Shown here: piece by piece, positions 1 through 64,000 of the stretch
Layout: every line of letters starts with the position of its first letter
Position numbering within the stretch: the stretch's first letter is position 1
DNA from: an uncultured Candidatus Binatia bacterium
Lineage (GTDB): Bacteria > Desulfobacterota > Binatia > Bin18
Reading direction: 5' to 3'
Length of the DNA stretch: 64,000 nucleotides
NCBI GenBank assembly: GCA_965214605.1
Contig: OZ243961.1
Coordinates: forward strand, 1,600,001 to 1,664,000
Notes under the pieces: model-generated
The model's input: the letters and a program-made list of their open reading frames with translations, nothing else
Database searches by the model: none
Told to the model about the DNA's origin: nothing
Position numbers and translations under genes: made by a program

Positions 1-106
1 GCTCAGCAACGCTGAGGCCCTTGTATTCGGCGATAACCGCCGCGTGGACATTCTGAAAGACCCCGTGTAAGTCGGAGACAGTCCGCTCTTTCTCGTGACG
101 CTCCAT
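1..106 (-). CDS. rplJ: 50S ribosomal protein L10, 5' part (runs off window)
   Basis: Manual translation from ATG at 106: MERHEKERTVSDLHGVFQNVHAAVIAEYKGLSVAE, an L10 N-terminus; follows rplA. Confidence 0.9.
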   Translation of the reverse strand, partial: MERHEKERTVSDLHGVFQNVHAAVIAEYKGLSVAE

Positions 107-162
107 ATTAATCGCTCGTTCTCTCCTTAGTGTCGGACCCCTCTTAGTCTCCGAAACATGGC

Positions 163-864
163 TCAGCTGCGCTGGGCCGTCGATGGATCCACCCGTACCC
201 CGGGTCCCATGGTGGTACTGACGCACACACCTTGGAGGTAGGTTCCCCGTGCAGAAGCAGGCTTGGCACGCACTAACCCCTCAATCAGGGAGCTAGCATT
301 TTCAAGCAGCTGTCGTTCGCTAAACGACGCTTTTCCGACTGGAACATGAACATTGCCAACTTTATCGACCCGATACTCGACCTTCCCGCCCTTGATATCC
401 TGAACGGCCTGTGCGACATCCATAGTCACCGTCCCGACTTTGGGGTTAGGCATCAAGCCCCGGGGGCCAAGGATTTTTCCAATCCGGCCGACCACACCCA
501 TCATGTCTGGCGTCGCCACTGCCTTGTCAAACTCAATCCAGCCTTCATCGGTAATCCGCGCTACCAGGTCTTCAGCCCCGACAACATCGGCACCCGCCTC
601 TTCGGCTTCGCGGGCTTTGTCGCCTTTGGCAAAGACAACCACCCGAACAGATTTTCCCGTCCCGTGCGGTAACACTACAGTACCGCGCACGTTTTGATCG
701 GCCTTACGCGGATCGACGCCAAGCCGGACGGCGATCTCCACTGTTTCGTCAAATTTCGCTCGGGCGGTTCCTTTAACTAGGGCGACGGCTTGGGACAAAG
801 GGTAGCGTTGTTCGCGATCAACTTTTTCGACCGCAAGCCGGTATCCTTTACTTTTCTTTGCCAT
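163..864 (-). CDS. rplA: 50S ribosomal protein L1
   Basis: [15 protein letters not shown] and [10 protein letters not shown] motifs; start moved to MAKKSK at 864, next to the rplK stop. Confidence 0.97.
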
Positions 865-865
865 A

Positions 866-1291
866 TTAGTCCACCACAGTGACGCCCATGCTCCGGGCGG
901 TTCCTTCAATAATTTTTCGGGCTCCCTCTATATCGTTGGCGTTTAAATCGGGCATTTTTGTCCTTGCGATCTCTTCTATCTGGGCACGCGAGATGGACCC
1001 GATAATATCTTTGGCCGGCTCCTGGGAGCCTTTTTCAATCCCCATGGCTTTCTTAATCAAGACGGAAGCAGGCGGAGTCTTAGTGACAAAAGAAAAAGAA
1101 CGGTCTGCATAGACTGTGATCAGAACAGGGATTATCATCCCCTGTTGAGCCTGCGTCCTGGCGTTAAACGCCTTGCAGAATTCCATAATATTGACCCCTC
1201 GTTGCCCAAGTGCGGGTCCAACAGGCGGACTGGGGGTTGCCTGTCCGGCTGGAATCTGCAGTTTCACTTCGGCCATCACTTTCTTTGCCAT
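866..1291 (-). CDS. rplK: 50S ribosomal protein L11
   Basis: [26 protein letters not shown] signature. Confidence 0.98.
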
Positions 1292-1301
1292 CCGTGCCTC
1301 T

Positions 1302-1856
1302 TTAGGTTTTCTCGACTTGCACTAGGTCGAGTTCAACTGGGGTTGCCCGACCGAAGATGCTAATCAGCACCCGTAATTTTCCCTTGTCTGGTTTGACCTC
1401 TTCAACTACGCCGGTGAAATCCTGAAAAGGTCCGTCCACGACCTTCACTCCCTCACCGACCTCGTACAAAACCTTGGGTTTTGGTCGTAAGGTCCCCTCT
1501 TGGACCTGGTTCCGAATCTCTGCCACTTCGGCCTCGGACACCGGAGGTATGGTTTGGGGGTCAAAAGAGCCTCCGACAAAGCCGGTAACTTTCGGCGTTG
1601 ATTTGACAACATGCCAGGTCTCGTTACTCATCTCCATCTGGACCAGGATATAGCCAGGAAAAAACTTGCGGGCAGAGGTCCGTTTGCGGCCTTTGACAAG
1701 CTCAACAACCTGCTCTTCCGGAACGAGGATGTCGCCGAACTGGTCTTCCTTCCGCAGCATACGGATGCGTTCCTCAAGAGCTGCCTTGGCTTTCCGCTCG
1801 TACCCAGAGTAGGTATGGACAACGTACCACTGCTTGGCCATATCGTAATCTGCCAT
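1302..1856 (-). CDS. nusG: Transcription termination/antitermination factor NusG (alternative start 1841)
   Basis: [19 protein letters not shown]-terminal KOW domain (VKVVDGPF...[10 protein letters not shown]). Confidence 0.97.
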
Positions 1857-1868
1857 CCCAATGAAGAC

Positions 1869-2069
1869 TTAATAACCAAGTAGCAGGCGTAAGAGCCAGG
1901 CGAGAAAAGCGTCAACAACGAACAGATAGAGCGCAATAATACTGACCAAAACCAACACCACCCAGGTTGCTGCCCGGACTTCCTTTTGGGCAGGCCAATG
2001 CACCCGTTGCAGCTCAGCCCAGGCTTCCTGCAGAAATGTCCTAGCGGTGTCAAAGCTAGCCCGTATCAT
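1869..2069 (-). CDS. secE: Preprotein translocase subunit SecE
   Basis: ELQRVHWP motif plus one TM helix; lies upstream of nusG. Confidence 0.92.
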   Translation of the reverse strand: MIRASFDTARTFLQEAWAELQRVHWPAQKEVRAATWVVLVLVSIIALYLFVVDAFLAWLLRLLLGY

Positions 2070-2142
2070 ACTACACTCACTTTGCCTGTATCCTCATCTC
2101 CGCTCTCATACAACTGAGACTCTTCTGAAACTTGGTTGGCAA

Positions 2143-2217
2143 CGGGTCAGGCAGGCTTCGAACCTGCAACCCCCGGATTTGGAGTCCGGTGCTCTATCCA
2201 ATTCGAGCTACTGACCC
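2143..2217 (-). tRNA. tRNA-Trp(CCA)
   Basis: Cloverleaf: GGGTCAG/CTGACCC acceptor, CCGGA-CTCCAAA-TCCGG anticodon arm, TTCGAAG T-loop. Confidence 0.95.
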
Positions 2218-2262
2218 GCACAGTCACGCTACTGACCACAACATATCAAGAGCAACGAGATT

Positions 2263-3441
<1,179 letters not shown>

Positions 3442-3525
3442 AGACTCTCGCTCCTTGCTGCTCGTCGTTACTCCGCTCTTTTAGCCTGCTTCATCGTCCT
3501 ATTCTCTGGCAAAAGCAAATAAAGA

Positions 3526-3598
3526 AGCCCAGGAGCGGGTTTGAACCGCCGACCTCGTCCTTACCAAGGACGTGCTCTACCTGCTGAGCTACCTGGGC
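3526..3598 (-). tRNA. tRNA-Thr(GGT)
   Basis: GCCCAGG/CCTGGGC acceptor; CGTCC-TTGGTAA-GGACG anticodon arm. Confidence 0.95.
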
Positions 3599-3702
3599 CC
3601 TTGCGTGCTCGTGCGCACTCGATATGGCTACACTCCACAGCATTCTACTATATATATGTAGGCGTGTAACGGGAAGCCCTTCGGCCTATCCTGCGAGGCG
3701 TC

Positions 3703-3779
3703 TGGAGCGGGAAACGGGATTCGAACCCGCGACCCCGAGCTTGGAAGGCTCGCGCTCTAGCCAACTGAGCTATTCCCGC
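3703..3779 (-). tRNA. tRNA-Gly(TCC)
   Basis: GCGGGAA/TTCCCGC acceptor; CGAGC-CTTCCAA-GCTCG; encoded CCA. Confidence 0.96.
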
Positions 3780-3801
3780 CTAGATTCGTCTTTATTAAGA
3801 G

Positions 3802-3884
3802 TGGAGAGGGAAGGATTCGAACCTTCGAAGGCATACGCCGGCAGATTTACAGTCTGCTCCCTTTGGCCGCTCGGGCACCTCTCC
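3802..3884 (-). tRNA. tRNA-Tyr(GTA)
   Basis: GGAGAGG/CCTCTCC acceptor; GCAGA-CTGTAAA-TCTGC; long variable arm. Confidence 0.96.
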
Positions 3885-3919
3885 GTACCATATTGACTCA
3901 CCTTGCCCACTCAGGAGAA

Positions 3920-3991
3920 AGCTGGCGATAGGACTTGAACCTACAACCTGCTGATTACAAATCAGCTGCTCTACCGTTGAGCTACGCCAGC
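3920..3991 (-). tRNA. tRNA-Thr(TGT)
   Basis: GCTGGCG/CGCCAGC acceptor; GCTGA-TTTGTAA-TCAGC; completes the Thr-Tyr-Gly-Thr-tuf arrangement. Confidence 0.95.
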
Positions 3992-4081
3992 AGTAGAGAA
4001 TATTCTTCTGGCCGTTGTCTTTAACCTCCCGCTACGGAAAGACTCGACAAAATTCTGTTTTAGTTTACAAACGGATTTGGT

Positions 4082-4110
4082 AGCTTAGTCCGTTTTCTCG
4101 GACAAGTCAA
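4082..4110 (-). promoter_or_regulatory. Putative sigma70 promoter of the tRNA-tuf operon
   Basis: Minus strand TTGACT-17 nt-TAAGCT; the spacer contains the inverted repeat GTCCG-N6-CGGAC. Confidence 0.6.
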
Positions 4111-4161
4111 GTAGTGTAGAGGTGGCTGCCGAGCCGTCTCGAGCCGCTTTTGGAAGCGGCC

Positions 4162-4914
4162 TTATTGCGTCAGATTTCTCCGCAACATCTCATATAGGGC
4201 AATAGCCCCAGCCACAGCCACGTTCAAGGAGCCGATCTCCCCTTGTAGCGGAAGCGCAACCAGACAATCACACCGGGCCCGTACCACAGACCTCAGCCCT
4301 TTTTCCTCTCCCCCGAGCAACAGAGCGATATTATGCTGCAGATCGAGATCATACAAAGTTTGAGGTGCCTCGGGGGCGAGCCCAACCAACCAGTAGCCTG
4401 CGGCGTGGATGCGATCTAGTGAGCGGGCGAGATTACTGACTTGGCAGATCGGCAGATACGCGGTTGCCCCTGCCGCTGTTTTTTCAACAACAGCAGAAAG
4501 AGGAGCAGCCCGCCGCTGGGGAAGAATCACGCCTCCGACTCCTACCGCTTCGGCGGTTCGTAATAGGGCTCCAAGGTTGCGGGGATCGAGAATACCGTCG
4601 AGAACGAGGAGCAGGTTGGCGTGTTGTTCCAAGATGTGGGACAGTGCAGTGTAGGGAAAAGGCTGCAAATGAGCCGCAGCCCCTTGATGTCCGCCGCCTG
4701 GAGCCAGGGCGCGAAAAAAAGAGGGGGCTTCATACGAAAGAGGAATAGCGTGTTGACGGGCCAGGATGGCAAGCGGCGACCCCTTGAGGTTTGGCGAGAG
4801 GAAAATATGCTGAACCGCCTCAGGCGCAGCCCGGAGATACTCTCGAACAGGATGAAGCCCATACACGGTTCTTAGTTTACAAGCCTGTCCTTTTTTCCTA
4901 GGATTCAAAGACAT
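4162..4914 (-). CDS. rlmB: 23S rRNA Gm2251 2'-O-methyltransferase, SpoU family (true start may be GTG at 4866)
   Basis: YGLHPV, LDGILDPRNLGALLRTA, GGEEKGL, SLNVAVA SPOUT motifs. Confidence 0.9.
   Translation of the reverse strand: MSLNPRKKGQACKLRTVYGLHPVREYLRAAPEAVQHIFLSPNLKGSPLAILARQHAIPLSYEAPSFFRALAPGGGHQGAAAHLQPFPYTALSHILEQHANLLLVLDGILDPRNLGALLRTAEAVGVGGVILPQRRAAPLSAVVEKTAAGATAYLPICQVSNLARSLDRIHAAGYWLVGLAPEAPQTLYDLDLQHNIALLLGGEEKGLRSVVRARCDCLVALPLQGEIGSLNVAVAGAIALYEMLRRNLTQ
4876..4904 (+). promoter_or_regulatory. Putative sigma70 promoter for lptFG (near-leaderless)
   Basis: TTTACA-17 nt-TAGGAT, 8 nt before the lptF ATG; no Shine-Dalgarno. Confidence 0.5.
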
Positions 4915-6094
4915 GGGCCGTATCCTCTTTCGCTACGTCTGCCGCGAGGTTGTACCTCCATTTCTCATCGGCCTGCTAATTTTTACTATTCTGCTGTTTA
5001 CTATTCGTATCATCAAACTCGTCGACTTGGTTGTAAATCGAGGGGTCCCAATCGCCCAACTCCTCGAAATTTTTGCCTATGTTTTGCCCGCCTTTTTTGA
5101 GAGCACTGTTCCAATGGCCTTCTTATTAGCGCTCTTATGGGGGCTTGGACGGCTGTCTGCGGACCGGGAAATAATCGCGCTTAAGAGCTGCGGGATTAGT
5201 CTGTTTCAGCTAGCAATTCCTGTCTGGATGTTGGCGGCCATCTTACTGTGTACCACATTTATCTTGACCCTCTACGCCAGTCCCTGGAGCAACGCTGCTC
5301 TCAAACAGGCGCTGTATACGATTGCGACAACTCACGCCTCAGCTGGCCTGAAAGAGAAAACGTTTAACACCGATTTTGCTGGACTCGTTATTTATATGGA
5401 AGAAATTTTGCCACCGGGAACGCATCTGCAAGGCGTCATGATTGCCGACAACCGGCATGCCCAGCATCAGAATACGATTTTTGCCGAACGCGGGAGCATT
5501 CTGGCCGCAGAGGACCACGACATCCTGACGTTGCGTTTAGTGGATGGGTCAATCCACAGCTTTAAACAACTCAGTCATACCTACCATACCACCCATTTTG
5601 CCGTCTATGATGTGAACCTTGATGTCAGCGCAATCTTGGCCAATGTGAAAGAGCCGGTATGGAAGCCAAAGGAAATGTTATTCGGGCAACTGCTCGATAC
5701 ACTCTCCCAGAGCAAAGCCGACACAAAGCAGGAACGCAACGTCTTAATAGAACTGCACCGTCGCCTGTCTGTGCCGTTTGCCTGTGTGGTCTTTAGCTTC
5801 CTTGCCCTTCCCTTAAGTCTCCAGCTTCGAGGGGCGCAACACTCGCACGGCTTTGCCCTGACGATGGGAGTCTTGTTTACCTACTATTTGCTACTCACTG
5901 TGGGAGAAGCGCTCGGCAAAAAGGCAGTCCTCCCACCGGGCATTGCCCTGTGGCTGCCGAATATTATACTGGGAATCGTTGGCGTTTACCTCTTTGAGCG
6001 CACCCGGCAGGAAAAACCTTTTTTCAAAAATCTGGTATGGAAACGAAGTTCCGTCCCAAAACCAGAAGCTTGGCTTCCGATAGCCCGTCCGTAA
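4913..6094 (+). CDS. lptF: LPS export ABC transporter permease LptF
   Basis: YjgP/Q family layout: RLSADREIIALKSCGIS, three TMs, periplasmic domain, ELHRRLSVPF, three TMs. Confidence 0.9.
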   Translation: MGRILFRYVCREVVPPFLIGLLIFTILLFTIRIIKLVDLVVNRGVPIAQLLEIFAYVLPAFFESTVPMAFLLALLWGLGRLSADREIIALKSCGISLFQLAIPVWMLAAILLCTTFILTLYASPWSNAALKQALYTIATTHASAGLKEKTFNTDFAGLVIYMEEILPPGTHLQGVMIADNRHAQHQNTIFAERGSILAAEDHDILTLRLVDGSIHSFKQLSHTYHTTHFAVYDVNLDVSAILANVKEPVWKPKEMLFGQLLDTLSQSKADTKQERNVLIELHRRLSVPFACVVFSFLALPLSLQLRGAQHSHGFALTMGVLFTYYLLLTVGEALGKKAVLPPGIALWLPNIILGIVGVYLFERTRQEKPFFKNLVWKRSSVPKPEAWLPIARP

Positions 6095-7206
6095 ATGCTC
6101 GGGCCGGCTTCTCCCCGCTCCTTCCTCGCTTCAGGCTGACACGTATTGTGAGCCTTTACCTGTGCACTGAGTACCTGCGCTTTTTCCTGTTCAATCTAGC
6201 CTTGTTCCTTGGTCTGTCATTGTTAGTCGACTTTTTTGACCGACTCGATAATTTTATCAAATACGGCGCTTCGGTGTCAGCAACCGTCCGCTATTTTGTG
6301 TTCAAAATTCCCCTCTTCGTCACCCAGGCCGCTCCAGCCGCAGCCCTGACCGGGGTTCTCATCGGCTGTGGTTTGCTGTCAAAAAACCGTGAGCTGCTCG
6401 CCTTGAAAGCGTGTGGTATGAGTCCGTGGCAGATGACGCTCCCGCTCCTCTTGACGGCCAGCCTTTTGAGCTTGGCCGTCAGAGCCTGGAACGAGTGGGT
6501 AGTCCCGGCCGCCTTTCACCATTCCCGTTATATTAACACTGTTGAAATTAAACAGCGACCGTTCAAAGGCCTCTTTCATGAACGGGGCTTCTGGTATCAT
6601 GGAGATGACGCCTTTTATCATATTGAGCATTTTGATTCGCAGAAAAAAATTATCTCAGGGCTGACCATATATATACTTGATCAGCGCTTCCGCGTCCGCT
6701 CCTTAGTCGAAATCGCAAGGGCGGAGTGGAAGGAAGAGAAGTGGCAGTTCACCGCAGTTCGAGAAAAGTCGTTGACCGGAGAAGGGCACGCCCAGCTCCA
6801 AGGGCTGAATATCCAGCTCCAAGAAACCCCGGAAGACTTCTCACTGATTGACATGAAAGCTGAGGAGTTCTCTTCGGATCAGCTCCGCAAGTATATTCTC
6901 AGCCTTCAGAAAAAAGGGCTTGATACGACCGAATATCTGGTCGATTTGCACCTCAAGAGTGCCGTGCCATTCGCGGCCCTGGTGATGACACTCATCGGCA
7001 TTGCCCTGACAATTCCCAGTTCCAAGCAGCGCGCGCTACCAGCGGTCTTAGGCCTAGCCCTCATAACAGGATTCGGCTACTGGCTTGTTTTGGCGTTCAG
7101 CATCTCTCTAGGGCACAGCGGCGCCATGCCACCTCAGCTCGCGGCCTGGCTGGCCAATGGAGTTGCTGGACTGTGTGGAGTCTTCCTTCTGCTGGGCGTT
7201 GATTAG
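6037..7206 (+). CDS. lptG: LPS export ABC transporter permease LptG (start uncertain, possibly GTG at 6148)
   Basis: LSKNRELLALKACGMS, AAWLAN; tandem paralogue of lptF. Confidence 0.88.
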   Translation: METKFRPKTRSLASDSPSVNARAGFSPLLPRFRLTRIVSLYLCTEYLRFFLFNLALFLGLSLLVDFFDRLDNFIKYGASVSATVRYFVFKIPLFVTQAAPAAALTGVLIGCGLLSKNRELLALKACGMSPWQMTLPLLLTASLLSLAVRAWNEWVVPAAFHHSRYINTVEIKQRPFKGLFHERGFWYHGDDAFYHIEHFDSQKKIISGLTIYILDQRFRVRSLVEIARAEWKEEKWQFTAVREKSLTGEGHAQLQGLNIQLQETPEDFSLIDMKAEEFSSDQLRKYILSLQKKGLDTTEYLVDLHLKSAVPFAALVMTLIGIALTIPSSKQRALPAVLGLALITGFGYWLVLAFSISLGHSGAMPPQLAAWLANGVAGLCGVFLLLGVD

Positions 7207-7216
7207 CAGGCTCTGT

Positions 7217-7615
7217 TTAACGTTTGGAGTATTGCGGCCGTTTCCGAGCCTTGTGTCTTCCGTATTTTTTCCGTTCGACCTGGCGAGAATCTCGGGTAAT
7301 AAACCTGGCCTTCTTCAAAGTCGGACGCAAATCAGGGTTCATCTCCAGCAAGGCGCGGGTGATCCCGTGCCGAATAGCCGCGGCTTGAGCAGAATTGCCG
7401 CCACCCTTGACATTGACAACAACGTCGTATCTGTCCTGCTCCTGAATCAAGGTCAGGGGTTGCTGTACAATCATACGGACAGTTTCCCGCCCAAAATACG
7501 TATTGAGATCACGGCGATTTATCGTATATTTCCCTTCTCCGGGAGAAAGGCGGACGCGGGCAACTGCCGTCTTGCGTTTCCCGGTCCCCCAATATTCGGT
7601 CCTTTGCTCAGCCAT
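7217..7615 (-). CDS. rpsI: 30S ribosomal protein S9
   Basis: [13 protein letters not shown]-terminal ERKKYG...PQYSKR. Confidence 0.98.
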
Positions 7616-7629
7616 GTCTTCGCTTCTCC

Positions 7630-8070
7630 TCAAACGGTCAACGGCACTGGTTGCTGGGCAGCATGGGGATGATCAGGGCCCGCATAAATCTTGAGTTTTG
7701 TGGCAAGTGCTCGGCCATGCGCATTTTTAGGCAGCATACCAACAACCGCCTTCTTCACAATGTCTTCAGGATGTTTGGCTAGCATTTCTTCGGCTGAGGT
7801 TTGACGGATGCCTCCGGGATACTCGGTATGGCGGTAATACATTTTCTGCTGCCACTTATTCCCGGAAAAGAGGACCTGGTCGGCATTGATCACGATGACA
7901 AAGTCTCCGTTATCAATATAAGGAGCAAAAGAAGGATTGTTTTTGCCTCGGAGAACCTGGGCAATCATGCTGGCCAAACGGCCGACCATCTGCCCCTCGG
8001 CATCAACAAGATACCAGCGGCGGGCAGCTAGTGAGGCTTTTCGTGAACGTGTGGAAGTCTCTTTCTTCAT
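7630..8070 (-). CDS. rplM: 50S ribosomal protein L13
   Basis: [23 protein letters not shown]. Confidence 0.98.
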
Positions 8071-8107
8071 CCTTACCTGCGTCCTTAAATAAACTGCGAA
8101 GATAGGG

Positions 8108-8184
8108 TGGCGGGGCCGACGAGACTCGAACTCGCGACCTCCGGCGTGACAGGCCGGCGTTCTAACCAGCTGAACTACGACCCC
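8108..8184 (-). tRNA. tRNA-Asp(GTC)
   Basis: GGGGTCG/CGGCCCC acceptor; CCGGC-CTGTCAC-GCCGG; encoded CCA. Confidence 0.96.
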
Positions 8185-8188
8185 ACCA

Positions 8189-8260
8189 TGGGCGGTATCC
8201 GGTTTGAACGGATGGCCCTCGGCTTGTAAGGCCGATGCTCTTCCACTGAGCTAACCGCCC
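8189..8260 (-). tRNA. tRNA-Val(TAC)
   Basis: GGGCGGT/ACCGCCC acceptor; TCGGC-CTTACAA-GCCGA. Confidence 0.94.
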
Positions 8261-8378
8261 TTGAGCAAGGCTTGCAAGGCAGGCGTGGCAGAGAAAAGGC
8301 CCTCTCCTCTCTAGGAGGACAGAGCAGTACCACTGCCGCACCATCGTGTCAATCCCCAAATACGATCCGATTGTCCGT

Positions 8379-10781
8379 CTAGTGAGTCACCACCTCCGAA
8401 GAATGCGGGACTTCGGTTTCTGGCGGATACAGGGATTGGTCAACGGCCGAGGCGTCGGCAATAAGAAACTGGTCAGGCTCGCTCAGGACCAGCGCTTTCC
8501 GCAGCACTTCATCGACATGCTCAACTACTTCAATCTGAACTGCTTTCAGAATTAGAGCGGGCACGTCTTGCAGATCTTTTTCATTTTCTGCCGGGATGAT
8601 GATCCGCTTAATCCCGCCTCGATGGGCGGCCAAAATTTTCTCTTTCAGACCGCCTATGGGGAGGACCCGTCCGCGCAGGGTCATCTCTCCAGTCATAGCA
8701 ACATCGTGGCGGACCGGAATTTTTGCTAAGGCGGACACAATTGACGTGGCCATTGTTACACCAGCTGACGGACCATCTTTTGGAATTGCGCCCTCGGGAA
8801 TATGCAGGTGGATATCAATGTTCTGATAAAAGTCTTTATCCAGACCAAGCTCAGCTGAGCGTGAGCGTACATAGCTCATTGCAGCCTGGGCGGACTCCTG
8901 CATCACATCCCCAATCTTGCCCGTAATGGTGAGTTTACCCTTGCCCGGCAAAACTGTCACCTCGGTCGCCAACAGCTCGCCGCCAACATCGGTCCAGGCC
9001 AGTCCGGTCACCACTCCCACTTTGTCTTCTTGCTCCACCTTGCTCACTCGGAACTTCAATGGACCAAGGTATTTCTGTAGGTTTTTGGTATTCAGCCGAA
9101 TTCGCGTATTCCGGTCTTTCTTGACCACCTCAACCGCAGCCTTGCGGCACAGCGTACCGATTTCGCGCTCAAGATTTCTGACGCCCGACTCTTTGGTGTA
9201 CGACCGTATGACCGAGGACAGTACACTATCCGGGAGATCGATATTCTTTTCGGTCAGCCCGTTGGCCTCGCGTTGTTTCTTCACCAAATAGCGTTTAGCG
9301 ATATGCAGCTTTTCGTATTCCGTGTAGCCCGGAAGACGAATGATTTCCATACGATCTTGTAAAGGACGGGGAATACGTTCGAGATTGTTGGCCGTGCAGA
9401 TGAAGAGGATCTGGGACAGATCATAATCCACATCAAGGTAGTGATCGTTAAAGCCCGCGTTCTGCTCAGGATCAAGCACTTCCATCAAAGCCGCAGACGG
9501 ATCGCCCCGAAAATCGGTCGACATCTTATCAATTTCGTCTAGCAGAAAGACAGGATTACCGGATCCAGCCTTTTTCATGCCCTGAATAATCTTGCCCGGC
9601 ATAGCCCCAATATACGTCCGTCGATGTCCGCGGATTTCGGCCTCATCACGGACTCCGCCAAGCGAGATGCGGACAAACTTCCGATCGGTCGCTCGCGCAA
9701 TCGACTTTCCTAACGAGGTTTTCCCAACTCCGGGAGGACCCACAAAACAGAGGATAGGGCCCTTGATCTGCCCGACTAAACTCTGAACGGCCAGATATTC
9801 GAGGATCCGCTCTTTGACCTTTTCTAGACCATAGTGATCTTCTTCGAGAATCTTCTCAGCTTCTTGAATATCAAGCTTGTCCTCAGTGTATTCATACCAT
9901 GGGAGGCACAGGAGCCAGTCGATATAGTTGCGGACGACCGTTGCCTCGGCTGACATCGGAGACATCATCTTGAGCTTCTTGAGCTCTTTTTCAAGTTTGT
10001 CCCGTGCCTCGGCCGACATCTTTTTCTGGCGAACCTTTTCTTCAAGCTCTTGGATCTCGTTTTTAAATTCATCCTTCTCACCGAGCTCTTTTTGGATCGC
10101 CCGCATCTGCTCGTTGAGATAGTACTCCTTTTGGGTCTTCTCCATCTGCTTTTTAACCCGATTGCGAATACGACGCTCGACCTCAAGAATCTCAATCTCA
10201 GAGCGCATGTACCCTAGGACTTTTTCGAGACGATCGGCGGGGTCAATTGTCTCTAGCAGTGTCTGTTTATCCTCAAGCTTGATGCCCAGGTGAGCAATGA
10301 TCGTGTCCGCCAGATGGGAGGGGTTCTTGATAGCCGCCACAGTCATGATCATTTCGGGCGGGATCTTTTTGTTAAGCCGGACGTAGTTCTCAAACGTCGA
10401 GTTGACACTCTTCACCAATGAGTCCAACTCCGCCGGGCGATTGTTCGTCTCTTGAATCTCCTCCACTTCAACGGCGAAGAAGTCTGGATGCTCAACATGT
10501 TGAACAATCTGTCCCCGCTGTTTGCCTTCGACGAGCACTTTGACTGTTCCGTCTGGCAAGCGCAACAGCTGGACGACCGTTCCCATGGTCCCGATCTGAT
10601 AGATATCTTGGGGGGTCGGATCGTTGACCTTAGCGTCACGCTGGGTGGACAGAAATATCAACTTATCGCCGGCAACGGCATCCTCAAGGGCCTTAATAGA
10701 GCGTTGCCTTCCGACAAAAAGCGGAACAACCATATGCGGAAAAACGATGATGTCCCTTAGGGGTAAAAGTGGAAGTCGCAC
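8379..10781 (-). CDS. lon: ATP-dependent protease Lon
   Basis: LPLLPLRD N-domain, GPPGVGKTS Walker A, PKDGPSAG catalytic Ser; GGAGG RBS before GTG. Confidence 0.98.
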
Positions 10782-10873
10782 GTTCCCTCCTTTGTCGCGA
10801 TTGCCTTTTTTCTCACGCCGTACCAGTGTAGGACAATCTTCGCCTCTCTGGTCATTTACACCATGAGTGCACC

Positions 10874-12124
10874 TTATGCAGTGGCTTTGAGATTGCGTTC
10901 AATACGAGGCTGTTCTTTGTGTGTAACCACTTCTTCAGAAATAACAACCTCTCGGATGTTTGGCTGAGAAGGAATGTCGTACATCACGTCGAGCATAATG
11001 TTTTCCATAATCGCCCGGAGACCCCGGGCTCCAGATTTTCGTGTTAAGGCTTCTTTAGCAATAGCTTCAAGCGCTTTTTCCTCAAATCGGAGATGGACAT
11101 TCTCCAAATCAAACAGCCTTTGATATTGCCGTACCAAGGCATTTTTTGGCTCTTTCAAGATACGTACGAGAGCCTGGTCGTCCAACTCCTCAAGCGTTGC
11201 CAACACAGGCAGGCGGCCAACAAATTCTGGAATCATCCCGAATTTGAGCAAATCTTCCGGCTGGACCTCGGCGAGCAGCGCGCTTCCACTCCGAGTTGAA
11301 CTCGCCTTGACATCGGCCCCGAAGCCCATATTCTTTCCTCCGGTTCGGCGTCGAATGACATCGTCGAGCCCGACGAACGCTCCGCCGCAGATAAAGAGGA
11401 TATTCGTCGTATCAATCTGGACAAACTCTTGTTGAGGGTGCTTTCTGCCTCCTTTTGGCGGAACACTGGCGACTGTTCCCTCAATGATTTTGAGCAGCGC
11501 CTGTTGGACGCCTTCCCCTGACACATCACGGGTGATGGAGGGGTTATCCCCCTTGCGGGCGACCTTGTCTATTTCATCAATGTAGACAATGCCTTTTTGG
11601 CATTTCTCCACATCGTAGTCAGCATTCTGGAGCAGGCTCAGAATAATATTCTCAACATCTTCGCCCACATAGCCCGCCTCAGTCAGGCTCGTCGCATCCC
11701 CGAGGGTGAAGGGCACCTGCAAGAAACGGGCTAAGGTCTGGGCCAGAAGTGTCTTGCCAGAGCCGGTTGGTCCAATCAGTAAAATATTCGACTTTTGCAG
11801 CTCGACGTCATTGGCTACCATTTGCGAATCAACTCGCTTATAATGGTTGTGGACAGCCACAGACAAGATCTTCTTGGCCCGCTCTTGGCCAATCACATAC
11901 TGATCGAGGACGCGTTTAATCTCGGCTGGCTTGGGAACAGCGGAGGCTGCTGTGAAGGACTCTTCATGATCACACTCTTCGGCAATGATATCGTTGCACA
12001 GGTCGATACATTCGTCGCAGATATAGACGGTGGGGCCAGCAATGAGTTTTCGTACCTCGTCCTGGCTCTTGCCACAAAAGGAGCACACTAAATTTCCTGG
12101 GCGATCGTCACTCTGTCTGGCCAT
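10874..12124 (-). CDS. clpX: Clp protease ATP-binding subunit ClpX
   Basis: CSFCGK...CDEC zinc finger, [14 protein letters not shown]. Confidence 0.98.
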
Positions 12125-12144
12125 ACCCGCTCCTCACCGTTCTC

Positions 12145-12729
12145 TCATTTCCGATTTACCACCACCTCATCAACCAGCCCGTAGTCCACGGCTTGTCTGC
12201 TCTCGAAAAAGAAGTCCCGGTCAGTGTCGCGCTCAATCTTCTTGAGCGATTGTCCGGTGTGCTTGACCAGAATCTCATTCATCTGTTCCCGTATCCGTAA
12301 CATCTCGCGTGCCTGGATATCAATGTCGACAGCCTGCCCCTGTACCCCGCCCAAGGGTTGATGGATCATGACCCGGGCGTGCGGTAAGAGATAGCGCTTA
12401 CCCTTTGCGCCTGCCGCTAACAACCAAGCGGCCATACTGGCCGCTTGGCCCAAGCACAAGGTCGAGACGTCTGGCCTGATGTACTGCATCGTATCGTAGA
12501 TAGCAAGACCGGCGGTCACCGAACCACCGGGGGAATTGATGTAGAAGTGGACATCCTTATCAGGGTCCTCAGATTCGAGAAAGAGCAATTCTGCGGAGAT
12601 GAGGTTTGCGACCTCATCTGTGACGGTGGTGCCGAGGAAGACGATGCGGTCTTTTAGCAAGCGCGAGAAAATATCATACGCTCGTTCCCCGCGGCCGGTT
12701 TGTTCTACAACAATAGGAATTAGGTTCAT
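12145..12729 (-). CDS. clpP: Clp protease proteolytic subunit ClpP
   Basis: [23 protein letters not shown]. Confidence 0.98.
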
Positions 12730-12747
12730 GGCGGCGTCCGGCCCATC

Positions 12748-14079
12748 CTAGCCCTTTTCCGGTATAGCAGCAACTTCCTTGTCTACTGTTTTTATCTCAG
12801 CCTTGTCAACGACAGCCTGGATCGCTCTCTCCCGTAACAGCTGGCGCTCTAGAGCTTGTCTATTCTCAGCCTGGGCATAAAAATTCTCAAGCCGCTGTTT
12901 TTGCTCGGGATTGGCAGAAGACAGCTCCTCAATTTTTTGACGCACGCTTTCTTCAGACACAGACAAGGACAGCTGCTCAATCAAGGTGTCAACAATAAAC
13001 GCGGACTGGACGTTTTGGCGAGCCCGGGTCGTAAACTGCTCACGCAGTTCGTCTGTTAAGCGGCTCTCGCCGACCGACACGTCTTCTTCGGGTTTTTGAA
13101 TACCAGCCTCGACAAAGAGTTGACGGAGCTGTTCACGGACCAAACTAGGCGGGACTTCGAACGGATTCTTTTCATACACTCCGGCCAGGAGCGCCTCGTG
13201 GAGCTGGTTTTCTCCCCGACGCTCGGCCACCTGGTACAGATTATCCCGAATTTTGTTTCTCAACTCCTCCAGGGTGTCGCACTCGCCGTGGTCTTTAGCA
13301 AAATCGTCATCCAGGGCTGGGACTTCTTTGCGTGCAATGTCGTGTATGATGACCCGAAAGAGCAGGGGTTGGGTGCTTTCCTCGACCGACTCAGTCTGCT
13401 CTGCCTGTCCCTCGGGCTGCGGCATAGCCACGGAGAACTGAATCGCTCTGCCCCGTTCCACGCCAAGAAGATTGTCCTGAAAGCCGGGCAGTACACTCTC
13501 ACGTCCCATCTCAACAACGCGTCCTTTAGCCTCAAACCCAGGCACCTGACGTCCCCCCCGCAGCCCAACATAATCAAGCGTCAAGACATCGCCGTCCTCA
13601 ACACGGTTTCGGTCAGTAACCGGGGCGAGCTGGGTCATCGATTCAGCGAGTCGCTGCAGCGACGCCTCAACCTCTTCCTCAGTCACCGTTTCCTGTGGTT
13701 TTTCGACCGTAATCCCAGCATAGTTCGTAATATCCACCTTTGGCCGCACTTCGACCGTTGCCGAATAGCGAAACGGCTGGCCAGGGGTGAGTTTCTCCGT
13801 CACAATCTGGGGCTGTGTCACGACATGTAAGTCGTGTTCTTCCACAGCACGAGGGTAGGACTCCTGCACGAGCAAGGAACTCACTTCCTGGGCGACCTGC
13901 TCCCCAAAATATCGATTGAGGACAGGCTGGGGGACTTTTCCGGGGCGAAATCCCTTCAGGCGAGCCTGCAACCGGACTGTCCGATATGCCTTTTCAAGCT
14001 CTTGGCTTACACGCTCAGCGGGAATCTCAAACGCGAGTTTTTTCTGAACAGCATCAACGGAGTCAATAGAAACTTTCAT
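12748..14079 (-). CDS. tig: Trigger factor
   Basis: GFRPGKVP ribosome-binding signature; tig-clpP-clpX-lon order; start set at MKVSI. Confidence 0.95.
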   Translation of the reverse strand: MKVSIDSVDAVQKKLAFEIPAERVSQELEKAYRTVRLQARLKGFRPGKVPQPVLNRYFGEQVAQEVSSLLVQESYPRAVEEHDLHVVTQPQIVTEKLTPGQPFRYSATVEVRPKVDITNYAGITVEKPQETVTEEEVEASLQRLAESMTQLAPVTDRNRVEDGDVLTLDYVGLRGGRQVPGFEAKGRVVEMGRESVLPGFQDNLLGVERGRAIQFSVAMPQPEGQAEQTESVEESTQPLLFRVIIHDIARKEVPALDDDFAKDHGECDTLEELRNKIRDNLYQVAERRGENQLHEALLAGVYEKNPFEVPPSLVREQLRQLFVEAGIQKPEEDVSVGESRLTDELREQFTTRARQNVQSAFIVDTLIEQLSLSVSEESVRQKIEELSSANPEQKQRLENFYAQAENRQALERQLLRERAIQAVVDKAEIKTVDKEVAAIPEKG

Positions 14080-14171
14080 ACCAGAACCACAAAAAAGCAT
14101 GGGACGCCCAAACATGACGTTGGGTCACCATTCGGAAGACGTTTGTGGGGAGTGGGTCGGGCTAAGGGCCG

Positions 14172-14255
14172 TGCGAGAGGGGGGACTTGAACCCCCATCC
14201 GCATGAGCGGACTAGATCCTAAGTCTAGCGCGTCTGCCAATTTCGCCACTCTCGC
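14172..14255 (-). tRNA. tRNA-Leu(TAG)
   Basis: GCGAGAG/CTCTCGC acceptor; CTAGA-CTTAGGA-TCTAG; long variable arm. Confidence 0.95.
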
Positions 14256-14300
14256 AAAATACGCTCCCATCCCTCTCCCCAAGCAATGCGGAGCAAAGAA

Positions 14301-14373
<73 letters not shown>

Positions 14374-14452
14374 ATAGAAGAGCCCGTTTCGCTCCAGGCG
14401 GCACCACTTCACGCGCCAGGCCTGTTCGAACGCAACGAACTCTTACCAAGAG

Positions 14453-14526
14453 GGTGAGTGAAGGGACTTGAACCCTCGACCACTTGGGCCACAACCAAGT
14501 GCTCTACCAACTGAGCTACACCCACC
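14453..14526 (-). tRNA. tRNA-His(GTG)
   Basis: Encoded G-1 opposite C73; CTTGG-TTGTGGC-CCAAG anticodon arm. Confidence 0.94.
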
Positions 14527-14529
14527 ATA

Positions 14530-14603
<74 letters not shown>

Positions 14604-14651
14604 CCTCGCCAGCAGAGAGTCTGAGGACTCCCCTCTCTAGCATTTTTTCCA

Positions 14652-14725
14652 TCGGGGCGAGCCGATTTGAACGGCCGACCCCCTGCTCCCAAGGCAGGTG
14701 CGCTACCAGGCTGCGCTACGCCCCG
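14652..14725 (-). tRNA. tRNA-Pro(TGG)
   Basis: CGGGGCG/CGCCCCG acceptor; CCTGC-CTTGGGA-GCAGG. Confidence 0.95.
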
Positions 14726-14799
14726 ACCGGAAGAGGTCTACCATACCTGCGTCCGACACCGCAGGCAAGTCCCAGTCTGACCGTAGCTCACCTCGTCCG

Positions 14800-16311
14800 C
14801 TAGCCGAGAAAGAAACGGGTCGAGCGGTCGGCAAAATCAAAAACTGGAGCCCAGTAAACGCCTAAGACAATCGTAGCAACACTTAATAGGGCCAAGATTG
14901 AGCCGTTATGCAGGTCAAGCCTCACCTCGCCCTCTACTCCAACCGGATTGTCAAGAAACATCGCCCTCACAATACGGGCATAGTAGTACAGAGAGACAAC
15001 ACTATTGAGAATGCCGACGACAGCGAGATAGTAGAACTCTTCTTTGATGACCGCGGCAAACAGATAGAACTTGCCGATGAATCCACCTAGTGGGGGTAGA
15101 CCCGTCAAAGAGAACAGGAAAACCCCCATCGCAATAGCCGGCAGCGCTCCCCCACGCCACGCCAGACCCCGGAATCCGTCAAGGTCCTCGCGCCCGGTAT
15201 TATTGGCCACGACAAGAACGACGACAAAAGAGCCCAGAGTCATCAGATAGTAGACAATCAGGTAGAACAGCATCGCCCGCAAACCGTCGTTGCTCAAGAC
15301 CACAAATCCCATCAGGATATAGCCCGCATGGGCGATGCTAGAGTAGGCCAACAGACGTTTCACATTGCTTTGATTCAGCGCAGCTAAATTTCCCAGCGTC
15401 ATGGTGATCATAGCGATCACCAGCATAAACTGCGGCCATTCCACTCCGGGCAGGAACTGCCAGACCCCATTGTCACCCAGCTGCGAGAGAGCGGGGTAGA
15501 AGAAGCGTATCAGCAACGCGAATCCGGCCGCCTTTGAGCCAACCGCCAAGAAGGCTGTGACCGGAATAGGCGCGCCGTGATAGACATCGGGGGCCCACAT
15601 ATGGAAAGGCACGGCCGAGATTTTATAGCCAAATCCGGCCAGAATGAGCACGAGCGCAATGAAAACCGTTAGTTGATCGGGGTTACCCTGAAACAGAGCG
15701 GTATTAATCTCAGCATAGTCCAGGCTGCCGGCCAGACCGAAAATCCAGCTCATGCCATAGATCATCGTGCCCGAAGCCACCCCCCCATAGATCAGGTATT
15801 TCAGCGCAGCTTCGCCAGAGCGACGGTTCTGCCGCAGATAGCCAGTGAGGATATACGAGGTGAGGCTGACAAATTCGAGCGCCACATAGGCAATCAGTAA
15901 ATTTGTCGCCGAGGCCATGAAAAACATGCCTAGGGTGCTAGCCAACAGGATGGCGTAATACTCGCCCTGATCGGAGTCACGGATCTCTCGTGAGCTCAAA
16001 GACATCCAGATCGCTCCCACGGCAGATAGCGACAGGATCACCTTGAAGAAAATCGCAAAATTATCAATCGCCACCATGCGGTGAAACAGCCAGCCTTCAC
16101 CAGCTCCGGGAAGACCAGCAATCAGGCGAAACCCAAACACGGACAGCCCGGAGGTAAAGACGAGGGCCATGGTCACGCCAATCAGGGCAACATTTCCCAA
16201 CCGTTCCTTTTCTTCAACGAACAGATCTGCAATGAAAATAACCAGAATGGCCAGGACGAGAATCCCTTCAGGGTAGAAATACGGGAGGCTCTCAATACTT
16301 CCAAGATTCAT
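14800..16311 (-). CDS. nuoN: NADH-quinone oxidoreductase subunit N
   Basis: EAALKYL, FHMWAPDVYHGAP, KRLLAYSSIAH. Confidence 0.95.
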   Translation of the reverse strand: MNLGSIESLPYFYPEGILVLAILVIFIADLFVEEKERLGNVALIGVTMALVFTSGLSVFGFRLIAGLPGAGEGWLFHRMVAIDNFAIFFKVILSLSAVGAIWMSLSSREIRDSDQGEYYAILLASTLGMFFMASATNLLIAYVALEFVSLTSYILTGYLRQNRRSGEAALKYLIYGGVASGTMIYGMSWIFGLAGSLDYAEINTALFQGNPDQLTVFIALVLILAGFGYKISAVPFHMWAPDVYHGAPIPVTAFLAVGSKAAGFALLIRFFYPALSQLGDNGVWQFLPGVEWPQFMLVIAMITMTLGNLAALNQSNVKRLLAYSSIAHAGYILMGFVVLSNDGLRAMLFYLIVYYLMTLGSFVVVLVVANNTGREDLDGFRGLAWRGGALPAIAMGVFLFSLTGLPPLGGFIGKFYLFAAVIKEEFYYLAVVGILNSVVSLYYYARIVRAMFLDNPVGVEGEVRLDLHNGSILALLSVATIVLGVYWAPVFDFADRSTRFFLG

Positions 16312-16341
16312 AGTACGCTCCGCGGGCTTAGACCTGCGCGG

Positions 16342-17883
16342 CTAACGGAGCGCAACCGCGCCGTCCGAGACCGCCGCCTCGATAAGACTGTTTAAATGCT
16401 GGAGCGAAGCATTCATCAGATCCAGGACGGCGTGCGGGTAAACCCCGAGGATAATCACAATCGCCCCTAGTGGGACCAAGGTGCTGAGTTCGCGATTCGA
16501 GATCTCGCTCAGATGCATCTCTTCATAGTCATCCCTGGGCTGACCAAGGAACATCTGTTGGATCGTCCACAGCAGATACGCAGCGGTAAAAATGATGGTT
16601 ACTGCGCCCAAGATAGTGGGAATCTTATACTGCTGCCACGCTCCAAGCAGCACCAGAACCTCGGAGATAAAGGCTGACAGTCCAGGTAACCCCATCGCAG
16701 CAAAGAAGGCCAGGGCGACGACCCCAGTATAGACGGGCATGACTGAAGCAAGTCCACCAAAGCCATCGATCCGGCGATGATGGGCGCGATCATAGATCAC
16801 CCCGACCAATAGGAAGAGCATGGCGGTAATCGTTCCGTGGTTAAACATCTGGAGCACCGCTCCGTTGATGCCCTGGGGGGTGAAGGATGCCATGCCCAGC
16901 ATGACATAGCCCATATGGCTGATGCTGGAATACGCCACCAGCTTTTTCAGGTCTTTGGGTTCATTGAAGCATTGGGCCAACGCGCAGAACGCTCCGTAAA
17001 TAATATTCCAGGCACCAAGCGCGGCCAGAAAATAGGGAGCGAGCAGAAAGGTTTCTGCCGGTAACAACGGATAATTAATCCGCAGAATGCCATACGTACC
17101 CATTTTCAGCAGCACTCCAGCCAGAATAACAGAAATAGCCGTTGGGGCTTCGACGTGCGCATCGGGCAGCCAGGTATGCAGAGGAAAGGCCGGAATCTTG
17201 ACCGCAAAATTGATGAAGAGTGCAACCCACAAGATCTGCCCCATGGTCATGCCAAACAGGACCGGATCAGCCCCGAACGTCTTTGCCGCCTCGGGAAGCT
17301 TGGTCAGATCAAAAGAGAAGCCGGACTGGAAGTAGAAGACGAGCATGGCGACGAGCATCAGCACGCTGCCGAACATCGTGTACAAAAAAAACTTGATCGC
17401 CGCGTACTCCCGACGCGGCCCTCCCCAGATACCGATCAGAAAGTACATCGGGATCAGCATCAACTCCCAGAAGATGTAGAACAGAAAGAAGTCTAGGGCG
17501 CAAAACACGCCAACCATTGCAGTGTCAAGCAGTAAAAATAGGGCAAAATAGGCTTTAACCGCCCGGTCGATCTCCCAGGAGGCCAGAATGCAAATAGGAC
17601 ACAGCAGTACCGACAGGAGCACCATGGTGATGCTCACTCCGTCAATACCTACAAAATAGTAAATATTAAACGAGGTAATCCACGGTACCTGGACCACAAA
17701 CTGTAAGCCGGTATTGGAACCGTCAAAGGCCGCATACAGGTAGATACCACACAGCAGGGGAGGAATGGTAAATCCCAGAGCAACCCTTTTGATCAGCTCA
17801 TGCGCCTGGCTCGGCAGACACCACAGAGCGATCATCCCTAGCAAGGGGAAGAAAATAATCAGCGTTAACACATAACTTTCCAT
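16342..17883 (-). CDS. nuoM: NADH-quinone oxidoreductase subunit M
   Basis: FWELMLIPMY, HTWLPDAHVEAPT, LLKMGTYG. Confidence 0.95.
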   Translation of the reverse strand: MESYVLTLIIFFPLLGMIALWCLPSQAHELIKRVALGFTIPPLLCGIYLYAAFDGSNTGLQFVVQVPWITSFNIYYFVGIDGVSITMVLLSVLLCPICILASWEIDRAVKAYFALFLLLDTAMVGVFCALDFFLFYIFWELMLIPMYFLIGIWGGPRREYAAIKFFLYTMFGSVLMLVAMLVFYFQSGFSFDLTKLPEAAKTFGADPVLFGMTMGQILWVALFINFAVKIPAFPLHTWLPDAHVEAPTAISVILAGVLLKMGTYGILRINYPLLPAETFLLAPYFLAALGAWNIIYGAFCALAQCFNEPKDLKKLVAYSSISHMGYVMLGMASFTPQGINGAVLQMFNHGTITAMLFLLVGVIYDRAHHRRIDGFGGLASVMPVYTGVVALAFFAAMGLPGLSAFISEVLVLLGAWQQYKIPTILGAVTIIFTAAYLLWTIQQMFLGQPRDDYEEMHLSEISNRELSTLVPLGAIVIILGVYPHAVLDLMNASLQHLNSLIEAAVSDGAVALR

Positions 17884-17918
17884 GGAGACTCCTCAAGCTT
17901 CCTCGAGCCTCACCGCCC

Positions 17919-20108
17919 TCAAACAGTATTCTCCTGGGTCGGCGCCGGACGGGCTGGACGGCGGGGAGCGAACAGCGCAATCAAACCGATCACCACCAGC
18001 ACGACAACGAGGGTGAGAGCGACGTTGATCAGCATCTGAGGCGCCAAGCGCGGCAGGAACTGCGCCACCGCTACACCGCCAACAATCACGTATAAGTAGA
18101 CATTAATGCCGCCCGTTTGGACCCGACGGAGACGATTGCCTATGGCAAAGGTCGCATTGGCGGTAATATTAATAAGCCCGTCAATAATACCATTATCAAA
18201 CATGCCAACGATCGACCCGACCCCAGATATGACCTTCGCCGTCCCATCCACAATGCCGTCAATGACGATCCGATCAAAGGCCGACCACAGCCGTGACACA
18301 AAGAGCGAAAAGCGAACGAAGGTCGCCGCGTAGATCTCGTCAATATAGTACTTATTAAAAACGGTCGTATACAGCCATCCCCCGCCCACCGACGCGAACA
18401 CGTCTGGCGACAGGGTCTTCCAGTAGTACAGTCTGGCCGACAGAAAGACGCCCAACAGGGCAATCCCCACCGACGCCAACATCAACACATACTCCATGAC
18501 AGGCGCCCCGTGACCGTGCGCCGCCCCAGCGTCATGCCCGCTGACGTGACCCGTCCCAGCAAAAACCGGCTCCAACCACTGCTCAAAGCGCAGACTCCCA
18601 CCTAGGGCGTGAGGGATACCTAATAGGCCGACCAGGACTGCACCGGCGGCCAGGACAATAAGCGGATAGGTCATCACCGGCGGAGATTCATGCAGATGTT
18701 CTTGGGTATGGGAGTCGGCCCGATTCTCACCGAAGAAGACCAGGAAAACCTGACGACCCATGTAGAAAGCGGTCATGCCAGCGCCGAGGAATCCTAAAAG
18801 CCACAGCACCTGATGCCCCCCCGAAAAGGTCTTCCACAGAATTTCGTCTTTCGAGAAAAACCCGGAGAAAGGCGGCAGACCCATTAATGCCAGGGTTGAA
18901 ATCAGGAACGTCCAATAGGTGGTCGGCATCTTATCTTTGAGACCGCCCATCTTCCGCATATCCTGCTCATCACCCATAGCATGAATCACGCTCCCCGAAC
19001 CAAGAAACAAGCATGCTTTAAAAAACGCGTGGGTAAAGACATGAAAGAAGGCCGCCGCGTACGCCCCCACCCCAACCCCGAGGACCATATAGCCCAGCTG
19101 GCTGACGGTCGAGTAGGCGAGCACCTTCTTAATATCGTTCTGGGCCAGACCAATAGTTGCGGCAAACACCGCGGTCAGCGCCCCAACCGTGGCGATGATC
19201 TGGAGTGCGGTCGGTGACAGCGAGAACAGGAAGTGCATCCGGCACATCATATAGACCCCGGCCGTCACCATCGTTGCCGCGTGTATGAGTGCGCTGACAG
19301 GGGTCGGCCCGGCCATGGCATCGGGCAGCCACACATAGAGCGGAATCTGGGCGGATTTCCCTGCCGCGCCAATAAACAGAAAGAGGGCAACCAGAGTCGC
19401 AGCAGACACACCGAAAACCGCTACCTGTGGATCAGTGAGGACTCCAGCATGGGCTTCCATCTCCCGGAACACAGCGGAGCCGTGGCCCATAGAGCTGAGA
19501 GCCCAGAAGGCGGTGAAGATACCTAGGGTGAAGCCGGCATCGCCTATCCGGTTGACAATAAAGGCTTTGTTTGCCGCCGAGGTATTGGCCTGCTCCTTAT
19601 ACCAGAAGCCGATCAGCGCGTATGAACACAAGCCGACCCCCTCCCAGCCGACAAACAACAACAGCATATTGTCGGCCAAGACCAGGGTTAGCATGGCAGC
19701 GGTGAACAGATTCAAGAAGGTAAAAAAGCGCCAGTAGGCATCATCATCGTGCATATAGCCGATGGAGTAGATGTGGATCAGCCCACCAATGCCAGTCACA
19801 ACTAGAATCATGACCGCCGAGAGCGGGTCGATCCAAAAGGCGATATTCACTTGCAGATCGCCGAGGTCGATCCAGCGCAGGGTGGTGTCCAGCAGAAAAC
19901 GCTGGGCCGGTTCGAGGTTATACACCTGAACAAAAGCCACCAGCGACAGCACAAAAGATATGCCAACCGCACCAACCGCGATACAGTGATTGGCCGTCTT
20001 GCCAAGATGCTTTTGGATAAGAGCGCCACCTATCCCGTTGATGATGGCCCCCAGCAGCGGGAAGAGGACGATCCAGCGCAAATACGAGACAAGGACGGGA
20101 TGCTCCAT
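17919..20108 (-). CDS. nuoL: NADH-quinone oxidoreductase subunit L
   Basis: GWEGVG, KSAQIPLYVWLPDAMAGPTPVSALIHAATM. Confidence 0.96.
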   Translation of the reverse strand: MEHPVLVSYLRWIVLFPLLGAIINGIGGALIQKHLGKTANHCIAVGAVGISFVLSLVAFVQVYNLEPAQRFLLDTTLRWIDLGDLQVNIAFWIDPLSAVMILVVTGIGGLIHIYSIGYMHDDDAYWRFFTFLNLFTAAMLTLVLADNMLLLFVGWEGVGLCSYALIGFWYKEQANTSAANKAFIVNRIGDAGFTLGIFTAFWALSSMGHGSAVFREMEAHAGVLTDPQVAVFGVSAATLVALFLFIGAAGKSAQIPLYVWLPDAMAGPTPVSALIHAATMVTAGVYMMCRMHFLFSLSPTALQIIATVGALTAVFAATIGLAQNDIKKVLAYSTVSQLGYMVLGVGVGAYAAAFFHVFTHAFFKACLFLGSGSVIHAMGDEQDMRKMGGLKDKMPTTYWTFLISTLALMGLPPFSGFFSKDEILWKTFSGGHQVLWLLGFLGAGMTAFYMGRQVFLVFFGENRADSHTQEHLHESPPVMTYPLIVLAAGAVLVGLLGIPHALGGSLRFEQWLEPVFAGTGHVSGHDAGAAHGHGAPVMEYVLMLASVGIALLGVFLSARLYYWKTLSPDVFASVGGGWLYTTVFNKYYIDEIYAATFVRFSLFVSRLWSAFDRIVIDGIVDGTAKVISGVGSIVGMFDNGIIDGLINITANATFAIGNRLRRVQTGGINVYLYVIVGGVAVAQFLPRLAPQMLINVALTLVVVLVVIGLIALFAPRRPARPAPTQENTV

Positions 20109-20111
20109 AGC

Positions 20112-20435
20112 TTAGCCCTGCAGACGGTCGGTTGCCTCAACGTCAATCGTTGAAAAGTTTTGGTAGATGCCAAGCACGATCGCTAAGCCGATCACGGCTT
20201 CCGCGGCCGCCAGCATAATCACAAAGACCGAGAATACCTGACCGTCATACTCGCCAGAAGAGTAATGCGAAAAGGCGATATAGTTGATATTGGCCGAGTT
20301 CAAGATCAGCTCCACACCGAGCAGAATCCCGATCGCGTTCCTGCGGGTCAGAACACAATAAAGGCCAAGCGCGAAGATGATCAAACTGACGAGCAAAAAG
20401 TGGCGGAGCCCGATAGCGAGCAGAACTTCGTCCAT
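20112..20435 (-). CDS. nuoK: NADH-quinone oxidoreductase subunit K
   Basis: RRNAI..VELILN, AAAEAVIGLA. Confidence 0.94.
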   Translation of the reverse strand: MDEVLLAIGLRHFLLVSLIIFALGLYCVLTRRNAIGILLGVELILNSANINYIAFSHYSSGEYDGQVFSVFVIMLAAAEAVIGLAIVLGIYQNFSTIDVEATDRLQG

Positions 20436-20515
20436 AACCGTCCGTTCAGCGTAGAAGGTGAGAGAAAAGTCGTCCCCTCATAAAGGGGAATGGGCAAAAA
20501 ATCAAGGGAGGTCGG

Positions 20516-21025
20516 TTACGATGTCGGCGTCTGTCCGCGGATTTCCTTGCGCGATATGACGATCGCCCCAATTAGTGCCACTAACAGCACGACCGATGCC
20601 AGTTCAAAAGGCAAGATATACGGGCCCAGGAACGCCTGCCCAATACCAGCAGTGGTCGGTTCAGCCGACGTCGTAGCGAGGTGGCTCCAGTTCGCCCCGA
20701 CCACACACGTCCCCATAACCCCGGTGACAAGGACTACAAAGATCAGCGCCGGGACAGGCCCGACCACGCGGTTTGATATGGCGACATCAGAAATACGGTG
20801 GGTCAGCATGACCGCGAAAATCAGCAGTACCAGAATCCCACCAACATAGGTGAGGATTTGGACAATGGCGACGAAGTCCGCTGCCAACATGGCGTACATG
20901 CCAGCCACCCCGAGCAAAGTCCCGAGTAAGGCAAAGGCTGAATAGACCAGGTTTCGTGAAAAGGCAACAATAGCGGCCGAGCCAATGGTCACCCCGGCAA
21001 TCAAATAAAAGACCAGTGCACTCAT
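20516..21025 (-). CDS. nuoJ: NADH-quinone oxidoreductase subunit J
   Basis: ADFVAIVQILTYVGGI, PFELASVVLL. Confidence 0.94.
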   Translation of the reverse strand: MSALVFYLIAGVTIGSAAIVAFSRNLVYSAFALLGTLLGVAGMYAMLAADFVAIVQILTYVGGILVLLIFAVMLTHRISDVAISNRVVGPVPALIFVVLVTGVMGTCVVGANWSHLATTSAEPTTAGIGQAFLGPYILPFELASVVLLVALIGAIVISRKEIRGQTPTS

Positions 21026-21057
21026 AATAGCGGTTCTCGGGCTCTGCCCCCCGCGCT

Positions 21058-21663
21058 CTAGGCTGCGTTGTCGGACGCTTTTTCGGCTTCTTCCTGTCGG
21101 GCAGCCTTATATCTTTTCATATCAATCGGCTCCGCATAATCCGCGATATAGGCTAGACCACGTTCCAAAATCGGAGCAATTGCAGGATCGGTTTCTTCCC
21201 CCTTTTTGGCCTTATAGGCAGCAACCGGGGCGGCCACATAGTGGCGAATCAAACTTTCCAGGGAGTAATCGGCGCCTTCAAACTCGGTCGTATGGTGAAT
21301 CGATCCGGTTGGACAGGCTTCGCTGCATAAGCCGCAGTACATGCACTTGGCAATATCAATGTCAAAGCGGACAAGGTCCATCTGACGGGTTTTCGGATCT
21401 TTTGGAGCGTCAATAACAATGCAGTCAATCGGACACGCCCGCTCACAGGCCAGACAGCCGGTACAAATTTCGAGATCAACCGCCAAAATGCCCCGATAGC
21501 GGGGAGGGAGGGTATCCTGAACCCGGACAGGTGTGCGGTCCGGATACTGGATGGTGTACGGCTTACGTACAAAATGCGAACAGGTGATGCTCATCCCCTC
21601 AAAAATCGTGGTAACCGCGTCGGAGAGATTTTTGAAGTAGCGACGAACGCTCGTATTCGCCAT
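21058..21663 (-). CDS. nuoI: NADH-quinone oxidoreductase subunit I (2x[4Fe-4S])
   Basis: CTGCLACERACP and CMYCGLCSEACP; TIQYP. Confidence 0.93.
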   Translation of the reverse strand: MANTSVRRYFKNLSDAVTTIFEGMSITCSHFVRKPYTIQYPDRTPVRVQDTLPPRYRGILAVDLEICTGCLACERACPIDCIVIDAPKDPKTRQMDLVRFDIDIAKCMYCGLCSEACPTGSIHHTTEFEGADYSLESLIRHYVAAPVAAYKAKKGEETDPAIAPILERGLAYIADYAEPIDMKRYKAARQEEAEKASDNAA

Positions 21664-21672
21664 ACCACACTC

Positions 21673-22860
21673 CTAAATAGCCGGGTTAAAGTACAGCTCA
21701 GGCCGGGCGCGCCGGATATGGAAAACGACCCGTCGAAAGAACTGCACGACAATGACGACAAACACTAGGCACATCAGATACCGCAGCCAGCTACTGCCGT
21801 GCGGCCAGATAACCATGAGGACTGCCGTGCCCACAATATTGATGAAGCCAATCGGCACCAAATACTTCCAACACAGCGACATCAGCTGATCGACCCGAAC
21901 GCGCGGCAGGGTTGCCCGCAGCCACATGGCAAGAAATGCCCAGAAGTAGGACTTGAGGAAAAACACCGCGAACTGCGAAATATTCAGCAGCACGACATTG
22001 TCGGTCCAGATCGGCACATGCCAACCACCCAGAAACAAGGTCGTCATCACCGCCCCGATCACATACAGCGTACCCCATTCGGCCAGGAAGAACAGCGCAA
22101 AACGTATTCCGCTATATTCGGTCGCAAAGCCGGCTACCAACTCAGATTCGGCTTCCGGAATGTCGAATGGGGTACGGTTCGCTTCGGCCAGAGCCGACAC
22201 ATAGAAGATCAGGGCGGCAATAAAGGTGAACGGGTTATGAAACGCGTACCAATCCCACGGAGCCCAGCCCTGCTGCTGGATAATGCCCTGCATGCTCAGC
22301 GTACCGGCTAGCAAAACAATGGGGACAATGGCCAATCCGGCCGGGATTTCGTAGCTGATGACCTGAGCAGCAGAACGAATCCCGCCTAACAACGACCATT
22401 TGTTATTCGACGCCCAGCCCGCCATCAGCACCCCAACCACCGACAGAGCGGTCATGGCTGTCAGGTACAGAATACCCACGTTTAGATCGGCAATGATCAG
22501 ACTGCTGCTAAAGGGCACAACCACAAAGGTAGCGACAAAGCCCCACACCAGCAGATAGGGGGCAAACCGAAACAATGGACGGTCGGCGGCGTCAGGAACA
22601 ATGTCCTCTTTGAGGATATTCTTGAGCCCATCGGCAATGCCCTGCAACACCCCTTGGGGACCAACTCGGTTCGGCCCGATGCGTGACTGAATACGCGACC
22701 ACACCCGACGCTCAAGCCAGACCGTGATCGGCACCATCGGCATCACAAAGCCAAACACAAGGATCAGCCCGAACACCAGCATTCCCCCGGCATACACCAC
22801 GTCTGCAGGCACCCCGGCAAACCACCCGTTGGTCATTAATCTGTCAAAGAGTCCCTGCAT
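21673..22860 (-). CDS. nuoH: NADH-quinone oxidoreductase subunit H
   Basis: RIGPNRVG, AEANRTPFDIPEAESELV, RATLPRVRVDQ. Confidence 0.96.
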   Translation of the reverse strand: MQGLFDRLMTNGWFAGVPADVVYAGGMLVFGLILVFGFVMPMVPITVWLERRVWSRIQSRIGPNRVGPQGVLQGIADGLKNILKEDIVPDAADRPLFRFAPYLLVWGFVATFVVVPFSSSLIIADLNVGILYLTAMTALSVVGVLMAGWASNNKWSLLGGIRSAAQVISYEIPAGLAIVPIVLLAGTLSMQGIIQQQGWAPWDWYAFHNPFTFIAALIFYVSALAEANRTPFDIPEAESELVAGFATEYSGIRFALFFLAEWGTLYVIGAVMTTLFLGGWHVPIWTDNVVLLNISQFAVFFLKSYFWAFLAMWLRATLPRVRVDQLMSLCWKYLVPIGFINIVGTAVLMVIWPHGSSWLRYLMCLVFVVIVVQFFRRVVFHIRRARPELYFNPAI

Positions 22861-22915
22861 GGCGTCGCTCTGCCTACCCTACTCGTCCACTTTTGTCTAG
22901 GTCACCAACCGACGG

Positions 22916-24070
22916 CTAGCGGTCGACCTCCGGCGCGACCACATCAAAACTGGCAATCAGGGCAATCAGGTCGGCGATCATCAGGCCCTGGCTGACTTTA
23001 TCAACAATACTCATGGCAGAGAACGAGCCGGTTCGGATCTTGGTCCGGTACGGAAACTCAGTCCCGTCACTCACCACGTACCAGCCCATATCGCCCCGCG
23101 AGCCTTCAATCCGCACATAGACGTCGCCGGCCGGCGGCTTGAGCTTACGCGGGACTTTTGCCAACACCGGCCCATCGGGGATCATCGCCAGACACTGTCG
23201 TACAATTTTGCAGCATTCCTTGAGTTCTCGGATACGGGTCATATAGCGGTCAAAACAGTCGCCCAGTTGACCCATCTCCCCGGTGCCGACCGGAATATCA
23301 AAATCTAGCTCCGAATAGATCGAATACGGCTCATCACGACGCACGTCGTATTTGATCCCGCAGGCGCGCAGATTTGGTCCGACCAGATTATAGTTAATCG
23401 CGTCCTCTCTGCTCACCACCGCCACATTGGCTAAACGTTCCACATAAATCTTGTTGTACGAGATGAGGTCGTTATACTCGTCAACCAATGGCTCAAACTG
23501 ATCCACAAAGGCGAGGACGTTGTCAGCATAATTCGGCGGCAAATCCCAGGCCACACCACCGACTCGCATATAGTTGAAGGTGAGTCGCGCCCCACATAAC
23601 TCTTCTAGCAGATTGTTAATTTTCTCCCGCTCACGGATGGCGTGCAGAAAAGGCGTATAGCCACCGATATCCATGACCATCGTCCCGACCGAGAGCAAAT
23701 GGCTCGCCATCCGGCCCAGCTCACAAGCAATCACCCGACAGAACTCACCCCGTCTGGGCACCTCAATACCGGCCAGCCGTTCGCACGCCATACCCCAGCC
23801 CTGGTTACACTGCATGGCCGACACATAATCGACCCGATCAGTGTAGGGCATAAAACCGTGGTAGCCGACCTTTTCGGAAATTTTTTCAATGGAGCGATGG
23901 AGATAGCCGATGTCAGGAATAGCGGTGCGCATGACCTCGCCGTCCGCCTTTACCACAAAGCGCAGCACGCCGTGCGTGCTCGGGTGCTGAGGGCCCATAT
24001 TCAGGGTCATTTCTTCGGTGGCCAGTCCCTCTCCACGTTGGACCTCAACCTCATAACCTGCCAGACTCAT
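22916..24070 (-). CDS. nuoD: NADH-quinone oxidoreductase subunit D
   Basis: [21 protein letters not shown]-terminal EVDR; no NiFe-binding CxxC. Confidence 0.95.
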
Positions 24071-24129
24071 ACCATTCTCCTGTGGTCAGCGGTTTTGACG
24101 AACAATGCTCAGATTCGAGCCAAACCGTG

Positions 24130-24636
24130 TCACTTGAGCAGACTCTCGCGCCGGGTGCTAATGCCGTGGTACTCTTCGGGCTCCACAAAATCTTTGCGTA
24201 GCGGATGCCCAACCCAGTCTTCCGGCATGAGCAGACGGCGCAGATCTGAATGGCCGGTGAAATTGACCCCAAGCAAGTCGTAAATTTCACGCTCTAGCCA
24301 GTTTGCCGCCTTCCACACGTCTTCAACCGAAGGCATCTCGGGCGCATCCCGCGGGACATCGACTTTTAGCACGATCTGATGCCGGTGGGGGTATGAGTAC
24401 AGGTGCAGCACTACCTGGATTTTCGCGTCTTTGATGAGATCGACGCCTGACATGTTTGACAAACAGTCAAAGGCCAAATCAGCCTCCTGTTTGAGAAAAC
24501 GGCAGATGTCGGCCGTCAGCTTGGGCTGAATACTACAGTACGGATTCAGCGCTTCCTCGTCACGGGAGACAAGAGCCTCGGCACCAAAACGCTCGGTGAT
24601 TTTATGGAAAATATCGGTTGGGGACATAGAAATCAC
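24130..24636 (-). CDS. nuoC: NADH-quinone oxidoreductase subunit C
   Basis: ANWLEREIYDLLGV.F.GH.DLRR, GHPLRKDF. Confidence 0.95.
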   Translation of the reverse strand: MISMSPTDIFHKITERFGAEALVSRDEEALNPYCSIQPKLTADICRFLKQEADLAFDCLSNMSGVDLIKDAKIQVVLHLYSYPHRHQIVLKVDVPRDAPEMPSVEDVWKAANWLEREIYDLLGVNFTGHSDLRRLLMPEDWVGHPLRKDFVEPEEYHGISTRRESLLK

Positions 24637-24669
24637 ACAGACAGGAGGTCAGCTGTGGGCCACATGGGA

Positions 24670-25173
24670 TTATGCTGCTTGGATTTGGGCCGGCGCTTTT
24701 TTCACCAACCAGCGTTCTTGCATCATCTTTTCCTGGAGTTTGAGCAAACCTTCGGTCAAAGCCTCGGGTCTGGGTGGACAGCCAGGTACGTACACATCAA
24801 CCGGAATCACTTTATCCACCCCGTCACATACCGAGTAGGCGAGCTGAAACAGACCTCCACAGTTCGAACAGCTGCCCATCGAAATCACATATTTTGGATC
24901 GGGCATCTGGTCGTACAGCACCTTGGTGCGGAGCGCCATTTTGAGGGTCAGTGTTCCAGCAATAATCATCATGTCGGACTGTCTCGGTGTCGCCCGAGGC
25001 GCCGCTCCAAACCGCTCTAAATCGGCCCGTGGTCCACCGGTTTGCATCATCTCGATGGCACAACACGCCAGACCAAACAGCATATACCACACCGAAGATT
25101 TCCGAGTCCAATTCAGAACCTCGTCAACCTTTGTGGTAATCACCATCTCCGGTACACTATTGACAAGCGACAT
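24670..25173 (-). CDS. nuoB: NADH-quinone oxidoreductase subunit B
   Basis: [28 protein letters not shown]. Confidence 0.95.
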
Positions 25174-25207
25174 GAATCCTCCTCAATACGCTCTCGAGCG
25201 CAGTCTC

Positions 25208-25633
25208 TTAGGCAGCTCTGGGGAGCGCCGGTTCCTCTTCTGTCTGCTGGACCTGGAGGCGCTTAATCCATTCCAGATCCCGCTTCTTCCAGACATACAC
25301 CAGCCCGACACCAAGAATCCCGAGAAAGAGAAAAATCTCCGTCATGGCAAACAACCCGTTGCCAGCCAGCACAAAATCCCGAAATGCCACCGCAACCGGA
25401 TAGATAAAGGCGACCTCAATATCAAAAATCACAAAAACAAGAGCGATAAGATAAAACCGGATATTGAAGTTAATCCACGCACTGCCGGTCGGCAGCTCGC
25501 CGCACTCGTAGGTGGTTAGCTTTTTGGCCTCAGGGTTATGGGGGCGCAAAAAGCTGCCTAGGATAAGATGAAAGGCACCCAGACCGAGCCCGATGAGGGT
25601 GAATACTAAGACATTGCCGAAATTAAAATACAC
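25208..25633 (-). CDS. nuoA: NADH-quinone oxidoreductase subunit A
   Basis: YECG, FYLIALVFVIFDIE; GTG start at 25633 after an AGGAG RBS. Confidence 0.94.
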   Translation of the reverse strand: MYFNFGNVLVFTLIGLGLGAFHLILGSFLRPHNPEAKKLTTYECGELPTGSAWINFNIRFYLIALVFVIFDIEVAFIYPVAVAFRDFVLAGNGLFAMTEIFLFLGILGVGLVYVWKKRDLEWIKRLQVQQTEEEPALPRAA

Positions 25634-25637
25634 CGCT

Positions 25638-26222
25638 TTACTCCTGACCGACATTCACGCCGTTTTCCTGCATCTCCCCACCCTGGCCGTTGGAGCAGGT
25701 GGGAGCGGTGCCAAACGGCGCGGCTTCTCTATATCCTCCCTGTCCACGATGGGCAAGCTCTTCCCGGAGGCCGGCCCTATCAGCAATCTGCCCGAGCGAG
25801 ACACTCGCTAGGTATTCGGCAAGCCGCCGCTGGGCTTCGCCCCAGACAGAGATCTGGTGACACACCTCGCAGTACCGACATACCTGTTTACCCTCTTCGA
25901 GGCATTCCATCAGCAGGAGAGGGCCTTCAAGGCATTCATAGACCTCCTTGAGGTTGATGCACGCAGCCGGTTTCTTGAGGCTGAAACCGCCTCGGGCTCC
26001 CATATACGACTCCACCAGATTGCCTCCGGCGAGTTGCTTCATAATTTTCGACAGAAAATGGGAGGGAATATCCTGTTTGATCTGGATTTCGCGCCGAGAA
26101 ATGACTGTTCCATACGGCTGAGCAGCGAGGTAGGACAGGGCTCGTACGGCATAATCGACCCGTTTGCCGATGTTCATCAGCGAGCTGCGCTCCACCGATT
26201 TCGGCTTGCCTGTCTTGCTCAT
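25638..26222 (-). CDS. Rrf2-family transcriptional regulator with Cys cluster (probable Fe-S sensor)
   Basis: DYAVRAL, winged HTH with GARGGFSL, C-terminal C-x7-C-x2-C-x2-C. Confidence 0.9.
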   Translation of the reverse strand: MSKTGKPKSVERSSLMNIGKRVDYAVRALSYLAAQPYGTVISRREIQIKQDIPSHFLSKIMKQLAGGNLVESYMGARGGFSLKKPAACINLKEVYECLEGPLLLMECLEEGKQVCRYCEVCHQISVWGEAQRRLAEYLASVSLGQIADRAGLREELAHRGQGGYREAAPFGTAPTCSNGQGGEMQENGVNVGQE

Positions 26223-26233
26223 ACCTCTTGCCT

Positions 26234-26764
26234 TTAGGCAGCCATCCCTCGAAGCTTTTGCTTCTGTGAATGAATCTTTCTCTGGAGGGCCATCAAGGCA
26301 TCCAGGACATTTTCTGGACGGGGCGGACAGCCCGGCACATAGACGTCGACCGGAACGATGCGGTCAATACCAGCCACGGTGGTGTAATTGTCATAAAATC
26401 CACCGGTCGAGGCACACGCCCCAAAGGCCATCACCCATTTGGGCTCGGTCATTTGTTCGTATACCCGCTTTAGAATAGGCGCCTGACGACACGTCACCGT
26501 CCCTATCACCATGAGCAGATCGGCTTGACGCGGACTAAAACGCGGCAGTAGGGCCCCGAAGCGATCAATGTCGTAGGGTGTCATCGACAGGGCCATATAT
26601 TCCATGGCACAGCACGCCGTGGCAAACGGATACGGAAAGATAGAGTATTTCCGCGCCCAGCCGATGGCCTTGTCAATTTGGGTGAGGACAACCGCGTCGC
26701 CAAGGAGGGCTTCATCCCCGCCTTGCAGACGCGGGGTCGTGGTCAAGGTCTGGTTATGTTCCAT
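26234..26764 (-). CDS. nuoB: Second, divergent NuoB paralogue
   Basis: [33 protein letters not shown]. Confidence 0.9.
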   Translation of the reverse strand: MEHNQTLTTTPRLQGGDEALLGDAVVLTQIDKAIGWARKYSIFPYPFATACCAMEYMALSMTPYDIDRFGALLPRFSPRQADLLMVIGTVTCRQAPILKRVYEQMTEPKWVMAFGACASTGGFYDNYTTVAGIDRIVPVDVYVPGCPPRPENVLDALMALQRKIHSQKQKLRGMAA

Positions 26765-26799
26765 TGTCTGACCTCGTGGTCCAGCGTGGACGCTGGCAG

Positions 26800-27204
26800 C
26801 TACGCAGCCTCATCGCCCGACTTGTCGTCCTTCTCACGCCAGTCTGCCACAGCTGATTTAATCGCGTCCTCGGCCAAGACCGAGCAGTGAATCTTGACTG
26901 GCGGCAGGGATAATTCCTTCACAATCTCGGTATTTTTGATCTTGTAGGCTTCTTCGACCGTCTTTCCTTTGACCAGCTCGGTCACATAGCTGGAAGAGGC
27001 AATCGCCGAGCCGCAGCCGAAGGTTTTGAAGCGGGCATCCTCAATGACCTCGGTGTTAGGGTTGATTTTGAGCTGCAGCTTCATCACATCCCCACACTCA
27101 GGGGCACCAACAACACCGGTGCCAACATTATCTTCGTCTTTGGTAAAACTGCCAACGTTCTTGGGATTTTCGTAGTGCTCAAGTACCTTATCTGTGTAGG
27201 CCAT
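26800..27204 (-). CDS. iscU: Fe-S cluster scaffold IscU
   Basis: MAYTDKVLEHYENPKNVG, GAPECGD, KTFGCGSA, LPPVKIHC. Confidence 0.96.
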   Translation of the reverse strand: MAYTDKVLEHYENPKNVGSFTKDEDNVGTGVVGAPECGDVMKLQLKINPNTEVIEDARFKTFGCGSAIASSSYVTELVKGKTVEEAYKIKNTEIVKELSLPPVKIHCSVLAEDAIKSAVADWREKDDKSGDEAA

Positions 27205-27268
27205 AAGCTGCTCCTTTCGGGACACGCCCCTCGTCATAAGACTCAGAATATGTCAATTCGTGTCGCTA

Positions 27269-27298
27269 AATATAGACTGTTAGAGTCTAAGTTGTCAA
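27269..27298 (-). promoter_or_regulatory. Promoter with overlapping palindromic operator upstream of iscU
   Basis: Minus strand TTGACA-ACTTAGACTCTAACAGTC-TATATT; palindrome TAGACT-N5-AGTCTA. Confidence 0.75.
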
Positions 27299-27318
27299 CG
27301 TGGCCAAGGTCAGACTTC

Positions 27319-28038
27319 TTACCACTTCTCATATTTTACCGCGCGGCGCTCATAGCCGGCGGTCCGCAAGAGGTCACGGAGCTGTAAGATCCGATTGCCA
27401 ATCCCGCAAATATAAAAATGGCGAGACCAGTCAGTGTTGCGTTTGACATAGCACGCTTCGACATGAGTGAGAAGATCGCCCCGTAGTCCGTCCCAGTGCA
27501 GAGAGGGGTGACGCAAAAGAGGATGGAAGGTCAACACGGCGTGCGAGCGGGCCCACCCTTCCAACTGTTCCCGATACAGCAGATCTTGTTCGTGGGCCGT
27601 TCCATAGACCAGGACAAGGGGCCGCTGCGGACCACTATCAAGGGCCCGCCGAAGCATGGGCCGAATAGCCGCAATCCCAGTCCCCTCGGCAATAAAGACG
27701 CACTCAGCCAGCGGGGCTTTGTCAAGCACAAAAGCACCCCAGGGACCGGAAAAAGACAGCGTATCGCCGAGTCTTCGGGTGAATAAATAATGCGAACCCG
27801 GTCCACCGGGTACACAGTTCAAACAGATTTCCAGCAGCTCTTCATCTTCGGGATTCGAAGCAATCGTATACGCCCGAGTCAAAGGTTTCCCTCTTCCCGG
27901 TAACTGAAAGGACAAGAACTGGCCCGGTCTGAAGCTCAGACGTTGGTCGGCGTGGAGGCGCAGAAAAAACGAACGGGTATCGGGCGCATGCTCAACAATG
28001 CGCTCAATGACAGCCTGGTAGGGTGGAGCCTGTTGCAT
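27319..28038 (-). CDS. FNR-like FAD/NAD(P)-binding oxidoreductase
   Basis: FRPGQF, RAYTIAS, EGTGIA, FYICG, C-terminal aromatic residue (YEKW). Confidence 0.88.
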   Translation of the reverse strand: MQQAPPYQAVIERIVEHAPDTRSFFLRLHADQRLSFRPGQFLSFQLPGRGKPLTRAYTIASNPEDEELLEICLNCVPGGPGSHYLFTRRLGDTLSFSGPWGAFVLDKAPLAECVFIAEGTGIAAIRPMLRRALDSGPQRPLVLVYGTAHEQDLLYREQLEGWARSHAVLTFHPLLRHPSLHWDGLRGDLLTHVEACYVKRNTDWSRHFYICGIGNRILQLRDLLRTAGYERRAVKYEKW

Positions 28039-28059
28039 GGAGGAGGAGAAGCTGGACTC

Positions 28060-28413
28060 TTACACCTGTTGGTTAATCGTATACTTGGGGACGAGGATGG
28101 TGATATGCCCAGCCTCAATGACAGCCTGACAGCCAAGCCGAGAGCTGGGCGTCAAACCCGGCGCTTTATCCAGCATATCCTCCTCAGATTCTTCGCTCTC
28201 CGAGAGATATTCTTCACCAGCCTTGATAATCACATGACAGGTCGTACACGCGCAGTGACCGCCACAAGCGTGTTCAAGCGTGAGCTGATGGCCGAGGAGT
28301 ACATCCAGAATCGACCCCGGTTGTCCGTCGTCTTGAAAAGGCGCATCGGCCGGATCGAATTCGATGAGCCGTTCCGGATCACCTGTCTCGAAGAGCACCC
28401 GTAGCGTAGCCAT
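28060..28413 (-). CDS. fdx: [2Fe-2S] ferredoxin, ISC/adrenodoxin type
   Basis: EHACGGHCACTTCHV, EEDMLDKA, SRLGCQ. Confidence 0.92.
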   Translation of the reverse strand: MATLRVLFETGDPERLIEFDPADAPFQDDGQPGSILDVLLGHQLTLEHACGGHCACTTCHVIIKAGEEYLSESEESEEDMLDKAPGLTPSSRLGCQAVIEAGHITILVPKYTINQQV

Positions 28414-28420
28414 CGGGGTA

Positions 28421-29470
28421 TCACAACTGCTGCAGCACCTGCTCAGCAATACTCACAAACCCCCGACTCTGGGGGTGATCAGGCTGAGAGACGACGAGGG
28501 GCGTGCCGCTATCCCCGCCGGAGACAATATCGCGTAGCAGCGGAATTTCGCCCAGCAGGGGCACCTGAAACTGCTCGGCCACCTGCCTGCCACCCCCCTG
28601 ACTAAAAACGTGGGCATGGTGCCCACACGAACTGCACACCAGATAGCTCATGTTTTCAACCACCCCTAGCACGGGCACCTTGACCTCTTCGAACATTTGC
28701 ACGCCACGACGGACGTCCATCAGGGCCACGTCTTGAGGGGTGGTGACGATCACACCGCCCGAAAGCGGAGCTTTTTGCACAATACTCAGCTGAGCATCGC
28801 CCGTACCAGGCGGCAGATCTATGACCAAAACGTCCACCTCTCCCCACTCGACATTCCGCAGAAACTCGGTCAGCAGTTTATCGACCATCGGCCCGCGCCA
28901 CACCGCCGCCTGCTCATCGGCCAGCAGGAAGCCCATGGACATCACTTTGATACCATACTTTGTGAGGGGAATAATCTTTTTTTCTGGGGTGCTTGTAGGC
29001 CGCTCCTTTAGGCCTAGCATCAGGGGCACACTAGGACCGTACACATCAGCATCCAAAATACCGATGCGTTTGTTGATCGAAGCCATCGCTGCCGCCAGAT
29101 TCACCGATACGGTGGATTTTCCGACTCCCCCCTTCCCGCTCGCCACCGCAATAATGTGCTCAATGCCCGGAAGACGAGGGGTGGACGGGTGACCCTGAGG
29201 TTGAGTCCGAGGCACCGGTCGCTCGTCGCCACCAGGCTGCAGGATCTCGACCTCGATCGGCAACGCAATCTGGGACGCCAGCGTGGCCTTCACGTCGCGC
29301 CGGATCTGCTCAATAACGTCTTTATTTCCAGTCGAGGGCGCAACCTGGACCACAACCCGTGACACTCCAACCGCAATGTCCTTGACCATCCCAAAGGAAA
29401 CAATATCGCGGCTAAATCCGGGATATTTAACATTTTTGAGGAACTCCATCAGTTCTTGCGGGCTTGGCAT
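28421..29470 (-). CDS. Mrp/ApbC/NBP35-family Fe-S carrier ATPase, copy 2
   Basis: N-terminal DUF59-like domain, SGKGGVGKST, DLPPGTGD, ENMS..CSSC. Confidence 0.93.
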   Translation of the reverse strand: MPSPQELMEFLKNVKYPGFSRDIVSFGMVKDIAVGVSRVVVQVAPSTGNKDVIEQIRRDVKATLASQIALPIEVEILQPGGDERPVPRTQPQGHPSTPRLPGIEHIIAVASGKGGVGKSTVSVNLAAAMASINKRIGILDADVYGPSVPLMLGLKERPTSTPEKKIIPLTKYGIKVMSMGFLLADEQAAVWRGPMVDKLLTEFLRNVEWGEVDVLVIDLPPGTGDAQLSIVQKAPLSGGVIVTTPQDVALMDVRRGVQMFEEVKVPVLGVVENMSYLVCSSCGHHAHVFSQGGGRQVAEQFQVPLLGEIPLLRDIVSGGDSGTPLVVSQPDHPQSRGFVSIAEQVLQQL

Positions 29471-29479
29471 ACGTCTCTC

Positions 29480-29794
29480 TTATTCTTGTCGGGACTCTTT
29501 TGGCCGGCTTTCCGCGTCTTTCCCCAGTTCTCTCAGGTAGTCAAAAGTATAGATACCATTCTCGCAGTCTTTCCAGACGATATTCAGGGCGTAGTTACCA
29601 ACCGGGCGGATATCCACCAGCTGCGGGTCGTCGACAGTGACAAAATGACGCTCCCCGCTATGGCCTTGGCACATCGCACACGGGCACCAGCCGCGCAGAT
29701 AGGCGAACGAAAACCGGCTCAGCTCGTCATCATCCCACAGGATACGCAGCTGCTTTTCTTCGTCGATGGGGGTCACCAATGTTGGTTTGGGCAT
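29480..29794 (-). CDS. DUF971 / GBBH-N-like small Cys protein
   Basis: LRGWCPCAMC, PVGNYAL, GIYTFDYL. Confidence 0.85.
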   Translation of the reverse strand: MPKPTLVTPIDEEKQLRILWDDDELSRFSFAYLRGWCPCAMCQGHSGERHFVTVDDPQLVDIRPVGNYALNIVWKDCENGIYTFDYLRELGKDAESRPKESRQE

Positions 29795-29826
29795 ATCCGT
29801 TCGCCTTACATGTATAGCGCAGAGAG

Positions 29827-30906
29827 TTAGTGTACGGACTGACCCCGGCGTTGAACATTGAGTTCATCGGCTTCCATAACACGCTGGGCAATCGCCCTGA
29901 ACTCCTGCGAAACAGGATGGTCAGGATTGGCAAGAATCAGCGGATTGCCACGATCACCGCCGAGCCGCAAATCTTCAACCAGTGGGACCTCGCCCAATAC
30001 AGGCAGGCCGATCTTTTTCGCCCCGCCCCGGCCAAAAACCTCTTCCTGATAATTGCACTCAGGACAGATAAACAGACTCATGTTCTCAATGACGCCCAGA
30101 ATGGGAACCTGCACCTGCCTGAACATGGTAATACCACGCCGCACATCGAGCAGCGCAACATCTTGCGGGGTGGTGACCACTACCCCGCCGTTGAGCGGAA
30201 CTTCTTGGGCCAGCGTCAGAGCAATATCACCCGTGCCCGGTGGCAGATCGACAATCAAATATTCCAACTCACCCCAAATCACGTCACGCAAAAACTGACG
30301 GATAATACCCATCACGATCGGCCCTCGCCAAATGACCGGGGACTTGTTATCCACAAAAAACCCCATGGAAATGAGGCGTATTCCATGTTGTTCAACCGGA
30401 TAGATCTTCTTGTTGTGCCCTGCCCGAGGCGTCGCCTGGGTCCCCATCATGAGGGGGACACTCGGCCCATACACATCCGCATCAAGCAGTCCGACAGTCT
30501 TGCCTAAAGCCCCCAGCGCCAAGCTCAGGTTCACCGCCACCGTGGACTTGCCAACCCCGCCCTTGCCGCTGGCAACCGCAATAATACGCTGTACGCCAGC
30601 CACCACCGTGGGCTCTTTCATTTGGGGTCTCGCCTGCGCTCCGTGCTGCGCGTGCGGCTGGGCTTGCCCGCCGGGGATATGGACGTGCACCTGTTTAACC
30701 CCTGGGGTGGATGACAGCGCCGTCGTAATCCGGGCTCTCAGGTGCTGCAGTACCCGCTCCTGCGCGTTCGTTGTCCGTAGATGGACAACGACCGTACCGT
30801 CTCGAATGCCGATACTGCCAACTAGGCCGAGCGTCACGATGTCGTGTTTTGAACCGGGATACTCAATCTGTGTGAGCTGATCGCGAATTTCCTCTTCGCT
30901 TGGCAT
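29827..30906 (-). CDS. Mrp/ApbC/NBP35-family Fe-S carrier ATPase, copy 1
   Basis: N-terminal DUF59-like domain, SGKGGVGKST, DLPPGTGD, ENMS..CPEC. Confidence 0.93.
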   Translation of the reverse strand: MPSEEEIRDQLTQIEYPGSKHDIVTLGLVGSIGIRDGTVVVHLRTTNAQERVLQHLRARITTALSSTPGVKQVHVHIPGGQAQPHAQHGAQARPQMKEPTVVAGVQRIIAVASGKGGVGKSTVAVNLSLALGALGKTVGLLDADVYGPSVPLMMGTQATPRAGHNKKIYPVEQHGIRLISMGFFVDNKSPVIWRGPIVMGIIRQFLRDVIWGELEYLIVDLPPGTGDIALTLAQEVPLNGGVVVTTPQDVALLDVRRGITMFRQVQVPILGVIENMSLFICPECNYQEEVFGRGGAKKIGLPVLGEVPLVEDLRLGGDRGNPLILANPDHPVSQEFRAIAQRVMEADELNVQRRGQSVH

Positions 30907-31011
30907 ACGTCTTCCTTGAGAAACCGGGTCGTAGGCCCAGAGAAAGAGAGCTCGCCTCTCTTTTCTTTTTTCAGGTTTTCAGTATCTCGGAGAGCTTTTT
31001 CATGAGCTCAA

Positions 31012-31041
31012 AATATAGACCTTAAAGGTCCATATTGTCAA
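31012..31041 (-). promoter_or_regulatory. Promoter with overlapping palindromic operator upstream of the mrp cluster
   Basis: Minus strand TTGACA-ATATGGACCTTTAAGGTC-TATATT; palindrome GACC-N5-GGTC; same architecture as 27269-27298. Confidence 0.75.
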
Positions 31042-31110
31042 GCCCGGCCTCTTTTGGTCGGGACGTCCAGCTCTCCTGAGGAGCAAGAAATTTTTTCCTG
31101 CACGTGCCTT

Positions 31111-32139
31111 TCACGTAACCATCTTCTTCGGACTCGGCTGCACGTGACCCAGCACGGGATGCGGCTGATAAGGCTCTTCTAGCCTGGCTACCTCCTCGGC
31201 ACTCAGCTGGATATCGACCGCCTCAAAAATCTCTTGCAAGTGATGGATCTTGGTTGCCCCGATAATCGGCGAGGTCACGCCCGGAGCTTGGAGCACCCAT
31301 GCACACGCCATCTGGGTTGGACTGACACCATGTTCGTGGGCCAGCTTCTCGACGGTCGAGGCGACCATAAAATCATTCTCGCGGAAATAGTTCTGGCGAG
31401 CAAAGGCGTCGGTTTGGGCACGTTTCGTCACTGCCTTCCCCCCTTCGGGGGCCCGGTTTCCAGCAAAAAATCCGCGTGCCAGCGGACTCCACGGAATCAG
31501 CCCAACGCCCTGATCGATGCACAGAGGGATCATTTCCCGCTCTTCTTCGCGGTAGATCAGATTGTAGTGATTCTGCATAGCGACAAACCGCTGCCAGCCG
31601 TTTTCTTTGGCCGTGTAGAGCGCTTTCGAAAACTGCCAGGCTGCCATACTGCTAGCCCCCAGATAGCGCACCTTACCGCTCTGGACCAGAGCATCGAGCG
31701 CTTCCAGCGTTTCTTCAATCGGCGTGTTAAAGTCCCAACGATGGATTTGATACAGGTCGATGTAGTCCATCTTGAGCCGTCGCAGGGAATTCTCGCATGC
31801 CTCAACAATATGCTTCCGGCTCAACCCCCCGCTATTTTCGCCGGCCCGCATCTTGCCCCATACCTTGGTTGCCACCACAATATCGTCACGCGCAGCCATC
31901 TCGTTTAGCCAATGTCCGGTGATCTCCTCGCTCAGCCCGATCGAGTACACATCGGCCGTATCGAAAAAATTCACCCCAGCCTCAAGCGCCAGCACAAAAT
32001 GCTCCCGTGCCTCGTCTTTGCCCAGCGCCCAATCGCGCGGCATCGCCCATTCGGGTTGCGGACCACCCCCGTAGCTCATACAGCCGAGACAGATACGTGA
32101 GACCGTCATGCCCGTTTTACCAAGTCGTGCGTACTGCAT
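31111..32139 (-). CDS. Aldo/keto reductase
   Basis: LGCMSYG, FDTADVY, ATK, DLYQIHR, PWSPLARG. Confidence 0.93.
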   Translation of the reverse strand: MQYARLGKTGMTVSRICLGCMSYGGGPQPEWAMPRDWALGKDEAREHFVLALEAGVNFFDTADVYSIGLSEEITGHWLNEMAARDDIVVATKVWGKMRAGENSGGLSRKHIVEACENSLRRLKMDYIDLYQIHRWDFNTPIEETLEALDALVQSGKVRYLGASSMAAWQFSKALYTAKENGWQRFVAMQNHYNLIYREEEREMIPLCIDQGVGLIPWSPLARGFFAGNRAPEGGKAVTKRAQTDAFARQNYFRENDFMVASTVEKLAHEHGVSPTQMACAWVLQAPGVTSPIIGATKIHHLQEIFEAVDIQLSAEEVARLEEPYQPHPVLGHVQPSPKKMVT

Positions 32140-32165
32140 ACTCTCTCCAATCTGCTTGTACTGAC

Positions 32166-33083
32166 CTACTCTTGTCCCACTCCAGCCAGACCGGCCTGCA
32201 TACGCTGATGCCCCCAGATGCTGCCCGAGGTATGTAGCTGGACCTGCCAGGTCGCGTCATCAATTTCACGAGCCCCCCAGCCGTACTCGACGGCGAAACC
32301 CGACGGCGTCTGCATATAGAAGGACGTCATATGGTCGTTGGTATGCCGCCCCAGGCGCATTGTGATCGGAACGTTTCGGTCTTGGCATAAGTCATAGGTC
32401 GAGCCGACATCGTCTAGAGACTGAACCTGAAGCATGAAATGGTTCAGGCGTCTGGTAATTTTTGGCGACTCGATGAACGCAATGGTATGATGACGCGGGT
32501 TGCAGTGGAAAAACGTGGCCTGCAGGCTGACTCCCGGCGCTGGAGTGATCTGGACATAATCGCTAATACGCATGCCTAATACATCCCGATAAAAATGGAT
32601 GCTTTGCTCAGCATTATCGACCAGAATCACAAAATGCCCGAGTCCCAACTCGCCGGTCCGAAAGCCAGAGATCGGCCGGGGCGACTGAAAGGGCTTCTCA
32701 AAGCTCATCAGCGGACCGTAGAAAATTTCAGACGGAATACCGTTCGGATCTTGAAAACGGATTAAACCCGCCACTCGACGGGTGGTTCTCTCTTCCGCCG
32801 TCCCCGGGCTGACCTCAAAACCCGCTTCCTCCAGCTGTATGGCCAGTTCGTGGCAGGCGTGCTCATCTGCCACCTCCCAGCCAAGATAGGCCACATCATC
32901 ACTGCCGTTTGGATGAACGATGAAGCGGTGGTGATACTCATCCATGCGGAGAAAGAGAGAACCATCTTCGTCCCATCCGTTTGGCTGGAGGCCAAGGATA
33001 TCGGACGCAAATCGTTCCCATTCGTCAACGTCTTTTACACTCAGTCCGAGATAGCCCAACTGTGTCACGCGTTCCATTTCCAT
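32166..33083 (-). CDS. Type I (VOC) extradiol dioxygenase, BphC/HsaC-like
   Basis: LGYLG, LRMDEYHHR, GLGH, HCNPRHHT, LGRHTNDHMTSFY..PSGFAVEYG. Confidence 0.92.
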   Translation of the reverse strand: MEMERVTQLGYLGLSVKDVDEWERFASDILGLQPNGWDEDGSLFLRMDEYHHRFIVHPNGSDDVAYLGWEVADEHACHELAIQLEEAGFEVSPGTAEERTTRRVAGLIRFQDPNGIPSEIFYGPLMSFEKPFQSPRPISGFRTGELGLGHFVILVDNAEQSIHFYRDVLGMRISDYVQITPAPGVSLQATFFHCNPRHHTIAFIESPKITRRLNHFMLQVQSLDDVGSTYDLCQDRNVPITMRLGRHTNDHMTSFYMQTPSGFAVEYGWGAREIDDATWQVQLHTSGSIWGHQRMQAGLAGVGQE

Positions 33084-33232
33084 ACGTTTCCCCTTTCTGC
33101 CTGCTGCTTTGCGCGGGTCCCTACAGTATCCTACCAGAGAACAATCGCCCTGCCCAGAACAGGGTGGTAAACAGTGAGTCTTGCATACGCTATGATACGG
33201 GGAGCAACGCCTCTTAAACCGGAGAAAACCTT

Positions 33233-33940
33233 ATGACATCACATAAAATCCTAGACTACGCACTCAACGACTCAGTCGCTCTCCTGCGGATCGACGACGG
33301 CAAGGCCAACGCCGTCAGTCAGGCTTTCATCGACGCGCTCAACGCCGGGCTCGACCGAGCGGCTCAGGAGGCACGCGCGGCCGTGATTGTGGGCAGACCT
33401 AGACGTTTTTCAGCCGGTTTTGACCTGTCCGTAGTCCGGGACGGAGGACCGGAAGCCGCCCGTGGTTTAGTCACCGCCGGAGCCAAAATGTTGATGAAGA
33501 TGTATGTCCACCCTCAACCCTTGCTGATTGCCTGCACCGGCCATGCTATTGCCGCTGGCGCCTTGATGCTCCTGGCCGCAGATACCCGCATCGGGGCTGA
33601 GGGGGAGTTTAAGATTGGCCTCAACGAGGTTGCCATTGGCATGACCCTCCCGTATTTTCTCCTCGCCCTGGCCCGCGAACGGTTGTCCAAACGTCATCTG
33701 ACCCAAGCCACCATACAGTCTCGTCTGTACGACCCGGCTGAAGCGATTGACGCGGGTTTTCTGGATCGCGTGTGTCCGGCCGACACGCTTATTGAGGAGA
33801 CGATGAAAGAGGCCAAGCAGCTGGCCGAGCTCCGCCCCAAGGTCTACCATGATGCCAAAATCCGGAACCGTCGGGCGGTGGCAGAGGAAGTGCTGGCCAC
33901 ACTTCAAGACGACCTAGACCTGCTGATGCCGAACTCCTGA
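33233..33940 (+). CDS. Crotonase/enoyl-CoA hydratase family protein
   Basis: DDGKANA, FSAGFDL, GHAIAAG, GLNEVAIG. Confidence 0.9.
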   Translation: MTSHKILDYALNDSVALLRIDDGKANAVSQAFIDALNAGLDRAAQEARAAVIVGRPRRFSAGFDLSVVRDGGPEAARGLVTAGAKMLMKMYVHPQPLLIACTGHAIAAGALMLLAADTRIGAEGEFKIGLNEVAIGMTLPYFLLALARERLSKRHLTQATIQSRLYDPAEAIDAGFLDRVCPADTLIEETMKEAKQLAELRPKVYHDAKIRNRRAVAEEVLATLQDDLDLLMPNS

Positions 33941-33955
33941 CCTCCAGCCCCAGCT

Positions 33956-34825
33956 CTATTGAAACTGACGAATCAGGCCGGCATAACGCTCCAGAACCGG
34001 CCACTGGACATCAGGCTCAGCTGGCTCAATCAGGAACAATACCCGGTTAAAGCCTGTCTGTATCAGCCCTCGCACACGGTTTTCCGGCTCGCTCTGGCCA
34101 AACACTCTGTCGGCAGTAATCACGCTCAAATTAAACTCATCCATCGACCGGCCACCCTTGTCAGCCTCAGCCCGAATCGCCTCGACACCGGCCGACAGAT
34201 CGTGCGGCCCGTCGACCGGAAACCACCCGTCGCAATACTCGACTACCCGCTTGGCTGTCCACTTGGAGTCCGCCCCCATCAGGATAGGCGGCCCGCCGGT
34301 CTGCACCGGCTTTGGCCAGCACCAAATTGGGTCAAAGTCCACGAACTGGCCGTGGAACTCAGCCGCCTCTTTGGTCCAGATCTCCCGCATAGCCAATACC
34401 CGCTCGCGCGTAATTTTCCAGCGGTCCTGAAACGCCACCCCATGATTGGCCATCTCTTCGACATTCCAGCCTGCCCCGATACCAAACAGGAAGCGCCCAT
34501 TCGACACCCGGTCAAGACACGCCGCGGCCTTGGCCAAATTAATCGGGTGGTGCTCCGGCACCAGGCACACCGAGGTTCCGACCTTGAGCTTTTCCGTTAC
34601 CGCTGCCGCTGCGGTCAGGGCAATGAAAGGATCAAAAAACTGAGCGTAATACATCGGCAGTTCTCCGCCCAGTGGAAAAGGTGTCTGGCGGCTGGTCGGG
34701 ATGTGGGTATGTTCGCCATAGAATAGCGAATCAAAACCATTTTCCTCGGCCCAACGCGCCAGGTCCACAGGCGGAATGGAATAATGGGTGGGAATCGACA
34801 CAAGCCCAAAATCAGTCATACTCAC
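33956..34825 (-). CDS. Luciferase-like (LLM) oxidoreductase, probably F420-dependent
   Basis: EHTHIP, DPFIAL..AAAVT, GIGAGWN.EE..NHG, WPKPVQ. Confidence 0.88.
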   Translation of the reverse strand: MSMTDFGLVSIPTHYSIPPVDLARWAEENGFDSLFYGEHTHIPTSRQTPFPLGGELPMYYAQFFDPFIALTAAAAVTEKLKVGTSVCLVPEHHPINLAKAAACLDRVSNGRFLFGIGAGWNVEEMANHGVAFQDRWKITRERVLAMREIWTKEAAEFHGQFVDFDPIWCWPKPVQTGGPPILMGADSKWTAKRVVEYCDGWFPVDGPHDLSAGVEAIRAEADKGGRSMDEFNLSVITADRVFGQSEPENRVRGLIQTGFNRVLFLIEPAEPDVQWPVLERYAGLIRQFQ

Positions 34826-34862
34826 TATCCCTCCTGTGAGAGTTTAAGACTCTGGTGCAGCA

Positions 34863-36377
34863 CTACTTTGACAACAGATGGGCGACCTGCCCGTTGTGGC
34901 TGGGGCCGACCTCAGTGTCCGCCAGGACGCTGGCGGCGGTCGCTTCAACAGCCGTGCCCTGAAAAAAGTCCGGGTTCGCCTGTCCCCAAAAGTGGATCGG
35001 ATTGTCACACACGAAATCCCGAAAATCGTCGGGGGTCATCAGTTCCTCTTCGACCAACTCATAGGCTTCGGGCAGCACGCGGCTCATATCCGATACGTCA
35101 AAGTGGCCAATATCCGAGCCAAACAACGCTCCCAACCGGGCACCAAACGCATTGCTACGGGTGTTAAAAGCCCAGGCGTTCATACGATCATCAGCCTCAC
35201 AGCCAAAATAAAAATTCCTGGCAAACAACTCTTTGATGTCTCGGACCTGACTGATCTCACAAGCGGAGAAGTCGTCCAGATTGCGAATCCCCCCGACATC
35301 GGTTGCGCCTCTCCCCTTCACCACCGTATCAAACGCCGCCTCTCGCTCACGGAAGGCTTCCGCCATATCGGGCGTGCCATAGGTTTCGGACAGCTCACGC
35401 AGCAGGGACAGATTGAGCTTGTCCGGGTTCACCTCGTCCAAGGCCTCAATATTGCGCTTCTCCCAGTGCTCAATGAGATCGGCGTATAGCTGACACGCCC
35501 AGCCCACGCCGCCCTCCAAAAAGGCAAACTTGAGCTGTGGAAAACGCCGCGTCACCCCGCCTAGGAAGAGCGCCTTACATACCGCCTCGTTGGCAGCGGC
35601 AAAATGGCCGATATGGTTATACACAAAGTTACTGGGCGAAATACGCAGCCCATAGCCACGCGACCCGCTATGGAAGGTCGGGGAGACTTTCAGTTCGACA
35701 CACTTCTGCCACACCGGATCGTAGTCATACTCACTGTCCAGGCCAAGCACATCGCGCCAGACGATCAGCTGTGGGGCGTCTCTGTGCTTGTCCGCGTGCC
35801 CGGGAATCGGCCGTTTGATCATGCTGCCCAGCATGACCACCTTGAGCCCGAGCTGGGTGACGGCATGGTCGAGTTCTTCGAGTGCCTCTTCCGGCGTATT
35901 CATCGGAATAACCGCCGTCGGGGTCATCCGATCCGAGAACTTGCTGAAGAAGTTCGCGCTGAAAATATTAAACGCCCGGCACGCCGAGCGGCGCGCCGCG
36001 GTATCCGGGATGCGGGGAATCCCCAGACCGGCCGTGGGGTAGAGGATCGCATAGTCGAGCCCGATCTCCTCCATCCGCTCGTATAGCAGTGCCGGCATCA
36101 TGGCTGTTGCCCGGTCACGGGTATTCTTTGTCGGTAGTCCCCAGAAGGCCTGCTGAGCCGTCCGCGTGTTGCGCCGTTCATCGACCGACATGGCCAGATC
36201 TTTCTGAACCTGACCGGTGAAGGCGGTAAAGCCTTCCACCGCTTTGTCCCCCCCGATGCGGCGCAGCTCTTTGCGGACATACGGCCCAAACTCTAACCAA
36301 TGGCCATCCGCATCAATAACCGGATGATTCAACTGTGCCCGCACACGCGACGCGGCGAGGTGTCCATTCGTGCTCAT
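34863..36377 (-). CDS. Amidohydrolase_2 family protein
   Basis: IDADGH, YDPVW, FLEGG, GSDIGHFD. Confidence 0.85.
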   Translation of the reverse strand: MSTNGHLAASRVRAQLNHPVIDADGHWLEFGPYVRKELRRIGGDKAVEGFTAFTGQVQKDLAMSVDERRNTRTAQQAFWGLPTKNTRDRATAMMPALLYERMEEIGLDYAILYPTAGLGIPRIPDTAARRSACRAFNIFSANFFSKFSDRMTPTAVIPMNTPEEALEELDHAVTQLGLKVVMLGSMIKRPIPGHADKHRDAPQLIVWRDVLGLDSEYDYDPVWQKCVELKVSPTFHSGSRGYGLRISPSNFVYNHIGHFAAANEAVCKALFLGGVTRRFPQLKFAFLEGGVGWACQLYADLIEHWEKRNIEALDEVNPDKLNLSLLRELSETYGTPDMAEAFREREAAFDTVVKGRGATDVGGIRNLDDFSACEISQVRDIKELFARNFYFGCEADDRMNAWAFNTRSNAFGARLGALFGSDIGHFDVSDMSRVLPEAYELVEEELMTPDDFRDFVCDNPIHFWGQANPDFFQGTAVEATAASVLADTEVGPSHNGQVAHLLSK

Positions 36378-36449
36378 ACGTCCCTCCTTGGCTATGGGCT
36401 CGGTTCTTCCTCAATAGTGGGTTTCCAACTCCTTTGCAACGCACCACGC

Positions 36450-37505
36450 CTAGTCGGCACGACAGACGATGTCCGGCCCTAAATCGCGCACGTTTGTTTG
36501 GCCGCACAAGGCCAGACCGACCGCCAACTCCTCGGCCACAAGCTCCAAGCTCCGCTGCACCCCGGCCGCACCGTCAACCACCAAGCCCCACAAAATGTTT
36601 CTGCCCATGGCCACGACATTGGCCCCCAACGCCAGCGCCTTAATGACATCGGTCCCACGCGAAAACCCGCCGTCAATGACGATCTCGGCCCGGCCATCGA
36701 CCGCCTCGACAATTTCGGGCAGAACATCGATCGTTGCCTGGGTTGAGTCAAGCTGACGGCCGCCGTGGTTCGATACCCAGATAATCTTCACCCCGGCTTC
36801 AACCGCCAGCCGCGCATCTTCGGCGGTCAAAATCCCCTTGAGACCAACCGGCACAGACACAACCCCTTGTAGCCAGGCCACATCGTCCCAGGTCAGCCGG
36901 GCCTGGTAATCCATGTCCGGCGGCTGCGGATTAGGGGCCAACAGCCGTGCAACACGCGGATCATAGCGCTGGATCAGATCACGCTCACGCCGGCCATAGA
37001 CCTGGAGATCAACCGTCAGACACACCGCCTTATAGGCCTCGGTTGCCTCAACCCGGCCGAGTAAGTCCTGTACCCATGAGCGTGGCCCGGCAAAGTACAG
37101 CTGAAAGAGCAGGGGGGCGCTGGCCGCCTCTGCCACCTCTTCAACCGACCAGCCGGTCACCCCGCTGACCACGGCCAGGCTGCCAGTCAGTCCTGCCCCC
37201 CGAACCATCTCGCAGTCACCCTGAGGATGGAACACCACTAACCCGCCCATAGGCGCCACCACAACCGGCGTGGGGAGCCGCAGCCCAAGAAACATCGTGC
37301 TAAGATTCACATTACGGACATCTCGGAGCACCCGCTGGCGAATGGCGAGCCTGCGGATCGCCTGCCGATTGCGGCGCAGCGTGCTCTCGGTTTCGGCACC
37401 GCCCGCCGCATAGCCCCACGGGCCGGGCGGAAGAATCTGTTTGGCGGCCCGACGAATTTCGGGCAGGGTCATAAAGCGTTGTGGACGTTCGGCCTGTTGT
37501 GCCAT
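36450..37505 (-). CDS. FMN-dependent alpha-hydroxy acid oxidase/dehydrogenase
   Basis: FQLY, LTVD, LKG, SNHGGRQLD, DGG..RGTDVIKALALGA. Confidence 0.92.
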   Translation of the reverse strand: MAQQAERPQRFMTLPEIRRAAKQILPPGPWGYAAGGAETESTLRRNRQAIRRLAIRQRVLRDVRNVNLSTMFLGLRLPTPVVVAPMGGLVVFHPQGDCEMVRGAGLTGSLAVVSGVTGWSVEEVAEAASAPLLFQLYFAGPRSWVQDLLGRVEATEAYKAVCLTVDLQVYGRRERDLIQRYDPRVARLLAPNPQPPDMDYQARLTWDDVAWLQGVVSVPVGLKGILTAEDARLAVEAGVKIIWVSNHGGRQLDSTQATIDVLPEIVEAVDGRAEIVIDGGFSRGTDVIKALALGANVVAMGRNILWGLVVDGAAGVQRSLELVAEELAVGLALCGQTNVRDLGPDIVCRAD

Positions 37506-37622
37506 AGCTGCTCCCTCCCTGCGCTAAGCCTAACCCAAGCCGGCGTCGTGTTCCAGTTGGGTGGCGATACCTTGCAAGGTGAGGATGCGCTTAGTAGTCT
37601 GGCGTCAATAAGGAGGAAGCGT

Positions 37623-37961
37623 ATGGCAGTTTTTCGTCTCTACACTGGTGATGATGGGCATTCCCACATTGAGGATCAGTCCCTCAGCTCACATCCGTCC
37701 CTGACTAGTGAACAATCTACCGAGCATATTGTTTTCCGAGAGCTTGACGCCGGAGCATTCATGGACTGGCACAACGCCCCACGCCAGCAGTACGTCATTC
37801 TGCTGTCCGGTCAGATGGAGATCGGGCTTAACGACGGCTCACGACGCCAGTTCGGCGCGGGTGATGCCATCCTGGCCTCGGATCTGACCGGCAGCGGCCA
37901 TACCACTCGGGCAACCGGTGCCGAAGCCGCCCTGGTGGCAGTCGTTCCCTTGGCCACATAA
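37623..37961 (+). CDS. Small cupin-fold protein
   Basis: LYTGDDGHSH, WHNAPRQQYVI.LSG, DLTGSGH; GAGGA RBS. Confidence 0.8.
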   Translation: MAVFRLYTGDDGHSHIEDQSLSSHPSLTSEQSTEHIVFRELDAGAFMDWHNAPRQQYVILLSGQMEIGLNDGSRRQFGAGDAILASDLTGSGHTTRATGAEAALVAVVPLAT

Positions 37962-37979
37962 GCTGCACGAGAAGAAACG

Positions 37980-38870
37980 ATGTCACCTCCCTGGACCTCC
38001 CACACCGCCCGCGTTAACGGCTTTCGCATGCATTACGTCACGGCTGGTTCGGGCTATCCGCTCGTCTTTCTCCACGGCTGGCCGCAGACCTGGTACGAGT
38101 GGCGCAAGATTATTCCCGCGGTGGCCGATCACTTCACCGTGATTGCCCCCGATCTCCGTGGCTTGGGTGACAGCGACCGGCCGATGACGGGCTACGACAA
38201 ACGCACCCTGGCCTCGGATGTGTATGCGCTTGTCAACCACCTCGGCTACCAGCACATTGGACTCACCGGCCACGACTGGGGTGGCACGGTGGCGTATTAT
38301 CTCGCCTACGATCATCCTGAAATGGTTGAGCGTCTGCTGATTCTGGAATCAACCCCCGGTCTGATTCGCAAAGACGAGCCCCTCGACATCCGGGGTCTTC
38401 GGCGTTTCTGGCACGTCATGTTCCAGGGCGGCTCGCCCGATCTGGCCGAGCTGCTGGTCCGCGACCATATTCCCCTGTACATCGACCGTCTGTGCCGAGT
38501 GGCGTGTTATAACCCGGCCGTGTTCAGCACCGAAGATATGGCCGAATACGTGCGAGCCTACTCCCAACCCGGCGCACTGCGGGCGGGTTTTCATTATTAC
38601 CGGGCGGCGCTGGAAGAGGACGTTGCACAACTCAGCACCTGTACCAACAAACTCACCATGCCCGTCCGGGCCTGGGGCGGTGAACGGTTCATGGGCGATC
38701 CCCTCCCGGTCTGGCAACGGGTGGCCGAACAGCTCAAGGGTGGTGTGGTGGAACGCTGCGGACATTTTGTGGCTGAGGAGCGGCCGGAGTTTGTGATTGG
38801 GCAGGTGAGAGAGTTTTTTACGCCCCTTGCGACCACCCCACCAACCCTGACCGGGCGGTCGGGCGACTAA
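37980..38870 (+). CDS. Alpha/beta hydrolase, epoxide hydrolase/haloacetate dehalogenase type
   Basis: HGWP, APDLRG.GDS, GHDWGG (Asp nucleophile), GHF..EE.P. Confidence 0.9.
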   Translation: MSPPWTSHTARVNGFRMHYVTAGSGYPLVFLHGWPQTWYEWRKIIPAVADHFTVIAPDLRGLGDSDRPMTGYDKRTLASDVYALVNHLGYQHIGLTGHDWGGTVAYYLAYDHPEMVERLLILESTPGLIRKDEPLDIRGLRRFWHVMFQGGSPDLAELLVRDHIPLYIDRLCRVACYNPAVFSTEDMAEYVRAYSQPGALRAGFHYYRAALEEDVAQLSTCTNKLTMPVRAWGGERFMGDPLPVWQRVAEQLKGGVVERCGHFVAEERPEFVIGQVREFFTPLATTPPTLTGRSGD

Positions 38871-38934
38871 GGGCTTTCTCACTCCGTCCGCCTCGTTTGT
38901 CGCCCACTCACACCCGCCTAAGACACACCGGACT

Positions 38935-39846
38935 GTGACCTGGATTGAACTCAGCCTGGCCGGCGGCTGCTTGCAAACCGCCCGCAACGCCCTGTCAAAA
39001 AGCCTCGCCGGACAGATTTCGCCGACGCTGAACAGCTGGTCACGTTTTGCCTTCAACCTCCCGCTCTCGACCCTGCTGATGCTTAGCCTGCTGGTGTTGG
39101 GAGGCGTGCCAACGCTGTCCCTGCCCTTTTTTGCGTACTGCGCGGCCACCGCAGTGGCCCAGCTGCTGGGCAATATCGCTCTGGTGGCGGCCTTTAGGCA
39201 CGCCAATTTCGCCGAGACGATCGTCCTGCACAAGCTCGAGGTGGTGTTCACCGCTCTGGTCGGGGTCCTCTTTTTTGCCGAAATTCCGAGCCCGTTTGGC
39301 TGGGCGGGAGTCGTGCTGTGTGGGGCCGGCGTGTTGGTGATGAACTTCGGTCGTGAGGGCGGTCCCCAGGGCTTACGGCGAGCTTTCCACCTGAGTGGCG
39401 GGTCCGTACTCGCCCTCGTGTGCAGTATGCTGCTGGTGCTGGCCAGCTTTATGCTCAAGAGCGCCAGCGCTCAGTTTGTGTTGGTCAACCCGGCCGTAGG
39501 GAGCGAACGTTTTACTCCGGCCGTTCACACGCTGTTTCACACCACTTGGATGGAAGTCATCATTTTGACCGTGGCTCTCAGCCTGACCCGTCCGCAGGAA
39601 TTCCGACTCGTGCCGAGCCACTGGCGGCGAATGGCGATGATCGGGGTCCTGTCCTTCAGCGGTAGCCTGTGTTGGTTCTGGGCCTACTCGCTGACGCTGG
39701 TGGCCTATTCAAAAGCCGTCGGGCAAATCGAAGCCGTCCTGGCCGTTATCCTGGCACTCCTCGTATGGCGAGAACGTGAGGTGCTCCGGCAATTACCTGG
39801 GATGTCTATTGTTCTGCTTGGGATGGGGCTGGTGTTGCTGGGCTAA
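38935..39846 (+). CDS. EamA/DMT-family transporter
   Basis: About 10 hydrophobic segments in two repeats; QTARNA..K, KAVGQIE. Confidence 0.8.
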   Translation: MTWIELSLAGGCLQTARNALSKSLAGQISPTLNSWSRFAFNLPLSTLLMLSLLVLGGVPTLSLPFFAYCAATAVAQLLGNIALVAAFRHANFAETIVLHKLEVVFTALVGVLFFAEIPSPFGWAGVVLCGAGVLVMNFGREGGPQGLRRAFHLSGGSVLALVCSMLLVLASFMLKSASAQFVLVNPAVGSERFTPAVHTLFHTTWMEVIILTVALSLTRPQEFRLVPSHWRRMAMIGVLSFSGSLCWFWAYSLTLVAYSKAVGQIEAVLAVILALLVWREREVLRQLPGMSIVLLGMGLVLLG

Positions 39847-41143
39847 AAACACCTCCCGGCCGTTTATAAATCACCCCGTCTTTCATCACAAAACTCACGC
39901 GCTGCATACTGGCGATATCACGGCTGGGATCTCCCGGCACCGCAACCACGTCCGCTAGCTTGCCAGCCTCAAGCGTTCCCAGCCGTTCCTCCACCCCTAG
40001 CAGACGGGCGGCTACCAGGGTTGCTGACTGAATTGCCTCCACCGGCGTCATCCCAGCCTCAACCATGTAGGCAAACTCTTTGGCGTTCTCCCCGTGCGGT
40101 GAGACGCCGCTATCGGTGCCAAACGCAATCCGGACTCCGCTTTTGTAGGCCCGAGCAAAGGTGTCCTGAATTTTTGGACCAAGGGCCGTCGCTTTGGGCC
40201 GCACCGCGGCGGGGAAAAATCCCTCCTGCTTGGCTTTTTCCGCCACCCACTTGCCGGCAATAATCGTCGGCACATAGTAGGTGCCGTGCTGTTTCATCAG
40301 CTCCATGACTTCCTCATCCATGAGGGTTCCGTGTTCGATAGAGCGCACCCCGGCCCGAATCGCCCGTTTCATACCCTCTGCCCCGTGAGCGTGGGCAGCA
40401 ACGGCAAATCCATAGTCCTTGGCCGTTTCAACAACCGCTCGAATCTCTTCCTCGCTAAACTGTGGATTGTGTCCGCTCTTGGCCACACTCAGCACTCCGC
40501 CGGTGGCCGTGAGCTTGATCAAATCGGCGCCGTCTTTGTAGCGTTGACGGACCGCTTTGCGGGCATCCTGGGGGCTATTGATTACACCCTGGTGCGGACC
40601 GGGGTCACCGCTGAGATCACGCCGGAGGCCGTTGCTCGGGTCAGCATGGCCGCCGGTTGTGGCCAGTGATTTTGCCGCCGTATACACCCGTGGACCGATG
40701 ACCAAGCCGCGGCGGATAGCGTTCCGTAAGGAGACCGTTACATTGTAGCGGTCCCCCAAATCACGAATCGTGGTAAATCCCGCCAGGAGCGTCGTCTTGG
40801 CATGGCTAGCCGCCCGAAAAGCATAGTCGGCCGGGTTCAGCCGAAAGCGTTCGGTATACGACCGCTGACTGAGCTGCAGGGAGATGTGGGTATGCGAGTC
40901 AATTAGGCCCGGCATGCAGCTGTGGGTACGCAGATCGACCACGTGGTCGCCGTGATTCTGCGTGGCATAGCCCGATTCAAGCCGCTGAATCGTATTCCCC
41001 GCAATATGAATACTGACCGCCTGCCTGAGGGCTCCTGTTCTGACATCGACCACTTGTCCGCACTCCAGCACGGTCGGCCTACTCACGGCTGGAGAGGCCA
41101 GCAACACGCCGAACACGACACACAAACACTTGAGCTGCTTCAT
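39806..41143 (-). CDS. Exported amidohydrolase (Xaa-Pro dipeptidase-like)
   Basis: Signal peptide, MPGLIDSHTH, IKLTATGG, AHAHG, SIEHG, FGTDSG. Confidence 0.88.
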   Translation of the reverse strand: MKQLKCLCVVFGVLLASPAVSRPTVLECGQVVDVRTGALRQAVSIHIAGNTIQRLESGYATQNHGDHVVDLRTHSCMPGLIDSHTHISLQLSQRSYTERFRLNPADYAFRAASHAKTTLLAGFTTIRDLGDRYNVTVSLRNAIRRGLVIGPRVYTAAKSLATTGGHADPSNGLRRDLSGDPGPHQGVINSPQDARKAVRQRYKDGADLIKLTATGGVLSVAKSGHNPQFSEEEIRAVVETAKDYGFAVAAHAHGAEGMKRAIRAGVRSIEHGTLMDEEVMELMKQHGTYYVPTIIAGKWVAEKAKQEGFFPAAVRPKATALGPKIQDTFARAYKSGVRIAFGTDSGVSPHGENAKEFAYMVEAGMTPVEAIQSATLVAARLLGVEERLGTLEAGKLADVVAVPGDPSRDIASMQRVSFVMKDGVIYKRPGGVFSPATPAPSQAEQ

Positions 41144-41282
41144 GGTAATCCCTCCCTTAAGGCGCTCTGCTTTTACACCCGGCTTCCCTTAGTACGCTTT
41201 CCGCCTCCCTTTGACGAGACGCTTGACCAGACTTCTTGATTGACGCATCCGTCCTGAGTATATCAGACTGGAAGGAGGGACT

Positions 41283-41561
41283 ATGAGCGCACAGAGTCTC
41301 AATATTATGCTGTCAGATCTCTTCCGTTCGGAAGAAATCTTAGTCCGCTATAATCAAGACCCGGACACTGTCTCTGCCCAGTATGGACTCAGCGATGAAG
41401 AGCGAGAAAAACTGAAAGCCAAAGATATGGGGTGGCTGTACGTGTGGGGCGTCCATCCCTATATCCTGGCCCAATACGCTTTCACTATCCACCTCGACCT
41501 TGGCCAGTACGTGCAGCAGATTCAGCAGGCAACGGGCTACAAGGGTCCGGCGGCCCGGTAA
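41283..41561 (+). CDS. LigA-like small subunit of a type II extradiol dioxygenase
   Basis: YGLSDEERE...GVHPY; directly upstream of a LigB-like gene; GGAGG RBS. Confidence 0.7.
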   Translation: MSAQSLNIMLSDLFRSEEILVRYNQDPDTVSAQYGLSDEEREKLKAKDMGWLYVWGVHPYILAQYAFTIHLDLGQYVQQIQQATGYKGPAAR

Positions 41562-41583
41562 TACAGAAAACGCGGAGGATACA

Positions 41584-42405
41584 ATGGCACAGATCGTTGC
41601 GGCTATGGGCTCCGTCCATAACCCGTTGTTAATCGCAGGTCCGGCCCGGGTGGAAGCACAAACATGGGAAAAGTTCGAACGCGGCTTTGCTGCCCTGCGG
41701 CAGACCCTCCAGGATTCGGGCACCGACACGGTGGTAGTCATTTCAGATGAGCATTTTAACGCCCTCAGCCCTCGCCACTATCCGTCCTTTGGTGTGGTCG
41801 CAGCCGAAACCTGCCGTGGTCCGTCAGAAAACTGGCTCGGGGTGCCATGCGATAGTATCACCGTAAACTGCCTGCCCGAGCTCGCCGAGGCAATCATGCA
41901 CGAGGGCCTACAGCAGGGCTTTGACCTGACCCGCATTGGCGAGGCCGGGCTGGACCACGGATTTCTGACCTGTCTGCATCACATGACCCCGGACTGGGAT
42001 TTATCCTATGTGTGGCTGATTCAGAACTGCGTGCTGCCCCCGCTGCCAAGCGTTAAGCGGTGCTACGATTTTGGTCGCATGGTCGGGGACGCGATTCGGG
42101 CCTGGGACGGCCCCCGCCGGGTTGCCTTGCTCGGTACGGGCGGCTTATCGCACGCCGTCGGCACCCCGGATATGGGTATCGTCGATGAAGAGTTCGATAC
42201 CAGGCTGCTCGACATGCTCTGCGAGAACAGCCCGGCGCTCTGCGATATTACGGATGCCGAGATGGACGCCCGGGGCAACGGAACGCATGAGATCCGTAAC
42301 TGGATTGCGGTGGCCGGAGCAGTCAACGGGGCTAAAGGCGAAGTGATCATGTACGAAAACGCCATGGGCTGCGGCTCGGGTATGATGCGCTACCATATGG
42401 CCTAA
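41584..42405 (+). CDS. LigB/MhpB-family type II extradiol dioxygenase
   Basis: SVHNP, SDEH, LDHG, GTGGLSH, EIRNWI. Confidence 0.9.
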   Translation: MAQIVAAMGSVHNPLLIAGPARVEAQTWEKFERGFAALRQTLQDSGTDTVVVISDEHFNALSPRHYPSFGVVAAETCRGPSENWLGVPCDSITVNCLPELAEAIMHEGLQQGFDLTRIGEAGLDHGFLTCLHHMTPDWDLSYVWLIQNCVLPPLPSVKRCYDFGRMVGDAIRAWDGPRRVALLGTGGLSHAVGTPDMGIVDEEFDTRLLDMLCENSPALCDITDAEMDARGNGTHEIRNWIAVAGAVNGAKGEVIMYENAMGCGSGMMRYHMA

Positions 42406-42416
42406 GGAGACCCGCT

Positions 42417-42964
42417 GTGTCCGCGCGCACTCATGCCAAGACAATCGGTTCGCCGCCGGGCCCGGTGTCTTTCCACCAGACCCGGCAGGACTGCCAAAAG
42501 GGCCAGCTGTCCCTGCCGGATTTCAAGCGCAGTAAAGCCTGGGCGGGCGAGGTTCTCGGATTCGCAATCGTCACCGACGGCGACACGCACCCTCTTGTGT
42601 TTACTGGCAGCCTGACCGGGGCGCCCGAGGCGTATCACTCCCGTCTCAGGTCCACGCTGGGCATTGGTACGGAGTTACGCCGGAAGATGAGCTACCAGTG
42701 TGTCTAACCAGGAAAATTCGTCGCCGGCTGGCCGGCGAGCCGTTTGCCCATGCCCAGGGGCAAACGGATAAGCCGCTCAAGATATCCCTGTCCAACCCGC
42801 TGATGCCCGCCCTGGTATGGGTGTCCGAACACTCAACGGCCGTCTACACCGCTCCGTTCGCGCTGTTCGCCGATATCCTCTCTCAAGCAATCCAAGAACT
42901 CGCCGATCCGGGGGACCTGTATATTCAGATCACCGGGCCCGAGTTGGCCCAGCGGGCATGGTAA
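42417..42964 (+). pseudogene. Degraded fragment of a cobalamin-independent methionine synthase II-family gene
   Basis: Two frames carry eroded family motifs in order: TIGSPPGP, GFAIVTDGD, KISLSNP, ELADPGDLYIQITGPELA; frameshift near 42700, C-terminal half absent. Confidence 0.6.
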
Positions 42965-42996
42965 GCCGAGGCCCAAGTCTGGCCCCCAGCCGTTAT

Positions 42997-43779
42997 ATGA
43001 CCGAGTACGACCAGCTCGACGCAGTTTTCTACGATCACTATTCACTCGGTCTGGACGGCGACGTCGAGTTCTATGTTGAGGAGGCCAAACAGGCCGGCTC
43101 GAGGGTCTTAGAGCTGGGCTGCGGGACGGGTCGCATTCTCATCCCCACCGCTCAAGCCGGCATCCCGATCATCGGTCTCGACCGCGCTACGGCCATGTTG
43201 ACCAGGACTGAGCAAAAAATCGCAACTCTGTCCCCCGCTGTCCGTAGTCTGGTGACTCTTAAACACGCCGACATGCGCGCCTTCCGAATCGACCCGGCAC
43301 TGCGGCTCATCACCGTTCCGTACCGTGCTTTTCTCTACCTGCTGACCCTCAAGGACCAACGTCAAGCCCTCGCCTGCATCCACCGCCATCTGAGTCCACG
43401 CGGCCGTCTTATCCTCAATATCTTTGATCCAGATGTCGAAACCCTGGCCACCCATAGCGGGCCGCTGGGGTCGGTCCTCAAGAGAGACCTCGTCTTTCAA
43501 CATCCGCACACCGGGCGGCGGGTGATAAGCTGGGAGGCGCGCCGCTACGATCTAGAACGTCAGCTGCTCGAACAGTCAACCATCTTCGAAGAGGTCGATG
43601 CGGCGGGCTGCACCTTGTCCCGCACCCACCGCTCGCTCACCCTCCGCTATATGTTTCGCTACGAAATGCGTCACCTGCTGGAGTTGACCGGTTTCAGAGT
43701 CGAGGCCTTATACGGCGACTTTCGGCGGGGACCATTTACCCATGGTGGTGAACAGATTTGGATTGCGAGAAAAGCCTAG
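42997..43779 (+). CDS. Class I SAM-dependent methyltransferase
   Basis: VLELGCGTGR, GLD, ADMR, LYGDF. Confidence 0.9.
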   Translation: MTEYDQLDAVFYDHYSLGLDGDVEFYVEEAKQAGSRVLELGCGTGRILIPTAQAGIPIIGLDRATAMLTRTEQKIATLSPAVRSLVTLKHADMRAFRIDPALRLITVPYRAFLYLLTLKDQRQALACIHRHLSPRGRLILNIFDPDVETLATHSGPLGSVLKRDLVFQHPHTGRRVISWEARRYDLERQLLEQSTIFEEVDAAGCTLSRTHRSLTLRYMFRYEMRHLLELTGFRVEALYGDFRRGPFTHGGEQIWIARKA

Positions 43780-43795
43780 GGGAAAGGAAGCCGTC

Positions 43796-45583
43796 ATGAA
43801 GAAGTTCTTGGTTCGCACCTTGGCAACAATCGGCGCCTCGGTTGTCATCATCGTCATTTTTGGACTGCTGTCATCATTCATGTTCCGACAGCATGTCCCG
43901 GACAGCGTGGTCTTGGAGATGGACCTCGGTCGGGGGCTAGTTGAGTATCTACCGGCCGATCCCGTAGCCGGCCTGATGTTTGAGAGAGTGTATACCACGC
44001 GAGACGTAGTGGACGCCCTAGAACGGGCGGCCCAGGACGAACGGGTTGTCGGACTGCTGGCCCGGATCACACCGGGCAGTCTGGGCTTGGCCCAGATCCA
44101 GGAAATTCGTGACGCGGTCCACTTCTTTCGGGCTCAGGGGAAACCCGCCGTGGCCTACGCCGAATCATTGGGGGGCATTGGTCCGGGCAACGGCGTATAT
44201 TATCTGGCCACCGCCTTTGAGGAAATCTATATCCAACCATCCGGTGGGGTGGGTTTGACCGGTCTGATGGTTGAAAGCACCTTCTTTCAGGGCACGCTTG
44301 AGAAACTTGGCATTGAGCCACGTATCGGCTTTCGCGGCAAGTATAAAAACGCGGTCAATCTGTACACCCAACGGAAATACACTCCACCGCATAAAGAGGC
44401 CGTGCAGCGGGTTATGGATTCGCAGTTCGATCAGCTGGTGGGCGGTATTGCCCAAGCCCGCGACCTTGACCAGGACCAAGTACGAGCCCTGATTAACACC
44501 GGACCTTTCCTCGCCCAGGATGCGCTCAAGGCCAATCTCGTAGACGGCCTCGCCTATCGGGATGAAGTGTATTCCACAATGACCGAACGAATCGGACAAG
44601 AGGCCGCTCGGCTATCCCTGTTCACCTATCTGGATCGGGCCGGCCGGCCCCATGCTGAGGGCGACGGTATCGCTCTTATCTACGGGGTTGGCATCGTCCA
44701 ATCCGGTAAAACGAGCTACGATCCGCTGTTCGGCGGTCCGACCATGGGCGCTGACACGGTCGCCGCCGCCTTTCGGCGTGCGGTTGCCGATACTGACGTC
44801 CGGGCCATTATCTTTCGCGTTGACAGCCGGGGCGGCTCACCCATTGCCTCGGAGACAATCTGGCATGAGACGATTCGTGCCAAACTGGCAGGGAAGCCAG
44901 TGATTGTCTCAATGGGCAACATGGCTGGCTCGGGGGGCTATATGATTGCAACCGGGGCCGATAAAATCGTCGCCCAACCGGGAACGATTACCGGCTCAAT
45001 CGGCGTCTTTGGCGGTAAACTCTTGACCGCTCGGCTGTCAGAAAAAATGGGCTTGTCGTCCGATGAGGTCCATACCAGCGACAACGCCACGATGTGGAGT
45101 AGCAACCTGGACTTCAGCTCTGCCCAGTGGGAAAAATTTAATCAGCAGCTCGACTGGATTTATCACGACTTCACCACAAAAGTGGCCCAGGGCCGAAAGC
45201 TGGACCACGAACAGGTCCTCTCGGTCGCCGAGGGCCGTATCTGGACCGGCGAAGACGCCAAAGCGCACGGGCTAGTTGATGAGTTGGGTGGCTTTCCAGT
45301 CGCGCTACGTTTGGCTAAAGAAGCGGCGGGGATCGCCGCAGACGCACCGGTTCAGGTCAGACTCTTTCCCCGTGCACAGTCTTTTGCCGCCATCCTCCTC
45401 TCCCGCCTGTTAGGCGATGAAGACACCGAAGACCAGGCCTATATCCCTGGGGCGGCCCTGCGACCCATCCTCCACACCCTCCAACCCCTCATCCATCTGA
45501 TACAAGACCTCGGTTTGGGTGCTGAACCGGGTGCCTTGACCATGCCGGCGTGGCAGCTAAGAGGAGAGAAGAGCATGCCCTAA
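43796..45583 (+). CDS. sppA: Signal peptide peptidase SppA, long type
   Basis: YYLATA, GKYKNA, RVDSRGGS, SMGNMAGSGGY, TGSIGV, EGRIWTG. Confidence 0.93.
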   Translation: MKKFLVRTLATIGASVVIIVIFGLLSSFMFRQHVPDSVVLEMDLGRGLVEYLPADPVAGLMFERVYTTRDVVDALERAAQDERVVGLLARITPGSLGLAQIQEIRDAVHFFRAQGKPAVAYAESLGGIGPGNGVYYLATAFEEIYIQPSGGVGLTGLMVESTFFQGTLEKLGIEPRIGFRGKYKNAVNLYTQRKYTPPHKEAVQRVMDSQFDQLVGGIAQARDLDQDQVRALINTGPFLAQDALKANLVDGLAYRDEVYSTMTERIGQEAARLSLFTYLDRAGRPHAEGDGIALIYGVGIVQSGKTSYDPLFGGPTMGADTVAAAFRRAVADTDVRAIIFRVDSRGGSPIASETIWHETIRAKLAGKPVIVSMGNMAGSGGYMIATGADKIVAQPGTITGSIGVFGGKLLTARLSEKMGLSSDEVHTSDNATMWSSNLDFSSAQWEKFNQQLDWIYHDFTTKVAQGRKLDHEQVLSVAEGRIWTGEDAKAHGLVDELGGFPVALRLAKEAAGIAADAPVQVRLFPRAQSFAAILLSRLLGDEDTEDQAYIPGAALRPILHTLQPLIHLIQDLGLGAEPGALTMPAWQLRGEKSMP

Positions 45584-45602
45584 CCAACCCTGAAACCTGT
45601 CC

Positions 45603-48290
45603 CTACCTGACCAAACGGGGGGCGACACTCGGATCAGCCAGCGGACCCGTCACCCGGAACGACAGCGTCGTCAGGCGGTTTGCCCCACGGGCCAGGAGTT
45701 TTCCCGCCAACGGCACTTTAGCAACACTGCTGGTGATGCCGTGCAGGGGCACCAACGCCGTGGTCAGATCCAAGCGAGGTGGAGCGAGAGCCAGGCTGCC
45801 GCTGGTATCGAACCGCACCGCGCTGCTGGTGAGCACCAGATTGTCGGTCCGAATCATCCCCGTGTCGATTGTCAGGTCTCCGCTTAAGGAGGAAAAGGCC
45901 AAGCCGGTGCCGAGACTCGGCAACTCAAAGCTGAGCAAACCCTGGAGACTCAAGGCCGACCACAGCCGGACCAGAATGGGCAACCGCTGGACAACACCGT
46001 CGCGCAGCACCAACGACAAATCGGCGTCCCAATCAACCAAGTGCTCCCACCGCTGCCAGTCGGGCATGTGAATCCGGCCGTTTCCGCTCAGCGTGCCGCT
46101 CAGCGTGCTGGTCGGCTTACCGATCGCCCGCAAGAAATGCGATGCGTCCACCTCGGTTAGCCGTGGCGTCAGCAACACCGCCCGACGATCGGGCCACAGC
46201 ACGGCCTGCCCCTCTACCCGCCCCCCGGCGATGTGTGCGCCGGTCAACGTTAGATCGGCCTGACGGTCGTGCCAGTGGTAGGCCAGGCGCAAGTCTTGAG
46301 CCTGCAGAGATTTATAGCGCAAGCGGTCGGTCCTCAGATTGCCACGGACCACCGCGCCGGATATTCCTGCCCCCTGCTGCGGCCTGCCGAGTGCCAGGGC
46401 TGCCTCAAGATCAAGAGCGGTCAGGTCAGCGGACAACTCGACATGCGGAGGATACAGGGACTCGAACCGCCCCTGTCCGCTCAAGGCGGCACCGGCCAAG
46501 CTGCCCTGACTCACGCGAAACGTTCCCTCCTGGCCGTGCCAGGCAACCCGCCCCTGGCCCACCTCAAGCGGCTGGAGAAAAGACACCAGATCAACCACAA
46601 TCCGCTTCAGTTGCAGCTCGCCCGCGGTATGTGGCGCACGCCTGTCCGTGGTTAGGGAGGCCTCAATATAACCGCTGAGCGTCCCGTTTGCGGCGAGCAG
46701 CGTTCCGGGCGGCAGAGGCAGCAAGGTCGCCACGTCACGGTCATGGGCCTTGAGGACTGCCACGTGTAGCTCAGCGGTACGACGCGGCGATAGGTAATCG
46801 GCCACCCAACCACGGACGTTGAAGGACGACTGCCCGATCTGTAAGGCCAGTTCGTCAATCGTCACCCGTACCGGATCGACGTGCAGCGTTCCGGCCAGTC
46901 CAGAGATATCGGCGTGCCAGCCCGGCAGATGAAAGGCGGCCTGCCGCAGGCGCACCTGTCCATTATAGCGCAGTTCGGCTGGCCGGCCCTGCAGGCGGAG
47001 CTGTACGCGCGCCTGTCCGCGAGCCTTTTGCACCTGCTGCAACACATGTCCGGGTTCGACTCCAGCCGCAACGGCCAGCACTGGCACGAGCCCGTCTGAG
47101 AGGTCGACCTCGGCGTCTAGCCACAGCTCGGCCTGAGGCTGGGCAGACAGGACGCGGGCGATACGACCCCGGACGCTGACGGATGACTCGCCAGCGCTCG
47201 CTCGCACCCCGCTAAGCGCCAACTGGCCCTGGTCCAGGTGCAGCGAGCCGGCGTGAATCACAACCGGCAGGAGGTGCGGGCCAACTTCGACCCGCCCGTC
47301 CATCATCTCGGCTTGCGCGCTGATACGGTCCGGCGCCTGCCACACCAGCTTGCTCAGCACCGTTTTCCCGTGGCTCAGCCGCCCCATACCGAACGGCATC
47401 TCGCTGAGTTCAGCCTCCCCGCTCAGTTCAAGCCGCCGAGTCCCCCTCGTCGCCCAGCGTCCGTTAAAATCAAGCCGGGCCTGTGGCCACCGCCTCCCCA
47501 GCCAACGACCAGCTTGAGCGAGGCTCAGATTGCGCAGACGGGCCGTGCCCTCGCACTCCAGCCGGTCAAGGACAGCGTCCGGCCTCCAGCCCGGCAGCCA
47601 TGCCTGGAGACTGATCTGCCCCATCCCTCCACTGGATCCGAGGCCGAACTGTAAGCGTGCGCTCAGTCCCTTGCCCTCGCTATAGCTGAGGTCCAGATCG
47701 CTCCCCACCATCACCAGATCAGCGTCTTGCGCCGAACCGCCATACCACACCTGACTGTCCTGTAATACCAGGTGACGCACCGCAAGCCTCGGAGACAGCC
47801 AGCCGTGTCCGGCCCGCCCGGCGTGCGTCTGCCCTTGCAAGGCCCGCTCCACCAAGGGCGGGAGAGACGCGGTCCCATCCTCGGCTGCCAGCCGGATGCG
47901 GGGACGCAGACAGTAGATATGCCGAAACAGGAGCTGACCGCGCAGTAGAGCGGTCAAGTCGAGGAGTACGTCGACGCGCTCAGCAGTCAAAAACGGCGCA
48001 TCCTCTGACCGATTTTGGACCACTAGCTCCTCAAGCCCAATCCCCAAGCCACGGCGAAACGACACTGCGCTGCCGGCCACCCGTACCTGAGCTCCCAGCA
48101 GGGCACTCAGGTGCTGCGTCAGAAACGGCTGAGAGCGGTGGGACGACAGCCACCAGGCAACCGCCAGTAAAACGAGCAGGCAGCCCACTGCACCGCCGCT
48201 ACCCACTATACACAAGCCGCGCCACAGGCGACGGCAGTTGAATCTGGCTCTCAAGAGGGATTTTTTCCTCCCTATCGGACACGTGACCAA
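45603..48290 (-). CDS. AsmA-like / YhdP-family envelope protein
   Basis: N-terminal TM anchor, beta-rich body, C-terminal F.VTGPLADPSV. Confidence 0.75.
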   Translation of the reverse strand: MVTCPIGRKKSLLRARFNCRRLWRGLCIVGSGGAVGCLLVLLAVAWWLSSHRSQPFLTQHLSALLGAQVRVAGSAVSFRRGLGIGLEELVVQNRSEDAPFLTAERVDVLLDLTALLRGQLLFRHIYCLRPRIRLAAEDGTASLPPLVERALQGQTHAGRAGHGWLSPRLAVRHLVLQDSQVWYGGSAQDADLVMVGSDLDLSYSEGKGLSARLQFGLGSSGGMGQISLQAWLPGWRPDAVLDRLECEGTARLRNLSLAQAGRWLGRRWPQARLDFNGRWATRGTRRLELSGEAELSEMPFGMGRLSHGKTVLSKLVWQAPDRISAQAEMMDGRVEVGPHLLPVVIHAGSLHLDQGQLALSGVRASAGESSVSVRGRIARVLSAQPQAELWLDAEVDLSDGLVPVLAVAAGVEPGHVLQQVQKARGQARVQLRLQGRPAELRYNGQVRLRQAAFHLPGWHADISGLAGTLHVDPVRVTIDELALQIGQSSFNVRGWVADYLSPRRTAELHVAVLKAHDRDVATLLPLPPGTLLAANGTLSGYIEASLTTDRRAPHTAGELQLKRIVVDLVSFLQPLEVGQGRVAWHGQEGTFRVSQGSLAGAALSGQGRFESLYPPHVELSADLTALDLEAALALGRPQQGAGISGAVVRGNLRTDRLRYKSLQAQDLRLAYHWHDRQADLTLTGAHIAGGRVEGQAVLWPDRRAVLLTPRLTEVDASHFLRAIGKPTSTLSGTLSGNGRIHMPDWQRWEHLVDWDADLSLVLRDGVVQRLPILVRLWSALSLQGLLSFELPSLGTGLAFSSLSGDLTIDTGMIRTDNLVLTSSAVRFDTSGSLALAPPRLDLTTALVPLHGITSSVAKVPLAGKLLARGANRLTTLSFRVTGPLADPSVAPRLVR

Positions 48291-48306
48291 GAGCTTAGGT
48301 GTCGAT

Positions 48307-49152
48307 TTAGTTCGCCTCCGGCTTCACAAATTTGAGCGTCATGCGGTCGCTCTCACCGATGGTGAGGTAGGTGTCGCGGTCTGTGTCCCCTAACCGTAAG
48401 ACGGGCGGCAGCGTCCACACCCCGCCCTCGTAGTCTTTGGTATCCCTTGAATTGGCGTTTATTTCCGAGCGGTCAAGCAGTTCGAAGCCTGCAGCCTGGG
48501 CTAGAGCGATCACATGGTCTTCATTCACATAGCCTGAAGCTGCCTTGGGATCCTGAGCGACCTCGGGGTTGCCACGATGCTCGGTCAGGCCCAGAATCCC
48601 TCCCGGCTTGAGCGCCTTATACAGGGCGGCAAAAACGGCGGCAGCATAGCCCCCGCCCATCCAGTTATGCACGTTACGGAAGGTCAGCACCATATCGGCC
48701 GAGCCCTCAGGAGCGATCGCCGTCTTGTCGGCCTGCGGGGCGAGCTCGGTTACCGTCACCGCGCTGTACAGTTCAGCATTAGCGGCGAGCTTCTCATTCA
48801 TGGCCTTGACTGAACGCTGGATATAGTCCACTGACGACTCCGCATTCGGTCCAGCCGCATAGTACTTACCCTGGTCTTTGAGAAACGGAGCCAGAATTTC
48901 CATATACCAGCCTGCTGAGCCGGGCCAAATCTCAACCACTGTCATATCCGACTGAAGACCGAACCAGGTCAGCGTCTCGACCGGATGGCGGTAGCTATTG
49001 CGGGCTTTGTGCTCGGCTGAGCGGTGCTCGCCATCGGCCAGGGCCTGCAGAGCCATCTGGACCGAGTCACCCTGTCCATGCTGGTCGGCATACACTGGCA
49101 AGCTGAGTAATAACCCACTGATGACCAGGCTTTGACACACCACGCTCTTCAT
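48307..49152 (-). CDS. Exported class I methyltransferase-like protein
   Basis: Signal peptide, YRHPVETL, VVEIWPG..GWY, TFRNVHNW, IGESDRMTL. Confidence 0.82.
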   Translation of the reverse strand: MKSVVCQSLVISGLLLSLPVYADQHGQGDSVQMALQALADGEHRSAEHKARNSYRHPVETLTWFGLQSDMTVVEIWPGSAGWYMEILAPFLKDQGKYYAAGPNAESSVDYIQRSVKAMNEKLAANAELYSAVTVTELAPQADKTAIAPEGSADMVLTFRNVHNWMGGGYAAAVFAALYKALKPGGILGLTEHRGNPEVAQDPKAASGYVNEDHVIALAQAAGFELLDRSEINANSRDTKDYEGGVWTLPPVLRLGDTDRDTYLTIGESDRMTLKFVKPEAN

Positions 49153-49309
49153 ACAACAACTCTCCTTATTTCTGTCAGCGCTTGACCGCCACTCAGCGCT
49201 CTGGGTGACGGGCTAGACAACTCCCGAAACGGCCGGGCCAACGACCCGGCCCCTCACGGGATCCACTTAATCGACTGGGATAAACACGGCAGGACCACCG
49301 CGCTCCCCC

Positions 49310-50068
49310 CTAGGCAGCAAGTTTCCGGCTGCCCTGCATGGCCGGGAGACTGGGATCTAGCGCAAACCGCAGCCGCGGCAGATCCGTGTCACATCGCGTA
49401 AACGTGGCGGTCATCGGATTGGTACACTGCAAACGGTTGTCCGCACCCCAGGCCGACGCGTCGAGCGTTTTGAGGTGAGGAATCCCACGCTGGGCGGCGT
49501 GAAAGACGTATTCCGGATCGACCTGAATGATCAGCGGTTTTTCTTCACCGTCCTCGCGCACTCGCACGAGATGCAAGCTGTCGATATACGTCACATCCGA
49601 CCCAGAGACATGTTCCGGATTTTCGGCCTCCATGTTTAAGATCGTCCGGCCGTCCCGCTCGACCGTACCAATCACTCGGTCATGACGCGCCTGAAGGCCG
49701 ATCGTGCCCAGCTCAAGCGTGAATCCCCAGCGCACCCTGAGCTCGTCTGCCGCCCGCTCAGAATTGGTGTAAGCGCCCACAACATAGCCCCGGGGCCGAA
49801 TCCCGGCTCGGACAACCAGCCGGACCTGAGCCAGCGCATACGGCCCGACCGGACTGTCAGGAAAACGAGCGACCGACAATGTGGCATACGGCGGAATACT
49901 CGGATGCAGAGCAGGCGCAACCAGCCATTCGGCCGGCTCTTCAACAACCTCAAAACTCAGCTGCAAAATCTCGGCCCCTTTGAGTTCCCACGGGTCGGTA
50001 TCGAGTCCGCTCAGAAGCGGCGCACGCGCCGCCGCGGCCTGCACGTCCTGTTTTCCAAACACCGGCAT
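49310..50068 (-). CDS. Acetoacetate decarboxylase-superfamily protein
   Basis: LHPSIPP, DSPVGPY..A, RWGF; its ATG overlaps the stop of the upstream LLM gene. Confidence 0.7.
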   Translation of the reverse strand: MPVFGKQDVQAAAARAPLLSGLDTDPWELKGAEILQLSFEVVEEPAEWLVAPALHPSIPPYATLSVARFPDSPVGPYALAQVRLVVRAGIRPRGYVVGAYTNSERAADELRVRWGFTLELGTIGLQARHDRVIGTVERDGRTILNMEAENPEHVSGSDVTYIDSLHLVRVREDGEEKPLIIQVDPEYVFHAAQRGIPHLKTLDASAWGADNRLQCTNPMTATFTRCDTDLPRLRFALDPSLPAMQGSRKLAA

Positions 50069-51177
50069 TAGCTCGCTCCTCCAGTCGCCGCGTTGGCCTG
50101 TGAGTCGGCAAAGGCCGGCATGACCTCTTTGGCAAACAGCCGAAGACTGTCGAGGACCTGCTGCTGGGGGATGATCTCGGCCGCGTTGAGCATGAACCCG
50201 ACCCGGTCCACCCCACAGGCTTCCCACTTCTTGAGCTCTTTAACTAGGTGAGCCGGGTTGCCGACCGCAATCCCCTCCGGCGCGGCGTTATATTCGCCCG
50301 GACTCGAGGCCTGGCGGCGCAGCGATGGCAGCAGTCCTGCAGACGGATAGGACTTGGCTGGGTAGGCTTCCTTGGCCATATCAAGCTGGGCGGCCAAATA
50401 ATTGAAGTGCTGAATCATCCGCATCCCCGTCTTGGCCCCGACCTCGTTGTCTTCATGGCAGTACAGGAAGTTGACCGTATTGACCTGGTTGTTCACAAAG
50501 CCGCCAACCGGAGTACAGTTCTGTATACGCCGCCGGTACTCTTTGACCTTGGCCTCTTGCTCGGCAAACGTGGTAAACGTCACCCCCAAGCTTCCGATAC
50601 CACGGTCGGCGGCGTCGAGTTCGGTGCCGGGACTGGTGACCGCCACCCACATAGGCGGATGGGGCTTCTGATACGGTTTGGGCAACACCGCCCGGGACGG
50701 CATGGAGAAATATTTACCCGCATAGCTGAAGCGTTCCTGCATCCACATTTTGGGAATGCAGTGCACAAACTCGTCCCAGCTCTTCTTGGTATCGTCCGGG
50801 TTAGCACCAAAGCCACCCAACTCCGTCCACGTTGCCGAACGGCCCGTCCCAAACTGCAAGCGCCCACCGGACAGAATGTCCAGGGCTGCCGCCCGCTCGG
50901 CGATCCGAATCGGATGATTAAACTCCGGCACACAGATGACAATACCGTGGCCGACATTGATCTGCTCGGTCTGCATGGCGCACGCAGTCAGGAACAGTTC
51001 GGGCGCGGCACAGTGCGAGTATTCTTCCAGAAAATGATGCTCAACCGCCCAGACCTGATCAAAGCCAAGCTCGTCGGCCAGCCGCACTTGTTCAAGGGCG
51101 TTCAGATACACAGCCCGCTCAGATTCCCGATCCCAAGGACGCGGCACAGACAGTTCATAGAAAATACCAAACTTCAT
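50068..51177 (-). CDS. Luciferase-like (LLM) flavin-dependent monooxygenase
   Basis: MKFGIFYE, VEHHF.EEYSH, HPIRIAE..A.LD.LSGGR, PKPYQKPHPP. Confidence 0.9.
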   Translation of the reverse strand: MKFGIFYELSVPRPWDRESERAVYLNALEQVRLADELGFDQVWAVEHHFLEEYSHCAAPELFLTACAMQTEQINVGHGIVICVPEFNHPIRIAERAAALDILSGGRLQFGTGRSATWTELGGFGANPDDTKKSWDEFVHCIPKMWMQERFSYAGKYFSMPSRAVLPKPYQKPHPPMWVAVTSPGTELDAADRGIGSLGVTFTTFAEQEAKVKEYRRRIQNCTPVGGFVNNQVNTVNFLYCHEDNEVGAKTGMRMIQHFNYLAAQLDMAKEAYPAKSYPSAGLLPSLRRQASSPGEYNAAPEGIAVGNPAHLVKELKKWEACGVDRVGFMLNAAEIIPQQQVLDSLRLFAKEVMPAFADSQANAATGGAS

Positions 51178-51276
51178 AACGACCTCCTCCAAAAAACGAT
51201 GCGCTTATCCACTCTCGCCTCTCCTCTTAGCGTATCCAGAGGCCTGCGGTAAAGAGCCAGACTGAGCGCAGCGGCT

Positions 51277-52056
51277 TTACTGTTTTCGAAACGGGGCCAA
51301 GGCCTCGGCGGCCTGGAGCGTGGCCTGTCTGAGGAGGACCAGATCGGTGCCGTACAAAATATACTGGGCCCCGCTATGCACAACGGCCTCGACGCTGTCC
51401 GGTCTGGTCAGAGCCCCGGCGGTGGCAATCCCGCGTTCTTTGCACAGCGTTCGCACTCGGCCGACGATGTCGCGCAGTTCGGGCCGATCAAATTCGCCCG
51501 GAAACCCCAAGCTGTGAGCCAGGTCTTGGGTACCGACCAAAGCCAGATCAATGCCGGGCTGTAAAATGTCGTCCAGATTTTCAACCGCCTGCTCGGTCTC
51601 AATAATGACTCCCAGTAGGGTATTGGCGTTCGCGTGGGCCATGGCCTGCACCGAATCAATATCCTCGTAATCCGTGCTGGCACCCAGATAAATGGCGACC
51701 CCGCGCTTTCCCTGAGGATGATACTTGGCCATTTTAATGAAATGGCGGACTTCGTCCCCGGTTCTGACGTGAGGCACGATCAGACTCTGACAGCCTGAGT
51801 CCAACAGTCGGGTGACGTGCTCATATTCCAGGTCGGGAATACGCACGACCGGGCTGAGCCCGGCGGCGTGGGCCTGATGTACCAGTTCGACCACGGTTTC
51901 CAGGTTATAGGCCGAGTGCTCGCTACAGATCATGACGAAATCCATCCCGGCCGCGGCCAGGGTATGCAGGACCCCCCGACCGCGCACCTCCCAGAGTAAG
52001 GTCCCCAGCGCCACGTCACCCGCCTTGAGAGTTTTCTTGAGCTGATTTTCACGCAT
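51277..52056 (-). CDS. HpcH/HpaI-family class II aldolase
   Basis: EHS, VRIP, RLLDSG, P.G.RG, IETEQAVENLDDI, G.QDL. Confidence 0.88.
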   Translation of the reverse strand: MRENQLKKTLKAGDVALGTLLWEVRGRGVLHTLAAAGMDFVMICSEHSAYNLETVVELVHQAHAAGLSPVVRIPDLEYEHVTRLLDSGCQSLIVPHVRTGDEVRHFIKMAKYHPQGKRGVAIYLGASTDYEDIDSVQAMAHANANTLLGVIIETEQAVENLDDILQPGIDLALVGTQDLAHSLGFPGEFDRPELRDIVGRVRTLCKERGIATAGALTRPDSVEAVVHSGAQYILYGTDLVLLRQATLQAAEALAPFRKQ

Positions 52057-52174
52057 GGTCTTATCCTCCTAGCACCCGATTATCCTGTCGAGAGCAGACC
52101 ACAGTCAAGCAGAGAAAAGTGTTTCTTTGTGCTATGACAGCAGCACGCGCAGCAGGAAAGGCGGCAGACACACG

Positions 52175-53092
52175 ATGGACACGGCAAGCATCTTGCTCTT
52201 ACCTGTGCTGTTTATGGCGCTGGCGGGGATCTCACCGGAGAGCGAGCATAGACACAGCCGGGAACGCGCAAGACTGTACGGGGCAGTTCACAGCGTGAGA
52301 AGTGAAACCGCCCAGTACGTCCGCCACAACGAGGAGTGGGTCGAAGGCGTCCGTGGCCAGGAACAACTCGACACCTATGATCGCGCCGGGCGCTTGATCG
52401 AGCAAGTCTTGTACAACCCCGACGGCACTCACTTTCAGCGCAAAGTGCGCGCCTACAGTCAAGCTGGCCAGCCCAGCCAGGAGATCGTCTACGCCCCGGA
52501 TGGATCCCTGTGGCACCGCCTGGTCTGGAGCTATGATGAACGCGGGGCGATGACCGCGGCCGCTCGCTATGAGGCCGATGGGACGCTCCTCTCCAAAGAG
52601 CTCTTCAGTTACAACAGGACAACACTCAGACCCGTTGAATCGGTCAACCAGGACAAAGACGAGACGTTTTTCGGCCGCGTCGTGTATCGTTACGATGCGG
52701 CCGGTCGGATGGTTGAGCGCAGCTGGGTTGACGACGAACGCAAGCCTGTGTCACGCAATGTGTACGTCTATGACGAGCGGGACAACCTGATCACCGTCGA
52801 AGTGTATGATCGTCAAGACGCGCTGGCATCCCGCTGGGTCTATACCTATGACGACAAGCGAAATCGAACCGAGTGGCTCGACTATCATCCCGACGGCAGC
52901 CTGGCAGGCAGACAGGTCTATTGCTATGAGTTTGACGACTGGGGGAACTGGACCAAGAAGGTGATTGCGGACTGGACCGGCGATGGCCAGGCCGGCCGGC
53001 TCGAACCCTCAGAGGTTGTCCATCGGACGCTGAGTTATTACTCGGCCGAGCCGCCACAAGAAACAACCCACGCTCAAGCTCCACAGCAATAA
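52175..53092 (+). CDS. Exported YD/RHS-repeat-like protein
   Basis: Hydrophobic N-terminus, LYGAVHSV, tandem ~24-aa YD..G repeats, YEFDDWGNWTKK. Confidence 0.7.
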   Translation: MDTASILLLPVLFMALAGISPESEHRHSRERARLYGAVHSVRSETAQYVRHNEEWVEGVRGQEQLDTYDRAGRLIEQVLYNPDGTHFQRKVRAYSQAGQPSQEIVYAPDGSLWHRLVWSYDERGAMTAAARYEADGTLLSKELFSYNRTTLRPVESVNQDKDETFFGRVVYRYDAAGRMVERSWVDDERKPVSRNVYVYDERDNLITVEVYDRQDALASRWVYTYDDKRNRTEWLDYHPDGSLAGRQVYCYEFDDWGNWTKKVIADWTGDGQAGRLEPSEVVHRTLSYYSAEPPQETTHAQAPQQ

Positions 53093-53134
53093 GCGGCCCA
53101 ATTCTGAGGGCAGAAGTCGGGCCACGGGTTTGCC

Positions 53135-53785
53135 CTAGGCACCGCGTAGCCTCCCTCTGGCCCTTTCGTGCAGGCTGGCGTCCGCGCTGGGCCGGGCAGC
53201 AACCCGTTCAAACCAAGCCGTCATGTTTGTGAGCTGGGGCTTGATCGTCTGGCCGACCCCGGCTCCAAAGTCGAGGGCACTGTACAGAATAATATCGGCC
53301 ACGGTGAAGCGTTCGCCTACGATGAAAGACTTCTTCTCCATCAAGCCGTCGAGCCATTCGAGCCTCTCCTGGACAATCTCCTTGAGACCGGCCGCAGCCT
53401 CGGGCAAACAGTGCAGCCGATTTTTGAACATCTCAAAGCCCTCGGCGTAGCGATAGCCGTTGTACAGATGTTCAGTGATATTCATCTCGATGCGGCGTTG
53501 CCACATCCGGGTTTGGGCTTTCTCTTCGGGCGTACTGCCGATCAGGGCCGGGGTCGGATGTAGGTCTTCCAGATATTCGCAGATCGCAACCGTCTCGGCC
53601 AGGTAACTGCCATCGTCAAGTTCCAGCGACGGCATCTGGCCGCCAGGGTTCTTGGCGGTATAGGGTGGCCTACGGTTCTCACCGGCCTGGATATCAAGAT
53701 CGATGGTCTCCAGGGTGAGGCCTTTTTCAGCCATAAACATGCGGACACAGCGAGGGTTGGGACCAAGTGAATTAACAAGTTTCAT
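53135..53785 (-). CDS. Glutathione S-transferase family protein
   Basis: GPNPR, NPGGQMP.LELDDG..LAE..AI.EYL, FTVADI. Confidence 0.9.
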   Translation of the reverse strand: MKLVNSLGPNPRCVRMFMAEKGLTLETIDLDIQAGENRRPPYTAKNPGGQMPSLELDDGSYLAETVAICEYLEDLHPTPALIGSTPEEKAQTRMWQRRIEMNITEHLYNGYRYAEGFEMFKNRLHCLPEAAAGLKEIVQERLEWLDGLMEKKSFIVGERFTVADIILYSALDFGAGVGQTIKPQLTNMTAWFERVAARPSADASLHERARGRLRGA

Positions 53786-53900
53786 AGCGATCTCCTGTCT
53801 GCAGAAACGAAGTATGGCTGCGGTGTATCCTATTTCTCCGGGGCCATGCAAGCATTCCGAAGGCTCTCGGATCCTCTTAGTGTTTCCTGCCCTCTTCACC

Positions 53901-55193
53901 CTACCAGGTCACTTTATCTGAACTGCCTTTATACAGGGAGCGCACATAGGCGATGATTTTCCAGGCCTGGTCTGGATCAATAGAGTCTTTGAAGGATGGC
54001 ATCTTGCCCCGCCCTTCCATGATCTGCTGCATGACATCGGCGTCTGTCCCTTTGCCAACGCTCCACTTCGCGTCGTTGATACTCGGCCCCATGCCTCCCC
54101 CGCCGCGCATCCCGTGACAACCGTAGCAGTTCAGCATCTTGTAATACTCCTTGCCCTCGGCAATGGCCTCCAGATCGCCGGTGAACGGATTTTTGGCAAC
54201 GCGTGCCAGCTCGTCGTGGAAGGCTGCCGCGGCCGTTTCCTGCGCCGCTTTGGCGGGTGACGTCTCGGCCTGAGCGGTCTGCACGGACACATCCGGGGGC
54301 GAGGTAGAGACGGACGTTTCCCCAAGCTCCCCGTCGTCCAGTAGGGGCACCCCGTAGTCTTGCAGAATAGCCCGAATCGATCCAGCGTGCTGGGACAACA
54401 AGGCATCCAGCTCTGCCTTGAGGGTCTGGTTGCCACGACGGACGCCCATGGCGATGTTATACCGAAACGGGAGCCGAGCCGAGCCCGCATCTGCCGGCAG
54501 CGGAGTTACCTGTAGAGGCGGCGTATGCTGTTGGGCGAAATAGCCCGCAATCGGTCCCCAGACCAGAGCGGCATCAATCTCGCCGGCCGCAACCGCAGTG
54601 ACAATTCTGCCAGACGGACTGTCCTCGGCATAATTGCCGTACACACTGTAGCCGACCACATTATCGACCAACCCACGCTGGCTAAGGGCATGGGCGGGCG
54701 GACTGTTGGTGTAATCGTCACCAATCAGATGCACGCCGATACGCAGGCGGCTCAGCACCGCGTCGTTCAAGGAAGTCAGCCGATAGTCGGCGTCGGAGCG
54801 ATACACAAAGGCATACGTGGACCGGTAGTAGGGCCGGGTTGTGAGCACTAACTCGTCCTCGGCCGGGAGCCCCATGACTACTTCACACCGACCGGCGTTC
54901 AGCGTCCCACGCAGAAAACCGCGGCGCTGCGGCCACCAGGTGTAGGCCACATCGCCACCTCGCGCCTTGGCAAAAAGCTCGGCGATTTTGTTCTCAAAGC
55001 CCTGGCGTTGCTGGTTCGAGAAGGGCAGGTTGTTTGGATCCGCACACACGCGCAAGACGGGCGGACTGCCAGGAGCCTGTTCACCCCGGCTAGACACAGC
55101 GAACAGCAAGACCCAGCACAACGCCCCCAGCCCGGCGAACAGGAGACAACGCGGCGGAGAATCTCGGTTGTCTAAAAAGCTCTGCGGCGACAT
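53901..55193 (-). CDS. Fused XoxJ/MoxJ periplasmic binding protein and c-type cytochrome (XoxG-like)
   Basis: LRVCADPNNLPFSN, GFENKIA, TRPYYRSTY, WGPIAGY, then an S/T/P/A-rich linker and CYGCH heme motif with GKMP. Confidence 0.88.
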   Translation of the reverse strand: MSPQSFLDNRDSPPRCLLFAGLGALCWVLLFAVSSRGEQAPGSPPVLRVCADPNNLPFSNQQRQGFENKIAELFAKARGGDVAYTWWPQRRGFLRGTLNAGRCEVVMGLPAEDELVLTTRPYYRSTYAFVYRSDADYRLTSLNDAVLSRLRIGVHLIGDDYTNSPPAHALSQRGLVDNVVGYSVYGNYAEDSPSGRIVTAVAAGEIDAALVWGPIAGYFAQQHTPPLQVTPLPADAGSARLPFRYNIAMGVRRGNQTLKAELDALLSQHAGSIRAILQDYGVPLLDDGELGETSVSTSPPDVSVQTAQAETSPAKAAQETAAAAFHDELARVAKNPFTGDLEAIAEGKEYYKMLNCYGCHGMRGGGGMGPSINDAKWSVGKGTDADVMQQIMEGRGKMPSFKDSIDPDQAWKIIAYVRSLYKGSSDKVTW

Positions 55194-55269
55194 GAGACGA
55201 TAATGAGGAGGCAAGGTCCGCTGACTCAGCCCCCGTACCCCAAGGGGAAAACGCAGATCACCCCCCCTA

Positions 55270-57072
55270 TCAGTCGAGCCCAAACACGTACAGCGTCCCG
55301 CCTTTGTTGGTGTCTTGGCCCAGGTCCCCAAAGGCACCCACGGCTCCTAGGGCTGCGGTCGGGTCGTCTGTGGCCAGATCACCCGCAACCACCAGGCCGG
55401 ACCAGCCGCCGATACCGGACAGAATAGCGACGTACTGTTTGCCGTTCGGACCAAGGTAGGTCATCGGCGCACCAATGATGCCTGAGCCGGTTTTGAACTT
55501 CCACAGCTCCTCACCATTTGTGGCATCAACCGCCTTGAACCAACCCTCCATGGTACCGTAGAAGACGACCTCACCCGCCGTGGACAGCGCACCGCTCCAG
55601 GCCGCCCACTTTTCTTTGATGCCCCATTTTTTCTCACCCGTCACCGGATCCCAGGCCAGAAACTCGCCCCGATGTCCGCCCGGTCCGGGCGACATATTCA
55701 CAATCGCTCCCACATAGGGGATACCCGCCATATAGTTGACCTGCATCCCCTCGTATTCCATACACAGATTGTTAGTCGGCACATATAACAGACCTGTCTT
55801 GGGCGAATACGCAGCCGGCTGCTGATCCTTGGCCCCCATTGCTGCCGGGCAGATATCGGTCACATTCTCACCCTGTTTGGTGCGCTTCTCCGGGTTTTCA
55901 ACAGGCAGTCCTGTCTCTAAATCAACGCGGCTAGCCCAGTTCACATGCCCAAACGGCTTGGCACTGATCAGCCTACCGCTCACACGGTCAAGCACATAGG
56001 CAAAACCGTTGCGGTCAAAGTGGACCAAGACCTTCTGCGTACCGTTGCCGTTCGCGCCCGGCAGATCAATCAGAATACTCTCGTTAATCCCGTCATAGTC
56101 CCAGGCATCGTGCGGGGTCATCTGGTAAGCCCACTTGGCCATCCCGGTGTCAGGATTGCGAGCAAACAGCGTCATCGACCACTTGTTCTCGCCTGGGCGC
56201 TGGTCGGGATTCCAGGCACCCGGGTTGCCCGTGCCATAATAGAACAGGTTCAGCTCTGGGTCGTAGCTATACCAACCCCAGGTCGTGCCGCCTCCACGTT
56301 TCCACTCCTCACCTTTCCAGGTTGACACTCCCAGGTCCTTGCCCTGGTGTGAGGCGTAGGGTGACGAGAAATCCTCGCCAATGAGCACCTCGGAGTCAGG
56401 CCCGGTACTGTAAGCCCGCCACACCTGCTCGCCAGTTTCGATATTGTTGGCCGTCACAAAGCCGCGCACCCCGAACTCTCCACCGCTGATGCCGGTCAAG
56501 ACCTTGTCCCGAATCACCAGAGGCACCATCGTAATCGTCTGGCCCTGGCCGATATCGCCCTGTTTGACCTTCCACACCTGTTTACCGGTCTCGGCATCCA
56601 AAGCAACCGTGTGGGCGTCGAGCTGGTTGAAGAAAATTTTTCCCTCGGCGTAGGCAACCCCACGGTTGACCGTATCGCAGCAGGCCACCGCAATGGCCGC
56701 CTCGTCCTGTTCGGGCGCGTACTTCCACTTCACCGCGGGCCCCGGTTTACTTAAATCCAGGGCATACACAATGTTGGGAAAAGGCGTAACGACATACATC
56801 ATGTGACCGACGACCAGCGGGGCGCCCTCATGGCCGCGCAAAACACCGGTCGAGAAGGTCCAGGCCGCTTTGAGATTCTTAACGTTATCCTTGGTAATCT
56901 GTGTCAGCGGGCTATGACGGGTCAGGGCATAGTCCTTTCCGGGCAAGACCCACTGACCGTGGTCCTGCTGCATCTCGGTCAAATCCTGAGCGCCCACGTG
57001 GGGGGCAGCTCCAAATAGAAATCCACACATGAAAAACACTGCCGAAAGCCGGATCCATCGCTGTCGCTGCAT
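55270..57072 (-). CDS. xoxF: PQQ-dependent methanol dehydrogenase, lanthanide-dependent type
   Basis: Signal peptide, GVLRGHEG.PL, ACCDTVNRG, GGEFGVRG, WDYDGINE with the extra Ln-binding Asp. Confidence 0.92.
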   Translation of the reverse strand: MQRQRWIRLSAVFFMCGFLFGAAPHVGAQDLTEMQQDHGQWVLPGKDYALTRHSPLTQITKDNVKNLKAAWTFSTGVLRGHEGAPLVVGHMMYVVTPFPNIVYALDLSKPGPAVKWKYAPEQDEAAIAVACCDTVNRGVAYAEGKIFFNQLDAHTVALDAETGKQVWKVKQGDIGQGQTITMVPLVIRDKVLTGISGGEFGVRGFVTANNIETGEQVWRAYSTGPDSEVLIGEDFSSPYASHQGKDLGVSTWKGEEWKRGGGTTWGWYSYDPELNLFYYGTGNPGAWNPDQRPGENKWSMTLFARNPDTGMAKWAYQMTPHDAWDYDGINESILIDLPGANGNGTQKVLVHFDRNGFAYVLDRVSGRLISAKPFGHVNWASRVDLETGLPVENPEKRTKQGENVTDICPAAMGAKDQQPAAYSPKTGLLYVPTNNLCMEYEGMQVNYMAGIPYVGAIVNMSPGPGGHRGEFLAWDPVTGEKKWGIKEKWAAWSGALSTAGEVVFYGTMEGWFKAVDATNGEELWKFKTGSGIIGAPMTYLGPNGKQYVAILSGIGGWSGLVVAGDLATDDPTAALGAVGAFGDLGQDTNKGGTLYVFGLD

Positions 57073-57108
57073 GCCCACCCTCCTTATGTGACCAGTGCGT
57101 ATGCAAAA

Positions 57109-57138
57109 AGGCTACTCTGAACCCGGAGGGTTTGTCAA
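57109..57138 (-). promoter_or_regulatory. Putative xoxF promoter
   Basis: Minus strand TTGACA-18 nt-TAGCCT; the spacer holds AACCC-TCC-GGGTT. Confidence 0.5.
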
Positions 57139-57226
57139 TTCCAAACCGTCCCAACTCAGGCGACGCTTTCCTTGACTCCGTCAGACGGCCTTGCTAAGCC
57201 ACGGAGAGGACAGACAGGAGGATACG

Positions 57227-58006
57227 GTGGCGCAAACGTGGTCTGAAAGTGCGGTTGAAGTCGCGGGTGGGCAGGTCGAGCTGCTGACGGGCGGCAGCGG
57301 CCCTCCCCTCGTCGTTCTCCACCATGATATTGGCAACCCGGGCCGGCTGCCCTTTTACGACGCGCTGTCCCGACAGTTCAGCGTCTATGTCCCCTCCCAC
57401 CCAGGCTATGGTAAATCCGAGCGGCCGGACTGGATGCGCAATGTCCGTGACTTGGCGATTGTCCACCAATGGCTGGTAAAAGATCTCAAGCTAGACAAGC
57501 CCTGTTTGGTCGGGCTCGGCTTTGGCGGCTGGCTAGCGGCTGAGATGGCCAGCATGAGCCCGGGTCAGTACCGACGGCTGATCCTGGTCGGGGCAATGGG
57601 AATCAAGCCGACCGAAGGCGAGATCGTTGACCAATTCCTGCTCTACACCACCGATTATATTAAGAGCGGCTTTTTTGACGTCGCCGCCTATGAGGCCCAG
57701 TTTACCAGCGAGCCGGATATTGACCAGCTCGTCGAGTGGGAGGTCCACCGCGAAATGACCACTCGGATCGCCTGGAAACCGTATATGTTCAACCCCGGAC
57801 TGCCGCACCTGCTCGGCGGGGTAGAGGCACCGACGCTGGTAGTGTGGGGCAAACACGATCGCATCGTGCCGCTCAACTGCGGCGAACAATATGTGAAGGC
57901 TCTGCCTCATGCGCAGCTGACCGTTCTGGACGAGTGTGGGCATTTTGTCGACATGGAGAAGGCAGAAGAGTTGGCTGGCGTGGTCTGTGACTTTCTCTCC
58001 GTATGA
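57227..58006 (+). CDS. Alpha/beta hydrolase-fold protein (nucleophile Ser replaced by Gly)
   Basis: HPGYG.S, LVGLGFGG elbow, PTLVVWG..D, GHF; GGAGG RBS before GTG. Confidence 0.85.
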   Translation: MAQTWSESAVEVAGGQVELLTGGSGPPLVVLHHDIGNPGRLPFYDALSRQFSVYVPSHPGYGKSERPDWMRNVRDLAIVHQWLVKDLKLDKPCLVGLGFGGWLAAEMASMSPGQYRRLILVGAMGIKPTEGEIVDQFLLYTTDYIKSGFFDVAAYEAQFTSEPDIDQLVEWEVHREMTTRIAWKPYMFNPGLPHLLGGVEAPTLVVWGKHDRIVPLNCGEQYVKALPHAQLTVLDECGHFVDMEKAEELAGVVCDFLSV

Positions 58007-58018
58007 AGGAGTGTTGCC

Positions 58019-59251
58019 ATGCATCTGATGTATTTCACCGAACAACCGATGTCCACCTACCCTCAGGAAGAGGGCGAGAAGTTTGGCTATACCGCCCTGC
58101 TGTTTCCCAACAAATTTTTCGATCCGGTTGAGGGCAGCCGCCTGTACAATGAGCGGATCGAAGAATACCAGTATGCCGAGGAGTGCGGCGTGGACGGCAT
58201 TATGCTCAACGAGCACCATAACGCGCCGTTCTGCATGCAAGCCAAGACCAATATCTGTGCCGCGATTCTGGCCGCCAAGACCGAGCGGGTGAAGATCGTG
58301 CTGTTGGGCAATCCACTGCCGATTACAGACAACCCGGTCCGGCTAGCCGAAGAGCTAGCCATGATCGATATGATCTCCAGAGGGCGTCTTGTTTCCGGTT
58401 TCGTACGCGGCGGCGGCGTGGAGTCGTTGGCCGCCAACGCCAACCCGGCCTATAACCGCGAGCGGTTTGCCGAAGCCCACGATCTGATTATCAAGGCCTG
58501 GACCCAACCCGGGCCGTTTCGGTGGGAGGGCGACCATTACCATCTCCGGGTCGTTAATCCCTGGGCCGTGCCCCTTCAGCAGCCGCATCCCCGAGTCTGG
58601 ATTCCGGGCGTGGTCAGCCGTGAGACTATCGTCTGGGCGGCCGCACACCGCTATCCGTACATTATTCTGAACGCGCCGGTCCAAGAGTGCCGAAAAATCT
58701 GGCAGCTGTACGACGAGACCGCCGAGCGAGCGGGCTATACCTCAGGTCCGGAGCAGCGCGGCTATTTGATCCGGTGTCACGTTGCCGAAACCGAGGAAAA
58801 AGCGCTCAGGAATGCCAAGGAATTCATGTGGATGCAGGGTGAATTCACCGGCCTCACCCATCCGCTATGGGCATCCCCGGCCGGCTATTTGGGCGAGTGG
58901 GCGCGCCGTCCCCTGGCCGAGTATCGCGTTGGCAGACGCCAGCAGAACATGCCGCCGTACGAAAAACAATTAGAGAACATGTCGATTATCGCCGGCACGC
59001 CCAAACAGGTGATTGACAAACTGCAGGTCATCGTCGAAGAAACCCGCCCATCGATTCTGGCCCTGTGGGGCAACGATGGCAAGGTCAATCATACCGATTC
59101 GATGGACTGTATCCGTCTGCTCGGGCAAGAGGTTATGCCGGCCATTCGAGAGATTGGCGACAAACTCGGTCTCAAGAGTCCGTTTGAGGCCAACAGCCCG
59201 GTCAGCCTAGCCGCCTCCCAAGAGACTGCTAGGATTGCCGCAGCCGACTGA
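58019..59251 (+). CDS. Luciferase-like (LLM) flavin-dependent monooxygenase
   Basis: NEHH, NPVRLAEELAMID.ISRGRL, P.QQPHPRVW. Confidence 0.9.
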   Translation: MHLMYFTEQPMSTYPQEEGEKFGYTALLFPNKFFDPVEGSRLYNERIEEYQYAEECGVDGIMLNEHHNAPFCMQAKTNICAAILAAKTERVKIVLLGNPLPITDNPVRLAEELAMIDMISRGRLVSGFVRGGGVESLAANANPAYNRERFAEAHDLIIKAWTQPGPFRWEGDHYHLRVVNPWAVPLQQPHPRVWIPGVVSRETIVWAAAHRYPYIILNAPVQECRKIWQLYDETAERAGYTSGPEQRGYLIRCHVAETEEKALRNAKEFMWMQGEFTGLTHPLWASPAGYLGEWARRPLAEYRVGRRQQNMPPYEKQLENMSIIAGTPKQVIDKLQVIVEETRPSILALWGNDGKVNHTDSMDCIRLLGQEVMPAIREIGDKLGLKSPFEANSPVSLAASQETARIAAAD

Positions 59252-59263
59252 AGGGAGCCAACC

Positions 59264-59668
59264 ATGGGAACCGCAGAAAACAAACAGGTGATCCGAGACG
59301 CGTTTGCGGCCTGGGCCAACGGCGATGGAGCGGCCTTCTTTAACACCTTAGCCGACGACGTGCGTTGGACGGTGATTGGCACCAGCCCAGTATCCCGGAC
59401 TTACACCAGCCGCCAGGCCTTTCTGGAGGGGGCGGCCAGGCCGCTGAACGCCAGGCTAGCCGGTCCGATCAGTCCCACCGTGATCAGTATCATTGGTGAG
59501 GGCGACACTGTGGTCCTCCAGTGGAAGGGGCGCGCCACCACAAAATCTGGCAGCCCCTACAACAACAGCTACTGCTGGGTCATGCGCCTGGTCAACGGCA
59601 AAGTTATCGAAGGCACGGCCTATATCGACACCGAGCTCGTCTCGGAGTTATGGAAAGAGACGCCGTGA
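59264..59668 (+). CDS. NTF2/SnoaL-like protein
   Basis: LADDVRW, IGEGDTV, YNNSYCWV, YIDT. Confidence 0.85.
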   Translation: MGTAENKQVIRDAFAAWANGDGAAFFNTLADDVRWTVIGTSPVSRTYTSRQAFLEGAARPLNARLAGPISPTVISIIGEGDTVVLQWKGRATTKSGSPYNNSYCWVMRLVNGKVIEGTAYIDTELVSELWKETP

Positions 59669-59730
59669 GTTCGCAAAAGAAAGCCGCGCCTCACTCGTCA
59701 CCCCGATGACGATCTCTTCCGGCATGGGGC

Positions 59731-61026
59731 TCAAGCCGACGATCCCCCCTCCCGTGCCGCCACCTCCGGCAGTCCACCCTCCAGCTCAATCGGCTCGGGC
59801 ACGACGAGGAAATAGTACACCAGAGTCGCTACCAGCAGCATGGCGGCAATGACCACCAGGGGCAGCTCCCAGCTGCCCGTTGCCGCCACCAGAAAGCCGG
59901 CGCTCATCGGCCCGAAAATCCCGGCGCAATTGCCCGCTCCGTTCATCACGCCCGAGATCGCGCCGATTTGTTTGGGGTTCAGTTCAACCGGCACCGCCCA
60001 ACACGCTCCACTGCCCAGATTGGTGAAATACATATACAAGGCCAGACACGCGACCGACACGATCGGCCACGGCACGAACGCGGCGGCCAGGATGCTGGGA
60101 ATGCCCAGAAACGCGCACAGTGCGGGTGCCTGCGCCCGGGCCACCCGTGGACTCCAACCACGCCGCAGCAAGACATCCGAAATCGTCCCGCCGGAGATCA
60201 GCCCCAAGGCTCCCGCCACGGTCGGGATCATGCCCAAGAGCCCCATTGCTTCCAGCGAGAAGCCGCGGGCTTGGACCAGATAGGTCGGCAGCCATAGGAT
60301 GACCATCCACAGCCCATACACCATGCACAGATAGGCCAGGGAGAGCAGCAGGACGTGCCGATTTCTGAGAATGCGCAGCGGAGAAATCGTTGCCTTGGAA
60401 CGCGGGGCCAGATTCTCCTCAATTTCCCGCAGCTCTTGTTTGCTGATGCGGGGATGCTCGGCCGGCGTATTCGTTACCGAAGCCAGCCACACGATCAGCC
60501 ACAGCACGCCCAGGGCCCCATTAAAATAAAAAACCGCCGGCCAGGCAAAGGTGGCGATAATCCAGGTCGTCAGCGGATAGGCCAGGGCTTGGCCCAGGTG
60601 TGATCCGGACAGACTGATATTCTGGGCCCGGCCGTACTCATAGCGCGGAATCCAGCGGGCGTTCAGCACCGCGTAGGCTGGAAAGCTGACCGATTCGAGC
60701 AGACCTACGCCGAACCGCAAGGCCAGCATCAGGCCGAAGGCGGCCGCCCCAAGCGGCGTCAGCGCGGTAAACAGCGAAAAGCCAAAACACGCAATCGCCA
60801 CCACCCAGACCGTATTCCAGCGGTCGGCGATAATTCCGCCCGGAATCTGGAGCAGCGTATAGCCCAGCAGAAAGGCCGAAAAAACCAGACCGAACTGAGC
60901 CTCATCCCAGCCCAGAGCGGCCATCATGACGGGCGCGGCAACCGAGATATTCACCCGGTCGGCATAGTTGATCATACTGCCCGTGGCCAGCAGCCCGACA
61001 AGTTTGTAGCGCACCGGTAGGGCCAT
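59731..61026 (-). CDS. MFS transporter, anion:cation symporter type
   Basis: INYADRVNISVA, QIPGG..ADR, about 12 TM segments. Confidence 0.92.
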   Translation of the reverse strand: MALPVRYKLVGLLATGSMINYADRVNISVAAPVMMAALGWDEAQFGLVFSAFLLGYTLLQIPGGIIADRWNTVWVVAIACFGFSLFTALTPLGAAAFGLMLALRFGVGLLESVSFPAYAVLNARWIPRYEYGRAQNISLSGSHLGQALAYPLTTWIIATFAWPAVFYFNGALGVLWLIVWLASVTNTPAEHPRISKQELREIEENLAPRSKATISPLRILRNRHVLLLSLAYLCMVYGLWMVILWLPTYLVQARGFSLEAMGLLGMIPTVAGALGLISGGTISDVLLRRGWSPRVARAQAPALCAFLGIPSILAAAFVPWPIVSVACLALYMYFTNLGSGACWAVPVELNPKQIGAISGVMNGAGNCAGIFGPMSAGFLVAATGSWELPLVVIAAMLLVATLVYYFLVVPEPIELEGGLPEVAAREGGSSA

Positions 61027-61036
61027 ACGGTTTTCC

Positions 61037-61357
61037 TTAAGACCGGATCAAATCGTGGGCGCGGATTGTGACCGAAGGAGCCGACCCGTCCTCAAAAAAA
61101 TAATCCTCAGTGACCTGACTCATCGGTCCAAACTCCAGGTTCATGGCGACCGTGTCCTCGCTCGGCCACCAACGCAGGCGCACACCGAGTGCCCCGGCCG
61201 GCACCTCATGTCGGGTCGGGCGGCCGCCCGACCCGTCGTAAAAATAGTCGCCCTCCTCGCCCTCACGCGAGACCAACCAACTGCCCATCCAGCGCTTACG
61301 GCGATCTTCCGCCAGCTCGGCCTCACCCCAGTCCACAATCAATCGGTCCGGTTTCAT
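61037..61357 (-). CDS. Hypothetical protein
   Basis: 106-aa ORF whose start overlaps the amidohydrolase stop (ATGA); ends 10 nt before the MFS gene. Confidence 0.65.
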   Translation of the reverse strand: MKPDRLIVDWGEAELAEDRRKRWMGSWLVSREGEEGDYFYDGSGGRPTRHEVPAGALGVRLRWWPSEDTVAMNLEFGPMSQVTEDYFFEDGSAPSVTIRAHDLIRS

Positions 61358-62475
61358 GCCCGTCCCTCGTCCGGAATCTCAAACCCGTACAATTCGGCCG
61401 CCGTTCGCCCCAACACCTGGCGTCGCTCGTCATCGCTCAGCGTGCCCATCGTGCGCTCGATAACCTCCCGAGAGCGCGGCCAGGTCCCCTCGTGATGCGG
61501 ATAGTCATCGCCCCACATCAGGTTTCCGACGCCGATCCACTGGTGCGTCTCCAGCCCGATCGGATCATCTTGAAACGTGGCATAGCCCTGGCGGCGGAAG
61601 TACTCGCTGGGCAACATCTCCAGCTTTGGCGCGACCCAAAAGTGGTGCTTCTGATAGCCCTCATCCATGACCCACAGGGTCCACGCCAGCCAGCCGATCC
61701 CGGCTTCAACCGTGGCAAACTTGAGTTGCGGAAAGCGCTGCAAAATACCCGACACACACATCTGGGTTACCGGTTCAATCGCGGTGGACAGCGCGTGCCA
61801 CACATAGTTGAGAATGGCCCCGCCGTTTCCGGTCGCGGTACGTGGATCTTTGCCTGTCCCGACATGAAAACTCACCGGCAGGCCGGCGGCCTGAATCGCC
61901 GCCCACAACGGCTCGTACAGCGGGAGATTATAGGGCTGGTCCGGGACCTGGACCGGCAGAAAGACCACCCGATAGCCGAGCTTGGCTACCCGTTCAACTT
62001 CCTTGACCGCGGTCTCGACGTTCTGGGGAGCAATCGCCGCCACTGGCAGCGAACGCTTTTGGGTGGGCGAAAAGACCTCAATCGCCCAGTCGTTCCACAC
62101 CCGACACATCTCGGTCTGATGGTCCGGGTCCGGCGAGGCCCACATCAATAGGCCCCGGTTGGGATACACGACCTCGGCATCAATGCCGTCCCGATCCAGG
62201 TCGGCGTGGCGTTTGCCCGCCTCCCAGCTCCCGCCTTTGGCGCGTTCCAGATCGTCCCCTTCGAGGTTGAAATCCCGAATCCGAGTCGGCCGCTGGCCCT
62301 CAACAATGAGCGTTTTTCGACCCCTGGCATCCAGTTCCATGCGGGGCAACCGGTGGCGAAACTTGGGCGCAACACGGCGCTCCCACAAATCCGGCGGCTC
62401 CAGTACGTGGCAGTCTGCCGATATCACAAAATACTTTTTAGCAGCTCTCGCATATTCAGAGCCCGCCGACGCCAT
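61354..62475 (-). CDS. Amidohydrolase_2 family protein
   Basis: ISADCH..EP.DLW, SFHVG, VEAGIGW, WGDDYPHHEGTWP. Confidence 0.9.
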   Translation of the reverse strand: MASAGSEYARAAKKYFVISADCHVLEPPDLWERRVAPKFRHRLPRMELDARGRKTLIVEGQRPTRIRDFNLEGDDLERAKGGSWEAGKRHADLDRDGIDAEVVYPNRGLLMWASPDPDHQTEMCRVWNDWAIEVFSPTQKRSLPVAAIAPQNVETAVKEVERVAKLGYRVVFLPVQVPDQPYNLPLYEPLWAAIQAAGLPVSFHVGTGKDPRTATGNGGAILNYVWHALSTAIEPVTQMCVSGILQRFPQLKFATVEAGIGWLAWTLWVMDEGYQKHHFWVAPKLEMLPSEYFRRQGYATFQDDPIGLETHQWIGVGNLMWGDDYPHHEGTWPRSREVIERTMGTLSDDERRQVLGRTAAELYGFEIPDEGRA

Positions 62476-62501
62476 AATCACACCTCCCGCCCTATATCCA
62501 T

Positions 62502-63464
62502 TCACTTAATCGCGTACGCATTAGCCGGCGATCCGACTCCGCCCGGCAAATTGAGCGGCACCGACACCAAAAAGAACGCATACACCCCATCCCGGGCGCA
62601 ATCCCGGGCCAGTTCCTCCAGGTCCCACACCTCACCGATCGGCATCCCCTGCAGGGCGATCAGCCGCCGATGCTGGAAGCCGCCCGTCTCGGCCTTGACC
62701 GGCAGCGCCTCAAGCGCCACGTTATCCGAGGCCATGGCGGCAATCCGATGATCCCACAGCCAGGCCGCGGTCTCCTGCCCGGCATCCAACCCGGGACAGG
62801 CCATGCCCCCCTCGCCCGGATGCAGGGTCCCGCGCAAGGCCTCACGGCCGGCCGCATCCAGCCCGCTGTACCAGGCCAACCAGCCGGTGCGGAGAATCAG
62901 CACATCCCCGGCTTGCAGCGTCACGTTCTCGGCCTCGGCAATCTGCTCCAAAAATGGGCCGTCCATCGCAAACCGTCGGCCAGCGTCCAACGGCGTGCCT
63001 CTCTGTTCCATATAACGGGCCGCATCAAGCAAAACGCCGCGTCCAACAATACCGTGACGGGCCCAGTTCTCAATCCCCAGCTCGCCCTTCTCGTCCAACT
63101 CCTCATCCTGGCGACCACCATAATAGCCGAACTCCCGGTAGCGGATATGACGTAGGCTGTCCCACTGGCTTGAGCCCTGCAGAGCAAAATTATCCACATA
63201 ATCGTCGCGTCCACCCCGGTTGACCTCGATATGGTGCCGATAACCGGTCCGAAACCCACCGTACAGACTAATCGGAAAGTTGAGCGGGAGGCTGAGGTTG
63301 ATCACCCGGCCGGTCCGCACCAGACCGGCCGCCTGTTTGACCCGCTCCGGGGTCAACAGATTGACCGTGCCGAGCTGATCTCCAGGCCCAAATACCTCCC
63401 AGGCCTGACGTTCTCCGGTTTGTCCGACCTGGGGAAGATCGCGGAACAGCGGTATGTTCGCCAT
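62502..63464 (-). CDS. Cyclase/kynurenine formamidase-family metal-dependent hydrolase
   Basis: DQLGTVNLL, QGSSQWDSLRH, GRGVLLD, GDVLILRTGW, GSPANA. Confidence 0.88.
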   Translation of the reverse strand: MANIPLFRDLPQVGQTGERQAWEVFGPGDQLGTVNLLTPERVKQAAGLVRTGRVINLSLPLNFPISLYGGFRTGYRHHIEVNRGGRDDYVDNFALQGSSQWDSLRHIRYREFGYYGGRQDEELDEKGELGIENWARHGIVGRGVLLDAARYMEQRGTPLDAGRRFAMDGPFLEQIAEAENVTLQAGDVLILRTGWLAWYSGLDAAGREALRGTLHPGEGGMACPGLDAGQETAAWLWDHRIAAMASDNVALEALPVKAETGGFQHRRLIALQGMPIGEVWDLEELARDCARDGVYAFFLVSVPLNLPGGVGSPANAYAIK

Positions 63465-63605
63465 AACAGCCTCCTTGGTAGCCCAACAGCCCGCGCTCCT
63501 CATAGCAAAGTCCCGCCCGGACCGCAAAGCGGGGGGGAGGGAAAGGGGGAATGTCAAAAGGCAAATGGAGAGGGAGTCCCTTCACGGCTGCGCCCGATCT
63601 TAGCG

Positions 63606-63634
63606 TTGCGGCAAGCAGTGCTTTTGCCTATGAT
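63606..63634 (+). promoter_or_regulatory. Putative promoter of the CoA-transferase gene (near-leaderless)
   Basis: TTGCGG-17 nt-TATGAT, 9 nt before the ATG at 63644; no Shine-Dalgarno. Confidence 0.5.
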
Positions 63635-63643
63635 GCCCCTTAT

Positions 63644-64000
63644 ATGCACCCGAAACTCCAGTCCCTCGACGAAGCGGCAGCCGGAGTGCGGCCGGGGTCC
63701 CTGCTCGGCATGACATCGGCCGTGCTCGACAACGCTCCCATGGCTTTTTTGCGAGCGCTGGTCAAACGCGGGGTCGACCGCCTTGGGCTTGTGACTCTGA
63801 CCGGCGGCGGACTCAACGCCGATCTGCTGATCGGTGCCGGAGTAGTGGACAGCTACGAAACCTGCTCCTGTACCCTCGGTCCCTACGGCCCGGCTCCCAA
63901 CTTCCAACGCGCCGTGCAGGCGGGCTTGATCAAAATGAAGGATAGTACTTGAGGGGTGCTGTACAGCATGGTCCAGGCTGGATCAATGGGGGTGCCCTTT
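63644..64000 (+). CDS. Family I CoA-transferase subunit A (GctA-like), 5' part, with in-frame TGA at 63950-63952
   Basis: PMAFLRALV, GLNADLLIGAG, GPAPNFQRAV; reading through TGA continues as GVLYSMVQAGSMGVPF, which matches the family's AG..GVPF segment. Confidence 0.82.

Follow-up and report, generated by a model that had tools for sequence, protein, structure and literature searches.

Why does a set of iron-sulfur (Fe-S) cluster assembly genes run straight into an operon for complex I, with the gene of an Rrf2 regulator at the join? We analyzed this arrangement in a window of 64,000 nt, together with the rest of the genome and its Binatia relatives. The reading that we favor, with a probability of roughly two in three, is that the 16-kb run joins half of the cell's sole ISC system, the nuoB' gene of a second complex I, and an 11-subunit complex I operon reached by read-through. 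Its unusual feature would then be complex I genes wired into a general Fe-S assembly operon.

Gene content of the run

Using Pfam profiles and open reading frames, we found that each of the 19 genes is encoded on the minus strand, with intergenic gaps of 3-81 nt (Table 1). The original prediction had described a single co-directional run with short gaps, mrp-DUF971-mrp-fdx-FNR-iscU-nuoB'-rrf2-nuoABCDHIJKLMN, and a Pfam name was found for every gene on that list, in that order. A small correction concerns the start of fdx, where the ATG at 28413 is more likely than the TTG at 28449.

Table 1. Features of the run and its borders, in window coordinates
Feature	Position	Strand	Description
P_mrp promoter-like site	31012-31041	-	TTGACA-N18-TATATT, 11/12 matches; palindromic operator in spacer
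mrp1	29827-30906	-	PF10609 (324.6 bits) and PF01883; DUF59 + Mrp/ApbC P-loop Fe-S carrier, CxxC
DUF971/GBBH-like_N small protein	29480-29794	-	PF06155 (77.3 bits); CxCxxC motif
mrp2	28421-29470	-	Second DUF59 + Mrp/ApbC carrier (Pfam)
fdx	28060-28413	-	ISC-type [2Fe-2S] ferredoxin; PF00111
FNR-type NAD(P)H:ferredoxin reductase	27319-28038	-	FAD_binding_6 and NAD_binding_1
P_iscU promoter-like site	27269-27298	-	TTGACA-N18-TATATT, 11/12 matches; operator of identical type in spacer
iscU	26800-27237	-	Pfam; TIGR01999, 213.7 bits (cut-off 192.4)
nuoB'	26234-26764	-	Pfam; NF011392, 275 bits (cut-off 271)
rrf2	25638-26222	-	Pfam; conserved C-x7-C-x5-C
nuoABCDHIJKLMN	14800-25633	-	Complete 11-subunit complex I operon without N-module; nuoA GTG at 25633
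tRNA cluster (n=5)	14171-14726	-	Pro, Arg, His, Lys, Leu; closes the block ahead of tig-clpP-clpX

The two Mrp proteins are 46% identical to each other, with the KGGVGKS motif and both CxxC cysteines unchanged from one copy to the other; both score slightly below the ApbC family cut-off (327.8 bits for mrp1, cut-off 348), and they are the only strong PF10609 matches in this genome. By architecture and motif, the DUF971 gene represents a free-standing form of the C-terminal domain described for HCF101 (PMC7980591). The best family for the fdx product is the ISC ferredoxin, fdx_isc TIGR02007 (105.7 bits, under the 132.1 cut-off).

A shared operator and a single general assembly system

A consensus scan of positions 14000-32500 returned P_mrp and P_iscU as the two best sigma-70-like sites, and both carry one common palindrome of the form TRGAC-N7-GTCYA, which confirms the proposal that two matching promoter/operators head the mrp and iscU blocks. 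The composite of promoter and palindrome has exactly two occurrences in this 4.37 Mb genome, lies upstream of iscU in all 12 of the 12 relatives' loci that hold iscU, and is also conserved at P_mrp within the genus and in L029; five other genomes hold 2-3 occurrences each, vs 0-1 for a reversed-pattern control. When this genome was scanned with an operator matrix built from 32 distinct relatives' sites, a matrix that is partly circular because its sites were chosen by a regular expression fixing part of the motif, P_iscU scored 29.9 bits (the best site of the genome), P_mrp 24.8, and a site that overlaps the -10 of a promoter-like sequence ahead of iscS 21.6, with the next at 14.1. The matrix scan thus gives three strong copies in the genome, all at ISC promoters, with no site before nuoA, nuoA2, nuoF, or nuoI2 and none inside rrf2. 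Among relatives, second operator sites stand at mrp-DUF971 (G025 and G027), a DUF59 gene (G011), and a PLP enzyme (G008).

The third strong copy, the only other one, heads iscS-iscA-hscB-hscA (C1:3179009-3183162), 1.55 Mb from the present locus. In this 99.99% complete genome, IscU is the sole NifU_N match and the only U-type scaffold, SufB/D are absent, leaving no SUF system, and a search for the NifU C-terminal domain found none. Since IscU is the sole scaffold, SUF is absent, and the remaining ISC genes lie behind the common operator, we conclude that the present Fe-S genes are part of the cell's only general cluster-building system, a housekeeping ISC regulon. The locus would be its promoter-proximal half, contributing two Mrp/ApbC carriers, the DUF971 protein, the ISC ferredoxin with its NAD(P)H reductase, and IscU, and iscS-iscA-hscB-hscA would be the other half, with the same palindrome at all three promoters. 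The gene directly upstream of mrp1 has a cysteine desulfurase-like end in 4 of the 10 loci with sequence upstream of mrp1 (L026, L030, L034, and L035); iscS was confirmed by tblastn (82% identity) in L054 only, a locus distinct from those four.

The original prediction had instead treated mrp-DUF971-mrp-fdx-FNR-iscU as an assembly line dedicated to the complex I encoded here, with an Ind1/NUBPL-like Mrp pair, which we now consider very improbable. It is true that these genes are co-directional and tightly clustered, that Ind1 is described as complex I-specific (PMC7980591), and that Mrp genes adjoin complex I Fe-S genes elsewhere: mrp2 directly precedes nuoB' in G008, an HCF101-like DUF59-ParA-DUF971 fusion directly precedes a nuoI-like gene in G027, and in six genera nuoB' has IscU on one side and a DUF59/SufT-like gene on the other. 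However, a block that holds the sole U-type scaffold of a cell without SUF must serve all Fe-S proteins, the two Mrp genes give the genome's only strong PF10609 matches, and iscS-iscA-hscBA carry an operator of identical type. The block is also found with nuoB' and rrf2 in 13 family genomes that lack nuoA-N and the NuoD of the 11-subunit enzyme, while its mrp part is absent at the G014 and G025 loci despite the presence of nuoA-N. What survives of the Ind1 idea is the adjacency of Mrp and complex I genes, as an association; the architecture, with an N-terminal DUF59 as described for ApbC and HCF101 (PMC7980591), is not that of Ind1. We also asked whether fdx and FNR, rather than being ISC components, might be the missing module that feeds electrons into the 11-subunit enzyme, from NAD(P)H through FNR and ferredoxin to NuoI/NuoB. 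Both genes lie within the same run, the electron donor of 11-subunit complex I-like enzymes is described as an open question (PMC11238625), and a 2x[4Fe-4S] ferredoxin gene directly precedes nuoB'-rrf2-nuoA-N in G025. Nevertheless, this role is decidedly unlikely: the pair is kept in place in 4 of 5 loci without nuoA-N (L032-L035; L036 ends in iscU) and missing at three loci with nuoA-N (G008, G014, and G025), fdx falls closest to the ISC ferredoxin family, and an IscR-regulated ferredoxin reductase acting in Fe-S assembly has a precedent (PMC4521836).

Two complex I enzymes and the rrf2-nuoA junction

In this genome, nuoE and the nuoF-nuoG pair each occur once, and the other nuo genes occur as two sets. 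Outside the window, a second complex I operon, nuoA2-C2-D2-E-H2-J2-K2-L2-M2-N2, contains no nuoB, F, G, or I. Only two NuoB homologs are present in the genome, the NuoB of the 11-subunit operon, which keeps its four Cys, and the nuoB' product, which is 40% identical to it and keeps all four N2 cysteines. We identify nuoB' as the missing NuoB (the N2-cluster subunit) of the second, NADH-type NuoEFG complex I and not as an accessory copy. As a separate observation, the suf operon of G027 contains a third NuoB-like gene.

At the other end of rrf2, the TAA stop is followed after 4 nt by the nuoA GTG, with an AGGAG Shine-Dalgarno sequence upstream, exactly the spacing first noted, and 17/17 relatives' loci examined conserve both this start codon and the Shine-Dalgarno. 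Where family genomes yielded orthologs of both rrf2 and this NuoD, the two are co-stranded and no more than about 3 kb apart in 33 of 34, and in the 34th they are on separate short contigs. The linkage of rrf2 and nuoA-N is therefore conserved among relatives; the 13 family genomes without nuoA-N make the link dispensable.

Two further readings bear on these genes. One is that nuoB' encodes a NuoB-derived Fe-S carrier or co-sensor acting with IscU and Rrf2, in keeping with its place next to iscU, with rrf2 or a DUF59 gene on its other side, and with the NuoB-like gene in the G027 suf operon. We find this scarcely credible: the ortholog stands directly before nuoF in 46/80 Binatia loci (44 of these 46 with a nuoG match too), its product passes the NuoB equivalog cut-off with the N2 cysteines intact, and among the best 80 of the 561 relatives that the Binatia scan retained it shows 74-99% identity, as expected of a core subunit. 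Moreover, the partner operon is without nuoB in this genome, G011, and G016, and nuoB' is the only NuoB homolog in G011. The other reading takes the rrf2-nuoA arrangement as inherited synteny with no regulatory meaning, nuoA-N having its own promoter, for example inside rrf2, that does not respond to Rrf2. The gap between rrf2 and nuoA ranges from 4 to 123 nt in 17 relatives' loci and is mostly 70-123 nt, long enough to accommodate a start site; no operator precedes nuoA, and the nuo half is absent from 13 genomes. Yet we judge it unlikely on balance, as the gap is 4 nt here and at two other loci of the genus, and 18 nt in a member of another family (G025), the gaps of the 17 loci hold no conserved -35/-10, and the same gene order and strand recur in 33 of 34 genomes from at least four genera, as well as in a second family. 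A promoter or terminator separating rrf2 from nuoA would have broken the proposed unit; our promoter scan, which detects only sigma-70-like consensus at a threshold of 9/12, found no site of at least 9/12 on the minus strand between 25633 and 26800, and no terminator-like site was found at the junction. In G025, a single operator-bearing promoter heads the 2x[4Fe-4S] ferredoxin gene, nuoB', and rrf2, with nuoA-N following.

Under our preferred reading of an ISC operon that extends into complex I genes, Rrf2 as an Fe-S-loaded dimer would most likely bind the operator and block RNA polymerase, by analogy with RisR of Myxococcus, for which this mode of action is described (PMC9973013). When clusters become scarce, through iron limitation or oxidants, Rrf2 would lose its cluster and the promoters would be released. 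Because the only NuoB for the second complex I stands in the operon of iscU, nuoB' would be made together with IscU, and nuoA-N, behind rrf2, would be transcribed by read-through from P_iscU. Expression of complex I may in this way follow Fe-S status, although it is not obviously adaptive to put an enzyme rich in clusters under a repressor that is relieved at cluster scarcity.

Comparison with known systems

Curated profiles assign Rrf2 at the superfamily level only, and its three cysteines (C-x7-C-x5-C) are invariant in 21/21 sequences. Since it has three conserved Cys, the promoter carries a GAC-N7-GTC operator, and its orthologs stand first in suf operons, Rrf2 appears to resemble RisR of Myxococcus xanthus as that regulator is described (PMC9973013), an Rrf2 family member with three conserved Cys. 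The RisR palindrome has the same core and AT-rich flanks and overlaps the -35/-10 of Fe-S biogenesis promoters, several Fe-S operons fall under the one regulator, and risR heads a suf operon, as do the rrf2 orthologs of 59-60% identity in Binatia G027 and G035 (rrf2-sufC-sufBD-sufS-sufU, with the operator upstream). On the other hand, the Cys spacing of RisR is x9/x5 vs x7/x5 here, and the present rrf2 closes an isc block and precedes a nuo operon, in a genome without suf. With IscR of E. coli and Pseudomonas, as described (PMC6599224), the present system would share an autoregulated Rrf2 protein encoded alongside isc genes, and it shares an operator between -35 and -10, comparable to Pseudomonas site B. 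The P_iscU operator core equals the Type-1 core with 1 mismatch, a likeness not above chance (5 matches found vs 6.6 expected). In contrast to IscR, the present Rrf2 scores 63 bits against the IscR equivalog (cut-off 207.6), does not have the C-x5-C-x5-C-x2-H ligand set, and comes from the last, not the first, gene of the isc block.

The Mrp proteins share the P-loop NTPase and CxxC described for HCF101, ApbC/Mrp, and Ind1 (NUBPL), and the N-terminal DUF59 of HCF101 and ApbC, by which they differ from Ind1 (PMC7980591). The DUF971 with CxCxxC recalls HCF101 in the same description, as a separate gene here and fused in G027; unlike in HCF101, ApbC, or Ind1, a free DUF971 stands between two Mrp paralogs. 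The nuoABCDHIJKLMN set without nuoEFG matches the complex I-like enzymes with 11 subunits described for Desulfitobacterium and for cyanobacterial NDH-1 (PMC11238625, PMC3144371). Compared with those accounts, the present operon lies directly behind the gene of an Fe-S-sensing-type regulator and coexists with a second enzyme, of NuoEFG type, for which the Fe-S subunit genes are dispersed. Finally, the gene counts agree with those reported for genomes in which nuoEFG is present once and the other nuo genes as two sets (PMC4453560), but relative to that report, the second enzyme has its nuoB, nuoI, and nuoF-nuoG each separated from its operon here, with nuoB residing in the isc operon.

Gene order and linkage of the Fe-S block to nuoA-N

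An ORF scan placed every long open reading frame between positions 14800 and 31041 on the minus strand, with intergenic gaps of 3-81 nt, and the Pfam names agreed with the listed genes, confirming the single co-directional run of the original prediction. The DUF971 protein has an Mrp/ApbC-type NTPase with an N-terminal DUF59 domain on either side, and after mrp2 come the 2Fe-2S ferredoxin, the FNR-type reductase, IscU, the NuoB homolog nuoB', Rrf2 and nuoABCDHIJKLMN. Both top sigma-70-like sites of the region, P_mrp before mrp1 and P_iscU before iscU, have the form TTGACA-N18-TATATT with a palindrome in the spacer, so the two promoter/operators do match as proposed. The close spacing of rrf2 and nuoA was read directly in the sequence, where 4 nt separate the rrf2 TAA from the nuoA GTG, which has AGGAG upstream; all 17 loci examined in relatives keep the GTG start and its Shine-Dalgarno sequence. 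A promoter or terminator parting rrf2 from nuoA was looked for with a sigma-70-like consensus and a terminator scan, which made neither call at this junction.

To count linkage in relatives, we combined searches for the rrf2 ortholog and the NuoD ortholog over 55 family genomes. Both rrf2 and an ortholog of the window's NuoD (at least 82% identical) were found in 34 of the 55, and in 33 of these 34 they lie within ~3 kb on one strand; the remaining genome (G055) has them on separate short contigs. Five genomes have the NuoD ortholog with no rrf2 match at E 1e-30, 13 genomes from five genera have rrf2 with a NuoD only of the second type (~40% identical), and in three neither was found or the genome was too incomplete. 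Where the contig allows, the 13 have tig after the Fe-S block, which includes nuoB' and rrf2. Since these genomes gave only the second-type NuoD, the 11-subunit enzyme was not found with our query rather than relocated, and we rejected relocation. In G025, from another family, one operator-bearing promoter precedes a 2x[4Fe-4S] ferredoxin gene, nuoB', rrf2 and, after 18 nt, nuoA-N, while mrp-DUF971 lies at another site behind a second operator. Together, the 33 of 34 linked genomes, the G025 arrangement and the 13 genomes lacking the enzyme show that the linkage of rrf2 to nuoA-N is old and is strict when the enzyme is present, and that the enzyme itself is dispensable. The predicted linkage of the two halves therefore holds in relatives that have both, with the Fe-S block standing on its own in 13.

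Several features of this region and its counterparts were observed in passing (Table). The G025 ferredoxin is a candidate electron donor of the 11-subunit enzyme, the C-terminal extension of NuoL reaches ~85 residues beyond family models that end near residue 642, and the hairpin between nuoJ and nuoK may be an RNA-stability element, an attenuation element or chance.

Table. Positions of features in the window, its own genome (contig C1) and extracted loci (L numbers)
Feature	Position	Strand	Description
NuoL	window 17919-20108		729 aa, with C-terminal extension
Hairpin	window 20473-20489		7-bp hairpin and T-rich tract in the 80-nt nuoJ-nuoK gap
Rrf2	window 25638-26222		N-terminal extension ERSSLMN ahead of the usual Rrf2 start, conserved in relatives
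tRNA and tig-clpP-clpX genes	downstream of nuoN		five tRNA genes, then tig-clpP-clpX
nuoA2-C2-D2-E-H2-J2-K2-L2-M2-N2	C1:3098553-3108060 = L043 8553-18060		outside window; without nuoB, F, G, I
iscS-iscA-hscB-hscA	C1:3179009-3183162 = L044 7009-11162		Aminotran_5, Fe-S_biosyn, DnaJ, HSP70 in a row
nuoI2 site	C1:440981-445129; L046 4981-5565 and 8728-9129		nuoI2 adjoins a ThiF-rhodanese gene
Second Rrf2	C1:1181145-1181609 = L045 5145-5609		154 aa; divergent from a sulfite/nitrite reductase gene
NuoE-NuoF fusion and molybdopterin subunit	L002 7898-12435		own genome, just past window end; 580-aa fusion and 931-aa formate-dehydrogenase-like subunit
Cas6-like ORF	L002 12397-13287		next to the NuoE-NuoF fusion
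DUF59/FeS_assembly_P (SufT-like) gene	L034 12091-12399	minus	conserved, 102 aa; between nuoB' and rrf2
suf locus of G027	L127 3868-15988 (on contig C207)		rrf2-sufC-sufBD-sufS-sufU-DUF59-DUF59, then a NuoB-like gene
Ferredoxin of G025	L037 6001-6354		117 aa, 2x[4Fe-4S]; first gene of ferredoxin-nuoB'-rrf2-nuoA-N operon

A general ISC system and its carriers

The original prediction read the Fe-S genes of the run as a system dedicated to this complex, with the Mrp pair as Ind1-like carriers. Some neighborhoods do associate the carriers with complex I: mrp2 lies immediately before nuoB' in G008, and a DUF59/SufT-like gene stands between nuoB' and rrf2 in six genera (L034 and, in the same place, L027, L030, L032, L033, L035, L036, L055, L057 and L058), being absent there from the window's genus and from genus g8. 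The suf operon of G027, from another Binatia family, contains a gene for a 153-aa NuoB-like protein with a 19-residue internal deletion and all four cysteines kept, and further on a DUF59-ParA-DUF971 fusion (the HCF101 architecture) immediately precedes a nuoI-like gene. The architecture of the proteins points elsewhere. Ind1 is distinguished from HCF101 by the absence of extra N- and C-terminal domains (PMC7980591), whereas both Mrp copies here carry an N-terminal FeS_assembly_P/DUF59 domain by Pfam. They share the DUF59-ParA architecture of ApbC and HCF101 as it is described there, and the DUF971 protein, with its CxCxxC, corresponds to a detached HCF101 C-terminal domain. The two Mrp genes are also the only strong PF10609 matches in the own genome.

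The rest of the genome, which is 99.99% complete at 4.37 Mb, decides against dedication. Its sole NifU_N match is the IscU of the run, which passes the TIGR01999 equivalog (213.7 bits, cut-off 192.4); SufB/D was not found in this genome and is present in 14 of 14 control genomes, and the genome has no NifU C-terminal domain. The ferredoxin has the ISC ferredoxin as its top family, at a score under the cut-off, and IscS, IscA, HscB and HscA are all present, encoded elsewhere under the same operator. The Fe-S genes of the run are therefore the cell's general ISC system and not a private complex I toolkit, which corrects an otherwise attractive reading. Complex I as a prominent client of the Mrp/DUF59 carriers fits the neighborhoods, which do not imply a dedicated system.

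In L026, L030, L034 and L035, the gene immediately upstream of mrp1 has a cysteine-desulfurase-like C-terminus, read from the printed C-terminal sequence, and an operator before it; iscS before mrp1 was confirmed by tblastn in L054 only. Together, these gene ends and the L054 iscS suggest that the isc locus may once have been contiguous.

nuoB' and a second complex I

The own genome has two NuoB homologs, both inside the window. nuoB' passes the NF011392 NuoB equivalog at 275 bits (cut-off 271) and retains the four N2 cysteines, CC...C...CPP. Outside the window lies a second nuo operon without nuoB, the genes for its four cluster-rich subunits being spread over three other places, with nuoF-nuoG ~63 kb from nuoA and the second NuoI gene, nuoI2, at 0.44 Mb. 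G011 and G016 also have a B-less second nuo operon, and the 100%-complete G011 has no NuoB homolog besides nuoB'. A scan of public genomes gave 561 relatives, and we took contexts from the best 80; their identity is 74-99%, and most carry a Binatia or Deltaproteobacteria label, with a few stray labels. Among these 80 loci, nuoF is immediately downstream of nuoB' in 46 (with a nuoG match also in 44) and nuoF-nuoG slightly further downstream in 2; an isc context was found in 14, a contig end after nuoB' in 3 and other neighbors in 15. Since the partner operon lacks nuoB, the four cysteines are kept, the equivalog score passes and nuoF is so often adjacent, nuoB' genuinely encodes a subunit of complex I, namely of the second complex I, and in one family the gene came to lie between iscU and rrf2.

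The run's own nuoABCDHIJKLMN is a single operon without nuoEFG, as in an 11-subunit complex I, and nuoE, nuoF and nuoG lie elsewhere. In principle a single NuoEFG set could serve both enzymes, an idea that appears in a table footnote of PMC4453560. The NADH-type complex I of Binatia has its cluster-bearing subunit genes (nuoB, nuoI and nuoF-nuoG) detached from the main operon, and annotation pipelines would score the second complex I as incomplete. As separate observations, an A-type Fe-S carrier gene lies ~3 kb from nuoI2 in the own genome, and nuoI2 precedes nuoB'-nuoF-nuoG by ~5 kb in six other Binatia loci.

The operator, the Rrf2 regulator and the proposed Fe-S response

The composite motif of promoter and palindrome occurs exactly twice in the 4.37-Mb genome. 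From 36 relatives' loci we took 39 composite sites, 32 of them distinct, and scanned the own genome with a matrix of their operator columns. The top sites were P_iscU at 29.9 bits and P_mrp at 24.8 bits, with the matrix partly circular because some of the motif was fixed in the expression that selected the sites; a third, independent site of 21.6 bits, found without -35 context, overlaps the -10 of a promoter-like sequence immediately upstream of iscS (P_iscS), and the best remaining match reached 14.1 bits. The scan found no operator before nuoA2, nuoF or nuoI2, nor within rrf2. The 32 distinct sites give the consensus TRGAC-N7-GTCTA within the 18-nt spacer. Five other genomes have the composite pattern 2-3 times each (reversed control, 0-1), with the extra sites before mrp-DUF971 in G025 and G027, before a DUF59 gene in G011, before the gene of a PLP enzyme in G008 and before that of an unknown protein in G014. 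Three operator-bearing promoters make up the ISC regulon that this operator defines. We dropped a looser palindrome, AGAC-N7-9-GTCT, as uninformative (189 matches genome-wide), and did not count as evidence the Type-1 core of IscR from E. coli: P_iscU has 1 mismatch to it, yet the window's 5 matches with at most 2 mismatches, P_mrp not among them, are not above the 6.6 expected by chance.

The Rrf2 of the run falls below the TIGR02010 IscR equivalog (63.1 bits, cut-off 207.55) and passes the Rrf2 superfamily model only. C-x7-C-x5-C is invariant in 21 of 21 aligned Rrf2 sequences, in which no His is conserved at +3 after the last Cys and the window protein's fourth Cys is unconserved. The three conserved cysteines align with three serines of chain 4cic_A, which we take to be a Cys-to-Ser mutant. 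The IscR ligands, as given in PMC6599224, are C92, C98, C104 and H107, a set that differs from the C-x7-C-x5-C without a following conserved His found here. The best 120 Rrf2 homologs listed are unnamed Rrf2 proteins with no characterised protein among them. At its C-terminus the window Rrf2 carries a ~45-residue tail with poor conservation beyond its own genus, and the best family of the second Rrf2 is CymR, at a score under the cut-off.

Direct observation covers the identities of the genes, the three ISC promoters with their operators and how these are conserved, and the synteny, and on this basis a mechanism can be proposed. By analogy with RisR and IscR, Rrf2 would bind an Fe-S cluster through its three conserved cysteines, the holo-protein would repress by occluding the promoter, and repression would be released once clusters become scarce; gene spacing suggests that nuoB', rrf2 and nuoA-N are read from P_iscU. 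A search for data sets containing window positions 24600-28100 gave five contig sets, none of them listed as RNA. By textbook counts, the complex I isoenzyme without the N-module has three [4Fe-4S] clusters, the NuoEFG-type enzyme eight or nine. We speculate that under cluster shortage the 11-subunit form, with so few clusters, may use less Fe-S than the NuoEFG-type enzyme. A more far-reaching reading, to which we assign a probability of only about one in five, places complex I of this Binatia order in a regulon governed by Fe-S status. The IscU promoter, under a RisR-like [Fe-S] repressor, would drive transcription of both the NADH-type enzyme's N2 subunit and the whole N-module-less isoenzyme, a shortage of clusters would then increase the assembly machinery together with a cluster-cheap complex I, and the recurrence of nuoB and nuoI beside Mrp, DUF971 and DUF59 genes would single out these carriers as Ind1's counterpart in bacteria. 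The original prediction was right in part, as to linkage and sensing, and mistaken about a dedicated system.

Should the operon fusion have a regulatory meaning, a respiratory enzyme would be tied to Fe-S supply by gene order, not by a separate regulator or small RNA. The genes offer testable candidates for who matures the clusters of bacterial complex I and when 11-subunit enzymes are used, and a probable function and an operator can be assigned to an uncharacterised Rrf2 clade widespread in uncultured Binatia. In open-access papers and bioRxiv we found no account of an isc operon containing nuoB, nor of nuo genes following an Rrf2 gene.

By operator and gene context, RisR of Myxococcus xanthus appears to be the closest characterised system that we found for this Rrf2. 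RisR is an Rrf2 protein encoded upstream of suf that in its [4Fe-4S] holo form represses isc as well as suf, with ligands Cys92, Cys102 and Cys108 and a palindrome, T(t/g)GAC-N7-GTCC(t/a), that has AT-rich flanks and overlaps -35/-10 (PMC9973013). The Binatia operator shares the GAC-N7-GTC core and the promoter placement with the motif described there. The three invariant cysteines of the Binatia Rrf2 are spaced x7/x5, those given for RisR x9/x5. The gene context is also similar to the one reported, since Rrf2 orthologs 59-60% identical at the class level (G027, G035) head rrf2-sufC-sufBD-sufS-sufU with an operator upstream, and the own genome has the three operator-bearing ISC promoters. The system joins two things of known kind, an Fe-S regulon of the RisR/IscR type and a complex I with 11 subunits.

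Follow-up and report, generated by a model that had tools for sequence, protein, structure and literature searches.

A putative selenocysteine codon at the active-site position of a CoA-transferase-fold alpha subunit in an uncultured Binatia bacterium

What does an early TGA mean when the reading frame around it otherwise stays open? The question is raised by the last few hundred bases of the window, by which we mean the whole 64,000-nucleotide stretch of DNA that was analyzed (G000:C1:1600001-1664000 of the genome). A gene starts there with an ATG at 63644 and runs into an in-frame TGA at 63950-63952, its codon 103. The initial annotation, made from the letters of the window, took the gene for a candidate selenocysteine-containing CoA-transferase. 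Its selenocysteine half has stood up well to comparison with other genomes. Its CoA-transferase half survives as the name of a fold, PF01144, and probably not as the name of the classical reaction, because the partner beta subunit is without the catalytic Glu loop. With a probability of about 0.9, we consider the best explanation of the locus as a whole to be a selenocysteine codon in the alpha subunit of a non-classical enzyme of the CoA-transferase fold. Judged by sequence comparison, what looks like a premature stop is almost certainly a codon for selenocysteine, placed at the active-site position of a CoA-transferase-like enzyme. The features on which the argument turns are as follows.

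63644..64000, + strand: 5' part of the alpha-subunit gene of a CoA-transferase-fold heterodimer, 119 of its 288 codons lying in the window (reading frame, PF01144 and PDB matches)
63950..63952, + strand: TGA codon 103, probably read as selenocysteine (same-column conservation, Cys homologues, independent assemblies)
63967..63988, + strand: SECIS-like hairpin (frozen synonymous codons, covariation, likeness to the selD hairpin)
64514-65242, beyond the window: beta-subunit gene, 242 codons, starting 4 nt after the alpha gene

The TGA lies where it was first described, and the frame, which at that point could be followed only to the edge of the window, continues in the genome sequence. Read through the TGA, it meets no other stop until a TAG at the window-equivalent position 64508-64510, which makes a gene of 288 codons. 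From the TGA to the end of the window the frame reads GVLYSMVQAGSMGVPF. The start Met is common to the orthologues. An in-frame ATG at 63551 was tried as an alternative start and rejected: the extension it would add is unconserved, and one orthologue has a stop seven codons upstream of the aligned Met.

How widely is the TGA kept? Sixty relatives were searched in six frames, and 22 of them carry an orthologue, 57-85% identical to this gene and each with an internal TGA (19 full length, two cut by contig ends and one a pseudogene, in G007). When these are translated and aligned, the TGA column is identical in 22 of 22. Further afield, an even draw of 400 other genomes from the phylum yielded 20 with a homologue at E <= 1e-45, now at 35-64% identity. 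One TGA stands at the same column in 19 of the 20; the remaining one (G214) has Cys. The identical stop at the identical column is found in 41 genes, down to 35% identity. It had been proposed that homologues should be aligned for either a Cys or a conserved TGA at this column, and both were seen.

The protein databases tell us what else the column can hold. A HMMER scan of 1.84 billion representatives returned 2025 matches, and we read the column in the best 150 of these together with P0006, a full-length relative. The residues were E in 53, C in 41, N in 10, G in 9, H in 7 and others in 17, with a gap in 14 rows, all of them fragments. Nearly all the closest full-length matches among the best 150 of the 2025 have D/E-x-[ST]-C-[PG] at the column, and the Cys motif of the closest full-length database homologues is D-[ST]-[ST]-C-[PG]. 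Examples of Cys at the selenocysteine position include P0006, P0124 and L068. The initial annotation had proposed a D(A/S)TCP motif for related subunits; the motif is real and can be read, for instance, in P0133 and P0139.

A bacterial selenocysteine codon is accompanied by its SECIS hairpin, for which bSECISearch reportedly applies a rule of spacing and of a G in the apical loop. The alpha gene has a hairpin close to the 3' side of its UGA, with G in the apical loop and with conservation at the level of RNA. Its apical stem of six base pairs (63970-63975 with 63979-63984) closes a GGC loop (63976-63978) and begins 17 nt past the TGA, and at the base two more pairs, 63967-68 with 63987-88, lie under a small internal loop. 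The structure had first been drawn as TGGTCCA-GGC-TGGATCA, at 63969-63985 and 16 nt past the TGA. That hairpin is there, except that 22 of 40 distinct rows do not pair at the outermost position of the proposed 7-bp stem. A lower stem, GGGGTGC with GTGCCCT, had also been suggested; it appears in the minimum-energy fold of this sequence but is not conserved, 69.3% of its cells being paired against 67.7% in shuffles and 68.8% when the register is slid by -2. The fold of the single sequence is unremarkable (z = -1.88; 10 of 200 shuffles fold as well), and it is because of the comparisons across sequences that we place the hairpin beyond chance. Among 182 informative codon columns in 20 full-length orthologues, only TGA103, CAG111, GCT112 and GGA113 are without synonymous variation, and the last three of these form the top of the hairpin. 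Across 41 sequences, pairing holds in 89.2% of hairpin cells. Covariation scores 0.315, compared with 0.166 in shuffles (0 of 500 reach the observed value) and at most 0.086 when the pairing partners are slid. Six of the nine pairs change on both sides, an example being the closing pair, which goes from A-U to G-C. An Rfam scan of 151 bases around the TGA found no SECIS family, its only match being a chance one to a lncRNA (E 6.5). The recoding signals, their conservation and the position of the TGA in the alignment are all direct observations.

From these we infer that selenocysteine is actually inserted. SelB and selenocysteinyl-tRNA would read the TGA under the direction of the hairpin that lies 17 nt past it, giving a full-length alpha subunit of 288 residues. 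A genome without the selenocysteine machinery would have told against the idea, and selA, selB, selD and tRNA-Sec are all present in this one. The three proteins score above their curated cut-offs, at 583 bits for selA, 382 for selB and 388 for selD, and the tRNA-Sec gene (anticodon tca) adjoins selA. Two further sets of genes lie beyond the window.

G000:C1:1899798-1900724 (locus L011): selD, itself a selenoprotein gene, with an in-frame TGA at the classical site, KAAGUAGKLGP
G000:C1:1674318-1676369 (about 10 kb past the end of the window) and C1:1452834, 3839037, 697624 and 1560411: formate dehydrogenase alpha homologues

The selD gene has a hairpin of its own, GGUCC-GGC-GGACC, 12 nt past its selenocysteine codon, whose stem and loop motif are nearly the same as those of the alpha gene. 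The formate dehydrogenase alpha homologues of the genome are all free of in-frame stops. Of two genome-wide hairpin scans, which gave mostly off-frame noise, the first missed selD and the other, with a loose motif, left the alpha gene and selD as the only plausible selenocysteine genes; they do not amount to a census of the selenoproteome. Nor does the distribution of the pathway discriminate. Of 61 relatives, 56 have selA, and so do 371 of the 401 genomes sampled from the phylum; since selA is nearly universal in the group, its co-occurrence with the alpha gene is uninformative. One orthologue-bearing genome (G029, 97% complete in 170 contigs) has no selA match at E <= 1e-50.

If the codon is read as selenocysteine, what might the residue do? 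The alpha and beta subunits both match PF01144 (CoA_trans) at 59 and 67 bits, respectively, with a cut-off of 23, and their genes lie side by side in the two-subunit layout of class I CoA-transferases, as they do in 35 of the 40 loci examined. The curated NCBIfam equivalogs of known CoA-transferases are reached by neither subunit; the score against pcaI/scoA TIGR02429 is 30 bits where 128.5 is the cut-off, and against atoD NF007394 it is 16.7 where 315 is the cut-off. In the PDB, the alpha subunit matches GctA (1POI, 1.2e-32), AibA (5MZW, 6e-28) and IpdA (6COJ/6CO6/6CON, about 1e-21), and the beta subunit matches their partners GctB, AibB and IpdB. A PDB search with a 47-residue piece gave no useful alignment. 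We envisage that alpha pairs with the beta subunit of the adjacent gene, and that the resulting enzyme belongs with GctAB, IpdAB and AibAB in one branch of the class I CoA-transferase fold.

Glutaconate CoA-transferase, GctAB, is the best solved match for both subunits (6.1e-23 for beta), and relatives of our protein carry its name in public annotation. However, GctA has Gln opposite U103, and the catalytic Glu of GctB sits in an ESGL loop that is deleted here, a four-residue gap in our beta subunit facing both ESGL and the CVGS of AibB. Class I CoA-transferases keep their catalytic Glu in beta, in an ESG/SENG loop; in the corresponding region of 35 beta orthologues, no Glu is conserved at 95% or above. 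AibAB, the 3-methylglutaconyl-CoA decarboxylase (5MZW and others; 4.5e-18 for beta), shows the same fold serving a reaction that is not CoA transfer, Cys56 of AibB replacing the catalytic beta-subunit Glu of the Gct enzymes, as a passage of PMC7756340 has it. Our enzyme does not follow this pattern either: AibA has Gly at the selenocysteine column, and where AibB retains its Cys56 loop we find the gap opposite CVGS. For SCOT, a passage of PMC12817287 names Gln99 among the residues around bound CoA.

The third system, IpdAB, is the COCHEA-CoA ring-cleaving hydrolase of steroid catabolism (PDB 6CO6, 6CO9, 6COJ, 6CON). It shares the fold and the alpha/beta two-gene layout, and its alpha subunit can be aligned with ours along almost the whole chain, at E 2e-21 to 1e-20. 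In this alignment U103 falls opposite the single residue that differs between 6CO6_A, where it is Glu, and the deposited variant chain 6COJ_A, where it is Ala. We take this residue to be Glu105, the catalytic base of the hydrolase. The key residue has apparently moved to the alpha subunit in both systems, but here it is selenocysteine (or Cys) and not Glu, overall identity is low and the steroid-catabolic neighborhood is absent, the neighbors being amidohydrolases, a cyclase-family protein, thrC and RidA.

Because the beta Glu loop is lost and U103 lies on the column of the IpdA Glu, we infer that the alpha-subunit selenocysteine or Cys does the chemistry, and that the chemistry is of another type than classical CoA transfer through a glutamyl anhydride. 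Sec103, Cys in relatives, would act on an acyl-CoA-type substrate as catalytic nucleophile or base. It might, for example, attack a carbonyl covalently, in the manner of a retro-Claisen cleavage of a ring or chain; a passage of PMC6678751 gives retro-Claisen hydrolysis as the reaction of IpdAB. A more specific proposal, and a speculative one that we would not yet bet on, is that Sec103 is the nucleophile of a reaction type new to the CoA-transferase fold, where the glutamyl anhydride or the Glu-activated water would give way to an enzyme intermediate of the seleno-acyl or seleno-hemiketal kind, and that this enzyme is a main reason the lineage keeps its costly selenocysteine pathway.

It could be instead that the selenocysteine is genuine and the enzyme an ordinary CoA-transferase, Sec103 being non-catalytic, with a redox-regulatory or structural part to play. 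The fold and two-gene layout are after all those of class I, and GctA, a true transferase, has Gln at the column. We nevertheless think this unlikely. An ordinary transferase would hardly be expected to dispense with the catalytic Glu loop of its beta subunit, with no conserved Glu to be found there in the 35 orthologues, or to keep selenocysteine or Cys so strictly at the column where IpdA has its variant-changed residue.

The selenocysteine reading has also to answer the databases, where the gene is almost always in pieces. Among the matches listed in the protein database, 119 of 120 relatives are C-terminal pieces of 167-193 residues, among them the public gene call for this genome (P0004, 174 aa). 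The sole full-length relative among the matches listed, P0006, is 53% identical and has Cys at the TGA column. Might the gene callers be right, the TGA being a true stop and the locus encoding two separate polypeptides, the second starting from the ATG of codon 109? The fragments fit such an arrangement, and so does selection: comparing this gene with 19 orthologues, we obtained dN/dS of about 0.07-0.19 upstream of the TGA and 0.07-0.18 downstream (only where dS could be computed, dS being saturated in many pairs), values that indicate purifying selection on both sides and that two separately translated parts would also produce. Against this, the GVLYS of codons 104-108, between the TGA and that ATG, is conserved as protein, and the distant TGA-bearing homologues have no Met at the position of codon 109. 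Uninterrupted homologues carry Cys at the TGA column, and two polypeptides would leave both the conservation of the hairpin and its likeness to that of selD unexplained. We give a split gene very little credence. On the selenocysteine reading, gene calls have cut the family in two, so hundreds of copies would be misannotated and their active-site residue missing from the databases.

A nonsense mutation, a pseudogene or a sequencing error would be a more mundane explanation still, as a single in-frame stop looks much like a fresh mutation. The initial annotation had noted that reads with TGG or TGC would count against selenocysteine, and independent assemblies keep the TGA. Two runs from one other study gave contigs that span the full 961 bases and show 0 differences, and a 151-nt contig from a third study spans the TGA and the hairpin, again with 0 differences; a fourth run (X7) has no coverage at the TGA site. 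Assembly error is excluded as the source of the TGA. Nor does the gene look like a relic. Selection downstream of the TGA appears intact, and the same stop is shared at the same column by genes as little as 35% identical. We know what real decay in an alpha gene looks like, since G007, of the same genus, does hold a decayed copy (L036, G007:C1:3380187-3383648): it has a frameshift, a 10-residue deletion and a second TGA at a Cys codon, and its match ends at residue 194. Such an origin for the stop studied here is scarcely credible. Decoding of TGA as Trp, Gly or Cys, by a reassigned code or unprogrammed read-through, fares as badly. Any code that gives TGA a residue does leave the frame open. 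But TGA is the ordinary stop of the neighboring beta-subunit gene and of thrC, other frames read through it fill with extra 'U' and look nothing like protein, and a dedicated hairpin and a complete selenocysteine pathway are at hand.

Where does the selenocysteine form sit in the family? Our FastTree phylogeny has 92 rows. Representatives of fewer than 250 or more than 340 residues were excluded, and from those within these lengths we also removed 33 of 48 Glu rows and 28 of 40 'other' rows. The three partial or decayed copies and seven paralogues free of stops were left out as well. Our alpha gene lies inside a clade of 28 selenocysteine sequences (support 98), whose successive nearest sisters are the Cys proteins P0006 and P0124 (SH-like support 96 and 94). 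Eleven more selenocysteine sequences are placed elsewhere, among Cys forms, and on the 92 rows the selenocysteine label requires at least 2-3 changes. There is a sister selenocysteine subfamily, one member of which, P0274, is about 40% identical to our protein. The subfamily has the same fold, selenocysteine at the same column and a hairpin core of the CCAGGCUGG type. This gene belongs to a different clade, that of the 28 sequences, with the signature KD[ST]TU-GV[LM] and Cys sisters of its own.

In its in-frame UGA, its downstream hairpin with a G in the loop and its Cys homologues, the gene resembles the bacterial selenoproteins with a SECIS inside the gene, of which the organism's own selD is one. 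Unlike them, it belongs to a family that we did not find among the named ones and has no Rfam SECIS match. Searches of main texts did not find the family named in the selenoproteome review of 2026 (PMC13188914), in deep-Sep (PMC12013277), in a review of 2022 (PMC9312934) or in a preprint of the same year that describes eight new families. The main text of BSepDB (PMC13326102) likewise does not name it; the 111-family list of that resource may include it. Searches of the 2007 Olavius and 2016 ISME papers turned up no relevant mention, and full-text literature searches brought up unrelated papers only. The type of selenoprotein was not found in published catalogues, although supplementary tables may list the family.

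Known selenoproteins are mostly redox enzymes. If our reading is correct, selenocysteine would stand at the catalytic position of a fold that handles acyl-CoA, selenium would serve a wider range of chemistry, and the family would offer a natural series of selenocysteine, Cys and Glu at one active-site position for mechanistic study.

The surroundings of the gene say little about its substrate. The neighbors within the genus comprise, besides a cyclase-family gene and an MFS transporter, a bona fide thrC, RidA, an Amidohydro_3 gene, and an Amidohydro_2 gene accompanied by a 106-residue ORF. Comparison of neighborhoods across lineages revealed no consistent pathway and no pointer to a substrate, and the names of the Cys homologues ('CoA transferase subunit A', 'glutaconate CoA-transferase subunit A') are generic and therefore give no functional lead. 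Several smaller observations can be recorded. Directly upstream of the alpha gene, 10 of 19 family-level loci (L049:6265-6864, with matching places in L020-L026, L028, L030 and L031) have a free-standing gene for the archaeal ThrRS editing domain (PF08915, 118 bits), accompanied in three of them by a PNPOx-like gene; the editing-domain gene is present in other genera and absent from the upstream position in the genus of the window. In L050 (G021:C16:8627-23484), a TGA-bearing alpha gene has no beta gene following it at the threshold used; its flanking genes encode a biotin carboxylase/carboxyltransferase fusion of 1163 residues and a thiamine-diphosphate enzyme. The 106-residue ORF, at 61037-61357 on the - strand of the window, has no Pfam or NCBIfam match and travels with the adjoining Amidohydro_2 gene in five of ten wider loci. 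Toward the other end of the window, between 2142 and 14726 on the - strand, twelve tRNA genes lie in three clusters.
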